The notes below the pieces were generated by a model. It saw only the letters and a list, made by a program, of their open reading frames with translations, searched no databases and was not told the DNA's origin. A stretch of DNA of 33,082 bases, from IMG/VR virus record IMGVR_UViG_3300020050_015720. One strand, given 5' to 3'. This DNA is from a virus (taxonomy: Duplodnaviria > Heunggongvirae > Uroviricota > Caudoviricetes). Made by a program: the position numbers and the translations under genes. Positions 1-33,082 of the stretch are shown piece by piece. Within the stretch, counting starts at the first letter, position 1. Each line of letters opens with the position of its first letter.

Positions 1-1
1 C

Positions 2-94
2 TTTGGAGCCAATAAGAGCAAACAATTGTTTACATGCTATGTCGGCTGAAATGTCGTTGTCTTGTGAGATGTTGAAATAGAGTACGATGTCCAT
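2..94 (-). CDS. Hypothetical protein, 5' part only (runs off the window edge)
   Basis: ATG at 94-92 with the same ATCATG context as neighbouring genes; open to the edge (MDIVLYFNISQDNDISADIACKQLFALIGSK...). Confidence 0.5.
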   Translation of the reverse strand, partial: MDIVLYFNISQDNDISADIACKQLFALIGSK

Positions 95-110
95 GATGAA
101 AGGTTTATGA

Positions 111-143
111 TAGCCAGATTCCTCTATGGGATTTTATACTGGC
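111..143. repeat. Intergenic repeat A, copy 1 (TAGCCAGATT...GATTTTATACTGGC)
   Basis: Near-identical to 358-393; GCCAG/CTGGC inverted ends and an inner hairpin. Confidence 0.85.
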
Positions 144-148
144 TGTTA

Positions 149-331
149 TTATGAATTTTTTAGGCGGGCTTGTGTCATCTCGGTGATAATTCGAGTTGTT
201 TCAGCTTGTAGGGCTGTAATTATGGCTCTTTGTTTGTCATAATCGTACCTATCAAACACGCCCATAAATTGATCTGCTATGTATAGAGACCACAGGTTAT
301 TTTCTTTTGAATGTTCCCAGCGGATGCGCAT
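149..331 (-). CDS. Hypothetical protein (60 aa)
   Basis: ORF track; ATG preceded by repeat B; ends TAA. Confidence 0.7.
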   Translation of the reverse strand: MRIRWEHSKENNLWSLYIADQFMGVFDRYDYDKQRAIITALQAETTRIITEMTQARLKNS

Positions 332-356
332 GATTTTAGAATTTTAAAAGTGAATA
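329..356. repeat. Intergenic repeat B, copy 1 (28 bp, includes start codon; minus strand TATTCACTTTTAAAATTCTAAAATCATG)
   Basis: Exact match to 613-640. Confidence 0.9.
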
Positions 357-357
357 T

Positions 358-393
358 TAGCCAGATTCTCTAAGAATGAGATTTTATACTGGC
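358..393. repeat. Intergenic repeat A, copy 2
   Basis: Matches 111-143 with a varied inner hairpin (CC..GG versus CTC..GAG on the minus strand). Confidence 0.85.
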
Positions 394-402
394 CTTGGTT
401 AT

Positions 403-615
403 TTAATACAGGACTTCTAATACCCTTGCAAGTACTGCCATGTGTTTTTGTGCATCTGGCATGTCGCATGTTTTTATCACTAACTGGTGATAGGCAGGGT
501 CTTGTTGGCACCTTGCCACGACCTTTCGGTAATCTTCCGCTGCTTTTAACGCGCTTGGTTTGTCTGGATATTGCGCCTTTAAGCTGTTTTTTAATTGTTC
601 GCTTGTGATTCCCAT
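403..615 (-). CDS. Hypothetical protein (70 aa)
   Basis: ORF track; ATG preceded by repeat B; ends TAA. Confidence 0.7.
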   Translation of the reverse strand: MGITSEQLKNSLKAQYPDKPSALKAAEDYRKVVARCQQDPAYHQLVIKTCDMPDAQKHMAVLARVLEVLY

Positions 616-640
616 GATTTTAGAATTTTAAAAGTGAATA
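613..640. repeat. Intergenic repeat B, copy 2
   Basis: Exact match to 329-356. Confidence 0.9.
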
Positions 641-672
641 GGGTAGGGAATATGGGGCAAGGGCTATATTTT

Positions 673-1164
673 TTAGATTTTTGCAGAAACTTCAGCAATG
701 TGTGCTTGTGCGAATGCCATTAATTGTTCCGTTGTCACGTCACTTTGAGGACGCAAAGATAGCCAAAGACTACCAGCATTCTTGCCAGAAGTTATTTCGC
801 CCGTTGTGCCAATAAGTACGGCTTTATCACCGTCTGCAAAAGCGGCTGCCGTGTGTGCGTGCATTTTGGTTTTGAATTGGTATGCTCCAACTTTTACCTC
901 TGCAATTCCCGTCAACTGGAAATTGTTGGGTTTTACTTGTGGTACGTCCTTATTCGGGCCACCCATACTCACACGGGCAACGGGTAAGCCTGAACAGGTG
1001 AATGAAAGAAGCGTAACTTCTTGGGTTGGTTTGGACTCAAATGATTTTGCAGCGTCTTGGTTTGCAAGCGGTGCCCGCTCGAAACCCTCAGATGGGCCTT
1101 TAATCCCAGTACCGTATTTTAGTATGTCTGCCACCGTTTCGGGTGCGAAACTTATATTTGCCAT
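673..1164 (-). CDS. Hypothetical protein (~163 aa, MANISFAPETV...)
   Basis: ORF track 673-1176; ATG at 1164 has the shared ATCATG context. Confidence 0.75.
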   Translation of the reverse strand: MANISFAPETVADILKYGTGIKGPSEGFERAPLANQDAAKSFESKPTQEVTLLSFTCSGLPVARVSMGGPNKDVPQVKPNNFQLTGIAEVKVGAYQFKTKMHAHTAAAFADGDKAVLIGTTGEITSGKNAGSLWLSLRPQSDVTTEQLMAFAQAHIAEVSAKI

Positions 1165-1548
1165 GATAAACAACAATATAATTTGTTCCTTGCTTGTCCC
1201 ACCGGATAACGCAAAGAGTCGTTTGATTGGCCGAAATTGACCGGATTAACCCGAAACTATCTACTTTCGGCTAAAGTAGTACATATATATATAGGTGTAA
1301 GATCGTTACACCATAATAACAGGCAGGAAAAAAATATTGCAAAAGCAAAAAGCAAAACAATAGACCCCTACCCCATTTGTTCCGTCAAAAGCGAAGCGGG
1401 GGTAGTTTGTTGGGGGGCAGACAAGGATATGCGCTCTGGGTAAACAAAGGTAGGCGTTCTTATACTTTAGAGTAAACAGCCCTACCCCCTTTTTCCTCAC
1501 ACAGATTCGATGGGGGGCTATTTTTCCTGAAAATATATTGCCTTTTCC

Positions 1549-1579
1549 TTGCATCCACGTATTTATTGTCGTATCTTTG
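1549..1579 (+). promoter_or_regulatory. Bacteroidota primary-sigma promoter (-33 TTG, 20-nt spacer, -7 TATCTTTG) upstream of tRNA-Ile
   Basis: TTG 1549-1551; TATCTTTG 1572-1579 matches the TAnnTTTG consensus. Confidence 0.8.
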
Positions 1580-1618
1580 TAGCTCCTCGATAGAGGAATA
1601 CAAATTATTTGTACCACT

Positions 1619-1780
1619 GGCGGGATAGCTTAGCGCCGTTGTCTGATAAAGCGGTCAATGCTTTCATAAGTATATCGGTATTAAGGCCTTAGAAAGATTC
1701 TAGACTCTATTTCTAAGAGGCAAGGTTAAAGCACCACTCTTATATGGTGGAGATCGTAGGTTCGAATCCTACTCCCGCAA
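1619..1780 (+). tRNA. trnI: tRNA-Ile(UAU) with ~88-nt structured insertion in the D-loop
   Basis: Acceptor GCGGGA 1620-25/TCCCGC 1773-78 (first pair imperfect), A73; D-stem GCTT 1628-31/AAGC 1729-32; anticodon stem CCACT/GGTGG with loop CTTATAT (TAT 1741-43); variable AGATC; T-arm GTAGG-TTCGAAT-CCTAC; CCA not encoded. Confidence 0.8.
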
Positions 1781-1961
1781 CGAAAAAAAATTTAACATGA
1801 ATAATAAACTTATTAATATTGTGGGCGACTACGCATGAGCAAATCCTGACGTAGACTTCAACACCATCCTAGAACGACTCTCACTCACCAGAAAAGTTCT
1901 ATTCGCAAATAGGTATAGTACAAGTAAGGAAACTACGTTCACGGATAACAAAATTAATAGT

Positions 1962-2298
1962 ATGAAAGTAATAGTAGCAGGGTCCAGATCGTTTGACGAC
2001 CAGGCGTTAATGGATACACCAAATAAAGTCTTTTGGATTAGAGGAAATAGTTTCAGGACATGCCAAAGGAGCTGATTCTCTTGGAGAACAAGCAGCAGCT
2101 AATCAGGATATAAAACTTAAGATATTCCCAGCTAATTGGAATCTTCATGGAAAGGCTGCCGGACACATTAGAAATAGAGAGATGGCAAATTATGCGGATG
2201 CTGCCATAGTTTTCTGGGATGGTAAGTCGTCTGGATCTAGGAATATGATTGAAGAGATGGTTTCAATAAAGAAACCAGTACTTATAGTGTCATTTTAA
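1962..2298 (+). pseudogene. SLOG/DUF2493 (YspA-like) protein split by a +1 frameshift near 2031-2034
   Basis: MKVIVAGSRSFDD in one frame; EIVSGHAKGADSLGE...GKAAGHIRNREMA...IVFWDGKSSGSRNMI in the +1 frame; absent from the ORF track. Confidence 0.75.
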
Positions 2299-2371
2299 CT
2301 CTCAAGGAGAAAAGTAAATATGAAATTTAAGGGCTACAACACAGTCTTGAAGAAGACTATAGAATGGGATA

Positions 2372-2644
2372 ATGGAACTAAAGGATAATTTTAAAAGCAG
2401 ACTTATCTACCCCTTACCAAATAAGCGCACTTCTATTGAGGTATATATGGAGCATGAAGATAGGTATTATTTTTGTGGTTGGAATCCATATGATGAGAAG
2501 AAGTATGATAAAGGATATAAACCTGGAGAAGGGTATTTAGGAACAGCTAAGGTCACACAAGGACAGTTTAAAGGTATTGGTTTTCACGCTTGGCAACAAA
2601 ATAACTCAGAGTTTATTTATTATAGAATATTAGATAATGTTTAA
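2372..2644 (+). CDS. Hypothetical protein
   Basis: ORF track; part of a tightly packed operon. Confidence 0.65.
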   Translation: MELKDNFKSRLIYPLPNKRTSIEVYMEHEDRYYFCGWNPYDEKKYDKGYKPGEGYLGTAKVTQGQFKGIGFHAWQQNNSEFIYYRILDNV

Positions 2645-2909
2645 ATTTATAAAGAAAATGATTACAGAAGTTTGTGGATATAGAGATTCGTCAGGTAAGT
2701 TTCATTCTACAAAGGCAGAGGCTATCATCTCAGATATCGCTTTTGATACTTGGAAGAAAGAGTATGTTCCAGGTTCTAGTTCTTATAATAGGCCTAAAGT
2801 TAGTGAATATGAGGCTCTTTTAAGGGGCATGCTAAGACCTGAGTATAAGGAGATGTTATTAGATCTTATATCTTCTATATCCGATGAAAAAACTTGTAAA
2901 CCTTGTTAA
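2637..2909 (+). CDS. Hypothetical protein (paralogue of 3424-3726)
   Basis: ORF track; overlaps upstream stop; N-terminal ITEVCGYRDSSGKFHSTKAEA motif. Confidence 0.7.
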   Translation: MFKFIKKMITEVCGYRDSSGKFHSTKAEAIISDIAFDTWKKEYVPGSSSYNRPKVSEYEALLRGMLRPEYKEMLLDLISSISDEKTCKPC

Positions 2910-2910
2910 T

Positions 2911-3054
2911 ATGAGAGAAGAACTAATAGATGAACTAATAAGATTACTTATAGATTTTTTAAAATCTGAAGAAGATCCACTGACCTTTCTATATGAAGGA
3001 GAGGGACAAATTTCAGTTAATAGAATAATGGAATGGATAGCAGAAAAGAACTAG
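2911..3054 (+). CDS. Small hypothetical protein (47 aa, MREELIDELIRLLIDFLKS...)
   Basis: Manually translated; fills the gap between adjacent ORFs. Confidence 0.6.
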   Translation: MREELIDELIRLLIDFLKSEEDPLTFLYEGEGQISVNRIMEWIAEKN

Positions 3055-3057
3055 AAG

Positions 3058-3246
3058 ATGGTAACACAGGACAGATCTAAGATAAATTGGAATAAGCCAG
3101 TTAGGATTGTACTAGATGGTAAAGTTATAACTGTAAAGAGGTATGGATATGCTTATTTTAGCTATGATCCAAAGGAACCTTGGCGTATAGGAGATTTTTT
3201 AATAGAAGAAAAACATATTACACATGTCGAACAAGATCAAGACTAA
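3058..3246 (+). CDS. Hypothetical protein
   Basis: ORF track; operon packing. Confidence 0.65.
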   Translation: MVTQDRSKINWNKPVRIVLDGKVITVKRYGYAYFSYDPKEPWRIGDFLIEEKHITHVEQDQD

Positions 3247-3442
3247 GGCTAATCTATACGAAATTGAGTTAGGGGAGCAGCTTCCTCACAAGGATTATCA
3301 GTGGAGAGTCTATATGGATGGTGACGAGATCTTAGTAAAGGATCCGTTCTATAGGTTTCAGGCCGTAGATTTAAGGCACGCTATTCAGCTTATATCAAAA
3401 ACTATTTATAAAGGTAATATAAAATGTATAACAAAGAAATAA
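3224..3442 (+). CDS. Hypothetical protein
   Basis: ORF track; overlaps both neighbours. Confidence 0.65.
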   Translation: MSNKIKTKANLYEIELGEQLPHKDYQWRVYMDGDEILVKDPFYRFQAVDLRHAIQLISKTIYKGNIKCITKK

Positions 3443-3726
3443 CGCCAGTCTGTGGTGTCTACGATAGGAATGGTAGATTTCATACAACACAGGATGAGGC
3501 ATTAAAGGCTAACTATAGGGAAGACGTCCAGGATTGGAAGAACCTAGTAGCAAAAACCCTTATTGTACGGGGCCACTTTGGTTATGTGGAGTTGGCAGAT
3601 AATCCTGAAACACTAAGAGCGTTAGCGGACGCTCATCCTAGATACGGTAAGAAAAAAGAGAATTCACACTTAAAGCCCAGGGTAATATGTCCACCACAGA
3701 CGAACTCTTTTATGAACTCCCTCTAG
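3424..3726 (+). CDS. Hypothetical protein (paralogue of 2637-2909)
   Basis: ORF track; ITPVCGVYDRNGRFHTTQDEA motif. Confidence 0.7.
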   Translation: MYNKEITPVCGVYDRNGRFHTTQDEALKANYREDVQDWKNLVAKTLIVRGHFGYVELADNPETLRALADAHPRYGKKKENSHLKPRVICPPQTNSFMNSL

Positions 3727-3932
3727 CTCTACACAAGAAGAATAAGCCACAGGAATTGGCTTATCTAAATGTGACAAAGGAAGGTACACAGATTGTGTTA
3801 AAATACACTAATGTTTTAGAGCAGGATATAGTGAAGGTGTATGGAAATAGCATGGAAATCGTGTTTGAGGCTGCTTTATTTCAGCTTGAAGAACCAGATT
3901 TTAGGCAAAAATACACTCTAATTTACACTTAA
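3687..3932 (+). CDS. Hypothetical protein
   Basis: ORF track. Confidence 0.65.
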   Translation: MSTTDELFYELPLALHKKNKPQELAYLNVTKEGTQIVLKYTNVLEQDIVKVYGNSMEIVFEAALFQLEEPDFRQKYTLIYT

Positions 3933-3976
3933 AAATAGATAGGGCTATAAAAAAAAACTTTTTTTTGCCAAAAAAC

Positions 3977-4007
3977 TTGACATTTGTTTTTAAATGTTGT
4001 ATCTTTG
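3977..4007 (+). promoter_or_regulatory. Bacteroidota-type promoter
   Basis: TTG 3977-79, 20-nt spacer, TATCTTTG 4000-4007. Confidence 0.85.
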
Positions 4008-4025
4008 TGGTAAATTACAAATAAG

Positions 4026-4277
4026 TTGATTTACTTCATTGTTACCGAGGATTATCAATATATGAAAATAGGTTTCTCCAAAGACCCAGCAAGAAGATTA
4101 AGAGGTCTTCAAACAGGATGTCCCTACAGATTACGTATATTGTTCACTATTCCGGGTTCTAAAGAACTTGAAGCACACTTACACACAGTTTATCATAATT
4201 ATAGAATTAATGGTGAATGGTTTCAAATTGAACCGTCCCTCTTACATTCAGTTTATGAACATATTACTGCCAATTAG
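4026..4277 (+). CDS. GIY-YIG superfamily T5orf172/MUG113-like protein
   Basis: IYFI...MKIGFSKDPARRLRGLQTGCP...E..LH..Y...RINGEWF motifs; TTG start. Confidence 0.85.
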   Translation: MIYFIVTEDYQYMKIGFSKDPARRLRGLQTGCPYRLRILFTIPGSKELEAHLHTVYHNYRINGEWFQIEPSLLHSVYEHITAN

Positions 4278-4664
4278 TAATTTACAGCAACCTGTAGAAC
4301 TAGACTACAGATCAGCCCTCAGACATCAATGCAAAAAATAGTCCTGGGTTCAGACGTCGGGTTATAACTGCGAAGAGCAGCCAATTGTCCCCGATAGTTG
4401 CGAAAATATCTAAAAGAAATAGAGTTGTTAGTATCATAAGTGTTCTAGTAGGGCACATTATTTTCGCTTATGTGGGGTAACCTCTCCTAAAAAAGAGGTA
4501 GGACTGCTAACTTCTAAGTCTTTAGATAAATGCCAAAACCGTTTTTCGCCCTGGAAAACGGTAGGGCATAGCTATGTCTTCCCCTGAGCTCACCTACCGC
4601 TCATCCCCAGCGGGGAACTTGAGCGAAAAAAATTAACATTTTTTAGAAAATAATTACTAATTTA

Positions 4665-4696
4665 TTTGGATTTGGCTCAATTATGTTGTATCTTTG
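4665..4696 (+). promoter_or_regulatory. Bacteroidota-type promoter
   Basis: TTTG 4665-68, 20-nt spacer, TATCTTTG 4689-96; ATG at 4714. Confidence 0.85.
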
Positions 4697-4713
4697 TACT
4701 AAATTAAGTTTAT

Positions 4714-5079
4714 ATGAGAATGAATATAACAGCTTCTACTACAGAAGACTACTACTATAGGGCTCTAAAGCTTATATCTTACGGAGCACCTAAAGGCAAG
4801 AATCTGTTAGATTCAGAAGCTGCGCTACTAGCTAAGTTCTTGGACTTACCTCCAAAGGAAAGGTATTATCCCTTCTCTACAAAGGCTAGAAAGATGATAG
4901 CGGCACTCTATGTACCTACTGTTACTAAACAGGCTCTCTCTCAGAAGATCACTTCTATGGTGAATAAAGGGTATTTGATTAGGGATGAGGATAATTTTAT
5001 AGACTTTAATCCAGTTATAAAGAAACTACTGAAGCATGAAGATTTACGAATTGACCTACTCTATAGACCCGCTGATTAA
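4714..5079 (+). CDS. Hypothetical protein, possible C-terminal winged helix
   Basis: ORF track; LSQKITSMVNKGYLIRDEDNFIDFNP resembles a wHTH recognition helix and wing. Confidence 0.6.
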   Translation: MRMNITASTTEDYYYRALKLISYGAPKGKNLLDSEAALLAKFLDLPPKERYYPFSTKARKMIAALYVPTVTKQALSQKITSMVNKGYLIRDEDNFIDFNPVIKKLLKHEDLRIDLLYRPAD

Positions 5080-5389
5080 AGAAACAGCAGAAGCCCTAAA
5101 TCTGCCTATAGATGTGGTACACAAGGTAATTATGTTCGAAGGGCATATTATAAATGAGAATTATAAAACCTGGAAGTATGTAGGATTCAGACTAGAGGAC
5201 CTCGGATCGCTGTACTTAAAACCTCACCTTTTTAACAAGGCTATGAGAACAATGATAAATAAGGCGAGAAGGTTTCCAGATGGGTCTTATAAGAAGTTAT
5301 TAGCTAACGCCTGGAAGTTGAGACACCAGGTCTATGAATATAGAAAATCACGAAAATTTAGGGAACGATTTGGTTCCTGGCACACATAA
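5036..5389 (+). CDS. Divergent HU/IHF-like DNA-binding protein (start uncertain)
   Basis: LIKETAEALNLPIDVVHKVI...FRLEDLGSLYLK pattern; IHF-like genes are typical near crAss-like capsid modules. Confidence 0.5.
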   Translation: MKIYELTYSIDPLIKETAEALNLPIDVVHKVIMFEGHIINENYKTWKYVGFRLEDLGSLYLKPHLFNKAMRTMINKARRFPDGSYKKLLANAWKLRHQVYEYRKSRKFRERFGSWHT

Positions 5390-5394
5390 GATAT

Positions 5395-5619
5395 ATGTCA
5401 ACATCAGCAAAGTATAATAGAGCACTATCAGATATGCAGTATATGATGCAGCAGCATCAGCTTCATCTTACTACAATACAGACTCTAACAATTCTCTTAG
5501 AGAAGATTCAAGCAGATCCTGAACTTAAGGATCTAAAGCTTCTTACTGCAAAGGCTCTAATGGACCATATTAAACCTCTCACTAAATCTCCTATAGAACA
5601 AAATGAAATTATTGGGTAA
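5395..5619 (+). CDS. Hypothetical protein
   Basis: ORF track. Confidence 0.65.
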   Translation: MSTSAKYNRALSDMQYMMQQHQLHLTTIQTLTILLEKIQADPELKDLKLLTAKALMDHIKPLTKSPIEQNEIIG

Positions 5620-5959
5620 TAGGATTCTAATTCAATTAGATAAAGAAGATTCAAATACAACACTACCTTCTGGTATTGAAGTCCCATTCGTGAAGTTTGA
5701 AGAGACTGATGGGGGTAAGTTAAAGGCTAGGGTAACTAACGAGCCCTATTTAGCTCAGGGTACCGTGATAGATATATCCGACTATGCTCTGAAGCTTCTA
5801 AAAGATGAAGGCTACACGCTAGCTGTTGGTGATAGAGTATTGGTTAATCCGATGTCAGTTTCACCTAATTATCAATTTTTCACTGATCGATCATCAAAGG
5901 TCTTATTGTTCGATGGTAAGATCTCTATACCTACCTCGCATTTAGAGGCAATAATTTAA
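5603..5959 (+). CDS. groES: GroES-like co-chaperonin
   Basis: MKLLGNRILIQ...TTLPSGIEVP (mobile loop)...QGTVIDIS...LAVGDRVLV. Confidence 0.8.
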   Translation: MKLLGNRILIQLDKEDSNTTLPSGIEVPFVKFEETDGGKLKARVTNEPYLAQGTVIDISDYALKLLKDEGYTLAVGDRVLVNPMSVSPNYQFFTDRSSKVLLFDGKISIPTSHLEAII

Positions 5960-5963
5960 TTAT

Positions 5964-6263
5964 ATGGCAAAGGTTTATAACGCAAACAAACAAGCACAGA
6001 TTTCTAAGGTAGCTAAATTAGAGCAGGAGCTTGCTCTTACAAAAGAACAGGCTGCGCAGCTAAAGAATGTAGCTCAAGAATCTGTAAATAGGCTGCTTTT
6101 TATTGAGAGCAAGCTATCTCCACAACTACTTCGTAAGGTTAACTTTTGGAATGTTCTATTCCACTGGAAAGAAGTGGTAGCTATTATCGAGGAAATAATC
6201 TTATTGATTAAGAAGTTCAGGGAGTCTCTCCAAGCTAAACCAGTTGATGACGCTAATCAATAG
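5964..6263 (+). CDS. Hypothetical coiled-coil protein
   Basis: ORF track. Confidence 0.7.
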   Translation: MAKVYNANKQAQISKVAKLEQELALTKEQAAQLKNVAQESVNRLLFIESKLSPQLLRKVNFWNVLFHWKEVVAIIEEIILLIKKFRESLQAKPVDDANQ

Positions 6264-6744
6264 TTTTGATATCTCCAGAGATTTTCATGCCTCTAATCCA
6301 ATGGTGGCGATAGTACTTCCGCCTACTAAGGAAATAGAATCAAAATATTTATGAGCGCTATTCTTATACGCGCACCCTGATTCTAAACTCTATGAACTCT
6401 CTCCACTAGAGAGAAGATCATTGATAGAACAGGATTTCCTAGAAAGAGATCCCTCATTCTCTTGGGATGATTATACTGAGCTCTTAACTCTTATTGAGGA
6501 AAAGGTTCTAACAAAAGCTGAGCGTGCTCTAATGCGCTGGGAAAAAACTCTCCACGAAAGAGATGATTTCATAGCTTCTGTTCCTTATAATGAAACAACG
6601 TATGAGATGAAGGATAAGTTATTAGCAAATACACCCAAACTTTGGGATCAGTATGAGTCTATTTCAGAGAAGCTCTTGAAAGAAAGACAAGCTAAAACAC
6701 ATGGAGACATTGAAGAATCTCTAGCTGAAAAGGGAGATATATAA
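6247..6744 (+). CDS. Conserved crAss-like hypothetical protein (165 aa, with TGA 6352-54 read as Trp)
   Basis: ATG 6247 is in frame with track ORF 6421-6744; reads SKYL(W)ALFLYAHPDSKLY across the TGA. Confidence 0.8.
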
Positions 6745-6794
6745 TTTATAGGGTGGGGACTTTAGGTCTGTGGATTCATAATCCTACCACTCAC

Positions 6795-7055
6795 GGGGAT
6801 GCCTGGCTTTGATTAGGATCGGCGCATCGAAATTAGGACTCAGGTCGTCATTGACGTTAAACACTTTTAAATATAAATGACAACTCATTTGAGCCCGCAC
6901 TTTTAGTGCCAAAGAACTCTACCCGCTTTGTTCCTCAAGAGGTAGAAATTGAAGTAGTTAGTACAGTTTACGCTTAGATAGCAATATCTTAAAACCTGTA
7001 ATACTGTCCTATTTTGATGGATTCTAAAACGCGAGTTCGACTCTCGCCATCTCCA
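6795..7055 (+). ncRNA. ssrA: tmRNA (compact, ~261 nt)
   Basis: Acceptor GGGGATG/CATCTCC with G3-U70 wobble and A73; T-arm GCGAG-TTCGACT-CTCGC; TATAAATG resume motif; tag ORF 6879-6977. Confidence 0.9.
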
Positions 7056-7179
7056 AGCGAAATATCATAGATAAACTAGCGCCACACTATTATATGTGGA
7101 ATATATTACCTGGGACCTTTGGGGGCACCGCTGTAAAGTAGGGCCCCTACCCCCAGGCACTCATTTTGAGTTTTAACAC

Positions 7180-7276
7180 AGGGGGGTTTATTCGTTAGGA
7201 GACGAAAGCAAACTTCAAATTTGCGGAAGCTGGTGTCCAAAACCAGATGATACGGGTTCGAGTCCTGTCCCCCTTG
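7180..7276 (+). tRNA. trnW: tRNA-Trp with two tandem anticodon arms (UCA and CCA)
   Basis: Acceptor AGGGGGG/CCCCCTT, G73; arm 1 GCAAA-CTTCAAA-TTTGC (TCA 7215-17); arm 2 CTGGT-GTCCAAA-ACCAG (CCA 7237-39); ATGAT; T-arm ACGGG-TTCGAGT-CCTGT. Confidence 0.85.
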
Positions 7277-7506
7277 CAAAGGCCTGCCCAAGGCCCACTA
7301 TTCAAATAAGCATGATAGTAAGTGTGTCCTGTAAAAAGGAACGCCGGACTTCCCGTCCTCACGTTTAAATAACAATGGGAAAGAAATAAAAGTCTCGAAG
7401 AAACCATAGCTTAGACTATGAATACATACCTTGTGTGGGGAAAGAACACCCTAAGAGAGACGTAACAACACGACTATAATGTTACAAGGTTTGATGTCGT
7501 TGGTTT

Positions 7507-7666
7507 AGAAATATACTTTGGGAAAGTAGCCACCAAGAAAGACAAGGTGAAAGACCAAACGTCCAGGCACTAAATGCCCTCTTCTGTAATAGAGGGTTGA
7601 TGTGATAATGGCGGCGGTGGCGAGTGAAATTACAGCTCTCTGTAGGTTCGAATCCTACTATTTCTT
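7507..7666 (+). ncRNA. 160-nt tRNA-like RNA (acceptor stem plus T-arm enclosing a multibranch body)
   Basis: AGAAATA 7507-13/TATTTCT 7659-65 perfect 7 bp; T-arm 7642-58 identical to that of tRNA-Ile; internal GCCACC/GGTGGC, TACTTT/AAAGTA and CCCTCT/AGAGGG stems. Confidence 0.6.
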
Positions 7667-7672
7667 CTAATA

Positions 7673-7755
7673 CCCATACCGTGGCTTTAGGGATATCTGA
7701 AAGGTAATCGTTACTGGCTGAGTAAAGGAAGGCCTAAAGACGGAGTAACTATGGG
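7673..7755 (+). ncRNA. Candidate structured RNA (three-way junction on a long stem)
   Basis: CCCATA/TATGGG, CCGT/ACGG and CTTTAGG/CCTAAAG stems plus two internal hairpins. Confidence 0.4.
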
Positions 7756-7769
7756 TAAATTTATAAATT

Positions 7770-7934
7770 ATGAGATTAGAATTAAATATATACAACGAAG
7801 GAACATTGATGTCCCATCTTTCTAGATCTATCACCATATCTGAATATCAGATGAAGTCTTATGAGAATATCTATCATTATCTAACTGTAAATCTTCCTTT
7901 ATTTTATGATGTGAGTAAAAACAACAATGCTTAG
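7770..7934 (+). CDS. Small hypothetical protein (54 aa)
   Basis: Manual translation MRLELNIYNEG...; stop overlaps the next ATG. Confidence 0.5.
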   Translation: MRLELNIYNEGTLMSHLSRSITISEYQMKSYENIYHYLTVNLPLFYDVSKNNNA

Positions 7935-8217
7935 GACTCATGATGAGACTGGGCAAGATCATTCGCAGTTATATGAGATTCCGTTTTATTTTGATCTGTC
8001 TAGAGTCGTTTCAATGCGACCCTTAGAAGAGAAAGAACTTCCAATAAAGTTTCGAAGAAAAACAGCCATTACATTTGGAACTGAGGCAGAAGAATATTAT
8101 ATAAAAGCATCAATAGAAACATTACTAAAATTATTAGGTGGGTCTGATGGTGGTATACAAGTTCAGGAGTTACCTGAAGATACTCCAGTAGCTCCAATCC
8201 TATCTACTCAATTATAA
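7927..8217 (+). CDS. Hypothetical protein
   Basis: ORF track. Confidence 0.7.
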   Translation: MLRTHDETGQDHSQLYEIPFYFDLSRVVSMRPLEEKELPIKFRRKTAITFGTEAEEYYIKASIETLLKLLGGSDGGIQVQELPEDTPVAPILSTQL

Positions 8218-8218
8218 T

Positions 8219-8644
8219 ATGGAACATATGTTTACTAATAAAGGTGGTTCAAGCACCGGTAAGAATCCCTTCGCGACAATGAAGGAAGACACAACAACTT
8301 CAAATACACTAACAAATAAGGGTAGTTACATAACCACAAGCACGGACAGTAATAGCTGCAAAACAATATATCCAGGCTCAGCAACAATTACACATTTAAA
8401 CAACATGACTATCGAAAATAGTCCGTGGATAATTTCTGGGCAGGAATGGGCAAAGGCTGAGCCAATAGCAAAGGCAGAAATGACTTTACAGCAATGGAGT
8501 GATACCTTTAATTACATTACACGCTTATACGAAGTTATCCGTTACCAAAATGATGCCCAAAATCTGAGACAGAGATTATCATTTTCTGTAATTACCTTAT
8601 TGGATATGTTACAAGAAAAACTATTAAATTCAAAACTTAATTAA
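8219..8644 (+). CDS. Hypothetical protein, Thr-rich N-terminus
   Basis: ORF track. Confidence 0.65.
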   Translation: MEHMFTNKGGSSTGKNPFATMKEDTTTSNTLTNKGSYITTSTDSNSCKTIYPGSATITHLNNMTIENSPWIISGQEWAKAEPIAKAEMTLQQWSDTFNYITRLYEVIRYQNDAQNLRQRLSFSVITLLDMLQEKLLNSKLN

Positions 8645-8845
8645 ATGACAAACGAACTTATTTCATTCGGACAATATATCCTTTCTGATTATAGAAAATC
8701 AATGGTAGAGGAACATCTGCAACATCTTGTACACCATGCTGACATAGAAAATTGGCTACACTATACCGAAAGTCAAAAAGCTATCCCAGCGGAAGGGGTG
8801 ACTCCAACAGCTACAGAAATTCTAACACCTGAAGATGCAAATTAA
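8645..8845 (+). CDS. Hypothetical protein
   Basis: ORF track; abuts upstream stop. Confidence 0.7.
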   Translation: MTNELISFGQYILSDYRKSMVEEHLQHLVHHADIENWLHYTESQKAIPAEGVTPTATEILTPEDAN

Positions 8846-9083
8846 AGTTGAAATAAAATACTCGCTTTGGCCATACGAAGAAACCATAGCAGTTACTATT
8901 CCAACTGATGAATTTGATAAATTAGATTCCTATGTGGACTCTATCACGTCAAATTTAAAAATGCAGATCTTAGGTAGAGTGAGAAAACAGCATCCTAGTA
9001 TTTGGTATAAGGATACAACATTAAATATTGAACAATTAAAGCAGTTAACAAATGTCGATGCCGATAAAGGAAATATCGTATAA
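8835..9083 (+). CDS. Hypothetical protein
   Basis: ORF track. Confidence 0.65.
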   Translation: MQIKVEIKYSLWPYEETIAVTIPTDEFDKLDSYVDSITSNLKMQILGRVRKQHPSIWYKDTTLNIEQLKQLTNVDADKGNIV

Positions 9084-10647
9084 AGAAGTAACACAAGATA
9101 AACTATTGCAAGGAGCTAAAACTATTGCTGATATAGTAGGGTCTACCTTAGGCCCAATGGGTAAGAATGTGATTATAGAGACTCAATATGGTGCTATTAC
9201 TGTAACAAAGGATGGTATCACGGTTGCCTCTCATGTAACCTTGGAAGATCCAACAGAGAATATGGCTGCGTCTATTATCAGACAGGCCGCTGATAAGACT
9301 GCCACTCTTGCTGGTGATGGTACAACTACTTCAACAGTAATTGCCGCCGCCTTAGTAAAGCAAGCACTTAAACTAGTTAAGCTTGGTTATCAACCTATTG
9401 ATATAAAGCGTGCTTTTGAGCAGCTCTTGCATAAAACAAGGTTATCATTAACCAAGAAGGCATCTCCTGTTGATTCTGAAGATATATTAAAGATCGCTAC
9501 AATCTCAGCAAATAATGACGAAGTTATTGGCGGCTTAATTCACTCAGCTTTTGAGTATGTTGGCAAGGAAGGCCTAATCACTCTGGGAGATTCTAAGACC
9601 GGTAGAACAGAAGTAGAATTAGTTCCTGGAGTATCTATAAACAAAGGCTTTGCTTCTCCATATTTTATTACTGATTCAGCAAAAGGAGAAGCAGTATTAG
9701 AAAAGCCACTTATTTATATAACTGACAATAAACTACGTACGCTGGAAGATGTTGTTCCTATACTAGAGATGGCACATGAACAGAAGAGATCCCTCTTAAT
9801 TCTTTGTGATTCTATAGATGGACATGCACTTCAGATTTTGGCTGTAAATAAACTCAAAGGAACTGTTAGAGTAGCAGCTGTTGAAGGACCTTCATTTGGA
9901 GAGAATCGAGCTGAACTTTTAAAAGATCTTGCGGCTCTTACTTCAGCAAAAATTCTAAGTAACAATGCGCCAAACTCAGATTTTGGTAAGCACTACTTAG
10001 GAAGAGCTGAAAAGATAATAGTAACAAAAGATAAGACTATTTTTGTAGAACCAGTCCGAAATGAAGCTGAGATAGAAGATCGAGTAAAGATTGTTCAAGA
10101 GCATTTGGCTAACAGTGAAAATGCTTACATGACAACTCAGTATCAGAAACGGTTAGCAGATCTAAATGCAAAAGTAGCATCTATTAATGTTGGGGCTCCC
10201 ACCGAGACAGAACAAAAAGAAGTAAAGGATAGAGTAGATGATGCTCTTAGAGCTACCTCAGCAGCTGTTGCTAAAGGTTACTTGTTAGGAGGTGGTACTG
10301 CTCTTTTATGGGTAGCAGAAGAACTCCAATCGGATAATCCTATCACACAAGCTTTTACAGACGCATTAAAAGAGCCTCTTAGGGTTATTATAAATAATGC
10401 TGGTAGGAATGCTGAGGCAATCATAGAAAAAATCACAGACAAAAATGATCCTGAGTATGGATATAATGCTAGGACATTAGAATTTGACAATTTAAAGACC
10501 AGAGGAATTATTGATCCTTTATTAGTCGTAGAACAGGCGGTCACAAACGCTGTTTCAGCAGCAAACATGTTGATCTTATCAGATGTTGCGCTAACTAATT
10601 TGGATAGAACTCCTCCATATTCTCCTCCGGCTATGGACTATGCTTAA
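9052..10647 (+). CDS. groEL: Chaperonin GroEL (Cpn60)
   Basis: TLGPMGKNVII, ITVTKDGITVA, AGDGTTTSTV, GGGTALL and GIIDP motifs; 531 aa. Confidence 0.97.
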   Translation: MSMPIKEISYKEVTQDKLLQGAKTIADIVGSTLGPMGKNVIIETQYGAITVTKDGITVASHVTLEDPTENMAASIIRQAADKTATLAGDGTTTSTVIAAALVKQALKLVKLGYQPIDIKRAFEQLLHKTRLSLTKKASPVDSEDILKIATISANNDEVIGGLIHSAFEYVGKEGLITLGDSKTGRTEVELVPGVSINKGFASPYFITDSAKGEAVLEKPLIYITDNKLRTLEDVVPILEMAHEQKRSLLILCDSIDGHALQILAVNKLKGTVRVAAVEGPSFGENRAELLKDLAALTSAKILSNNAPNSDFGKHYLGRAEKIIVTKDKTIFVEPVRNEAEIEDRVKIVQEHLANSENAYMTTQYQKRLADLNAKVASINVGAPTETEQKEVKDRVDDALRATSAAVAKGYLLGGGTALLWVAEELQSDNPITQAFTDALKEPLRVIINNAGRNAEAIIEKITDKNDPEYGYNARTLEFDNLKTRGIIDPLLVVEQAVTNAVSAANMLILSDVALTNLDRTPPYSPPAMDYA

Positions 10648-12895
10648 AGCAACAGATGTGGTAATCAAAGATATACCACAATACCACCCCCTCTCGGTGG
10701 ATTACAAAAATTTTTGGAGAGAACAAAGAAGAAAGTGTATTGAAGGTGCTTGGGCCAGTGGGATGTATATTCCGCCGGCCCTTTACTATTATGTAAACTT
10801 TCATACTATACGACTGAATAAGAAAGGATCAGCCTTAAAGACCTTTGATCGGCCCTGGTTAAGGGATGTTGAGTATAGATTCTTTAATTACTATACTGAG
10901 GCTAGGGGTTTCTCTGGATTTGCTGATGACGATGAATATTCATCAAATGTAATATTGTTAGACGAAGATATAACGGATGATATATTGATGTTGTATCACC
11001 CTAATACTATGTCATCCTCGACAGGCCAAAGGAAAACATATGTCCCAGCTAGAAAGGCTTTGTTCCAAACTTATGAACAACCTCTTGGAAGGGCGTTATT
11101 TGAGAACCCATTGCAGAATTTCATGCTATTAGGCTCCCGTGAGTCCGGCAAGTCTTACATGGTTTCAAGTTTAATTGGGCATAATTTTTTAATGGATGGT
11201 GCAACTGTCTATAATGAATTTACTCGTAAATATCCCGATCCAGTCGAACTCTTAGTAGGAGCTGAAAAGTCGGACAGATCCGCCGATCTATTAAAAAAGG
11301 TTAGAGACGCTTTTGACCAGTTACCAGGAAAACAGTCTTTGCATGATCGTACATACCCATCCCCATTCTCCAAAAGATATAAGGGATCTTGGGAAGTAAA
11401 TAAGGAGATCATTGCCGAATATAAAAAGAAGGAGCAAGGAGCCTGGGAAGTATCGGGCTCTAAATCATCTATAAAGCATAGATCTTTCGCAGCTAATTCC
11501 TTTGCAGCACAAGGTACTCGTCCACTACTACTAGTTTTAGAAGAAGCGGGTATGTTTAGTGGCCTAAAAGATGTGTATGCCAACACTGTGGATAACCTTA
11601 GAAACGGCCTACGAAAGACAGGCATGCTTATGATGCTTGGTACCGGTGGTGACATGACCCGTGGTACTTTAGATGCCGCCGAGATGTTTTATGAACCAGA
11701 TAAATATGGTATATTAGCTTTTGAAGATACTTGGGAGCACAGAGGTAAGATAGGTTATTTTCTTCCAGCTTATGAAGTACTCAATGAATATAAGGACCCA
11801 GAAACAGGTGTGTCTAATATAGATGCAGCGAGAAAGGCCCTTATAAATGTAAGAAAAAAGAAAGCTGGAGATTCTGGTGGGTCTGAAGCACTAAACAAGG
11901 AAATGCAATATCGTCCTATTGTGCCTTCCGAAATGTTCTTAACTAAGACAGCTAACATATTTCCTACGGCTGAATTAAGGCGACGATTGTCTGAGATTCA
12001 AACCCACAAAATGCAGGATTACTTAGAAAAGAAGGCAGTCCTATATTTTGACCCAGACGCCAAAGTTTATAATGGAGTAAACTACGAGATTAATGAAAAA
12101 CTCACAGCCATCAACAAGTTTCCTTATGAAGGCGAAGAATTAGAAGGAGCGGTTATACTGTATGAACTTCCAAAACTTATAGACAGTGCTGTGCCAAAAG
12201 ACGCCTATATAATAGGGTGTGACCCCTATAAAGATGATGGGCAAAGTGGAACTTCTTTAGCCTCTATATATGTTATCAAGACAAACAAGTACCCATCAAC
12301 TGTCGGATTCTCTGAGATAGTTGCGACCTACATAGGGCGCCCTTACCTTGGTAAAAATCAAGTGAACGAAATTCTCTATAAACTCTCTCTTTTCTATGGA
12401 AATGCAAAGATATACTTTGAGAATAACGTAGGTAACGTAAAAGATTATTTTGAGAAGATAAGACGTTTAGACCTCCTAGCCAGACAACCAGTTACGATAT
12501 TTAATCGAAAGGCTGCTTTTGAGGGATCTCCTCAAGTAGTCTATGGGTATCCATTATCAAACGATAAAGTAAAATGGGAGGCCCTTCAATATGTTAGATC
12601 TTTCTTACTAGAGGATCGAGGAGATGGAAAAAGAAATTTGGATTTAATACCAGATCCAGCACTATTACAAGAATTAATAGCTTACAACTTAGACGGTAAC
12701 TTCGACCGCGTTTCATCCCTTATAGGATGTATCTTAGGACTAGAAGAGTTATCAAATTTAGAGCAACGTAAGGTTTTTCACCAGGCAGAGTTTTCTCAGT
12801 TAGAAAAAGACCTTGATCGGCTTATTATAAATAATAATAGATTATTTAATGTTCAATTTACCCAAACAACGACAGTCCTACGAAGCGAAGTCTAA
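10640..12895 (+). CDS. terL: Terminase large subunit, crAss-like
   Basis: Walker A GSRESGKS, Walker B LLVLEEAG, GTGG motif, nuclease IIGCDPY and FDRVSSL; directly upstream of portal. Confidence 0.93.
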   Translation: MLKATDVVIKDIPQYHPLSVDYKNFWREQRRKCIEGAWASGMYIPPALYYYVNFHTIRLNKKGSALKTFDRPWLRDVEYRFFNYYTEARGFSGFADDDEYSSNVILLDEDITDDILMLYHPNTMSSSTGQRKTYVPARKALFQTYEQPLGRALFENPLQNFMLLGSRESGKSYMVSSLIGHNFLMDGATVYNEFTRKYPDPVELLVGAEKSDRSADLLKKVRDAFDQLPGKQSLHDRTYPSPFSKRYKGSWEVNKEIIAEYKKKEQGAWEVSGSKSSIKHRSFAANSFAAQGTRPLLLVLEEAGMFSGLKDVYANTVDNLRNGLRKTGMLMMLGTGGDMTRGTLDAAEMFYEPDKYGILAFEDTWEHRGKIGYFLPAYEVLNEYKDPETGVSNIDAARKALINVRKKKAGDSGGSEALNKEMQYRPIVPSEMFLTKTANIFPTAELRRRLSEIQTHKMQDYLEKKAVLYFDPDAKVYNGVNYEINEKLTAINKFPYEGEELEGAVILYELPKLIDSAVPKDAYIIGCDPYKDDGQSGTSLASIYVIKTNKYPSTVGFSEIVATYIGRPYLGKNQVNEILYKLSLFYGNAKIYFENNVGNVKDYFEKIRRLDLLARQPVTIFNRKAAFEGSPQVVYGYPLSNDKVKWEALQYVRSFLLEDRGDGKRNLDLIPDPALLQELIAYNLDGNFDRVSSLIGCILGLEELSNLEQRKVFHQAEFSQLEKDLDRLIINNNRLFNVQFTQTTTVLRSEV

Positions 12896-15260
12896 AAATA
12901 ATTTTGCTTGGGCTAAAGAGGTTATTGATTCCATACTTAGCTACACGCCAACAAGTCAAGGAGTTATAAACGCGCCAACGTCGGACTACCAAAGAAAATT
13001 ATCAAACTATCAACTCTATAATAATGAGTTGAATCAAGCCGATTTCGAACGAGAGTGTAATCCATTAGGACTAGATGTTGGCCAATTTAAAGACACAATT
13101 CAGCCCTATAATAAAACTTATAATAAGATACAGATCTTACTTTCGGACCTAACAAAACGTCCTTTCAATTATAGAGCCATTCTGGTCAATAGTGAAGGCG
13201 TAAGATCAAAGTTATTCTATAGGGACACACTGTTCAAACAATATATTGAAAAGGTACTTCTAGATGCAAAGCAAACTGCCATGGGTTTAATGCCTGAGGA
13301 CAGTGAAGATACGTTAATAGATCCTAAAGACGTTTCTAGATACATGCGATATGATTATCGTGAGCGTAGGGAATTACTGACCCAGGCTCTCTTACAGTAT
13401 TTTTCTAGAGCTTTAGATATAAAAGATCTAAAGGTAGATACATTCAAGCATGCTCTAATTGCTGGAGAAGAGATTGTGTATGTAGGAACAGAGAATGGAG
13501 AACCAAAAATAACCGTGGTTAATCCATTAGGATTCTTCTGCCACAAGAGCGCTGAAACAAAGTGGATCCAAGATTCACTTTATGCGGGGTATAAAACCTA
13601 TATGACTGTATCAGAAGTACTTGATCGTTATGGTAAGTATCTTTCAGAAGATCAGAAAGAGCAATTGGATACAAATACAGGCACAACCAACCCAGTGCGG
13701 GAATTCACTATGGGTGCCACCGCTAAATACGGTAACTCAGCCTATGACCCTATTCTTGATATTGAGTCAGCCGACCATGGTAGTTACGGCAAACGTAACA
13801 CAGAAGATATACTAGTTTCCCATGTTGAATGGGTATCCCAAAGAAAGGTTGGATTTATAGAGTATCAAAATGAATTTGGGGAGACAGAATCTAAAATGGT
13901 TTCTGAAGATTTTGAGATCCCTACTATCTATACTAAAGAAGTAGTAACCAGAGCTTATGGTGCTAAAACTACGTATTTTATATGGGAAGTTGATGGTGTT
14001 TTCTATAAATTAAATTGGGACTATATTCCTGAAGTTTGGACAGGCACAAAGATTGGGCACAACATCTACACGATGATAGGTCCAAAAGAGCTGCAGTATC
14101 GTTCTGTTGACAATCCATACAAGGTGAGCCTAGGATACCATGGTATTATATATAATGCTATGAATGCGGGCTCAGTCTCTCTTATGGATAGAATGAAACC
14201 TTTCCAATACCTTTACTTTATAGTAATGCATAAGCTTAAAGAGCTAATTGCGCAAGATCAAGGGAAGGTATTTCCTTTTGACATATCTATGGTGGATCCA
14301 AAGATAGGCTTAGAGAAAACACTCTACTATTTAAAGCGTATGAATATAGATCTCTATAATTCATTAGCTAACGGGGATATGCCAGGGCAAAGTCAGAGAG
14401 GCAAGGTTACTGGTGTTGCAGACATGTCAAATATGCAGCATATACTAAATTACATTAGTATACTATCGGCTATTGATGCTCAAATTTCTGAAGTAGCTGG
14501 TGTCTCCAGACAGAGGGAAGGACAAACTACTCCAACTGAAGCAGTATCAAATGCTCAGTCGAACATAATGATGTCAGCGCTTATAACTGAAATCTACTTT
14601 CAGACACATGCAAAACTTTGGGAAAAGATCCTTTCTTCTTTGGTATATACTGCTAAGTACGCTTGGAAAGGTCAGAAGATAATAAAACAATATGTGTTAG
14701 ATGATCTATCATTAGCAACCCTTGAGATGGATGCCGATGAATTATTAGACTGCGATCTCGGTATATTTGTGACAGATTCAGGTAAAGAGCACGAAATGTT
14801 CCAGGCCTTGAAGGGAATTTCTGATGGTCTGTTAAATACAAACAGAGCTACATTCTCCGATCTTATTACTCTGTATGAAAGTAACTCAGTAGCAGAATTG
14901 AAACACGCAATCAAACAGTCAGAGGAGACTACCTTTGCAAGAGAGAGTGAGAATCAACAAGCAGCTTTTCAGGCTTCAAAAGAGGAACAAAAGGCTCAAC
15001 AAGAATTTGAACTCTTGAAGCAACAACTAGAACATGAGCATAAAGAAAGACTAGCGCAAATAGAGGTATTCAAATTCCAACAAGATCTAGATATAGATAA
15101 CAATGGAATTCCCGATCCCTTAGAAGTACAAAAGTTCCTAAATGATGCTAAAAATGATTCTCGTAAACTAGATATTGAAGAGAAAAAATTAGCCCAAGAT
15201 AAGGAATTACGCGAAAAAGAGATCAAAGAAAGAGCTAAAAAGGCCTCTAAAAAAACATAG
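12849..15260 (+). CDS. Portal protein, crAss-like
   Basis: 803 aa; YNKTYNKIQILLSD...RPFNY, EVWTGTKIG and SLMDRMKPFQYLY motifs; charged C-terminus; TerL-portal-X-MCP order. Confidence 0.9.
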   Translation: MFNLPKQRQSYEAKSKNNFAWAKEVIDSILSYTPTSQGVINAPTSDYQRKLSNYQLYNNELNQADFERECNPLGLDVGQFKDTIQPYNKTYNKIQILLSDLTKRPFNYRAILVNSEGVRSKLFYRDTLFKQYIEKVLLDAKQTAMGLMPEDSEDTLIDPKDVSRYMRYDYRERRELLTQALLQYFSRALDIKDLKVDTFKHALIAGEEIVYVGTENGEPKITVVNPLGFFCHKSAETKWIQDSLYAGYKTYMTVSEVLDRYGKYLSEDQKEQLDTNTGTTNPVREFTMGATAKYGNSAYDPILDIESADHGSYGKRNTEDILVSHVEWVSQRKVGFIEYQNEFGETESKMVSEDFEIPTIYTKEVVTRAYGAKTTYFIWEVDGVFYKLNWDYIPEVWTGTKIGHNIYTMIGPKELQYRSVDNPYKVSLGYHGIIYNAMNAGSVSLMDRMKPFQYLYFIVMHKLKELIAQDQGKVFPFDISMVDPKIGLEKTLYYLKRMNIDLYNSLANGDMPGQSQRGKVTGVADMSNMQHILNYISILSAIDAQISEVAGVSRQREGQTTPTEAVSNAQSNIMMSALITEIYFQTHAKLWEKILSSLVYTAKYAWKGQKIIKQYVLDDLSLATLEMDADELLDCDLGIFVTDSGKEHEMFQALKGISDGLLNTNRATFSDLITLYESNSVAELKHAIKQSEETTFARESENQQAAFQASKEEQKAQQEFELLKQQLEHEHKERLAQIEVFKFQQDLDIDNNGIPDPLEVQKFLNDAKNDSRKLDIEEKKLAQDKELREKEIKERAKKASKKT

Positions 15261-15294
15261 GGCTATAACAAAAAATCGAAAGTTTGTAAAAAAC

Positions 15295-15325
15295 TTGACA
15301 AAAAATTTTAAATTTCGTATCTTTG
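15295..15325 (+). promoter_or_regulatory. Bacteroidota-type promoter for the scaffold/MCP operon
   Basis: TTG 15295-97, 20-nt spacer, TATCTTTG 15318-25. Confidence 0.85.
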
Positions 15326-15326
15326 T

Positions 15327-16346
15327 ATGCAAAATAATGATGATTTTCTAGCTACGATGCTAGCAGACACACCACCAGTAGAACCTGTGCCACCAGCTGA
15401 TCCTCAAGACATTGATATTGTGGATTCTCCACCTACCGATCCTGAAGAGGCTGTCGTTGAACCCCCTGAAGAAGGAGATGCTCAACTTCAAGCCTATGTT
15501 GAATTTTTGACCGAAAATGAGTTAGTAGAGCTTCCTGAAAACTTTGAGTTTAAAGGAACACCAGCTGAGTTAGAGACTATATTTTCCTACACAAAACAAC
15601 GTCAGGTTGAAAAAGCAGCTGAAGCACTAGCAGCCTCTCTTCCTCAAGAGTTCAAGTCTGTATTAGACTACGCTCTAAACGGTGGACAGGATATCAAATC
15701 TTTTCTTGAAAGGTATGGTGTCGATCCTCTAATGAACGTAGATCTAACGACTACTGATGGACAAAAAGAGGCAGTATTTTTAGCACTAAAGAAAACGTCT
15801 AATTACTCTGACGAACGCATAAATAAAATAGTTGAACGGTTAGCTGAAGTTCCAGAAGATCTAGCTGAGGAGGCAAATCTTTCTTATGCAGAACTTCAGG
15901 AATTACGAAAACAAGAGCAAGATGCAGAATTACTTTCATTGAAAGAAAGTGATAGAATAGCTCGTGAAAAAGCTGAGGCAAAAACACAAGCATTGGCTGC
16001 GGCGATTGAATCTTCCCCAAGCGTTCATCCACAACGAAGAAATAAGGTCAAAGCATTTTTCTTTGATCCAATAAATACTCCTTCTGGAGTTAGTACTGGC
16101 TTTAACCAAGCCATCAATTCTATTTTAGCTAATCCTGAGCATCAGGCCCAACTAGCTGATCTATTACTGGAATACGATCCTTCAGCAGGCTTCTCTTTAG
16201 AGAGGCTTGAGCGTAAGGTGAAAACAAAAGCAACCCAACAATTCCAAGAAGCCTTAAGTAGGACTCTTGACCCAAAACAGGCCCAACGTGCCTCAACAAA
16301 ACCTCCACAGACTAATACCGATGATTCTGTTCTGTGGAACTTATAA
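15327..16346 (+). CDS. Acidic scaffold-like protein between portal and MCP (conserved position in crAss-like phages)
   Basis: Pro/Asp/Glu-rich N-terminus and coiled-coil middle; position in the module. Confidence 0.7.
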   Translation: MQNNDDFLATMLADTPPVEPVPPADPQDIDIVDSPPTDPEEAVVEPPEEGDAQLQAYVEFLTENELVELPENFEFKGTPAELETIFSYTKQRQVEKAAEALAASLPQEFKSVLDYALNGGQDIKSFLERYGVDPLMNVDLTTTDGQKEAVFLALKKTSNYSDERINKIVERLAEVPEDLAEEANLSYAELQELRKQEQDAELLSLKESDRIAREKAEAKTQALAAAIESSPSVHPQRRNKVKAFFFDPINTPSGVSTGFNQAINSILANPEHQAQLADLLLEYDPSAGFSLERLERKVKTKATQQFQEALSRTLDPKQAQRASTKPPQTNTDDSVLWNL

Positions 16347-16351
16347 TAACT

Positions 16352-19300
16352 ATGGCAAATCCTCAATCTTCCTTAATCATTAAACAGTGGGATTCCTTTG
16401 GAGGTTCCTTCATTGATTCCGATTATTTGGCGCAGGCCTATGACGGTGGCAAACCATCTTACCTGCCAGGAGCTCTTATGAAAATCTTTTCATCTGGTTC
16501 CGACTTTTTTAAAATTAAACCCTTCCTTAGCCTTACTGGCATGGGAACAAACGGAGGTCTCGAAGTTGAAAGTGAAGTAGTTCGCTGGAGGCTTCAAGGT
16601 GCAGAGCGCAAATCAGCTCGTGTACTTGAAAATGTAGAGGCTTCAAATCTGACTCCAGGTTTGAATCAAACACCTTTCCGTGTTAAATTAGATCTTGATT
16701 ACTATCAGCATCCTGATGTTATCCAAGGTGAAGACAATGACTTCAACCTTCAGGTAATGGATAAGATTACTGATGGTACTGGAACTATCTATACTCTTCG
16801 TATTTTGACTGATGATCCAACTAAATTCTTGGATCCTAAGTATCTTTCTGCGGGTCGTGCTTTTGATAAAGTATCAACAGCCGTTGCCTCTGAAGCAAAC
16901 GGAGTATTCGGTACCCAACAGTACCCAAACATCTTTGAACTTGCTAGCCAATTAGGCGCTTTTGCTCAGAAGATCGAAGTAACCGATAAGGCTTAACTTT
17001 AGGCCCTTTATATAGAAATATATATCGAAGAAGTTTCTTAATTGCTGGAAACCCCTAAAGACTTAGGTACTTTACAAGTAACAATCCTAAGTATGAAACA
17101 ATGGGCAATCAGCAGCTAAATTATAAAATGGAACATCTACCAAAAACAAAAGGAGATTGGACTTTACTAAGAATTGTAAAGAATAAGCTAGGCAGGGCTA
17201 AACTTAGATTGCAGTGTAAATGTGGAGTTCAAAGAACAGTTGACAAATGAGATTACCTAAATCTCGGAAAAATATCTGAGAAATTAAATTTAGGTTTTTC
17301 ATGCGCAAAATGTGCACACAAACTCTACTGGGCAAACAAAGAGAGCAAAGAGCTCTATAAGCTAATTCATATGGATTACGCTCAGCAAGCAAAAAGGAGA
17401 AATATACTTTTCAATCTAACACAAGAGGAAAGTTATCAATTGTTTACATCTTCTTGCCATTATTGTGGAGTACAGCCCGCGAATATCAAAAAACATGGTA
17501 GAAACAAACAAATCTCTTTCGCGTATCAGGGAATAGATCGAGTAGATCCAAACAAAGGTTATACTCACGATAACGTTCTTCCGGCTTGTCGGCACTGTAA
17601 CTACGCGAAAAGAGAAATGACTTACCTTGAGTTTATATCTTGAGTAAGTACTGTCCATTATAATTTAGTTCAACGACTATCCCCCAAAGGGAGTAGGGCC
17701 AAGTGGTCCGAAACAGAAACCTCCTCTTCTCAGGAGATGATATAGTCTGTTCTCATGGGAAACCATGAGCCGTTTATAAATTTGCCAGTTTATAACGAGA
17801 ATAGTGTAACGAACTATTCTGAACAAAAAGTGGAGACAACAAGGCCGCCTTGGCTTTGAATTCCTTGGCACCGATCCTAATGGTTCTACCAAAACCGTAT
17901 CTAAGTTCCTTCCATATGCTGAAGCTATGATGGTTGATGAACTTTACAAATCCATGGAGTGGGCACTGGTTTACGGTGAAAAATCTACTCTTAAGGGTCC
18001 AGACGGTTACTGGCAAAAAACAGGTCCTGGTGTACGCCAACAATTGAAAGATTCTTGGATTCAGTATCTCAATGGTCCTATTACTGTAAATCTTCTTCAA
18101 GATTTCTTGTTGAACATTTTCTTTGGCCGCACTGACGAAGCAAATCGTGGAATCACAATGATAAACTACCCGTTGTCTCGTGTAATAGTAATATTGCATT
18201 AGAAAACCTTTCTATATGCTGGAAACTCTTAAAGGTTTAGTTCCTATTATAATAGGTGCGAAAGCAGAAACAATACTAAACATTAGCTATGATGAAAAAT
18301 TCTAAGGCCGAAGTAATAGACAATCAGCAGATAACTATAATCAATACATATCTAAAAATAAGATCAATCTCAGGAACAGCAAGAGAACTACGACTCCCTT
18401 ACAGGGCTGTCAATAGAGTTCTTGTTCAGTCAAAATTAGCTGGAATTAAACGAAAGCAAAAAACCAGAACTCTTCAGATTGATTATTTCAAAGAGATCAA
18501 TACGCCGGAGAAAGCCTATTTTTTAGGATTACTTCACGCAGATGGATCCATTGTAAAAAGAACCAATGCAGATAAGTTTAATATGACTATCTCCCTGCAC
18601 GAGCAGGACAAAAAGATACTACTGCGTTTTGCTCAGTGTATTAACCTAGAGCCAGAGAGAGTCACTGCAAATCCCCAACTACGAGGTAGTTTGCAATATA
18701 AAATATCCATTGGTATTCAAGAGTTTATAGAGCCTATTTTAACATTAAAATCTCCGGAGATTTTAAATAAGCTTCCAAGTAATATGTATTCGCATTTTAT
18801 TCGTGGAGTATTTGATGGTGATGGGTCTATTTACAATCATAAAAGTCACGGTGGTAAACAATATTATTACTATGCAAGCTTTATTGGTTACACATGATTA
18901 TTGAATTGAATTCAAGAGGTGTGCCCAGTTAAAGCATCAAAAATCCGAACAACAAAACATAACGGAATTTCGCGCATAGAATATTTTAGCCAAAATGATT
19001 TATTGGACTTGGAAAACTTTCTTTACAAAGACTCAACTGTGCACCTTGATCGAAAGTACTCAAAATTTTTAGATATGAAATTGAATTATAGCATCTCAAC
19101 GACTAAACGAAAGGCGTCCCAACTTAAAAAAGCGGACGATGATATAGTCTAATCTCATTAGAGATAATGAGTTAATAATATGGACGGGACAACTTGGTCA
19201 GCTACTGTTCCACAACGCACTTGTCGCTGTTGCTAATGGTTTCTTGACCGTTGATTCACACTTCGTACGTTCTGCTTCTAATCCTGGTTCTTCTACTCCT

Positions 19301-19705
19301 GGTCTTGCTTATGGCGCTCAATTTGTAGAATACACAGGGCCACTTGGAATCAAGATTCGTCTTGTACACAATCCAATGTACGATTCTTTGCAGTATTGCA
19401 AACGTATGCACCCGCTTTATCCAAATATGCCTATTGATTCAGCTCGTATGACTTTCTTGAATATTGAAGGTCGCGGTGTTGAAACAGCACAAGGACTTGG
19501 CAAGAATCTTGAACTCTTGAAAGTAAAAGATACTTTCCGTTACTTCTATGTACCTGGATCCGTTACTCCAATGGGCCCAATTACAGGAAAAGGATTCGCG
19601 GTAACAGCTAAAGCTGGTTACAGTGTTCACATTGAGGGTACTTTAGGTGCCATCATTCGTGATGTAACTTCTTGCGGAGAGCTCATCACAGATTTCGAAG
19701 GATAG
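16352..19705 (+). CDS. Major capsid protein (~498 aa) in three exons: 16352-16993, 17831-18162, 19183-19705
   Basis: Joined reading ...EVTDKA|WRQQGRLGF...NRGITMM|TGQLGQLLFHNAL...GELITDFEG; crAss-type MCP features; ATG 16352 preferred over track GTG 16334. Confidence 0.88.
16994..17830 (+). mobile_element. Group I intron 1 in MCP (837 nt)
   Basis: 5' exon ends in U; P1 AAGGCU with GGCCCU (U-G wobble at G17002); P10 CUUUA with UGGAG; TGCTGGAAAC, GCAATCAGCAG, GTTCAACGACT and GATATAGTCT core elements; terminal G at 17830. Confidence 0.88.
17128..17745 (+). CDS. Intron-encoded HNH-type homing endonuclease (205 aa with TGA=Trp at 17248 and 17641)
   Basis: CKCG, CAKC, CHYCG and GIDRVDPNKGYTHDNVLPACRHCNYAK; C-terminal YLEFIS(W)V matches the family Trp position. 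Confidence 0.85.
18163..19182 (+). mobile_element. Group I intron 2 in MCP (~1020 nt; 5' splice site could alternatively follow 18159)
   Basis: TGCTGGAAAC, GACAATCAGCAG, TCAACGACT and GATATAGTCT core; P9 CTCATTA-GAGA-TAATGAG; P10 CCCGTT with exon GACGGG; terminal G at 19182. Confidence 0.85.
18289..19152 (+). CDS. Intron-encoded LAGLIDADG homing endonuclease (287 aa with TGA=Trp at 18895 and 18907)
   Basis: KAYFLGLLHADGSI and HFIRGVFDGDGSI motifs; track ORFs 18289-18897 and 18919-19152 share a frame; reads FIGYT(W)LLN(W)IQEV. Confidence 0.88.
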
Positions 19706-19706
19706 T

Positions 19707-20042
19707 ATGAATTTAGAAGCCCAACTTGGTATAAAGTTGTCGGTTCTAGTGGCAGGATTAATTGGGGGTATTGTCTCATTAACATATGAGACAAAACTCT
19801 CGTTTATGAGAGCGCTTCTATTGATAATAGGAGGAGCCTCTACGGCTGCTTATTTACACCCACTAACAGAACATTACCTTGGACTAGATAATAAATTTTC
19901 ATCTGGTGTTGGGTTTGTTCTAGGATTAGTTTCAATGAAAGTTATTAACTTTTTAATAGCTAATACTGAGGTGGTATTGCAAAAATACTTAACAATAAAT
20001 GGAAATACTCAACGCAATAGTGGTGACACTGAGCTCGATTAG
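19707..20042 (+). CDS. Putative holin (multi-TM membrane protein)
   Basis: LSVLVAGLIGGIVSL...GGASTAAYLHPL...VGFVLGLVSM pattern typical of phage holin-like proteins. Confidence 0.65.
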   Translation: MNLEAQLGIKLSVLVAGLIGGIVSLTYETKLSFMRALLLIIGGASTAAYLHPLTEHYLGLDNKFSSGVGFVLGLVSMKVINFLIANTEVVLQKYLTINGNTQRNSGDTELD

Positions 20043-20247
20043 TACAGTGTTCTTGTTGCAGGAGAAACTCTTAAGCTTGGGTAATACTAAAACGCTCTCT
20101 TTTTGGGAGATGCAGTCACTGAGAGGGCTGATAGCAACAACAAATGCAGCCCAACTAGCTACGATACTTACATCCATAACCTTTCCTGTATTGTTATTGA
20201 ATGCAACACTAGCACTAACTAAACTCTTCTTAATAAAGAAATTATAA
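19999..20247 (+). CDS. Small membrane protein (possible second lysis component)
   Basis: Several hydrophobic segments; overlaps the holin gene. Confidence 0.55.
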   Translation: MEILNAIVVTLSSISTVFLLQEKLLSLGNTKTLSFWEMQSLRGLIATTNAAQLATILTSITFPVLLLNATLALTKLFLIKKL

Positions 20248-20249
20248 TA

Positions 20250-20280
20250 TGGTCTCCACAGGAGATCAGACTTTTTGTTT
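20250..20280 (+). terminator. Possible intrinsic terminator
   Basis: TGGTCTCC-ACA-GGAGATCA followed by GACTTTTTGTTT. Confidence 0.45.
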
Positions 20281-20303
20281 AATGCAAATAAAAGGAAAAT
20301 TAA

Positions 20304-21284
20304 ATGTCAAAATTAGTATTTGTAATGTCTATTCCAAGAGCTACAACTTCTGGAATATCGGATTGGGTTTCAGAAACCTCAGGGTTAAAGCTCAAGAAAA
20401 CAAAAGTAGGACGTTCACAAGACATATTGGTAGCCCTTCCCTCAGCTAAGGTTGGGGGATTGGCTAACTTTATCTCCTACAATTATAAGATAGACCCTGC
20501 TACGGGGAAGGCCGAACTAGATAAGGATGGTAATCCTATTTTATTGCAAACCTATCTAGAAACAAAGTGGAATAAGCCAAAAGACTTTTTTTCAAATAAA
20601 CTTGTCGAAGCAAATTACAAGGGAGACGGAAGAGATCTAGGTTATTATTACAATAAGTCTTGGCCCCTGCTAGATGGCACCACTGTTTTTGATTTAGATA
20701 AGATGGATGACGAAATAGGATACTATGTCCTATTAGCTTCTTCAAAAGTTGCCAACTCGGAAAGGGAGTGGCGAGAACATAGGTGGCCAAAAGCTACTCA
20801 TTATATTGCACTTGAAAATGAAAGCGATGCTCTAAAGTATCAAAGAGCAAAGGCAAAAGCTAATGCTGTTTCTGCCCTCGCTGCTTCAGGAATGAATGAA
20901 ACAACCAGAGCTAAAATTTTGGTATTATTAGATATATCTAATTCTACTGATAAGCTATCGGCTGAACAATCATTTAATTTCTTATTTGATTACATAGAAA
21001 ACGCTAGTAGCACAAATACTAATCTAGAAAAATTTAACCACTACTGCGACCTCTTAAAGAGCGCCGAAGGAAAGGTTAGATTTGAAACTATGTACTTATT
21101 GAAACAGGCTCAGAATCTTCGAATTGTCTATGCTAAACAAGATATTTGGACATGGATACGCGAAAGTGGGGCTACTCTTGTAATTGGAGATAAATACTCC
21201 GAGGCCGTTGACTTCTTATTAAATCCAAAGAAATTGGACGAAATAGAAGAACTACGAAATCAAATTAAAGCCAAAAAAGGCTAA
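20304..21284 (+). CDS. Conserved crAss-like protein downstream of MCP
   Basis: 326 aa; position and DGTTVFDL/ATHYIALENE-type motifs. Confidence 0.65.
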   Translation: MSKLVFVMSIPRATTSGISDWVSETSGLKLKKTKVGRSQDILVALPSAKVGGLANFISYNYKIDPATGKAELDKDGNPILLQTYLETKWNKPKDFFSNKLVEANYKGDGRDLGYYYNKSWPLLDGTTVFDLDKMDDEIGYYVLLASSKVANSEREWREHRWPKATHYIALENESDALKYQRAKAKANAVSALAASGMNETTRAKILVLLDISNSTDKLSAEQSFNFLFDYIENASSTNTNLEKFNHYCDLLKSAEGKVRFETMYLLKQAQNLRIVYAKQDIWTWIRESGATLVIGDKYSEAVDFLLNPKKLDEIEELRNQIKAKKG

Positions 21285-22009
21285 TGGCATCAATAAAAGA
21301 ACTACACTACCACTTTAAACTAAATATGGATAGAGTAGATTCTTTAGCAAATCCAGACTTAAATCCCTTAGAAATAGACTTGCTTCTAAATGAAGCACAG
21401 TTAATTTTTATAAAGCAAAGAATGGGGTTAAACAACTCTAAGAAAGCGGGCTTCGAAACTTCTCAAAAAAGAATTGATGACCTTGCTAACTTAGTAGTTA
21501 AATATCCTCTTCAACCTCATATGACTCCTGTTGAAATATCAACAGGGCTCTATGAAGTAGATTTGACAAAGACAGTACTACCCTATCTTTTTTTAGTAAA
21601 TGCGTACGCATTAGTTGAAGAAAGCGAAGACTGCACTCGAAGAGTTAATTTAAAGTTCACCCAACATGATGACTTTAATGAGACGCTACGAGACCCCTTT
21701 AATAAGGCTTCGAAAGTTTCAATTCCGTACAATTTTGGAAGAAACTCTACTAATACAGGTTCTTCCATGTATCTTTATACAACACAAGTAGTTACTTCGG
21801 TAGCCCTTGAGTATGTAAAACTTCCATCAAAAGTCTCTTTAGGGACTTATACTTACATGGATGGCTTAGTATATCCGGCAAAAAGTTTTGAAACAGCAGA
21901 GCATACACACTTGGAAATAGTGGATATTGCTTGCCAATTAGCTGCTAGGAATATTGAGAATCCAGAATACATTAGTGTTCGAGACCAAAAGACACTAATA
22001 CATGAATAA
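21284..22009 (+). CDS. crAss-like tail ring/connector protein
   Basis: ELHYHFKLNMDRVDS...EIDLLLNEAQLIFIKQR...FETSQKRIDDL...EYVKLP...HLEIVDIACQLA. Confidence 0.7.
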   Translation: MASIKELHYHFKLNMDRVDSLANPDLNPLEIDLLLNEAQLIFIKQRMGLNNSKKAGFETSQKRIDDLANLVVKYPLQPHMTPVEISTGLYEVDLTKTVLPYLFLVNAYALVEESEDCTRRVNLKFTQHDDFNETLRDPFNKASKVSIPYNFGRNSTNTGSSMYLYTTQVVTSVALEYVKLPSKVSLGTYTYMDGLVYPAKSFETAEHTHLEIVDIACQLAARNIENPEYISVRDQKTLIHE

Positions 22010-22019
22010 TATATAAAAA

Positions 22020-23399
22020 ATGATCCCGACCAACTCAAATAAACGCGGCGTTGAAAAATTCATCGTTGCAAAAAGCAGCTCAACAACTGTACCTGTAACT
22101 GGTACACTCTCTAATTCAACTACTGGCAACGTAAATCTTGCTGATGGTCAAATTGGTATCGTTGCAGCTTCTTCTTTCGGTACTGTTGCTCTCAATTCTT
22201 TTATGGACGCAACCCCAACTTTGGCTGAAAATGCTGTTATACGCATTGTTCAAGGTACCCCTTATTCAAGTAATGTCAACGGATCCACTGCTAATTATCC
22301 GCTGTGGGTTCGGTCTTTGGAAACTTCCCACGATATTGATGGAAGAAACAATAACATACTTGTAACAAAGCAAGCATTTCGTCTTGCTGCTCATAATGCT
22401 TGGGTAGTAGGCGTACCTACTGCGGCTACTTCTGGTGACATCAACGTTTTAGATGAAACAGAATATCGCCTGTCTATTGGCTTCCGTTCTCGTCGCTATG
22501 ATGAGATGATGGCAACAAGTGTACTGGCTAATACTTTAACTATCTCTAAAGTAACTCCAAACTTCACAGACTTGGCAGCTACCTATCCACTTCCTATTGA
22601 CTGGATTGTAACTCAATTTGGCTACGAAGTGAATCGTAATTCTGCTGCTTTCTTGGCTTACAATCGTTACAGGGGAACTTCTCCAGTTGTAGCTTTGGCT
22701 GTTGGTGAAGCTCTTTCAGGACCAGGTGGTGCTGCTGCCGGTGTTGCTATTTCTTCACTAGTTGCTGGTGATACTCTTGCAGTATTTAACTATCGTGGTG
22801 TTGTTCGTTCAATCACTTTGTCAGCAGAAATGTTGGCTTCTTTGAATGCTGCAGCAACTGCTTCTAGCTTTACACACGTATTCACTATTGATCTTGCTAA
22901 TGCAGGAACAAACGTAGGTGGTACGGCTACTGGCCTTATCCTATTAGCTCTTGACCATTCAATGGCTTATTCTGATAAGATCCCACAGGTAAAGGTAAAC
23001 ATGGACGTGAAACTTCCAGCTGGTTTCAACTACCAAACTGTTTCTAACGTAGAAGCTGTACGTCCTGATGAAGGACAAGGGTATGGTCGCGTTTTGGATC
23101 TTTGGTATAAAGCTACTGATGGCCAACGTAAGTACGAGCAAAATCATACTGTTGATCCGGTTATCACCTTCCCTTCTCCAGTAGAAGTTGCCCAGCAATA
23201 TGTTACTTATGTTATCCACCACGGTGATTTGCAGAACAATGATTTCCATCATTCTGCTTATGGACCAAAACGTGAGATAGTGTTGATACCTAGGTATTCT
23301 ACTGGTACCACACCTCATCCAGTTATTGCTCTTCTTGACACGGCGTTAAACTCTTGGTTGCCTTCAACTGGCAATCCGTCTGTATTGACTCTCGTGTAG
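22020..23399 (+). CDS. Virion structural protein (auxiliary capsid-like)
   Basis: 459 aa with MCP-like codon bias; GQGYG...L.YKATDG motif; followed by a terminator. Confidence 0.6.
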   Translation: MIPTNSNKRGVEKFIVAKSSSTTVPVTGTLSNSTTGNVNLADGQIGIVAASSFGTVALNSFMDATPTLAENAVIRIVQGTPYSSNVNGSTANYPLWVRSLETSHDIDGRNNNILVTKQAFRLAAHNAWVVGVPTAATSGDINVLDETEYRLSIGFRSRRYDEMMATSVLANTLTISKVTPNFTDLAATYPLPIDWIVTQFGYEVNRNSAAFLAYNRYRGTSPVVALAVGEALSGPGGAAAGVAISSLVAGDTLAVFNYRGVVRSITLSAEMLASLNAAATASSFTHVFTIDLANAGTNVGGTATGLILLALDHSMAYSDKIPQVKVNMDVKLPAGFNYQTVSNVEAVRPDEGQGYGRVLDLWYKATDGQRKYEQNHTVDPVITFPSPVEVAQQYVTYVIHHGDLQNNDFHHSAYGPKREIVLIPRYSTGTTPHPVIALLDTALNSWLPSTGNPSVLTLV

Positions 23400-23410
23400 G
23401 TTATGAAATC

Positions 23411-23453
23411 AAAGGGAGATGGGACGCTAGCCGCCTCGTCTCCCTTTTTCTTT
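23411..23453 (+). terminator. Intrinsic terminator
   Basis: 10-bp stem GGGAGATGGG/CTCGTCTCCC followed by TTTTTCTTT. Confidence 0.8.
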
Positions 23454-23483
23454 ACTCCGAGTGCTCTTTATTCAGACCCTAAG

Positions 23484-25475
23484 ATGTTAACAATTGATAA
23501 AATTAAGGACCTGGATATACCTATTAATGTTTCCAGGAAAAAAAATAACATATATCCGGCCTCTGCTGGACTTGTCTTGTATAATGACTCAGTTAATCTC
23601 TACCAAGCGATAAAGCTAGTCATTACCGAATTAGGGGGAGGTGGCTCCTCCATAACTATTGAGGATGTTGAAGACACTGTAAGTAACCTATTTGTTAATT
23701 CATCAACAATAACTTTTACTTATGATGATAATGCGCCCTCAATAACAGCCACAATTAATTTAGGGGCAATAGACCACGACCAGCTATTAAATTACGTAGC
23801 AAATGAGCATATTGACCATAGTACTGTATCAATACTTTCTGGTACCGGATTATCCGGTGGTGGAGATTTAACCGCAACAAGGACACTATCTCTAACAAAT
23901 ACCGGTGTTGTAGCGGGCACATATGGAAATGGTTCTGTTGTTCCGAGTATAGATGTTGATGCTCAAGGCAGATTAACTGCTGTAGCAGCAATGCCAATCG
24001 TCATAGATCCAGCCCAAGTTTCTGATCTTGAAGAATTTATTCAGGATGAAGTTGCTAGCCTTATATCCGGAGGAACTGGAATAACAGTCACTTATAATGA
24101 TGTTACTAATTCCTTACAGATTAGCTCATCAGTTACTGCTTACACGGATGAAATGGCGCAAGACGCAATAGGTAATAATTGGTTAGACACAAGCACAATT
24201 AATTTTACCTATAATGATCCGTCGGGCACATTTTCAGCTGCTGTCATTGTAAATGCAATAGATCACGATCTTCTTTTAAATTACTCTGCAAATGAACACA
24301 TAGATCACACCGCAGTATCCATTCTTGCCGGTACAGGTATGACTGGTGGCGGCGATCTAACAACGACAAGAACTCTTGGAATACAAGATACTGGTGTTGT
24401 CGCTGGTTCATACGGAGATGGTAGTAATATACCGTCATTTATTGTCAATTCTCAAGGACAGCTCACTTCTGTCTCTTCTTATCCAGTATTGATAGGTGTG
24501 GGCCAGATTTTAGATCTTGAGGAAACTATAGACGATAGAGTTAATGCTCTACTTGTTGAGGGTGCGGGTATAACGCTAACATATAATGATGCAGCTAATA
24601 CACTTACCATAGCTTCAACAACAAGCGGAGGCAATGTAATTGGTAATGGTTCTCCAGTACAAGTAACATATTGGACAGGTACAAACACCATTGATGGCAG
24701 TAATCTATTCTTATATGATGGTGTCGGAGTAGCTATTAACCAAGGATCTGTTCCAATTGGAACAATTCTTAGTACTCAAGGGACGTCTACAAGCGTTCTA
24801 TTTAGTGGGTACGTACACAGTGATTCAACAGGTAATCCTGTGTTCCGTGTATCTGACCAAGGAGCCGTCTTCTTTGGAGCGGGGCTTGACCCATTACAAA
24901 TAGATGGAGTTGGAATTTCTCGTGGAGGCGGCTATGTCTTAGATTCTGGTGGCGGTAATATCACATTATCACCAGGAGGTGTAGTGCATGTTGAATCTCC
25001 AATGGGGATAGGAACATTTGCGGTAGGAACAGACCAACTAGTAGTAGTTGGAACAGTTCGTATTGAAATGGGTTCTGATGCAACTGGAGACATTTTGCAT
25101 AGAACAAGTTCAGGATCTCTAGGCAGATTGGGTATTGGTTCAACTGGAGAGGTTTTAACTGTTTCAGGTGCGGGCTTACCTTCATGGCAACCAGCTGGTG
25201 GAGGATCTTTACCTGGAGGTTCTCTGGGAGATATGCTAATCCATAACGGTACAACCTATGTTTCAGTTTCTCCAATAGTAGAAACACAAACAGGGATAAC
25301 TGGTAGTACTATTACTTTAGCCTCAACTCCAGTATCGTATGCTCCGTTAACTTTATATCGTAATGGTGTATATCAAGTCATAACAGACGATTATACTATC
25401 AGTAGTAATGTTATAACAGTCGTAGGACCAGCGTTGGTTTCTTCTGACAAAGTAACAGCTTTATACCATATTTAA
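23484..25475 (+). CDS. Fibre/spike-like structural protein with an internal ~163-aa tandem repeat
   Basis: ATG 23484 (track start 23403 lies before the terminator); repeated IDHD.LLNY.ANEHIDH..VSIL.GTG..GGGDLT.TRTL. Confidence 0.75.
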   Translation: MLTIDKIKDLDIPINVSRKKNNIYPASAGLVLYNDSVNLYQAIKLVITELGGGGSSITIEDVEDTVSNLFVNSSTITFTYDDNAPSITATINLGAIDHDQLLNYVANEHIDHSTVSILSGTGLSGGGDLTATRTLSLTNTGVVAGTYGNGSVVPSIDVDAQGRLTAVAAMPIVIDPAQVSDLEEFIQDEVASLISGGTGITVTYNDVTNSLQISSSVTAYTDEMAQDAIGNNWLDTSTINFTYNDPSGTFSAAVIVNAIDHDLLLNYSANEHIDHTAVSILAGTGMTGGGDLTTTRTLGIQDTGVVAGSYGDGSNIPSFIVNSQGQLTSVSSYPVLIGVGQILDLEETIDDRVNALLVEGAGITLTYNDAANTLTIASTTSGGNVIGNGSPVQVTYWTGTNTIDGSNLFLYDGVGVAINQGSVPIGTILSTQGTSTSVLFSGYVHSDSTGNPVFRVSDQGAVFFGAGLDPLQIDGVGISRGGGYVLDSGGGNITLSPGGVVHVESPMGIGTFAVGTDQLVVVGTVRIEMGSDATGDILHRTSSGSLGRLGIGSTGEVLTVSGAGLPSWQPAGGGSLPGGSLGDMLIHNGTTYVSVSPIVETQTGITGSTITLASTPVSYAPLTLYRNGVYQVITDDYTISSNVITVVGPALVSSDKVTALYHI

Positions 25476-25479
25476 CCAA

Positions 25480-27753
25480 ATGGCACAAACAAAAGTAAAA
25501 TTAAAACAGCTAGAACCAACTACAGTTCCTGGGTCGATTATAGCTTCAAATACATCAAATGATTTCGCTATCATAGCCCCAACACCAGGAGCAGACGTTA
25601 TTCCATTCTATGACGACTCAGCTACTGCGGTGGCATGGTTAACTATAGGTACGAATCTTTCTATTTCAGGAACAACGCTTAATGCTTCGGCTGGAGCAGG
25701 AGGCTACGCAGAAATACAAGAAGAGGGTACTCCTCTTACAGCCAGAACGAAATTTAACTTTGTTGGAGCTGGTATAACCGCTTCAGATGATGCTGGTAAT
25801 ACAAGAACAAATATTACATTAGATACTACACTTAATTCATTAGCAGCGTATAATACAAATGGATTTCTTGTTCAAACAGCAGCAGATACATTTACTGGTA
25901 GATCTTTAACAGCTCCTGCTGCTGGTATCACTATTTCAAATAATGATGGTGTAGCTGGTAATCCTACTTTTACATTAGCTAATGATTTAGCTGCTGTGGA
26001 AGGATTGGCTTCAAATGGTATTGCTGTAAGAACAGCTACCGACACTTGGGCTACTAGAACTATTACTGGAACTACTAATAAAATTGTGGTTACAAATGGA
26101 GATGGTATTTCAGGTAATCCAACTTTAGATGTTGGTTCTTTAGTAGCCGTATTATCAGATAATGAAACTGTATCTGGTACATGGACATTCAGCAATAATA
26201 TTACATTAAACGGAACTCCTTCTGCTGGTACTGACGTTACTAACGTTACATTTGTAAATACAGCTATTGCTAATGCAGTAGCAGGACTTAGGAAAGGTTC
26301 AGTTAGAGGTGCAACTACTGCTATTTTAACTGCAACAGCTCAAACAGCTACTACGATAACTCTTGGTGGAACTACCTTTACACATGACGGAATAACTTAT
26401 GTGAATGGTGATACTATCTTGGTAAAAGATTCAGTAACAGGTGGTTCAGGTGGTGCATTTAACAATGGCGTTTATACTGTAGGTGGAATTGGTTCATCTG
26501 TTGTTCTTACTCGCGTAAGTTGGATGGATGCAGCTTCTGAAATAGATGGTGTATATGTAGCTGTTGAAGATGGTACTACTAACGTAGGAACTCTTTGGAT
26601 CACTGTATCTGAAGTAACTACTTTAGGTACTGATACAATTACCTTTACCAGGATTCAAACAACTGGTACAATTGATGGTACTGGTTCCGCTAATAAGGTA
26701 GCTTATTGGTCTGATGCAGATACACTTACATTTAATACCAACTTTACTTATGATGGTAATAATTTAATTGTAGGTACAACTACCGCAGCAGGTTCTACTA
26801 GATTAACTTCTAGAGGTTCTGGAACAGGTTCAGGTACTTATAACTACACAGGTCAGAACTCATCTGGTACAAGCGTATTTAGAGTTGCTGATGATGGTAC
26901 TTTAACTATCGGTGCAACCAACCAGTTAAGTATAACAAAAGATGGATTTAGTGCTACAACTAATGGCACATATTCTTTTGATTATGCAGGAGCTTCAACA
27001 GGCTTTATGTTTACTGGATCAGGTAATACTGGTGTTGATGTTGCTATGGGAGCAAACACCTCAAATGTACCTAATTTAAGTGTTTCCGGTAGTAGAAATA
27101 GTACTTCTGCTAATCAAATTCAGTTTAGATCTGGTGGCAGTTTTACACCATCAGCAGCAGGTACTAATACATTTGCTGGTGTAGATGTTAACCACACTAT
27201 TAATCAGACTGGTGGACATACTGGTATTACTTATGGTATAAACGTAAGTCCTACATTAACTGCGGCTTCTGACTATAGAGGTTTTTATGCTAATGTATCG
27301 GCTTCTCATTATGCGATTTATTCTGATTCAGGTAAAGTTCGCTTAGATGTAGGTTCAGACGCTAACTGGGATTTATTAACAAGAAGTGCAACTGGTGAAT
27401 TAATTAGAATTGCCAATGGTACTACAGGACAAGTTCTTACTGCAACAACTGGATCTGCTCCAACATGGCAAGCAGCCGCAGGTGGAACTATCACTAGAGC
27501 ATATTTGACAGGTTCTACTTCTTCAGTTATTGACCTGGATTCAGGTACTGCTGTAACTGACGTTGATGGAACTAATATTGCATTTACTGTACCAGCAGAT
27601 TTAGATAAAACATTTGTTGTTAGAAACGGTGTAGTTTTATCTCGTTCTGGAACAGTATCTAGAGATTACACATTGGTATCTGCTACTGGAGTTCTTACTC
27701 TTGCAACAGCACTTACTAGCGATGAAAGTTTAATGGTTTATAAAATAGCATAA
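25480..27753 (+). CDS. Tail fibre-like protein (757 aa, Gly/Thr/Ser-rich)
   Basis: Beta-rich repeats; shares SDA..D.L.R....L.R...G.TG.VLT....P.WQ.A.GG and C-terminal RNGV domain with the upstream gene. Confidence 0.75.
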   Translation: MAQTKVKLKQLEPTTVPGSIIASNTSNDFAIIAPTPGADVIPFYDDSATAVAWLTIGTNLSISGTTLNASAGAGGYAEIQEEGTPLTARTKFNFVGAGITASDDAGNTRTNITLDTTLNSLAAYNTNGFLVQTAADTFTGRSLTAPAAGITISNNDGVAGNPTFTLANDLAAVEGLASNGIAVRTATDTWATRTITGTTNKIVVTNGDGISGNPTLDVGSLVAVLSDNETVSGTWTFSNNITLNGTPSAGTDVTNVTFVNTAIANAVAGLRKGSVRGATTAILTATAQTATTITLGGTTFTHDGITYVNGDTILVKDSVTGGSGGAFNNGVYTVGGIGSSVVLTRVSWMDAASEIDGVYVAVEDGTTNVGTLWITVSEVTTLGTDTITFTRIQTTGTIDGTGSANKVAYWSDADTLTFNTNFTYDGNNLIVGTTTAAGSTRLTSRGSGTGSGTYNYTGQNSSGTSVFRVADDGTLTIGATNQLSITKDGFSATTNGTYSFDYAGASTGFMFTGSGNTGVDVAMGANTSNVPNLSVSGSRNSTSANQIQFRSGGSFTPSAAGTNTFAGVDVNHTINQTGGHTGITYGINVSPTLTAASDYRGFYANVSASHYAIYSDSGKVRLDVGSDANWDLLTRSATGELIRIANGTTGQVLTATTGSAPTWQAAAGGTITRAYLTGSTSSVIDLDSGTAVTDVDGTNIAFTVPADLDKTFVVRNGVVLSRSGTVSRDYTLVSATGVLTLATALTSDESLMVYKIA

Positions 27754-27759
27754 TAAATT

Positions 27760-29385
27760 ATGGCAGCAACAAAAATTACTCCTAAACAAATAGTTGGAAC
27801 AGGAGCTAATACTAATGATGTGCTGGCCTTCAATGGAACAGATTGGACTCCTACTGCCCCTTCAGGTGGTGGGAGTTCTTCTGGTATCGCTGGAGCAGTT
27901 CAAATATCTGGAGGTTCCGGTACATTTTCTTCAGACGCAACAAATTTCTTTTTCGATGATACTACTAATCAGTTACAACTAACTGGCGGCACGTCTTATG
28001 GAATTCGTATTCAAGGTCAAAATGGTGGTGTTGATGCTTCAGCTAGTTCAGCAGTAACAGGAGCATTTACTCCATTTAGAAGTAATACAAATGCAACAGG
28101 CTCTGTAAATCTGAACCTCACAAATTCAAATACTAGTTCTGCAACAGCCCACACTGTACTAACTTTAAGTACATCAGTAGGTGGAGGAGATCCGTTTGTA
28201 AAACTAAATACTGCTGAAATAGGTTATGTTATTGGCGTTGATAATTCTGGTTCTGATAAATTATTTATTGGATTAGGAACTGATCCTTCTACAATGTCGT
28301 CTGCCAATATTACTATTTCTAGTATTAATACTGGTATATCACAAACTAGTCCAACAGCCAAATTGCATATTTCAGGTGGAACAGCTACTGCAAATACGGC
28401 TCCTATTAAAATAGATTCTGGAACAGCATTAACTACTCCTGAAGATGGAGCTTTTGAATATCATGGAACCCACCTTTATTTTACGATAGGTTCAACTAGA
28501 TACCAATTAGACCAGCAAGCATCCAGTTTAACTGATGGCGACTATGGTGATATTACAGTATCTTCGGGTGGTACAGTTTGGACGATAGATAACTTAGCTG
28601 TAACCAATGCAAAAATTAATGATGTTTCTATTAGCAAATTAACATCTGGAACATTTGCGGCTTCTTTATCTGGAACTCTTACCACTTCTTCAACTTTTAG
28701 AGTAAACTATGCGGGTAGTAATACTGCCTTATTAGTAGATGATGTGTTGTCGGCTACATCTATGTATTCAAAAGACGGTACACAATATTTCTATGCAGAT
28801 GATACACTACTTATAATGGGTAGTGGTACATCAAAGATGGAATATGTAGATGGTGTTTTGAAGCTTTATGATTCGGATGCCACCCATTTTGTTGGGATAC
28901 AGACTCCTGCTACTGCTAGTTTGACTACTTCTTACACATTAACTCTTCCAACAACGGATGGTAATGCTAATGAAGTTTTACAAACCAATGGTTCTGGTGT
29001 ATTATCTTGGGCTACTGCTGGAAATGTAACCCTGACAGGTACTGAAACATTAACAAATAAAAGAATAGAGCCTAGAGTTGTTTCTATAACAAGCTCATCA
29101 ACACCTACTCCAAATGCTGATGTTACAGATATTTATTTAATTACTGCATTAGCTGCTGGAGCAACTTTTGGTTCTCCAACTGGAACACATGTTCAAGGAC
29201 AGAAGCTTATGTATCGTATTAAAGATAACGGTACTGCTAGGGCACTTTCTTATAATGCTGTGTTTAGAGCAGTTGGTGTAACTTTACCAACAACAACAAT
29301 AATTAACAAAACTCTTTACTTAGGCTGTGTTTATAATGCTACTGATACTAAGTGGGATATAATTGCAGTTGCAATGGAACCTTAA
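27760..29385 (+). CDS. Tail fibre-like protein (541 aa)
   Basis: N-terminus MAATKITPKQI paralogous to MAQTKVKLKQL; TLTLPTTDG..NEVLQTNGSGVLSW; C-terminal KWDIIAV. Confidence 0.75.
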   Translation: MAATKITPKQIVGTGANTNDVLAFNGTDWTPTAPSGGGSSSGIAGAVQISGGSGTFSSDATNFFFDDTTNQLQLTGGTSYGIRIQGQNGGVDASASSAVTGAFTPFRSNTNATGSVNLNLTNSNTSSATAHTVLTLSTSVGGGDPFVKLNTAEIGYVIGVDNSGSDKLFIGLGTDPSTMSSANITISSINTGISQTSPTAKLHISGGTATANTAPIKIDSGTALTTPEDGAFEYHGTHLYFTIGSTRYQLDQQASSLTDGDYGDITVSSGGTVWTIDNLAVTNAKINDVSISKLTSGTFAASLSGTLTTSSTFRVNYAGSNTALLVDDVLSATSMYSKDGTQYFYADDTLLIMGSGTSKMEYVDGVLKLYDSDATHFVGIQTPATASLTTSYTLTLPTTDGNANEVLQTNGSGVLSWATAGNVTLTGTETLTNKRIEPRVVSITSSSTPTPNADVTDIYLITALAAGATFGSPTGTHVQGQKLMYRIKDNGTARALSYNAVFRAVGVTLPTTTIINKTLYLGCVYNATDTKWDIIAVAMEP

Positions 29386-29389
29386 GGCT

Positions 29390-30088
29390 ATGGCAAATAT
29401 TTTATTTACAAGTACAACTAACTGGACTTGTCCTCAAGGCGTAAATCGAATTTATGCTGAATGTTGGGGAGGAGGTGGTGCCGGAGGTGGTGCTACAGGA
29501 TATCCTTCTGCCGGAGGAGGTGGTGCTGGTGGCTGTTATGCTGCTGGATATGTAAATGTAACACCAGGAACATCTTATACTATAACAGTAGGTACTGGCG
29601 GAACAGCCACAACAGGAGATGGAGGTTCAGGTAATACCTCTTCTTTTGCGAGTAGTATTATTGCAGTTGGCGGTGGTGGAGGAAGTGCAGCTACTACAGA
29701 CTTTTCAAACGGTACAGGTGCTACAGGATCAACTTCTGGAAGTTCAGGTGATGTAATATATGTAGGTGGCAACGGTACAAACGGAGCTTTTGGCAGTTTT
29801 GCAGGAGCTGGTGGAGGAGGTGCAGGTTCTACTGGTGCTGGAGGTAATGCTTCTAGTAATACAGCAGGTACTGGTACATCACGTTATGGAGGTAATGGTG
29901 GAGCTGGAGTTGCAACTGGTGCAGGACAAGCGGGTTCGTCCACATTACCAAGTAATCCTTCTTATGGTGGAGGAGGTGGTGCTGGTAGAGCTAATACTAC
30001 TACTGATAGAGCTGGAGGTGCTGGAAGACAAGGATTAGTTAGAATAACATTTCAATCAGGCGAATTTTTACAATTTATGTACCCTTAG
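29390..30088 (+). CDS. Glycine-rich domain protein (fibre-associated)
   Basis: TNWTCPQGVNRIYAECWGGGGAGG...YTITVGTGG...GLVRITF; ATG 29390. Confidence 0.75.
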   Translation: MANILFTSTTNWTCPQGVNRIYAECWGGGGAGGGATGYPSAGGGGAGGCYAAGYVNVTPGTSYTITVGTGGTATTGDGGSGNTSSFASSIIAVGGGGGSAATTDFSNGTGATGSTSGSSGDVIYVGGNGTNGAFGSFAGAGGGGAGSTGAGGNASSNTAGTGTSRYGGNGGAGVATGAGQAGSSTLPSNPSYGGGGGAGRANTTTDRAGGAGRQGLVRITFQSGEFLQFMYP

Positions 30089-30089
30089 T

Positions 30090-30551
30090 ATGACTATAAC
30101 AATAAACACAGATTGCTCTCAAGCAACCCTAACTTCCGAAATATTGCTGACATTGAATACGGCAAATACATTAACAGTTACGTATAAGGGCACATCTTAT
30201 ACCGTAACAGTACCAACAGGCATCACAAGTTTTACTCTTCTACCAGAGCATTTAGCTATGGAAGGAGTATTTTCTTCGGGTGTCTACAGTTTAAAATTCA
30301 CGAATACACTAATCTCTAGCAGTGTGCAAACAGATACTGGTTGTGCAGTTGTTCTTTGCGATTTAAAATGCACAGGTGCAACTCTAAGTTGGTACAGTGA
30401 TAAAAAAGACATTACAAAAGTTCTTTACTACGAAGCTTTAAAAGCTGTTCAAGATTGTCCTACCTGTAATTGCACTTTACTTGAGACTCTTTTTAACACT
30501 ATAACTACCGATGAGTCTATCTCCTGCACAAATTGCTGCTGCCAAATGTAA
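30090..30551 (+). CDS. Putative virion protein with Cys-rich C-terminus
   Basis: ORF track; CPTCNC and CTNCCCQM. Confidence 0.65.
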   Translation: MTITINTDCSQATLTSEILLTLNTANTLTVTYKGTSYTVTVPTGITSFTLLPEHLAMEGVFSSGVYSLKFTNTLISSSVQTDTGCAVVLCDLKCTGATLSWYSDKKDITKVLYYEALKAVQDCPTCNCTLLETLFNTITTDESISCTNCCCQM

Positions 30552-31833
30552 CTTTGTTACAAAAACCACTTCTTTAGCGCAGTGTAAAAAATACAATATT
30601 GATTGTTGCTCCAATGAAGAAGAAATGAAAGCTGCGTTCCTTCTTTATAAAGAAGCACAACTAACTAGTGATGATTGCACTATATCTGACGGTGCTGTTT
30701 GTTCTATTCAAAATTTAACACCTGTTATCAATGCTTGCACAAAACCGCCAACTTGTTCGGATTTGTTTTCTTGTACTGTAAAGAAATTTTTATCTGGCGG
30801 TGTTTACACAAAAGCTATTGAAAATAGTTTAGATGCAACTGCTTATATGTCCATAGAACTAACACCAAATTCTGTTGCTCAACCAGCTAAAGCTCGTGCG
30901 ATAGTGTATGATTCTTCCGGTGTTGTTATGGATGAGGAATTCACAACGGGGAAATATTTCGACGGTTTAATTGTGAATACAGGAGACGAATACCACCCCC
31001 ATGTTGGTATCCAATTTGGTATGGGTCCGTGGTTAGGCGCAGCAAACTCTTACATAAAATCTATACGCCTGTATCACTACAATAGTGGTGTTATTGGATT
31101 TACCGACTTAGATATTTCTCCAACAAATATATGGACTTGTCCGAGCTGCACCGCGGTAGATCCGGCCGACCTCTATTTTGATGCTCCAAATGTTCATTTA
31201 GCTGTTCAAGCTCAGATAGAGAACGCAATCAAATCTACTGACGGAGCATTAAACGCCGAGATAGAAGTGAGTAAGAGTACGACGAATCTTGGTACTCACT
31301 TGGTTTTGAGTACAAAAACTAAACATTTACCTACTTTTAAGTGGTGGGGACTGTCCACAAGTGACATTAACATACAATACTTTTGGGCTCCAGAAAACAC
31401 TGTAAAGAGTATTGGAGTAGGTTCTAATCTTTTTGCAAACACTGTTTACTCCGGAACTGGATGAGCCTATGAGAACTATTCTTTCGTAACTCCTTGTGCT
31501 ACCAGTTTATTGACTGTGAACGGAAATGCACTACCACAAGCTACAAACGCTTCAACGTTTTACTCAATCAGCTTATCTTCTCCAATAACTACAACAGTGG
31601 TCACAAACCCACCTTTAGTATTATCTGGGAGTATTCCTGATTGTTATGCTTATAATTTAGAAGCTTTAGTAGATAGCAGTGTTCCTCATACACAGCAATG
31701 GTTATCGCCTAGTAATGTGGTACTAGGAACTGCTCAAACATTAAGCCTTACAAACCCAGTACATGGCACCTATAAGTATATTGCAGCTTTCTCAGGGTCT
31801 GATTGTACTATAACGAAAAATATTACACTTTAA
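30511..31833 (+). CDS. Putative virion protein (440 aa with TGA 31462-64 read as Trp)
   Basis: Track ORFs 30511-31464 and 31510-31833 share a frame; reads VYSGTG(W)AYENYSFVTPC without another stop. Confidence 0.75.
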
Positions 31834-31837
31834 TCTC

Positions 31838-31872
31838 ACCCAGAGGGCCCTAATGGTTCTCTGGGTTTTTTT
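31838..31872 (+). terminator. Intrinsic terminator
   Basis: ACCCAGAGGGCC-CTAAT-GGTTCTCTGGGT followed by a T run. Confidence 0.8.
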
Positions 31873-32334
31873 ATGCTCATACAAGTAATACGACCAATTC
31901 CAACCAATTCCCCAACCACAATATCTAAGATGTTTATTGATGGAGTTTATTTTTGCGATGTTTTAGAAGATCAAGATAGAGATCTTTGGGCTCACAAACC
32001 AGGGGAAATTGCAAAGAAAAAGATAAAACATCAAACGGCTATCCCTTATGGTAAATATGAGGTTGTGCTCTCTTTTTCTGAACGTTTCCAAGTCTTCCTT
32101 CCCTTATTACTAAATGTTCCAGGATTTATTGGTATACGTATCCACGCCGGAAATACCAAAGAGGATACTAGTGGTTGCCTTTTGTTAGGCACTGCGAAAG
32201 GCAATACAGTGCAACAATCTAAAATGACGGTTAGCAAATTGAAACAACTCATAACGTCATATGGGAAAAAACAGAAGATTTACATAGAGATATTACCCAG
32301 TCAATTCGATTTTAGCCGAATCCGTCAACAATAA
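31873..32334 (+). CDS. DUF5675-family protein (putative peptidoglycan peptidase/endolysin)
   Basis: FCDVLED...TAIPYGKYEV...PLLLNVPGFIGIRIHAGNT..DTSGCLLLG with the His/Cys pair. Confidence 0.85.
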   Translation: MLIQVIRPIPTNSPTTISKMFIDGVYFCDVLEDQDRDLWAHKPGEIAKKKIKHQTAIPYGKYEVVLSFSERFQVFLPLLLNVPGFIGIRIHAGNTKEDTSGCLLLGTAKGNTVQQSKMTVSKLKQLITSYGKKQKIYIEILPSQFDFSRIRQQ

Positions 32335-32358
32335 TACAAAATATAGTATCTTTACACT

Positions 32359-33042
32359 ATGACCCTACTTGAACATATCTACGCTGTAAGAAATCTAGAG
32401 GCAAAAGGCTCTGGTTCTAAGGATAATAGCTATTCTTTAGAATTGATAGCTCATTTACTAAACGTAGTAAGAGCTACCTTAACGGAGCAAAAAGCCGACA
32501 GATATCGTTATATATCAGAGCAGAGCTTTCAATCCCTCTGCATACACTTACAAAAAGCTAGTTTACATAATTGTTGCACTATAGAAGATGTTGGATGTAG
32601 CCTTCTACGCTCTACCGTAAAAATTCCTAAATTCTTGAACACAAGATGGGGGGAATTCGTTAAGGTAACAACTATAAATGGAGATAATATCTCTAAAACA
32701 TCTATAACAACTAATAAATTAGCAAAGTATTCCCTAACAAACAAGAAACAAAAAACAGGCTGGTTTATCCATGACGGGTATCTTTATATTATAAATAATC
32801 CTAACTTAGAAATCGTATTATTAAATTCGTTATTCGATAATCCGGCTGAGATAGAAAACTTAAATTGCTCAACAAATACGAACGGGCAAGCGTGTGCTGA
32901 TATTTATGATACTGAGTATCCCATAGATCCCGATTTAGTAGAACCCCTCTACAAGAAAGTTCTAGATCTATTGAGATACAGCCTGGCCTTTCCACCAAAA
33001 GATGCCGAGAACAACGCGAAAGACGACCAAGTATCTGCTTAA
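32359..33042 (+). CDS. crAss-like tail ring/tubular protein
   Basis: IAHLLN..RA.L...Q.LC..L......C...C.LLRSTVKIP...YLYIIN...FDNP.E...YPIDPDL. Confidence 0.65.
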   Translation: MTLLEHIYAVRNLEAKGSGSKDNSYSLELIAHLLNVVRATLTEQKADRYRYISEQSFQSLCIHLQKASLHNCCTIEDVGCSLLRSTVKIPKFLNTRWGEFVKVTTINGDNISKTSITTNKLAKYSLTNKKQKTGWFIHDGYLYIINNPNLEIVLLNSLFDNPAEIENLNCSTNTNGQACADIYDTEYPIDPDLVEPLYKKVLDLLRYSLAFPPKDAENNAKDDQVSA

Positions 33043-33082
33043 TTGGTTCTCATTATATGGATTATTTCCACAAAAAGAAATA

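What the first reader, a model, noticed from the sequence alone, without database searches (positions are those of the whole stretch)
1619..1780. tRNA-Ile(UAU) with an ~88-nt D-loop insert carrying GAU and CAU anticodon-loop mimics
Seen: a canonical cloverleaf with the rare UAU anticodon is interrupted in the D-loop (about 1634-1721). The insert has three hairpins. The first, CCGTT(GT)CTGATAA-AGCGG (1636-1654), contains the exact bacterial tRNA-Ile(GAU) loop CUGAUAA. The second, ATGCT-TTCATA-AGTAT (1658-1673), displays CAU, the Met/Ile2 anticodon. The third is a long stem, GCCTTAGAAA...TTTCTAAGAGGC (1686-1721). All three anticodon types used for Ile thus occur in one gene, although the two insert stems are imperfect. 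Established: most bacteria read AUA with lysidine-modified CAU, and their IleRS prefers GAU/LAU; UAU use needs an adapted IleRS, as in Mycoplasma mobile. AUA codons are visibly common in this phage's non-capsid genes. Inference: the insert may supply synthetase identity, act as a decoy, or be an excised intron of unknown type (no clear bulge-helix-bulge motif seen).
Basis: partly seen in the sequence, partly recalled or inferred. Interest (0 to 1): 0.85.

Follow-up and report, generated by a model that had tools for sequence, protein, structure and literature searches.

The report
Phage isoleucine tRNA with giant D-loop insert
A crAss-like phage carries a real isoleucine tRNA gene for the rare AUA codon that is interrupted in its D-loop by a conserved 90-base folded insert of a kind I found described nowhere; whether the insert stays in the tRNA or is cut out cannot be told from sequence.

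Summary
Window 1619-1780 is a tRNA-Ile(UAU) cloverleaf split between G15 and G18 by about 90 nt (1634-1723). Deleting the insert in silico gives a tRNA that ARAGORN calls Ile(tat). The gene has its own Bacteroidota-type promoter.

The same 162-nt gene occurs in three lineages of one narrow crAss-like phage clade, from independent assemblies. A compensatory T-stem change shows the tRNA body is under selection. The insert changes as slowly as the exons (7 differences in 180 sites, against 28 in 158 in the upstream flank).

The 'three Ile anticodons' reading fails in part:
- The CAU loop is not conserved.
- One lineage has anticodon CAU, not UAU.
- CUGAUAA is invariant, but the available divergence is too shallow to test it.

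Support for a GAU 'pseudo-anticodon' comes from outside the element. Other phage tRNA(UAU) genes carry GAU-loop arms, and this clade's tRNA(UCA) always shows UCCAA in an extra arm. This scan had already noted GAU-arm tRNA-Ile genes on other DNA; the new points here are the D-loop 16/17 position and the 90-nt size.

There are no archaeal-type (bulge-helix-bulge), group I or ribozyme signatures.

The parts
1562..1581 (+). Promoter-like element ending in the Bacteroidota -7 motif TAnnTTTG (TATCTTTG 1573-1580), about 40 nt upstream of the tRNA 5' end
   Evidence: The same motif family recurs at 3990-4009 and 15308-15327 ahead of genes (families D13/D14). It is conserved in homologues. That TAnnTTTG is the Bacteroidota -7 consensus is from my own knowledge.
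1583..1598 (+). Small leader hairpin CUCCUC-GAUA-GAGGA between promoter and tRNA
   Evidence: The stem is invariant; both changes in L047 fall in the loop. Function unknown.
1619..1633 (+). 5' part of the tRNA: acceptor strand GGCGGGA, U8 A9, D-stem strand GCUU, A14 G15
   Evidence: Identical in all homologues.
1634..1723 (+). Insert of about 90 nt at D-loop positions 16/17
   Evidence: It differs at 2 of 90 and 5 of 90 sites in the two other lineages. No match in the phage collection and no other copy in any fetched locus.
1636..1654 (+).
   Evidence: Sequence invariant in three lineages. Pair probability 0.13-0.55. GAU stays mostly unpaired in both competing folds.
1658..1673 (+).
   Evidence: The loop is UAUAUA in L047, so CAU is not conserved. 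Pair probability 0.12-0.22.
1686..1721 (+). Hairpin 3: GCC-UUAGAAA ... UUUCUAA-GA-GGC, about 10 bp with a 2-nt bulge and a 14-nt loop
   Evidence: Present in the predicted fold of two of the three variants (window, L052); in L047 the minimum-energy fold with the cloverleaf forced breaks this region into smaller hairpins. Pair probability 0.46-0.70. The four variable sites give no clean covariation.
1724..1780 (+). 3' part of the tRNA: G18 G19 UUA, D-stem strand AAGC, anticodon arm (UAU), variable loop, T arm, acceptor strand, A73. No encoded CCA.
   Evidence: T stem GUAGG/CCUAC becomes GCAGG/CCUGC in L047.

Best explanation
This is a working phage tRNA gene for the AUA codon (isoleucine), transcribed from its own promoter at the head of the rightward early region of a crAss-like phage of Bacteroidota. 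The D-loop positions 16/17, which tolerate length variation and face the solvent, have been expanded by a selected 90-nt structured RNA domain.

My preferred reading is that at least the first part of the domain stays in the mature tRNA and presents an unpaired GAU, the anticodon of the ordinary tRNA-Ile. This would parallel the GAU-bearing extra arms of other phage tRNA-Ile(UAU) genes and the CCA-bearing extra arm of this phage's own tRNA(UCA). The most economical purpose is to give a host enzyme that reads the anticodon, first of all IleRS, something it recognises on a tRNA whose real anticodon it handles poorly.

Shown: the gene architecture, its conservation, selection on the tRNA body and on the insert sequence, and the recurrence of cognate-anticodon extra arms.

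Inferred: that the insert is retained, that GAU is displayed, and that IleRS is the partner.
For: - Canonical core nucleotides are all intact around the insert: U8, A14, G15 with C48, G18 G19, and UUCGAAU in the T loop. ARAGORN calls tRNA-Ile(tat) once the insert is removed.
- The same 162-nt gene is found in independent assemblies of three lineages: this window, ENA/Logan L052 and L054, and JGI L047/L048 plus the IMG/VR copy.
- A compensatory U-A to C-G change in the T stem, and U.G to U-A in the anticodon stem.
- The insert differs at 2/90 and 5/90 sites and the exons at 2/72 and 5/72, against 13/79 and 15/79 in the flank just upstream. The genome-wide DNA identity to the L047 lineage is only about 70-79%. 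P(<=5 differences in 90) is 1e-4 at 20% divergence.
- AUA is 40% of Ile codons, about 26 per 1000 codons.
- GAU 1645-1647 is predicted mostly unpaired in both competing folds, and CUGAUAA is expected by chance in only 0.9% of shuffles.
- Recurrence elsewhere: IMG/VR tRNA(UAU) genes with variable arms whose stems differ from gene to gene around the CUGAUAA loop that the search pattern required. In a sample not selected for the loop, 14 of 19 long-arm tRNA(UAU) genes have GAU in the arm loop. L020 has a 5-bp/7-nt CUGAUAA arm inside its D-loop at a different spot.
- In this clade, tRNA(UCA) genes with G73 keep UCCAA in the loop of an extra arm, and the arm's stem sequence differs between lineages while still pairing (read by eye: the aligner did not resolve this arm). 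The four standard stems of the cloverleaf covary in 16 of 22 predicted pairs.
- E. coli IleRS charges tRNA-Ile(UAU) poorly (PMC3575796).
Against:
- A 90-nt domain at the tRNA elbow has no precedent. From what is known of ribosome, EF-Tu and RNase P contacts with the D/T-loop corner, it could clash. This is my inference, not tested.
- Hairpin 1 is a minority fold in silico for the window (0.15) and would have a 9-nt loop.
- No covariation is available for any insert helix, because only three lineages were found, 2.5-7% diverged across the gene.
- The L047 lineage has anticodon CAU yet keeps the GAU segment, so the segment is not tied to UAU.
- Two thirds of the insert (hairpins 2 and 3) are unexplained by this reading.
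- An elbow-attached loop is far from where IleRS holds the anticodon on a normally docked tRNA (structural knowledge, not tested).
- tRNA cassettes recombine among these phages: L052 carries the L047-type tRNA(UCA). Part of the high identity could therefore be recent exchange rather than constraint.
Confidence: 0.4

Rival explanations
1. The insert is an intron-like element of a new type. It is removed from the precursor by protein enzymes (endonucleolytic cuts near 1633/1634 and 1723/1724, then ligation), leaving an ordinary ~75-nt tRNA-Ile(UAU). The conserved sequence serves recognition by the processing machinery, or has a second life as a released small RNA.
For: - Removal restores a textbook tRNA.
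- A 90-nt elbow domain may be incompatible with the ribosome (inference).
- The unconstrained minimum-energy fold pairs the exon bases CUUAG 1629-1633 with insert bases UUAAG 1681-1685, the kind of exon-insert pairing seen in precursors.
- The phage clade is rich in intervening sequences: LAGLIDADG-bearing inserts in the terminase and capsid genes of relatives.
- Earlier notes of this scan report non-ribozyme inserts in phage tRNA anticodon loops. These are leads only.
Against: - No bulge-helix-bulge motif at usable positions.
- No group I, group II or small-ribozyme match in Rfam at E<=10.
- No ORF in the insert, and the insert is not tRNA-shaped.
- No insert-less allele found anywhere.
- No other copy of the insert, so no sign of mobility.
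- No RtcB or Rnl2-type ligase in the 89-kb relative G001, though host RtcB exists in Bacteroides (control).
- No bacterial system is known that splices a D-loop insert.
- The insert is at least as conserved as the exons, which is unusual for a passive intron.
Confidence: 0.3
2. The RNA is not used, or not mainly used, for decoding. It is a tRNA-like RNA whose tRNA half gives stability and processing, and whose insert is the functional part: for example a decoy or sponge for a host protein that binds anticodon loops (an anticodon nuclease, a modification enzyme), or a regulatory small RNA.
For: - The insert is the most conserved stretch of the locus.
- These phages carry several aberrant tRNA-like genes and a tmRNA.
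- The G1.A72 mismatch is unusual for an elongator tRNA.
Against: - The anticodon differs by the one change (CAU/UAU) that keeps AUA reading if C34 is lysidinylated, and the anticodon stem is kept paired. This fits selection on decoding.
- AUA is heavily used.
- All tertiary-core bases needed for a translating tRNA are kept.
- No candidate partner has been identified.
Confidence: 0.15
3. The gene is a tRNA recently disabled by a chance insertion, with CUGAUAA present by coincidence. Its conservation reflects recent recombination between the lineages.
For: - The clade is narrow, and relatives at 55-64% GroEL identity lack the gene.
- tRNA cassettes are exchanged between lineages.
- The insert's folding energy is not exceptional.
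Against: - A compensatory T-stem change arose after the lineages split, with the insert present in both.
- The flanks inside the same conserved block diverge four times faster than the insert.
- The promoter is retained.
- The insertion sits exactly at the one D-loop spot that leaves every core nucleotide intact.
Confidence: 0.1

Closest known systems
TilS-independent bacterial tRNA-Ile(UAU), e.g. Mycoplasma mobile tRNA-Ile2 (Taniguchi et al. 2013, PMC3575796)
   Same: UAU anticodon for AUA in a bacterial-type tRNA with A73, and the same charging problem: E. coli IleRS charges UAU poorly.
   Different: M. mobile solves the problem by a change in IleRS (Arg865) and has a tRNA of normal size. 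Here the tRNA carries a 90-nt D-loop insert, the host enzyme is presumably unadapted, and a sister lineage has CAU.
Phage tRNA(UAU) genes with a long variable arm showing GAU (seen here in IMG/VR). The nearest thing in print is the allo-tRNA(UAU) group of Mukai et al. 2017 (PMC5389517).
   Same: UAU in the anticodon arm plus a further stem-loop with GAU in its loop, encoded by phages.
   Different: There the arm is a single 4-6 bp hairpin in the variable region, and the tRNA is 89-102 nt. Here the segment lies in the D-loop, is one part of a 90-nt domain, and its hairpin form is not the favoured predicted fold. Mukai's allo-tRNAs have 8/4 or 9/3 acceptor/T branches, whereas this tRNA is 7/5.
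L020 tRNA(UAU) of IMGVR_UViG_3300002052_000476 (97 nt), with a CUGAUAA arm inside the D-loop
   Same: tRNA(UAU) with the extra GAU element inside the D-loop rather than the variable region.
   Different: L020 has one clean 5-bp/7-nt arm placed 3' of the GG dinucleotide. The window's insert is 5' of G18 G19 and four times longer. The two sequences are unrelated, so the origins appear independent.
Archaeal tRNA introns at non-canonical positions, including the D-loop, cut at bulge-helix-bulge motifs (e.g. Aeropyrum pernix, PMC3241643)
   Same: An intervening sequence in the D-loop of a tRNA gene whose removal restores a standard tRNA.
   Different: No bulge-helix-bulge motif. The host is bacterial (Bacteroidota promoter motif, tmRNA, crAss-type capsid), where no splicing endonuclease is known.
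Group I introns in bacterial and phage tRNA genes
   Same: Intervening sequences in bacterial-type tRNA genes.
   Different: Those lie in the anticodon loop and are 200 nt or more, with a catalytic core. Here the insert is 90 nt, in the D-loop, with no Rfam intron match.

Membership tests
tRNA (Rfam RF00005), bacterial elongator type | Cloverleaf with 7-bp acceptor, D, anticodon and T arms, and a 7-nt anticodon loop with U33 | tested here: met
   All arms are present when the insert is looped out. ARAGORN calls tRNA-Ile(tat) after in-silico deletion. Rfam scores 30.2 bits on the 3' part alone. The acceptor has one G1.A72 mismatch.
tRNA (Rfam RF00005), bacterial elongator type | Conserved tertiary-core nucleotides (U8, A14, R15:Y48, G18 G19, T54 Psi55 C56, A58) | tested here: met
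   U1626, A1632, G1633 with C1755, G1724 G1725, and TTCGAAT 1761-1767.
tRNA (Rfam RF00005), bacterial elongator type | Helices maintained by compensatory change among homologues | tested here: met
   T-stem U-A to C-G and anticodon-stem U.G to U-A between the window and L047. This rests on only one double change.
tRNA (Rfam RF00005), bacterial elongator type | D-loop of 7-11 nt | tested here: not met
   The D-loop is 97 nt as encoded.
tRNA-Ile reading AUA (Ile2/Ile3) | Anticodon UAU, or CAU converted to lysidine | tested here: met
   UAU in the window and L052, CAU in L047. Lysidine modification cannot be tested.
tRNA-Ile reading AUA (Ile2/Ile3) | Charged with isoleucine by IleRS | not testable with these tools
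   A73, U12-A23 and A37 fit E. coli Ile identity rules (my own knowledge). C4-G69 and C29-G41 are not present.
Archaeal-type BHB tRNA intron | Two 3-nt bulges on opposite strands separated by a 4-bp helix, spanning both junctions | tested here: not met
   A brute-force search of the junction zones gave no candidate at positions that would leave a tRNA.
Group I / group II intron or small self-cleaving ribozyme | Match to a catalytic-core model | tested here: not met
   No such Rfam family at E<=10 in 1400-2000 or at gathering score in the window. 90 nt is below group I size.
Phage tRNA(UAU) with a GAU-presenting extra arm | UAU in the canonical anticodon arm | tested here: met
   (window and L052). 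Not met in L047, which has CAU.
Phage tRNA(UAU) with a GAU-presenting extra arm | A discrete extra stem-loop, supported by covariation, with GAU central in its loop | tested here: inconclusive
   CUGAUAA is present and invariant. But hairpin 1 has probability 0.13-0.55, a 9-nt loop, and no covariation is available.
Mobile insertion element (MITE-like or homing-endonuclease remnant) | Other copies elsewhere, terminal repeats or an ORF | tested here: not met
   No other copy in the window, the fetched loci or the phage collection. No ORF.

The most novel reading that the evidence does not exclude
The 90-nt domain is kept in the mature, translating tRNA. Its unpaired GAU works as a pseudo-anticodon that recruits host IleRS, just as the CCA arm of the same phage's tRNA(UCA) would recruit TrpRS. 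Phages would then have a general way to separate 'which amino acid is loaded' from 'which codon is read', evolved independently at three places on the tRNA body: the variable arm, the D-loop 3' of GG, and D-loop positions 16/17.
Probability: 0.15. Interest if true: 0.85.

Novelty: new variant of a known kind. Interest (0 to 1): 0.62.

Why it matters
Every outcome would be new for bacterial-type tRNAs.
- If the insert is retained, this is the largest natural expansion of a tRNA D-loop, and it tests how much bulk the elbow can carry through RNase P, EF-Tu and the ribosome.
- If the insert is excised, bacteria or their phages have a tRNA splicing route outside the anticodon loop that needs neither a ribozyme nor a bulge-helix-bulge motif.
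- If the GAU segment recruits IleRS, it joins the CCA arm of the neighbouring tRNA(UCA) as evidence that phages load rare-codon and stop-codon tRNAs by showing the synthetase a second, standard anticodon. That would also be a ready-made design for genetic-code engineering.

Practically, standard tRNA finders miss the gene, so AUA-decoding capacity of such phages is under-annotated.

Tried and rejected
Homologue searches that led nowhere:
- Exact and gapped DNA patterns in IMG/VR found only the one known relative.
- The single metagenome scan returned only tandem tRNA pairs.
- A scan for 18-48-nt inserts at the same D-loop spot of the commonest D arm returned only partial tRNA duplications.
- Relatives at 55-64% GroEL identity (L050, L051, L062, L063, L064) lack the gene within 10 kb of GroEL. 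Their full contigs could not be searched.

- No whole genome is held for the window.

Ideas rejected:
- Bulge-helix-bulge intron.
- Known ribozyme or intron.
- Mobile element with other copies.
- tRNA-shaped insert cut by RNase P and RNase Z: there is no acceptor-like closing stem plus T-loop, and hairpin 2's UUCAUA loop is not kept.
- Origin as a tandem tRNA-Ile(GAU)/tRNA(CAU) fusion: no matching 3' acceptor strand follows hairpin 2.
- Initiator tRNA: it lacks the three G-C pairs in the anticodon stem and the A11:U24 pair.
- TGA recoding of the gene downstream: its break is a frameshift, not TGA.

No phage RtcB or Rnl2-type ligase was found in the 89-kb relative. That record is 89% complete, and T4 Rnl1-type ligases were not searched.

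Full report
**What is there**

Window 1619-1780 reads as a bacterial-type cloverleaf once about 90 nt are looped out. Its parts are:
- acceptor GGCGGGA (1619-1625) against UCCCGCA (1773-1779), six Watson-Crick pairs and a G1.A72 mismatch;
- U8 A9;
- D stem GCUU (1628-1631) / AAGC (1729-1732);
- A14 G15 (1632-1633);
- the insert (1634-1723);
- G18 G19 UUA (1724-1728);
- anticodon arm CCACU-CUUAUAU-GGUGG (1734-1750), anticodon UAU;
- variable loop AGAUC;
- T arm GUAGG-UUCGAAU-CCUAC (1756-1772);
- discriminator A1780, with no encoded CCA.

ARAGORN does not report the gene. Rfam's tRNA model matches only 1716-1780, at 30.2 bits against a threshold of 29. When 1634/5-1722/3 are deleted in silico, ARAGORN calls a 73-77-nt tRNA-Ile(tat) with a normal D-loop. 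Cellular CAU tRNAs from Bdellovibrionota with the same D arm read AG-YU-GGUUA in the D-loop. The insert therefore occupies exactly positions 16/17, the length-variable stretch 5' of G18 G19, and leaves every tertiary-core nucleotide in place.

**Context**

The window belongs to a crAss-like phage.
- It encodes GroEL, large terminase and portal.
- Its relatives' capsid genes hit the Crass_capsid Pfam family, and their contigs are about 100 kb.
- A promoter-like element ending in TATCTTTG lies about 40 nt upstream of the tRNA and recurs before two other genes.
- The tRNA is the first gene of the rightward early region.
- AUA makes up 40% of isoleucine codons in 37 ORFs, about 26 per 1000 codons, so a tRNA for AUA is useful to this phage.

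**Homologues**

I found the 162-nt gene in three lineages only:
- this window;
- L052/L054 (ENA ERZ2270725 and Logan ERR3573297), with 4 differences;
- L047/L048 with its IMG/VR copy (JGI 3300020049 and 3300020046), with 10 differences.

They are independent assemblies, so the architecture is not an assembly artefact. Phages whose GroEL is 55-64% identical lack the gene in the 10 kb upstream of GroEL. Three IMG/VR scans, one metagenome scan and a search of deposited phage genomes gave no further homologue and no insert-less allele.

**Selection**

- Between the window and L047 the T stem changes from GUAGG/CCUAC to GCAGG/CCUGC, a compensatory double change. The U31.G39 pair becomes U-A. The tRNA body has therefore been kept functional while carrying the insert.
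- The insert differs at 2 of 90 and 5 of 90 sites in the two comparisons, and the exons at 2 of 72 and 5 of 72. The 79 nt just upstream differ at 13 and 15 sites.
- Genome-wide DNA identity to the L047 lineage is about 70-79%. At 20% divergence, five or fewer changes in 90 sites has probability 1e-4.
- The insert therefore evolves like the exons, which argues for a sequence-level function.
- A caveat: these phages exchange tRNA cassettes. L052 is window-like overall but carries the L047-type tRNA(UCA). Some of the identity may be recent exchange. The faster-diverging promoter region inside the same block argues against that being the whole story.

- Hairpin 3 (1686-1721) is the most stable element of the predictions, with pair probability 0.46-0.70. 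It appears in the minimum-energy fold of the window and of L052. In L047 the fold computed with the cloverleaf forced breaks this region into smaller hairpins.
- Hairpins 1 and 2 compete with one long irregular hairpin: 1635-1638:1676-1679, 1640-1644:1669-1674 and 1648-1653:1659-1664. In L047 hairpin 1 reaches 0.55.
- In either fold G1645 A1646 U1647 stay largely unpaired.
- The six variable insert columns give no clean covariation for any helix.
- The insert alone folds no better than shuffles (z -1.4).
- In the unconstrained fold the exon bases CUUAG 1629-1633 pair with UUAAG 1681-1685 and displace the D stem. That fold is 5.4 kcal/mol more stable than the cloverleaf-constrained one.

**The anticodon-mimic claims**

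- CUGAUAA (1643-1649) is exact and invariant, and occurs in 0.9% of shuffles of the insert. With three close lineages this invariance carries little weight on its own.
- The CAU loop is not conserved: UUCAUA is UAUAUA in L047.
- In L047 the decoding anticodon is CAU, not UAU. The picture of three isoleucine anticodons in one gene is therefore peculiar to this window. The natural reading is a tRNA-Ile2-type gene (CAU, lysidine-dependent) that switched to UAU by one transition, or the reverse.

**Outside support for a GAU display**

Earlier notes of this scan pointed to phage tRNA-Ile(UAU) genes with a second, GAU-bearing arm. I tested that lead myself.
- A pattern search in IMG/VR gave at least 15 well-formed tRNA(UAU) genes whose variable arm has the loop CUGAUAA, which the pattern required, on stems that differ from gene to gene.
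- In a sample chosen only for UAU plus a long variable region, 14 of 19 distinct genes had GAU in the arm loop, eight of them as CAGAUUA.
- One IMG/VR phage (L020) has a 97-nt tRNA(UAU) whose clean 5-bp/7-nt CUGAUAA arm lies inside the D-loop, 3' of the GG.
- In the present clade, the tRNA(UCA) at window 7180-7277 and its homologues in L047, L052, L062 and L064 have covariation in 16 of the 22 predicted pairs, all in the acceptor, D, anticodon and T stems.
- Each of these tRNA(UCA) genes also has an extra arm whose loop holds UCCAA. The arm stems differ between lineages while still pairing: CUGGU/ACCAG, GCUGA/UCAGC, CUGGAG/CUUCAG and GAUCC/GGAUC. I read these arm stems by eye from the sequences, because the aligner did not resolve this region.

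So 'an extra element that shows the standard anticodon of the same amino acid' is a real, selected design in phage tRNAs with unusual anticodons, including in this very phage. The GAU segment of the insert may be a third, independently placed instance. The biochemical logic exists: E. coli IleRS charges tRNA-Ile(UAU) poorly (PMC3575796). I found no paper describing such arms or any large D-loop insert in bacterial or phage tRNAs.

**Intron tests**

- No bulge-helix-bulge motif can be drawn across the two junctions.
- No intron or ribozyme family matches.
- The insert has no ORF, no second copy and no terminal repeats.
- The 89-kb relative G001 has no RtcB or Rnl2-type ligase, although Bacteroides itself has RtcB (control genome).
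- A scan for shorter inserts at the same D-loop position of the commonest D arm found none in IMG/VR.

None of this excludes protein-mediated excision. It only shows that no known system fits.

**Verdict**

The gene and its insert are real and selected. What the insert does is open. My confidences for the competing readings are stated independently and are not meant to sum to one:
- about 0.4 that it is retained and presents GAU to an anticodon-reading enzyme;
- 0.3 that it is excised by an unknown route;
- 0.15 that the RNA mainly serves a non-decoding role;
- 0.1 that it is a disabled gene.

One experiment, sizing and sequencing the mature RNA, would separate the first two.

Noticed in passing
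window 7180-7277 (+); homologues L047:6985-7080, L052:8130-8225, L062:7811-7909, L064:9145-9240: A 98-nt tRNA(UCA) with discriminator G and a long extra arm whose loop reads GUCCAAA (the Trp anticodon CCA). All homologues keep UCCAA in that loop while the arm stems differ. 16 of the 22 predicted pairs, all in the four standard stems, show compensatory changes. L052 is window-like overall but carries the L047-type allele, so the cassette recombines.
   Followed up: partly
window 6795-7056 (+): Phage-encoded tmRNA (Rfam 53.4 bits). ARAGORN misses it here but finds the homologues in L002/L047 and L064, with tag peptides ending in VYA.
   Followed up: no
window 1960-2295 (+): The homologue of a 197-aa YAcAr-family protein (L048:39-632) is split between two reading frames near 2010-2020. 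This could be a frameshift, a sequencing error or programmed slippage. It is not explained by reading TGA as Trp.
   Followed up: partly
window, 37 ORFs: Stop codon use is TAA 27, TAG 8 and TGA 2, so TGA is nearly avoided as a stop in a phage that carries a tRNA(UCA). The large late genes are open under the standard code.
   Followed up: no
window 10640-12895 and 16334-19300; L052:11589-14975 and 18432-21596: The terminase gene is uninterrupted in the window but split by a LAGLIDADG-bearing insert in the 93-96% identical relative L052. The crAss-type capsid gene is in pieces with LAGLIDADG ORFs between them in L052, L053 and L063, and looks fragmented in the window too.
   Followed up: no
window 1562-1581, 3970-4009, 15288-15327: Repeated promoter-like element (AAAAAACTTGACA ... 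TTAAAT.T.GTATCTTTGT) with a Bacteroidota-type -7 box, ahead of the tRNA, of ORF 4026 and of ORF 15327.
   Followed up: no
L051:7011-7106, 7150-7250, 7330-7420; L310:1383-1450 and 1501-1578 (G001): Relatives carry several aberrant tRNA-like genes: a 96-nt 'tRNA-Lys(UUU)' with G33 and a 6-bp extra arm, a tRNA(UCA) with an odd T arm, and a tRNA-like gene with anticodon ACC.
   Followed up: no
L020:7932-8028 (IMGVR_UViG_3300002052_000476): A 97-nt tRNA(UAU) with a perfect CCACU-CUGAUAA-GGUGG arm inside its D-loop. The arm's stem is identical to the true anticodon stem of the window's tRNA.
   Followed up: partly

Follow-up and report, generated by a model that had tools for sequence, protein, structure and literature searches.

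Why should a phage carry tRNAs that appear to display two anticodon loops for the same amino acid, one in the usual place and the other on an additional arm? This question is raised by the 33,082-nt stretch of viral DNA analysed here (hereafter, the window), for which an initial annotation had proposed that such RNAs present one loop to a host synthetase and another to the ribosome, and thereby expand the genetic code. The window belongs to a crAss-like phage in which UGA is read as tryptophan and AUA is used heavily. It encodes GroEL, TerL and portal proteins of the crAss-like type, TGA terminates just 1 of its 20 ORFs, and AUA, a rare isoleucine codon, makes up 43% of its isoleucine codons. 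Within the window itself, a clear instance of TGA in place of Trp is provided by a conserved ORF with one in-frame TGA (Table 1), at a column that holds W in 27 of 29 homologues; in relatives, the in-frame TGAs of TerL, portal and other genes fall on columns that are W in the homologues (e.g. 45/45, 66/66 and 68/69), a result that holds for phages with the long-form tRNA(UCA) described below. Translation of UGA as Trp is thereby shown for this crAss-like clade. The decoding of AUA, on the other hand, does not expand the code.

Table 1. Features of the window considered in the text
Feature	Position	Strand	Basis
RNA1, 162-nt tRNA-Ile(UAU) with D-loop insert	1619..1780	+	Rfam match to 3' part and sequence reading
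RNA1 D-loop insert, 90 nt, three hairpins (H1-H3)	1634..1723	+	sequence reading
Conserved ORF with one in-frame TGA	6244..6744	+	open only under code 4
Phage tmRNA, between RNA1 and RNA2	6795..7056	+	Rfam RF00023, 53.4 bits, E 1.8e-18
RNA2, 97-nt opal-suppressor tRNA-Trp(UCA)	7180..7276	+	ARAGORN
RNA3, oversized tRNA-like gene, 161 nt	7507..7667	+	T-arm motif; ARAGORN with introns allowed

RNA1 and RNA2 had been taken for the only recognisable tRNAs, and this has to be corrected given that the tmRNA and RNA3 are tRNA-like as well. ARAGORN places the tmRNAs of relatives at the same location. RNA3, which lies just beyond the originally delimited region (1619-7276), turned up in a search for oversized tRNA-like genes by their T arm, the T-loop motif GGTTCRANTCC occurring 3 times versus 0.09 expected. 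The acceptor stem of RNA3 covaries with that of a relative (AGAAAUA/UAUUUCU vs AGAAGUG/CACUUCU); it is without a canonical anticodon loop and was left out of the scoring of amino-acid concordance.

The tryptophan tRNA and its second hairpin

RNA2 is very probably a real, functional tRNA. The acceptor stem is of 7 bp, with A1-U72 and the discriminator base G73 (the CCA end is not encoded), the D stem has 6 bp and a 4-nt loop, and the T arm is normal. The anticodon arm (7208-7224, GCAAA-CUUCAAA-UUUGC) carries the anticodon UCA, and an extra 5-bp hairpin occupies the variable-arm position (7230-7246, CUGGU-GUCCAAA-ACCAG); its loop, GUCCAAA, copies that of the tRNA-Trp anticodon arm. The description of RNA2 as an oversized tRNA that combines the U34 anticodon UCA with a hairpin bearing the standard CCA loop, both for Trp, is therefore accurate, and this architecture recurs in 24 other phage genes.

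ARAGORN itself labels the gene a 98-nt 'tRNA-SeC(tca)' (7180-7277). So could RNA2 be a selenocysteine- or serine-type tRNA, charged by SerRS, that turns UGA into Ser or Sec? Apart from this label, tRNA-Sec is the best Rfam match of RNA2, and the 6-bp D stem, 4-nt D loop, long extra arm and G73 are all compatible with such an assignment. However, its 34.7 bits fall short of the gathering score (47) of the tRNA-Sec model, the stems of the acceptor and T arms measure 7+5 bp rather than 8+5, most members of the long-form family possess an ordinary 4-bp D arm, and in phages with the long tRNA(UCA) the TGAs are located on invariant W columns, and none on S or C columns. We consider a tRNA of this type extremely improbable.

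Among known tRNAs with long variable arms, which also include allo-tRNAs, RNA2 is similar to the class II tRNAs (Ser, Leu, bacterial Tyr, Sec) in having a stem-loop between the anticodon and T arms, and to tRNA-Sec in its D stem. In tRNA-Ser and tRNA-Sec, the long variable arm is itself an identity element; the textbook sets include, to our knowledge, no class II Trp or Ile tRNA. Borges et al. and Yutin et al. reportedly handle phage suppressor tRNAs as ordinary tRNAs. In known class II tRNAs, what matters is how large the arm is and how it is oriented, whereas its loop sequence does not (PMC9976931); in RNA2-type genes, by contrast, the conserved part is the loop sequence, equal to the cognate anticodon loop. 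The TGA->Trp suppressor tRNAs(UCA) of crAss-like and other gut phages (10.1101/2021.08.26.457843, PMC7886860) share with RNA2 the UCA anticodon, the TGAs at Trp positions and a gene location among other RNAs of translation, upstream of the late genes, but RNA2 differs in its length of 97 nt and in its second hairpin, a conserved copy of the anticodon loop with CCA. A literature search found no published description of tRNAs with such spare anticodon hairpins.

The constancy of the spare loop is best gauged from phages that were picked via TerL homologues, with tRNA content ignored: in this sample, all 7 distinct long-form tRNA(UCA) genes of crAss-like relatives contain the second hairpin with the loop (G/U)UCCAAA, and the stems differ among all of them. 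An IMG/VR pattern scan followed by a hairpin filter yielded a wider set of 25 distinct genes from unrelated phage contigs, in which the NUCCAAA loop (GUCCAAA in 10 genes, CUCCAAA in 7, and a version of 9 nt in the other 8) is kept over 23 different stems; the arm is variable in both linker length and stem length, and G73 is invariant. Because NUCCAAA stays constant while the stems vary, the Trp spare loop has in all probability been kept by strong purifying selection across many phage lineages. Within single phages, the arm is limited to U34 isoacceptors, the CCA and GAU isoacceptors being normal-sized; the tRNA-Trp(CCA) that accompanies the long tRNA(UCA) in tRNA arrays measures 74-75 nt. In one relative (G006, 92% complete), zero ordinary tRNAs pass Rfam at E<=0.001, so that the long form is the only visible UGA decoder there. 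Nevertheless, the arm is no general requirement, since the sister crAss-like phages L026, L029 and L058 encode ordinary 72-77-nt tRNA(UCA) in which it is absent; one sister phage with a short tRNA(UCA) is a complete 103-kb genome without TrpRS, so the host TrpRS can evidently accept UCA in some settings.

Might both arms decode? A two-headed decoder or conformational switch, with either arm taking the anticodon position and reading UGA and UGG (or AUA and AUY), is suggested by an alternative D-stem pairing in RNA2 that the initial annotation had pointed out, whereby UUCG (7191-7194) could pair with either CGAA (7203-7206) or CGGA (7224-7227), and also by the reverse order of the Ile arms in one phage (L280), with the GAU arm at the anticodon position and UAU on the side arm. 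However, the alternative pairing is absent in L082, L014 and L015, and in the latter two, the CCA and T arms are just one nucleotide apart, so that a type-I fold with the CCA arm in the anticodon position is impossible there. Moreover, the UCA anticodon can read UGG through wobble, and a separate tRNA-Trp(CCA) is encoded by the same phages. A switch of this kind thus appears highly unlikely.

The isoleucine tRNA and its D-loop insert

RNA1 is likely to be a real, functional tRNA as well. The Rfam tRNA model matches only positions 1716-1780 (30.2 bits vs the gathering score of 29). In the acceptor stem, positions 1619-1625 pair with 1773-1779 except for a G1.A72 mismatch, followed by A73 at 1780; the D stem is formed by 1628-1631 and 1729-1732, with G18 and G19 of the D-loop at 1724-1725, and the anticodon arm (1734-1750, loop CUUAUAU, UAU at 1741-1743) and T arm (1756-1772) complete the structure. 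The insert folds into H1 (1636-1654, 5 bp, 9-nt loop GUCUGAUAA, GAU at 1645-1647), H2 (1659-1672, 5-bp stem, tetraloop UCAU) and H3 (1688-1717, 8 bp, 14-nt loop). The H1 loop contains CUGAUAA, the loop of bacterial tRNA-Ile(GAU), although these 7 nt do not form a closed loop by themselves; the chance of a given 7-mer such as this one occurring in a 90-nt insert is about 0.5%. Thus, RNA1 is indeed an oversized tRNA with a UAU anticodon and a hairpin showing the Ile GAU loop, whereas the additional CAU mimic that had been proposed is not supported: the UCAU tetraloop is unlike an anticodon loop and is AUAU in the relative, and so is not conserved.

That relative, IMGVR_UViG_3300020046_007421, is the only one found for the giant insert. 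Its tRNA is 94% identical to RNA1, with neighbouring genes at 69-79%, and the changes number 5/90 in the insert and 5/72 in the tRNA body. Substitutions in the stems of the T arm (U-A -> C-G) and the anticodon arm (U.G -> U-A) preserve pairing, H1 is identical, the H2 loop differs and the H3 stem is kept (A-U -> G.U). The main anticodon of the relative is CAU; the replacement of U34 by C34 retains the potential for AUA decoding. With this single relative at hand, the evidence for selection on the GAU loop is thin, and selection, clear for Trp, has about an even chance of having kept the spare loop of this Ile insert.

Other phages provide a broader context. Hairpins with CUGAUAA are present in the tRNA-Ile(UAU) of L334, L336, L348, L372, L398, L419 and L432; L092 encodes a 91-nt tRNA-Ile(UAU) with the extra loop CAGAUAA that adjoins a 74-nt tRNA-Ile(GAU), and one other phage carries both the Trp and the Ile designs. 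The Ile spare arm is inconsistent in position, being in the D-loop in RNA1, in place of the variable arm in most other genes and in reversed order in L280, and several short armless tRNA-Ile(UAU) genes occur in phages with the Trp design (L140, L194); both observations count against the view that the spare loop is a handle for the synthetase, as does the length of the H1 loop of RNA1, 9 nt instead of 7.

Another possibility is that the RNA1 insert is an excised spacer or intron-like element, or is idle in the mature tRNA, in which case CUGAUAA would be incidental and Trp alone would have a true spare arm. The insert greatly exceeds the single extra hairpins of the other phage tRNA-Ile(UAU), and a bulky domain at the tRNA elbow would be expected to collide both with the ribosome and with RNase P; the lone relative, the 9-nt H1 loop and the unconserved 'CAU' loop fit this possibility, too. 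Yet a search of 1400-8000 against Rfam yielded neither a ribozyme nor a group I intron, even with E<=5 as the threshold, we know of no bacterial splicing system for a 90-nt D-loop insert, the insert is conserved like the tRNA body, and CUGAUAA, so rarely expected by chance, is also the loop of a separate group of phage Ile tRNAs. On balance, excision or idleness seems unlikely, perhaps a one-in-four proposition.

Charging and the spare loops

How, then, would the U34 tRNAs be charged? As the initial annotation had stated, the window has no recognisable synthetase gene among its scanned ORFs, and the survey of relatives that it had advised gave the same outcome for near-complete genomes: there was no match to PF00579 (TrpRS/TyrRS-type) or PF00133 (IleRS-type) in G001, nor to PF00579 in G003-G007, and the controls were positive. 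The discriminator base and anticodon are major elements of Trp identity, and the Ile determinants include L34 and t6A37 (PMC9976931); tRNA-Ile(UAU) is charged poorly by E. coli IleRS (PMC3575796). The U34 variants would be expected to be poorer substrates of anticodon-reading bacterial TrpRS and IleRS, and the spare hairpin may offer the cognate anticodon loop to the host synthetase as an identity handle, so that charging would be served by one arm while the U34 arm decodes on the ribosome.

This mechanism is plausible, and we put it forward tentatively, at rather less than an even chance. Among the closest known systems, the operator of the thrS mRNA and tRNA-like structures of viruses, for instance BMV TLS-Tyr, are anticodon-loop mimics bound by the anticodon-binding domain of the cognate synthetase (PMC9976931; 10.1101/2020.09.18.302638). 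They are likewise hairpin loops that copy an anticodon loop outside the normal tRNA context, but they serve to control translation or to mark the ends of viral RNAs, whereas the phage mimic resides within an elongator tRNA with a different real anticodon. In Mycoplasma mobile, a TilS-independent tRNA-Ile(UAU), similarly of the unmodified type and reading AUA, poses the same problem of recognition by IleRS (Taniguchi et al. 2013, PMC3575796); there, the solution is on the enzyme side, IleRS Arg865 with a tRNA of normal size, in contrast to the phage, with no IleRS found and a 90-nt D-loop domain that includes the GAU-loop hairpin. A long variable arm points outward from the body of the tRNA, away from the anticodon site, so the binding mode of the synthetase would be unusual; furthermore, the CAU anticodon of the RNA1 relative, if lysidine-modified, would make the handle unneeded there.

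The spare hairpins might instead serve another partner, namely enzymes that modify the anticodon loop (e.g. at A37), a factor involved in processing or stability, or anticodon nucleases and tRNA-sensing defences for which they would be a decoy or sponge. Many anticodon-loop-binding proteins read the whole loop including U33 and A37-A38, and it is the whole 7-nt loop, with these positions, that is conserved beyond the triplet; the variable position and tether of the arm would suit a loosely attached bait, and the short tRNA(UCA) of sister phages functions without it. However, a decoy needs neither fusion to a tRNA nor an isoacceptor differing just at position 34, the normal tRNA-Trp(CCA) and tRNA-Ile(GAU) of arm-bearing phages would already replace cleaved host tRNAs, and we are not aware of any nuclease that targets tRNA-Trp or tRNA-Ile specifically. 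We consider such a partner improbable.

In our reading, RNA2 is the phage decoder of UGA, with tryptophan acceptor identity (A1-U72, G73) and UCA in the anticodon arm, and RNA1 a decoder of AUA, the first hairpin of its D-loop domain displaying the tRNA-Ile(GAU) loop. The explanation that we favour overall, just short of an even chance, is that crAss-like phages of this kind may use UGA- and AUA-decoding tRNAs with spare cognate anticodon hairpins as identity handles.

Oversized tRNAs in the window

The central observation of the initial annotation, namely, that oversized tRNAs in this phage combine an anticodon with U34 and an additional hairpin displaying the standard cognate loop, stands: the additional loop contains GAU in RNA1, the 162-nt tRNA-Ile(UAU), and CCA in RNA2, the 97-nt tRNA-Trp(UCA). 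The accompanying count of two recognisable tRNAs was too low, as it left out a tmRNA and also RNA3, the third of the oversized tRNA-like genes. All these elements lie on the + strand in the RNA-rich region 1619-7700, in which the intervening small ORFs belong to no known family, and the T-loop motif GGTTCRANTCC occurs in three copies in the window (1759, 7255 and 7645) versus 0.09 expected.

Coordinates of the RNA genes, their parts and the neighbouring large ORFs
Feature	Location	Strand	Remark
RNA1	window 1619-1780		tRNA-Ile(UAU)
RNA1 D-loop insert	window 1634-1723		three hairpins
H1	window 1636-1654		hairpin of the RNA1 insert
H2	window 1659-1672		hairpin of the RNA1 insert
H3	window 1688-1717		hairpin of the RNA1 insert
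tmRNA	window 6795-7056		phage tmRNA, Rfam
RNA2	window 7180-7276		tRNA-Trp(UCA)
RNA2 second hairpin	window 7230-7246		contains CCA
RNA3	window 7507-7667	+	third oversized tRNA-like gene; T-loop motif copy at 7645
RNA3 relative	L002 8477-8581		same slot
RNA3 relative	L022 6333-6446		same slot
RNA3 relative	L023 3616-3733		same slot
RNA3 relative	L027 6952-7069		same slot
RNA3 relative	L030 2000-2094		same slot
GroEL	window 9052-10647		phage chaperonin; large ORF downstream of RNA region, by match
Large terminase	window 10640-12895		large ORF downstream of RNA region, by match
Portal	window 12849-15260		large ORF downstream of RNA region, by match

A nucleotide search of INPHARED with window 1500-8000 found no relative, the only match being a weak one to a SLOG/'GTP-binding' gene of N4-like phages. 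For the terminase of the window, over a hundred homologues were found, and the contigs that carry them are about 100 kb long. Relatives were collected through GroEL, which led to one close relative contig (IMGVR_UViG_3300020046_007421), and through a terminase-profile search, from which 80 loci were taken from crAss-like contigs (L-numbers in this text denote phage loci, from this and other searches). As a side observation, the YspA/SLOG-family gene of the window (1964-2298; Pfam PF10686, PHROG 289 'GTP-binding domain') is split over two frames near 2010-2030, for which a frameshift, a sequencing error and programmed slippage are the candidates.

In RNA3 the 7-bp acceptor stem covaries and the T arm is normal, but there is no 7-nt anticodon loop. 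Its relatives have in common a D region without a stem, UAUACAAGNGGUYNAAGCAG, and two large-loop helices, with a discriminator base that varies; a scan with this D-region motif found no members beyond this crAss-like clade. The ARAGORN prediction of a 'tRNA-Ser(aga) with 76-nt intron' was rejected for RNA3, the supposed anticodon arm being absent from the relatives, and so was GAAGAAA/UUUCUUC (7398) as its acceptor stem, which is unpaired in a relative. Just upstream of RNA3 lies a 123-nt non-coding element (7388-7510), a candidate leader, promoter or small RNA, with identities of 92% to L002 and 79% to L027 versus about 70% for the flanking genes. The tmRNA, for which the corresponding stretch is L002 5350-6175, encodes a long tag that ends in VYA and comprises about 32 residues in the relative. 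There, the tmRNA is directly followed by an inserted ORF that has in-frame TGAs and zinc-finger/HNH-like features. Behind this ORF, 26 nt of the tmRNA 3' end are present a second time, which would fit a mobile element with that end as its target; RNA2 is absent from this tmRNA-adjacent spot in the relative. Downstream of the tmRNA in the window (7108-7160) there is a nested GC-rich double hairpin, the outer stem being CCUGGG/CCCAGG and the inner one G-rich, and the matching place in L002 (6183-6240) differs in sequence and has the same nested pairing. The genome of another close relative, IMGVR_UViG_3300020036_009452, contains two odd tRNA-like genes (L578 1383-1450 and 1501-1578, genome 2315-2382 and 2433-2509), one of 68 nt with a poor anticodon arm and the other, by ARAGORN, a tRNA-Gly(acc) with a 12-nt variable region.

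RNA2, its family and UGA codons

RNA2 forms a full cloverleaf with the features of a tRNA: a 7-bp acceptor stem with A1-U72 and the discriminator G73, a D stem of 6 bp with a 4-nt D loop, an anticodon arm with the loop CUUCAAA, a 5-bp hairpin with the loop GUCCAAA, and a normal T arm. We define the two-arm tRNA-Trp(UCA) class by a UCA arm followed by a variable-arm hairpin of at least 4 bp with the loop NUCCAAA; RNA2, with CUGGU-GUCCAAA-ACCAG in the variable-arm position, belongs to it. Set against the bacterial tRNA-Trp identity elements (PMC9976931), RNA2 has G73 and A1-U72, and its anticodon position holds UCA rather than C34-C35-A36, CCA being present only in the second hairpin.

ARAGORN labels this gene as a 98-nt 'tRNA-SeC(tca)'. 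A Sec/Ser-type reading fails because the TGA columns correspond to W, not Sec, Cys or Ser, the score against the Rfam tRNA-Sec model (RF01852) is 34.7 bits, below the gathering score of 47, and the stem geometry is 7+5 bp, not 8+5. The assignment of TGA comes from translation of all loci with TGA marked and comparison with homologues. In phages with the long form, that is, tRNA(UCA) with the extra hairpin, in-frame TGAs of the terminase, the portal and further genes coincide with W columns (45/45, 66/66 and 68/69 homologues), and in the window a conserved ORF (6244-6744) contains one TGA at a column that is W in 27 of 29 homologues. Furthermore, TGA terminates only one of the 20 window ORFs, and in a 92%-complete relative the long-form tRNA(UCA) is the only visible UGA decoder. 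Elsewhere in the window, an ORF at 17059-17742 (+) is open only when two in-frame TGAs are read through; its homologues have no consistent residue there.

Among the loci collected through the terminase, ARAGORN identifies three short, ordinary tRNA(UCA) genes (72-77 nt) and seven distinct long ones (94-100 nt). All seven long genes contain the second hairpin, with the loop (G/U)UCCAAA and a different stem in each. A pattern scan of IMG/VR combined with a two-hairpin stem filter extended the family to at least 25 distinct genes (the window and 24 others) on many unrelated contigs. Among the 25 listed, there are 23 different stems, the loops are GUCCAAA in 10, CUCCAAA in seven and 9-nt versions in eight, and G73 is invariant in the alignment. 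Most of these genes have a perfectly ordinary D arm, which places the extra hairpin in the variable-arm position; accordingly, the alternative D-stem pairing initially proposed for RNA2 is not a feature of the family. Among the matches listed, the filter was passed by 27 of 105 on viral contigs versus one of 120 bacterial or archaeal ones, to be taken as rough proportions, and that lone gene is on a 6.6-kb MAG contig. The two-arm design of tRNA-Trp is general and under selection.

RNA1 and the concordance between arm and amino acid

Rfam recognises only the 3' part of RNA1 (1716-1780; 30.2 bits versus a gathering score of 29) because the true 5' acceptor strand is 150 nt upstream. With the 90 extra nucleotides in the D-loop skipped, RNA1 is a cloverleaf with all canonical parts of tRNA-Ile, the UAU anticodon and A73, along with a G1.A72 mismatch. 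The first hairpin of the insert, H1, has a 9-nt loop, GUCUGAUAA, that includes the standard tRNA-Ile(GAU) loop CUGAUAA, which makes RNA1 a candidate for the two-arm tRNA-Ile(UAU) class, defined here by a UAU anticodon arm and a second hairpin with this loop. The additional CAU mimic that had been proposed for H2 is weak: H2 is a 5-bp stem with the tetraloop UCAU, and this loop is AUAU in the close relative.

In that relative (IMGVR_UViG_3300020046_007421), RNA1 is 94% identical, and the genes are 69-79% identical. The T stem has changed from U-A to C-G and the anticodon stem from U.G to U-A, the anticodon itself from UAU to CAU, the lysidine-dependent type of AUA decoder, and in the insert H1 is the same and the pairing of the H3 stem is kept. 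By this pattern of differences, the RNA1 gene, insert included, is under constraint; a comparison of two near-identical sequences does not single out the GAU loop itself as the target of selection. Minimum-free-energy folding yielded z-scores of only -2.4 (RNA1) and -2.2 (RNA3) and a predicted fold that disrupts the cloverleaf D stem, so it was not relied upon. For RNA1 only, a rival explanation is that the insert is removed before use. An insert of 90 nt in the D-loop does not fit the group I introns or self-cleaving ribozymes of tRNA genes, which are of catalytic size and usually located in the anticodon loop, and an Rfam search of 1400-8000 at E<=5 found no group I intron or self-cleaving ribozyme, the only matches being tRNA, tmRNA and tRNA-Sec.

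Scans of IMG/VR and JGI metagenomes revealed no further RNA1-like genes: exact-motif IMG/VR scans with RNA1-insert and RNA3-leader motifs found only one relative contig, and the first JGI scan gave no match. The 120 stretches from a looser JGI scan were rejected, being tandem pairs of tRNA-Ile(GAU) and tRNA(CAU/UAU) genes, not D-loop inserts. The spare loop of RNA1 lies within the D-loop insert, whereas the CUGAUAA hairpin occupies the variable-arm position in seven other phage tRNA-Ile(UAU) genes, which were chosen by that pattern (L334, L336, L348, L372, L398, L419 and L432).

The check proposed initially, whether extra arm and main anticodon always agree in amino acid, has a positive outcome for Trp(UCA) and Ile(UAU), with exceptions in L140 and L194, which have armless short tRNA-Ile(UAU) genes, and in L280. 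In the latter (7932-8029), the GAU arm is in the anticodon position and the hairpin with the UAU loop in the variable-arm position, the reverse of the usual layout; an IMG/VR scan for a GAU hairpin followed by a UAU arm found one real gene, this same one with the arm roles swapped. The contrasts within tRNA arrays are informative: in the same phages, tRNA(UCA) is long, with the CCA loop, and the neighbouring tRNA-Trp(CCA) is of 74-75 nt. One locus, L092, has both designs, a 96-nt tRNA(UCA) with the CCA loop and a 91-nt tRNA-Ile(UAU) with the extra loop CAGAUAA, the latter adjoining a normal 74-nt tRNA-Ile(GAU). The extra arms of the other phage tRNAs surveyed (Asn, His, Pro, Cys and Gly) lack an anticodon-like loop. 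Thus, the concordance holds where the wobble base departs from the usual target of the synthetase, in two cases.

Proposed charging by host synthetases and its implications

RNA1 and RNA2 are predicted to function as charged elongator tRNAs, on the indirect grounds that they are conserved, that relatives retain the stem pairing and that TGAs fall on W columns. The initial claim that the window has no synthetase gene is borne out among the ORFs scanned: within window 1619-7700, neither Pfam nor PHROGs recognises a synthetase, an RNA ligase or a release factor. Profiles of the TrpRS/TyrRS and IleRS families have no match in an 89%-complete relative, with 14 of 14 control genomes positive. The TrpRS/TyrRS profile also has no match in five further relatives, one of them a complete 103-kb genome. 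This complete genome without TrpRS carries the short form of tRNA(UCA), the ordinary version without the arm; hence the arm can be dispensed with in some cases.

So how could a host enzyme accept such tRNAs? The main determinants of tRNA-Trp are the discriminator and the anticodon bases, and position 34 and t6A37 matter for tRNA-Ile (PMC9976931); a UAU tRNA is poorly charged by E. coli IleRS unless the enzyme is mutated (PMC3575796). Because identity for Trp and Ile rests on anticodon bases and a UAU tRNA is poorly charged, we tentatively propose, at somewhat less than an even chance, that the spare hairpin, whose loop duplicates that of the cognate anticodon arm, would be a recognition handle for the host synthetase, whether it sits in the variable arm or the D-loop, and the true anticodon arm would carry the U34 variant that the enzyme otherwise accepts poorly. 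Such a handle would account for the fusion of the arm to exactly these tRNAs and for the conservation of the whole 7-nt loop with stems free to vary. What speaks against it is that a variable arm or D-loop domain is not where the anticodon lies, that the tether varies and that armless versions exist; the spare hairpin might instead be bound by a different loop-binding partner or act as a decoy. The broader version of the handle hypothesis, a general phage trick in which reading is changed and charging is kept, would mean that Trp and Ile are at least two cases in which the trick arose, both of them present in the phage of the window; it is possible but somewhat less likely still.

Recoding of stop codons by phages is known; in the literature searched, with subscription journals outside the search, the acceptance of the altered tRNA by a synthetase is not addressed, and no description of a tRNA with two anticodon arms was found, phage-recoding papers included. 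The conserved spare anticodon loop on exactly the wobble-changed tRNAs suggests a concrete hypothesis, and the window adds the presence of the Trp design and a probable Ile design together in one phage and, on that reading, a large (90-nt) D-loop domain as one form of the Ile version. If the hypothesis is true, tRNA identity conferred from a position other than the anticodon would be a new principle of natural and engineered change of the genetic code, a new kind of identity element for the tRNA rule-book and a guide to the design of orthogonal suppressor tRNAs, and would explain a widespread class of phage tRNAs that is mis-annotated as 'tRNA-Sec'.

Follow-up and report, generated by a model that had tools for sequence, protein, structure and literature searches.

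A phage tRNA with two anticodon hairpins in a crAss-like phage that reads TGA as tryptophan, and a possible role for the second hairpin in charging

The stretch of DNA analysed here (the window, 33,082 nt) carries the head and virion block of a crAss-like phage, as judged by family and profile matches. Its MCP exons match PF23898, and its TerL and portal genes (10640-15260; all genes given here lie on the plus strand) match PHROG families at 3e-102 and 2e-110, respectively, which places the phage in the Crassvirales. Ring-protein genes lie downstream in the nearest relative, and a search with TerL gave 47 related loci at 45-84% identity. The sequencing runs listed as containing the stretch are mainly DNA metagenomes from wastewater, sediment and freshwater, with no RNA dataset among them. 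The MCP gene (16337-19705) is split into three exons, at about 16337-16993, 17816-18187 and 19172-19705, by two stretches that are probably group I introns, each of which holds one endonuclease ORF: an HNH / endonuclease VII-like ORF in the first (17101-17745) and a LAGLIDADG endonuclease ORF in the second (18289-19152). A conserved crAss-like gene (6247-6744) lies directly 5' of a tmRNA/tRNA cluster, with a phage tmRNA (6795-7057; Rfam RF00023), found also in relatives L002, L006 and L030, followed by a tRNA at 7180-7276. Further downstream, the virion block includes a 440-aa gene (30511-31833). TAnnTTTG boxes at 1572, 4000, 4689 and 15318, matched by consensus alone, presumably represent the Bacteroidota-type promoter motif.

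A first-pass annotation of the window had proposed that TGA is sparsely recoded to tryptophan, and the codons it listed, at 6352, 17248, 17641, 18895, 18907 and 31462, are all present and in frame. With TGA translated as Trp, full genes result at 6247-6744 (TGA at 6352), 17101-17745 (17248 and 17641), 18289-19152 (18895 and 18907) and 30511-31833 (31462). By chance, a frame would stay open so long past the TGA with a probability of 2e-5 to 5e-3 at five of the sites and of 0.11 at 17641. Consistent with the other counts in that annotation, the 40 plus-strand genes end in TAA (29) or TAG (11) and never in TGA, most of their Trp codons are TGG (89, vs 6 TGA), and there is no TGA in the MCP exons or in TerL and portal, which have 15 TGG. 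Homologue alignments, which had been suggested as a check, place all six sites on Trp columns. At 6352, W is found in 13 of the 14 relatives that lack TGA there, and six further loci have TGA itself. Sites 17248 and 17641 align with W in homologues P0123 and P0124, and 18895 and 18907 with W in P0003, the aligned codons in the P0123 and P0003 genes being TGG. Site 31462 aligns with W in P0001 (a 94% identical protein) and with F in P0002 (52%). The phage thus has both marks of translation table 4, TGA at conserved Trp columns and a phage tRNA with a UCA anticodon, and we consider it practically certain that TGA encodes Trp here, a recoding that is already known for crAss-like phages.

Could nonsense mutations or errors of assembly account for the TGAs instead? 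Intron endonucleases, which often decay, hold four of the six sites, and a seventh site that had been listed tentatively, at 1836 in a short ORF start (1797-1838), fits a CGA-to-TGA change: one related contig, read in frame, carries CGA (Arg) at this position. The ORF has no family match and no homologue among the related loci, and Trp is not supported at 1836. For the six main sites, however, such errors are scarcely credible, given that all six sit on Trp columns, that the TGAs at 17641, 18895 and 18907 recur in two other assemblies, and that these alignments show hardly any in-frame TAG or TAA.

The first-pass annotation went on to interpret this pattern as low-density or early-stage recoding in which a few chosen genes become conditional on the tRNA. 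Some features of the window agree with this: only 6 of its 95 Trp codons are TGA, these make up 4/7 Trp codons in the two endonucleases vs 2/88 elsewhere (p=1.6e-4), and the TGA at 6352 is present in several lineages. The relatives argue against it. All six lineages of the nearest clade, the best-supported one in a quick version of the TerL tree, have TGA at Trp columns, TerL and portal included (up to 11 in these two genes), so the whole clade is recoded and 'early-stage' does not describe it. Nor do the genes appear to be chosen, as the TGA positions move between lineages and track gene class, with 6352 as the sole exception. Across the recoded loci, TGA accounts for 3/121 Trp codons in the class of capsid, scaffold, chaperonin and 22020-gene, for 82/437 in TerL and portal (p=1e-6 vs the capsid class) and for 9/20 in intron endonucleases. 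Low density holds for the virion block, but not for the replication genes of the nearest relatives. Early-stage recoding of a few conditional genes is therefore improbable.

The replication block was followed in two relatives, where TGA occurs inside the PolA, DnaB, AAA, primase and helicase genes and the long ORFs contain 17 TGA to 26 TGG and 13 TGA to 29 TGG, counts that include a few terminal TGAs. In the small-gene block of relatives, on the other hand, genes stop at TGA, often with an ATGA that overlaps the next start. Because the relatives' blocks differ in this way, UGA keeps both meanings, and reassignment is not complete, despite the 0/40 genes that stop at TGA in the window; this block pattern combines the virion block of the window with other blocks seen in relatives only. 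Annotation needs table 4 for four genes in the window, while the same table over-extends genes in another block of the relatives. Continued termination at TGA in close relatives' genes also points to competition with host RF2, as the first-pass annotation had suggested, and TGA may be sparse in the window because its decoding competes with RF2 and abundant virion proteins avoid it. A plausible sequence of events is that host RF2 would stop at UGA and that the phage tRNA(UCA), once made, would cause UGA to be partly read as Trp. The code would become split by gene block as a result, such that one block stops at TGA, the replication genes use TGA for Trp, the virion genes avoid TGA in both senses and the intron endonucleases tolerate it.

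Reading of TGA as Trp (table 4) has been described in crAss-like phages by Yutin et al. 2021 (PMC7886860) and in Zeta phage Lera (PMC12386605). In the portions of these reports covered here, the likeness to our phage extends to membership of the Crassvirales, TGA=Trp in part of the genome, a phage tRNA(UCA), and introns with homing endonucleases. The distribution differs: the recoding described for table 4 gut crAss-like phages, within the same portions, mostly involves late and structural genes (PMC7886860; 10.1101/2021.08.26.457843), whereas here the virion block is nearly TGA-free and the relatives' replication genes are TGA-rich. A further difference lies in the tRNA, since those portions of PMC7886860 and PMC12386605 make no mention of a second anticodon arm.

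The tRNA at 7180-7276 is a five-arm opal suppressor tRNA-Trp(UCA) of 97 nt, with a 7-bp acceptor stem, a D arm at about 7191-7206 and a T arm at 7252-7268; the CCA end is not encoded. The first-pass annotation touched on the UCA/CCA tRNA only briefly, as what reads TGA; it is the unusual component of this system and very probably the decoder. Its decoding arm (7208-7224; 5 bp with a 7-nt loop) has the anticodon UCA at 7215-7217. In the position of the variable arm there follows a spare arm (7230-7246), again of 5 bp with a 7-nt loop; in this loop CCA occupies 7237-7239, and position 32 is G. The tRNA-Trp identity elements G73 (at 7276) and A1-U72 are both present; the anticodon position, however, has UCA, not CCA, and the CCA sits on the extra arm. 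Standard bacterial and phage tRNA-Trp(CCA) have A1-U72 and G73 in common with it, and in them, too, a short variable loop and the T arm come after a CCA hairpin. Compared with these, the window tRNA has an extra UCA arm inserted before the CCA hairpin.

The same five-arm design, with different stems, is found in relatives L004/L006, L033 and L037, and in the nearest relative (L002), where the UCA loop is split by a 722-nt intron with an HNH-type ORF. In L007, L010 and L030, three close relatives that are also recoded, the tRNA(UCA) is of the ordinary single-arm kind. When viral contigs were scanned with a pattern, 101 matches came up, of which about 70 are fully paired tRNAs with five arms and about 30 are unpaired and due to chance, and genome contigs, whether prophage or mis-binned phage contigs, add about ten more dual-arm tRNAs. 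Among 72 distinct dual-arm tRNAs, which are related to one another and not independent, G73 is present in 72/72, U72 in 67/72 and A1-U72 in 57/72. The spare stem is 91% paired, vs 49% in shuffles (a contrast inflated by related sequences), and across the 72 sequences most of its columns show four to six standard pair types, the stems of this set being covarying ones. Because the first pattern demanded CCA, we rescanned with the second loop left free. This blind scan returned 81 distinct long-arm UCA hits, made up of 26 tRNA-Sec, 2 junk and 53 others, and the extra arm carried UCCA in 52 of these 53. For the reverse arm order (CCA first), there were 28 pattern hits, of which 0/28 fold. Arms taken from the same tRNA resemble each other no more closely than arms taken from different ones, and this comparison therefore gives no sign of a recent internal duplication. 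With one family member as query, blastn found the full dual-arm gene in none of the cultured phages, the best match being an unannotated faecal fragment, and the papers searched, from outside the subscription journals, contain no description of a two-anticodon tRNA.

We used the residues aligned with TGA in the dual-arm carrier loci, tallied on dominant ORFs with one vote per site (an earlier tally had been swamped by shadow frames), as a guide to the amino acid inserted. TGA aligns with W at 135/237 sites, with F/Y at 48, with S at 3 and with C at 1/237, and W is the top residue in 53/61 informative dual-arm loci vs 0/9 tRNA-Sec loci. These columns bear on whether the tRNA is of Ser or Sec type, with UGA read as Ser or Sec. 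ARAGORN labels 7180-7277 as tRNA-SeC (relaxed settings gave noise only), 7/72 of the family have Ser/Leu-like D arms, and SerRS recognises arm size together with G73 (PMC9976931). We rejected the SeC call on the TGA columns together with the Rfam score, which for tRNA-Sec (RF01852) is 34.7 bits vs a gathering score of 47, no Rfam model matching 7180-7276 at its gathering score. The acceptor branch is moreover 7/5, not the 8/5 or 9/4 of tRNA-Sec, and with A1-U72 so frequent and W, not S or C, at the TGA columns, we regard a Ser or Sec identity as very improbable. The tRNA does resemble tRNA-Sec, allo-tRNAs and selC* tRNA-Cys(UCA) (Mukai et al., PMC5389517; PMC7609411) in its UCA, its long extra arm and its length of about 95 nt. 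Those tRNAs, however, have 8/5, 8/4 or 9/3 branches and insert Sec, Ser, Ala or Cys, whereas the window tRNA combines its 7/5 branch with Trp identity and a fixed CCA; instead of the 8/4 or 9/3 branch of allo-tRNA and selC*, or the U73 of selC*, the family has the 7/5 branch and G73 throughout. Some of the suppressors that have seemed to be 'missing' are explained in this way, as genes of this kind carry a wrong tRNA-Sec label, escape Rfam or are interrupted by introns.

The view of the spare arm that we favour is in terms of charging. Bacterial TrpRS identity consists of G73 and the CCA anticodon (PMC2965240, PMC9976931). The UCA anticodon loses C34 and therefore part of this identity. Borges et al. 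(bioRxiv 10.1101/2021.08.26.457843) reported suppressor tRNAs in phages of standard-code hosts, usually with no phage synthetase, and left their charging open while expecting non-canonical tRNAs. They described no structure for them, whereas the tRNA found here displays the cognate anticodon on an additional, conserved arm. Most simply, the spare arm would make up for the identity element that is lost. Decoding would then be separated from charging, in that the UCA arm in the anticodon position would pair with UGA while the spare arm would display CCA, which together with G73 and A1-U72 could let host TrpRS load Trp. On these sequence patterns, we judge a function as handle for the host synthetase to be somewhat better than an even bet, and we give the whole explanation, split code and charging handle, a probability of about 0.6. 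The spare arm is not a requirement for recoding, since a single-arm tRNA(UCA) serves L007, L010 and L030, with no TrpRS gene found in the two of these records that were searched.

Long-arm CUA (amber) tRNAs, which we had expected to serve as a control without the extra arm, proved to have a counterpart. YUGA, which contains the Gln anticodon, is present in the extra arm of 25/28, and UCCA in 0/28. The other long arms gave YUGA in 3/54 and UCCA in 0/54 for Ser and neither motif for Leu (0/36) and Tyr (0/13), so that YUGA totals 3/103 and UCCA none. G36 is a GlnRS determinant (PMC9976931), and the CUA anticodon loses G36 and therefore this determinant. In the amber carriers, TAG columns have Q at 11/35 sites, which is weakly informative. 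On balance, we lean towards the view that phages have evolved a class of tRNA with two anticodon hairpins, one for the ribosome and one for the host synthetase, in the combinations UCA/CCA (Trp) and CUA/YUG (Gln), and that they could thereby recode without a synthetase of their own. Papers on recoding leave open by what means a phage suppressor is charged when the host synthetases recognise the anticodon, and the tRNA described here bears on this question. If the view is right, placing decoding and charging identity on separate arms of a tRNA would offer a design rule for suppressor tRNAs and code expansion.

With 5 bp and a 7-nt loop, the spare arm forms a complete hairpin, after which comes a variable loop of normal length, and annotated phage tRNA-Trp genes match one member of the family over its 3' half, so it is worth asking if both arms decode, with the tRNA refolding such that UCA reads UGA or CCA reads UGG. 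We think this doubtful. The spare loop has G32 in 37/72, position 37 is sometimes U and the closing pair is non-standard in 23/72; CCA never comes first, and in the amber version one often sees only a short stem, or a loop of 4-5 nt. Several carriers also have a separate CCA-loop tRNA-like match. The spare arm might alternatively be a decoy or binding site for some other enzyme, such as an anticodon nuclease or a modification enzyme, or be removed in maturation. The Trp/Gln pattern would look the same for whichever enzyme recognises the cognate anticodon loop, and single-arm versions work in relatives. This we consider unlikely, if less so than decoding by both arms, as in both codes the displayed triplet is the very synthetase determinant that the suppressor mutation loses (PMC9976931), and phage TrpRS was found, in our sample, only with single-arm tRNAs.

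That last comparison, which ignores kinship, gave a TrpRS gene in 0/31 dual-arm records vs 3/15 single-arm records (Fisher p=0.03), and charging by the host synthetase through the spare arm would be consistent with it. In one of the single-arm records, the TrpRS gene lies directly beside the tRNA. The first-pass annotation had also raised the possibility of a phage RF1. We found no release factor in the crAss-like relatives searched; in the wider survey, 2/50 records have a release factor, and one of these is RF1-like and belongs to a dual-arm carrier.

In the nearest relative of the window (L002), the dual-arm tRNA, the opal suppressor tRNA-Trp(UCA) that carries a spare arm, is itself interrupted: between 4666 and 5485 its UCA loop is split by a 722-nt group-I-like intron, within which lies an HNH-type ORF. 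Beyond the tmRNA region of the same relative come an endonuclease-like ORF and a second copy of the tmRNA 3' end. In a second relative, L011, the 3' half of the dual-arm tRNA is present at about 5960-6010, apparently preceded by an intron and with a second interruption at the T loop.

Another way to view the dual-arm design is through its possible sources. The D arm is Ser/Leu-like in part of the dual-arm tRNAs, and a tRNA-Ser(UGA) in another locus (L154, 6228-6321) has a long arm closed by a 7-nt loop that differs by one base from the spare-arm loop. Taken together, these sequence resemblances suggest that the design may have had more than one origin. An extra arm is also found in amber suppressor tRNAs of other phages (L399-L441), where it displays the Gln anticodon YUG. 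Three large phages with a single-arm tRNA(UCA) (L388-L390) encode TrpRS, and one dual-arm carrier (L391) encodes an RF1-like protein.

The Trp codon at 6352 is TGA in the window and in L002, L006, L011, L030/L042 and L033, and TGG in the others. The gene that contains it lies just upstream of the tmRNA and the tRNA, and the codon is a candidate for a possible feedback role.

Downstream of this cluster, two non-coding blocks (7388-7510 and 7642-7784) are conserved in L002, at 92% and 82% respectively, and are partly kept in L011, L006 and L004. An Rfam search of both blocks returned no match; they are possible candidates for structured RNAs or promoters. A tRNA-like RNA at 7520-7668 has a T arm and acceptor-like ends and no clear anticodon arm, and similarly placed in L002, L006 and L011 are Leu-like (long-arm) tRNA-shaped RNAs whose anticodon loops are variable and degenerate. 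A further tRNA-like gene, at 1619-1782, has a UAU anticodon arm and a D loop with an insert of about 88 nt; its folding z-score is about -2, and its Rfam match is restricted to the 3' part.

The SLOG/YspA-like gene (PF10686) at 1963-2298 contains a frameshift near 2010, where 8 extra bases restore the frame in other contigs. Two chaperonin-related genes were recognised from their translations, a GroEL-like gene just 5' of TerL (9052-10647) and, upstream of it, a small GroES-like gene (5603-5959).

Follow-up and report, generated by a model that had tools for sequence, protein, structure and literature searches.

The closest described natural counterparts of the tRNA gene reported here are the phage-encoded opal suppressor tRNAs(UCA) (Borges et al., bioRxiv 10.1101/2021.08.26.457843; Seki et al., PMC12636597), which share with it a phage gene, a UCA anticodon, and in-frame TGA codons at Trp positions. 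A second anticodon-type arm is not mentioned in the text of either source (the word "anticodon" occurs 0 times in that of Borges et al., and "variable arm" does not occur in that of Seki et al.), and, unlike the tRNAs described there, the present one is 97 nt long, has five arms, and is labeled Sec by tRNA finders. An engineered counterpart is also known. In the tRNAs of Mukai 2020 (PMC7590224), the V-arm is the anticodon hairpin of the wanted identity while the real anticodon reads a stop codon, with the declared aim of recruiting the synthetase via its anticodon-binding domain; a modest charging gain is described there for amber suppressors combined with a HisRS that carried an added anticodon-binding domain on a 20-aa linker. 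Those molecules are synthetic, are built on a 9/3 allo-tRNA chassis, and have histidine identity, whereas the tRNA analyzed here is natural, possesses a 7/5 Trp-type body, occurs in dozens of phages, and would apparently serve an unmodified host TrpRS. Mimics of anticodon arms are known from mRNA as well: in the E. coli thrS operator, the anticodon-binding site of the synthetase reads a hairpin by identity rules (PMC9976931). Mimics of the thrS type lie in mRNA leaders and repress translation, whereas the mimic proposed here lies inside a tRNA and would promote charging.

Genes for a large terminase, a portal protein, and a GroEL-like chaperonin identify the window (i.e., the whole stretch of 33,082 nucleotides that was analyzed) as phage DNA, and crAss-type ring proteins are encoded in a syntenic relative. 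A tmRNA gene is located 120 nt upstream of the tRNA gene. Relatives of a tRNA-Ile(UAU)-like element at positions 1619-1780 were sought in related loci, where nothing recognizable was found. The features of the tRNA gene, along with three window genes containing in-frame TGA codons, are collected in Table 1.

Table 1 Coordinates of the tRNA gene, its structural elements, and the TGA-containing genes of the window
Feature	Positions	Strand	Description and basis
Whole tRNA gene	7180-7276	+	97 nt; ARAGORN, minimum-energy fold, homologues
Acceptor stem, 5' strand	7180-7186	+	Pairs with 7269-7275; sequence, fold, family helix covariation
Connector between acceptor and D stem	7187-7190	+	UUUA, 4 nt; common to subfamily, e.g., L033/L067, L101, L138, L173 (CUUA)
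D arm	7191-7206	+	6-bp stem UUCGUU/GACGAA (7191-7196 with 7201-7206), 4-nt loop AGGA; ARAGORN, fold
Anticodon arm, predicted to decode	7208-7224	+	GCAAA-CUUCAAA-UUUGC, UCA at 7215-7217; sequence, ARAGORN, fold
Linker 1, between both arms	7225-7229	+	GGAAG, unpaired; fold
Extra arm, putative pseudo-anticodon arm	7230-7246	+	CUGGU-GUCCAAA-ACCAG, CCA at 7237-7239; 5 bp, 7-nt loop; invariant U-CCA, stem covariation
Linker 2	7247-7251	+	AUGAU; resembles the 4-nt variable loop (UGAU, GUAU) of phage tRNA-Trp(CCA)
T arm	7252-7268	+	ACGGG-UUCGAGU-CCUGU; ARAGORN, fold, family alignment
Acceptor stem, 3' strand, and discriminator	7269-7276	+	Stem strand 7269-7275; G73 at 7276
HNH homing-endonuclease gene	17059-17745	+	In-frame TGA at 17248 and 17641; insertion relative to L001
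LAGLIDADG homing-endonuclease gene	18289-19152	+	In-frame TGA at 18895 and 18907; insertion relative to L001
Structural-block gene	30511-31833	+	440 aa, one in-frame TGA at 31462-31464; single ORF

An earlier, sequence-only reading of this DNA had described one real tRNA gene with a Trp-type body and two anticodon-type arms. Its coordinates and both hairpins were all correct when compared with the sequence and the minimum-energy fold, and ARAGORN, the fold, and 56 homologues agree on a single tRNA gene with two such arms. Folding of the 97 nt at minimum energy gives precisely the five-arm cloverleaf, although the z-score of -1.5 is weak by itself. The acceptor stem consists of A1-U72 (A7180-U7275), one G-U pair, and five G-C pairs; the Trp identity elements G73 and A1-U72 are both present, as the assignment of a Trp-type body had stated. 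No CCA is encoded at the 3' end, where the next letters are CAA. For the D stem, the pairing of UUCG (7191-94) with CGAA had been recognized, but the stem is 6 bp rather than 4 bp in length. Canonical tRNAs have a 2-nt connector between the acceptor and D stems. The anticodon stem and the T stem are separated by 27 nt, compared with 4 to 5 nt in phage tRNA-Trp(CCA) from the same loci. The UCA arm occupies the anticodon position, so that CCA is absent from positions 34-36 and confined to the extra arm; a 5-bp stem with the loop GUCCAAA at the variable-arm position is thus combined with a stop-reading UCA anticodon, which is the arrangement of a pseudo-anticodon V-arm. In its A1-U72 pair, G73, 7/5 body, and possession of a hairpin with a NUCCAAA loop, the molecule resembles bacterial tRNA-Trp(CCA), from which it differs by its remodeled D arm and by having UCA, rather than CCA, in the anticodon position.

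Homologues were collected by two pattern scans of IMG/VR. Scan 1 (UCA loop, UCCAAA, and T loop) gave more than 118 matches, 47 of which were ARAGORN tRNAs, and scan 2, with the UCA arm and T loop fixed and the insert left free, gave 78 matches that are unbiased with respect to the extra loop. A structural parser yielded 56 distinct Trp-type members in all. Every one of these sequences (56/56) contains U-CCA in the extra-arm loop, with a family consensus of NUCCAAN and individual loops of GUCCAAA (27 members), CUCCAAA (16), UUCCAAA (5), and a few variants, although scan 1 demanded UCCAAA and the loop statistics derived from it are biased. RNAalifold applied to a plain MAFFT alignment recovered the four canonical helices and missed the extra arm, the columns of which were misaligned; the 17-nt hairpins were subsequently aligned alone for covariation. 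When aligned in this manner, with a small bias toward pairing because the best-pairing CCA was taken where several existed, 92.8% of the extra-arm stem cells were paired versus 52.4% in shuffles, and 96 cells were altered on both sides versus 31 in shuffles. Double changes were present at every one of the five pairs, and sliding the partner strand reduced pairing to 28 to 50%. With 56 distinct homologues, an invariant U-CCA, and a covarying stem, the extra arm is evidently more than a product of chance. Rather than drifting freely, the second loop keeps its U-CCA throughout, and both arms are, as judged from these alignments, under selection. The decoding loop CUUCAAA was likewise invariant in 55 aligned homologues, but both retrieval patterns demanded it. 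The 1-72 pair is A-U in 43 members, G-U in 9, and G-C in 5; G73 is found in all 56 members of a set that had been selected for G at this position, and linker 1 ranges from 0 to 10 nt, mostly 3 to 6 nt.

A near-exact pattern, comprising the UCA stem plus UCCAAA at fixed spacing, had no match in IMG/VR, which indicates a family that is diverse rather than clonal. Positions 6700-7400 also gave no blastn match against 50,697 GenBank phage records. In bacterial and archaeal genomes, at least two Trp-type two-arm tRNAs were identified, on a small Phoenicibacter MAG contig and a Parabacteroides goldsteinii contig; the remaining matches among those listed were Sec tRNAs or chance occurrences.

The extra arm is associated with a particular type of tRNA. 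In the loop-unbiased scan, a U-CCA hairpin was present in 39 of the 40 tRNAs with a 7-bp acceptor stem and G73 and in none of the 15 Sec-type (8/5) tRNAs, whose extra arm has a long stem and a short loop. Control scans in which a CCA anticodon was combined with a CCA arm or with a UCA arm returned 45 and 59 raw matches, respectively, and no tRNAs. From the control and unbiased scans we conclude that the arm goes with the UCA anticodon, in that order, on a Trp-type body. A corresponding search for an amber-suppressor analogue (UUCUAAU as the first loop, then a UU(C/U)UGAU arm) provided 39 raw matches and no tRNAs; this was a narrow test, and other loop forms are possible. The genuine phage tRNA-Trp(CCA) genes of the same loci have CUCCAAA as their anticodon loop (13/13), and the extra arm matches these 13 loops from U33 to A38, with G often found at the position-32 equivalent (in about half of the cases). 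The frequent G at that site fits a loop that would be read by an enzyme and not by the ribosome.

The strong conservation of the extra loop shows only that something reads it, and that reader need not be TrpRS. The hairpin might instead act as a decoy or shield against a host anticodon nuclease or another defense directed at tRNA-Trp, provide a landing platform for a phage factor or a modification enzyme, or serve as an antideterminant by which SerRS is kept away from a tRNA with a long arm. Protection from anticodon nucleases has been suggested as a role of some phage tRNAs, and the A36-A37-A38 sequence that is found in both loops is the motif recognized by the i6A37 enzyme MiaA. A decoy or a general docking site would not, however, need to be restricted to tRNAs with a UCA anticodon, and the arm never occurs on CCA-anticodon tRNAs; moreover, the triplet that is conserved is the very one that TrpRS uses for identity (PMC9976931). 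We consider a function unrelated to TrpRS to be improbable, yet worth keeping in mind.

The window tRNA belongs to a subfamily (L033, L101, L138, L173, and others) that is marked by a connector of 4 nt between the acceptor and D stems, a short-loop D arm, and a linker of UAU type on the 5' side of the T stem. The D stems of the subfamily covary and are 4 to 6 bp long, with a single one shorter than 5 bp; most family members have a D stem of the ordinary 4 bp, and the 6-bp/4-nt-loop D arm is limited to the subfamily. L033, the relative closest in structure, is built like the window tRNA and has an identical extra loop (GUCCAAA) on a wholly different stem (CACAG/CUGUG). Two other members (L004 and L006) possess a 6-bp extra arm with a loop containing UUCCAAA. 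By contrast, L010, as well as L030 with its identical copy L042, encode a Trp-type tRNA(UCA) of ordinary length that lacks the extra arm. Because these loci use an armless tRNA(UCA), the extra arm appears to be dispensable for UGA suppression as such. Among the IMG/VR terminase relatives, tRNA(UCA) genes in several forms lie upstream of the terminase gene, and they are located directly downstream of the tmRNA gene where a tmRNA was found (L030/L042, as in the window). The gene site varies among close relatives; L002 retains the tmRNA, and 2.7 kb of other DNA replaces the tRNA. Neither ARAGORN nor the structural parser detected a tRNA(UCA) in the related records G001-G003, two of which are at least 90% complete, and the TerL genes of all three contain in-frame TGA.

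The label given by the standard tools raises the question of whether this is a tRNA-Sec, or else a serine-accepting class II tRNA or allo-tRNA with UCA, in either of which the CCA of the arm loop would be meaningless. ARAGORN called the gene tRNA-SeC(tca), with a shifted acceptor register, and the best Rfam match was the tRNA-Sec model (RF01852), albeit with a score of 34.7 bits that is below the gathering score of 47. The 6-bp D stem with its 4-nt loop, the long arm, and G73 recall tRNA-Sec and SerRS determinants, and it is the remodeled D arm of the subfamily that makes the Sec models score best. Both tRNA-Sec (RF01852) and the allo-tRNAs (Mukai et al. 2016, PMC5389517) share UCA, a long extra arm, and a long, tetraloop-capped D stem with the window tRNA; they differ in having 8/5, 8/4, or 9/3 bodies and a short, variable extra loop, whereas the window tRNA has a 7/5 body and a conserved 7-nt loop. 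Although pairing of C7179 with G7276 is possible in the window, 45 of 57 members have T at position -1, and the family therefore lacks an eighth acceptor pair with G73. The true 8/5 Sec tRNAs recovered in the same scan, with their long stems and short loops, lack U-CCA. Similarly, for a class II tRNA-Ser or allo-tRNA, the long arm and G73 are present, but the acceptor/T arrangement is 7/5 rather than 8/4 or 9/3, the conserved 7-nt loop of the extra arm is flanked by 5-nt unpaired linkers on both sides, and the codon context described below argues against Ser. Given the subthreshold Rfam score, the lack of an eighth acceptor pair, and the Trp codon context, tRNA-Sec was rejected, and a Sec or Ser identity is, in our estimate, very unlikely.

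The meaning of TGA was examined by aligning genes with their homologues. The TerL genes of seven relatives contain two to six in-frame TGA codons each, and the residues aligned with them are W (68), Y (24), and F (9), with no Cys and only two occurrences of Ser. The TerL of the window has no TGA, and Trp accounts for 7 of its 751 residues (<1%). Since the TGA codons of TerL align mainly with W even though Trp is rare, TGA is evidently read as Trp in this phage clade and not as Sec, Ser, or Cys. Within the window, the TGA column of the structural-block gene holds W and F in full-length homologues (440 and 442 aa), and this gene is a predicted client of the suppressor. In the HNH gene, the closest homologue has Y at the first TGA site and W (TGG) at the second; in the LAGLIDADG gene, Y aligns with the second TGA site. 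These three genes and the TerL alignments agree with the proposal, made in the sequence-only reading, that the genome needs a UGA-decoding tRNA-Trp. A search that detected the TrpRS/TyrRS family PF00579 in 14 of 14 control genomes found no member of it in five related phage records, of which three have a completeness of at least 90%. With no TrpRS in the related phages, the suppressor would have to be charged by the host enzyme.

The data are best fit by a reading in which the RNA is charged through its CCA arm and decodes through its UCA arm, one of the options raised when the sequence alone was inspected. We assign a probability of about 0.55 to the proposal that the gene encodes an opal-suppressor tRNA-Trp whose CCA pseudo-anticodon arm is recognized by the host TrpRS while its UCA arm decodes. 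In bacteria, Trp identity is determined by the anticodon bases together with the discriminator and the first base pair (PMC9976931). The C34-to-U change weakens one TrpRS identity element, with G73 and A1-U72 kept, and the variable-arm position reproduces the tRNA-Trp anticodon hairpin in full (5 bp and a 7-nt loop with U33-C-C-A-A37). The anticodon-binding domain of the host TrpRS could dock on this pseudo-anticodon arm; we infer such binding, and a resulting gain in charging, from the conserved features of the arm. On the ribosome, the UCA arm would read UGA, and probably UGG too, as Trp. Identity reading and codon reading would in this way be split between two different hairpins, and suppression would lead to expression of TGA-containing phage genes in a host with the standard code. 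Borges et al. (bioRxiv 10.1101/2021.08.26.457843) proposed that recoded phages rely on the host TrpRS. Several points count against recognition of the extra arm by TrpRS. The tip of the variable arm is far from the true anticodon site, which is the main weakness of a simple docking model; in Mukai 2020 (PMC7590224), the V-arm tip is described as distant from the CCA end, and an extra, linker-attached binding domain was needed. Some related phages, as noted above, use a tRNA(UCA) that lacks the arm, and phage tRNAs(UCA) were reported by Seki et al. (PMC12636597) to insert Trp in E. coli extract. Lastly, a long arm together with G73 also constitutes SerRS determinants.

The distance problem would be removed if the tRNA had two states, with the D stem unchanged and either hairpin able to stack under it. 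To TrpRS, the molecule would look like a normal tRNA-Trp when the CCA arm fills the anticodon position and the UCA hairpin is extruded, between positions 26 and 27; when the UCA arm takes that place instead, the molecule would decode UGA, and the CCA arm would be a long variable arm. Each hairpin does have one canonical junction, the UCA arm starting one nucleotide after the D stem and the CCA arm being followed by a linker of 4 to 5 nt (AUGAU, versus UGAU and GUAU in phage tRNA-Trp(CCA)). The unpaired linkers on either side of the extra arm are probably longer than those usual in class II tRNAs, which would also favor a two-state molecule. Tertiary stacking, however, leaves no trace in covariation, and about half of the extra loops have G as the equivalent of position 32, an unusual base in a loop that would need to resemble an anticodon loop exactly. 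An explicit form of switching, the alternative cloverleaf that the sequence-only reading had built on pairing of UUCG (7191-94) with CGGA (7224-27), exists in the window but is not conserved in the family: such D-stem re-pairing is possible in 9 of 56 members, which is the chance level (sliding 4-nt window, G-U allowed), and L033, although of the same subfamily, is unable to form it. We regard the two-state arrangement as unlikely. The fuller claim, that this is a natural bistable tRNA in which the hairpins alternate in the anticodon position, CCA for charging by TrpRS and UCA for decoding of UGA, such that identity and decoding anticodons would be uncoupled, is in our view decidedly unlikely.

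Two further suggestions about the origin and fate of the double arm did not hold up. The tandem duplication once proposed has left no sign of a recent event: stem identity averaged 4.43/10 within a tRNA and 4.57/10 between tRNAs (permutation p ∼0.8), so recent duplication and concerted evolution were rejected. Processing of the RNA into either isoacceptor is without support, as both loops are conserved within one molecule, and a splicing pathway that would act on a piece of this kind is not known to us from bacteria or phages.

A limited literature search, which is not proof of absence, found no description of a natural tRNA with a second anticodon arm for the same amino acid; the engineered analogue is known (Mukai 2020, PMC7590224), and we found no natural form described. 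For synthetases that read the anticodon, altered decoding normally damages charging, a coupling that is thought to constrain codon reassignment and code engineering. If charging of the pseudo-anticodon type proposed here is correct, these phages would possess a simple and transferable bypass, with the old anticodon retained as a side arm and the new one presented to the ribosome. The Sec label that standard tRNA finders wrongly attach to these molecules would thereby be explained, and some such tRNAs may be missed altogether. The two-arm tRNA would also offer a model from nature for building suppressor tRNAs, whether orthogonal or host-charged, for which only a weakly active engineered design has been available until now. 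For the phages themselves, the extra arm would explain how a suppressor is charged in TGA-recoded genomes that lack TrpRS, a point left open by Borges et al.

Five in-frame TGA codons in the window were treated as sense codons in this analysis, and two homing-endonuclease genes, of the HNH and LAGLIDADG types, account for four of them. In-frame TGA also occurs among the relatives: the phage records from which the related loci L001, L007 and L023 come (G001-G003; 89-100 kb; 89%, 99% and 95% complete, respectively) all carry in-frame TGA in the gene for the large terminase, TerL. When a tRNA(UCA) was sought in these three records by using ARAGORN and a structural parser, none was detected by either; their suppressor either lies on the missing sequence or has a form that is missed by current finders. 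In the unbiased scan of IMG/VR, which fixed the UCA arm and T loop and left the insert between them free, a single Trp-type long-insert tRNA(UCA) lacked the U-CCA hairpin. This gene (L191:2905-2999, + strand; G73, A1-U72) has a 28-nt insert with neither that hairpin nor a clear stem.

Features of the window accompanying the tRNA-Trp-type gene at 7180-7276
Feature	Position	Strand	Remarks
tRNA-like element	1619-1780	+	anticodon loop CUUAUAU (UAU, Ile-type)
Phage-encoded tmRNA	6795-7056	+	Rfam RF00023, 53.4 bits (gathering 47)
G+C-rich inverted repeat, CCUGGG ... CCCAGG, then T-rich run	7110-7157	+	between tmRNA and tRNA
Non-coding block, ~123 nt	7388-7510	+	92% identical to L002:6762-6883
T-arm-like hairpin, GUAGG-UUCGAAU-CCUAC	7642-7658	+	ORF-poor stretch
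HNH homing-endonuclease gene	16995-17822	+	insertion relative to L001, closest relative
LAGLIDADG homing-endonuclease gene	18140-19182	+	insertion relative to L001, closest relative

The tmRNA gene precedes the tRNA by 120 nt. In the window it was missed by ARAGORN; at the corresponding site in the relatives L002, L030 and L042 the same program found tmRNAs with long tag peptides. Because an inverted repeat and a T-rich run separate the tmRNA and tRNA genes, the two may, judging from sequence, form separate transcription units. TcatTTTG (7161-7168), located 12 nt before the tRNA 5' end, closely resembles the -7 promoter motif of Bacteroidota. For the non-coding block downstream of the tRNA, the flanking genes are ~70% identical to those of L002, versus 92% for the block itself. 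The block is a candidate for either a conserved RNA or a regulatory site; its single-sequence folding was unremarkable (z-score of -0.9).

The T-arm-like hairpin has the same sequence as the T arm of the Ile-type element (within 1716-1780), and neither a tRNA nor an Rfam family was called around it. The Rfam match in that element (30.2 bits) is limited to 1716-1780 and has no D loop. No relatives of the element were found in the related phage loci. In its minimum-energy fold, an acceptor-like stem (1620-1625 / 1773-1778) encloses a structured insert of ~90 nt. Within this insert is the tRNA-Ile(GAU) loop sequence, CUGAUAA (1643-1649). The element may be a second instance of a non-standard anticodon combined with a mimic of the standard one.
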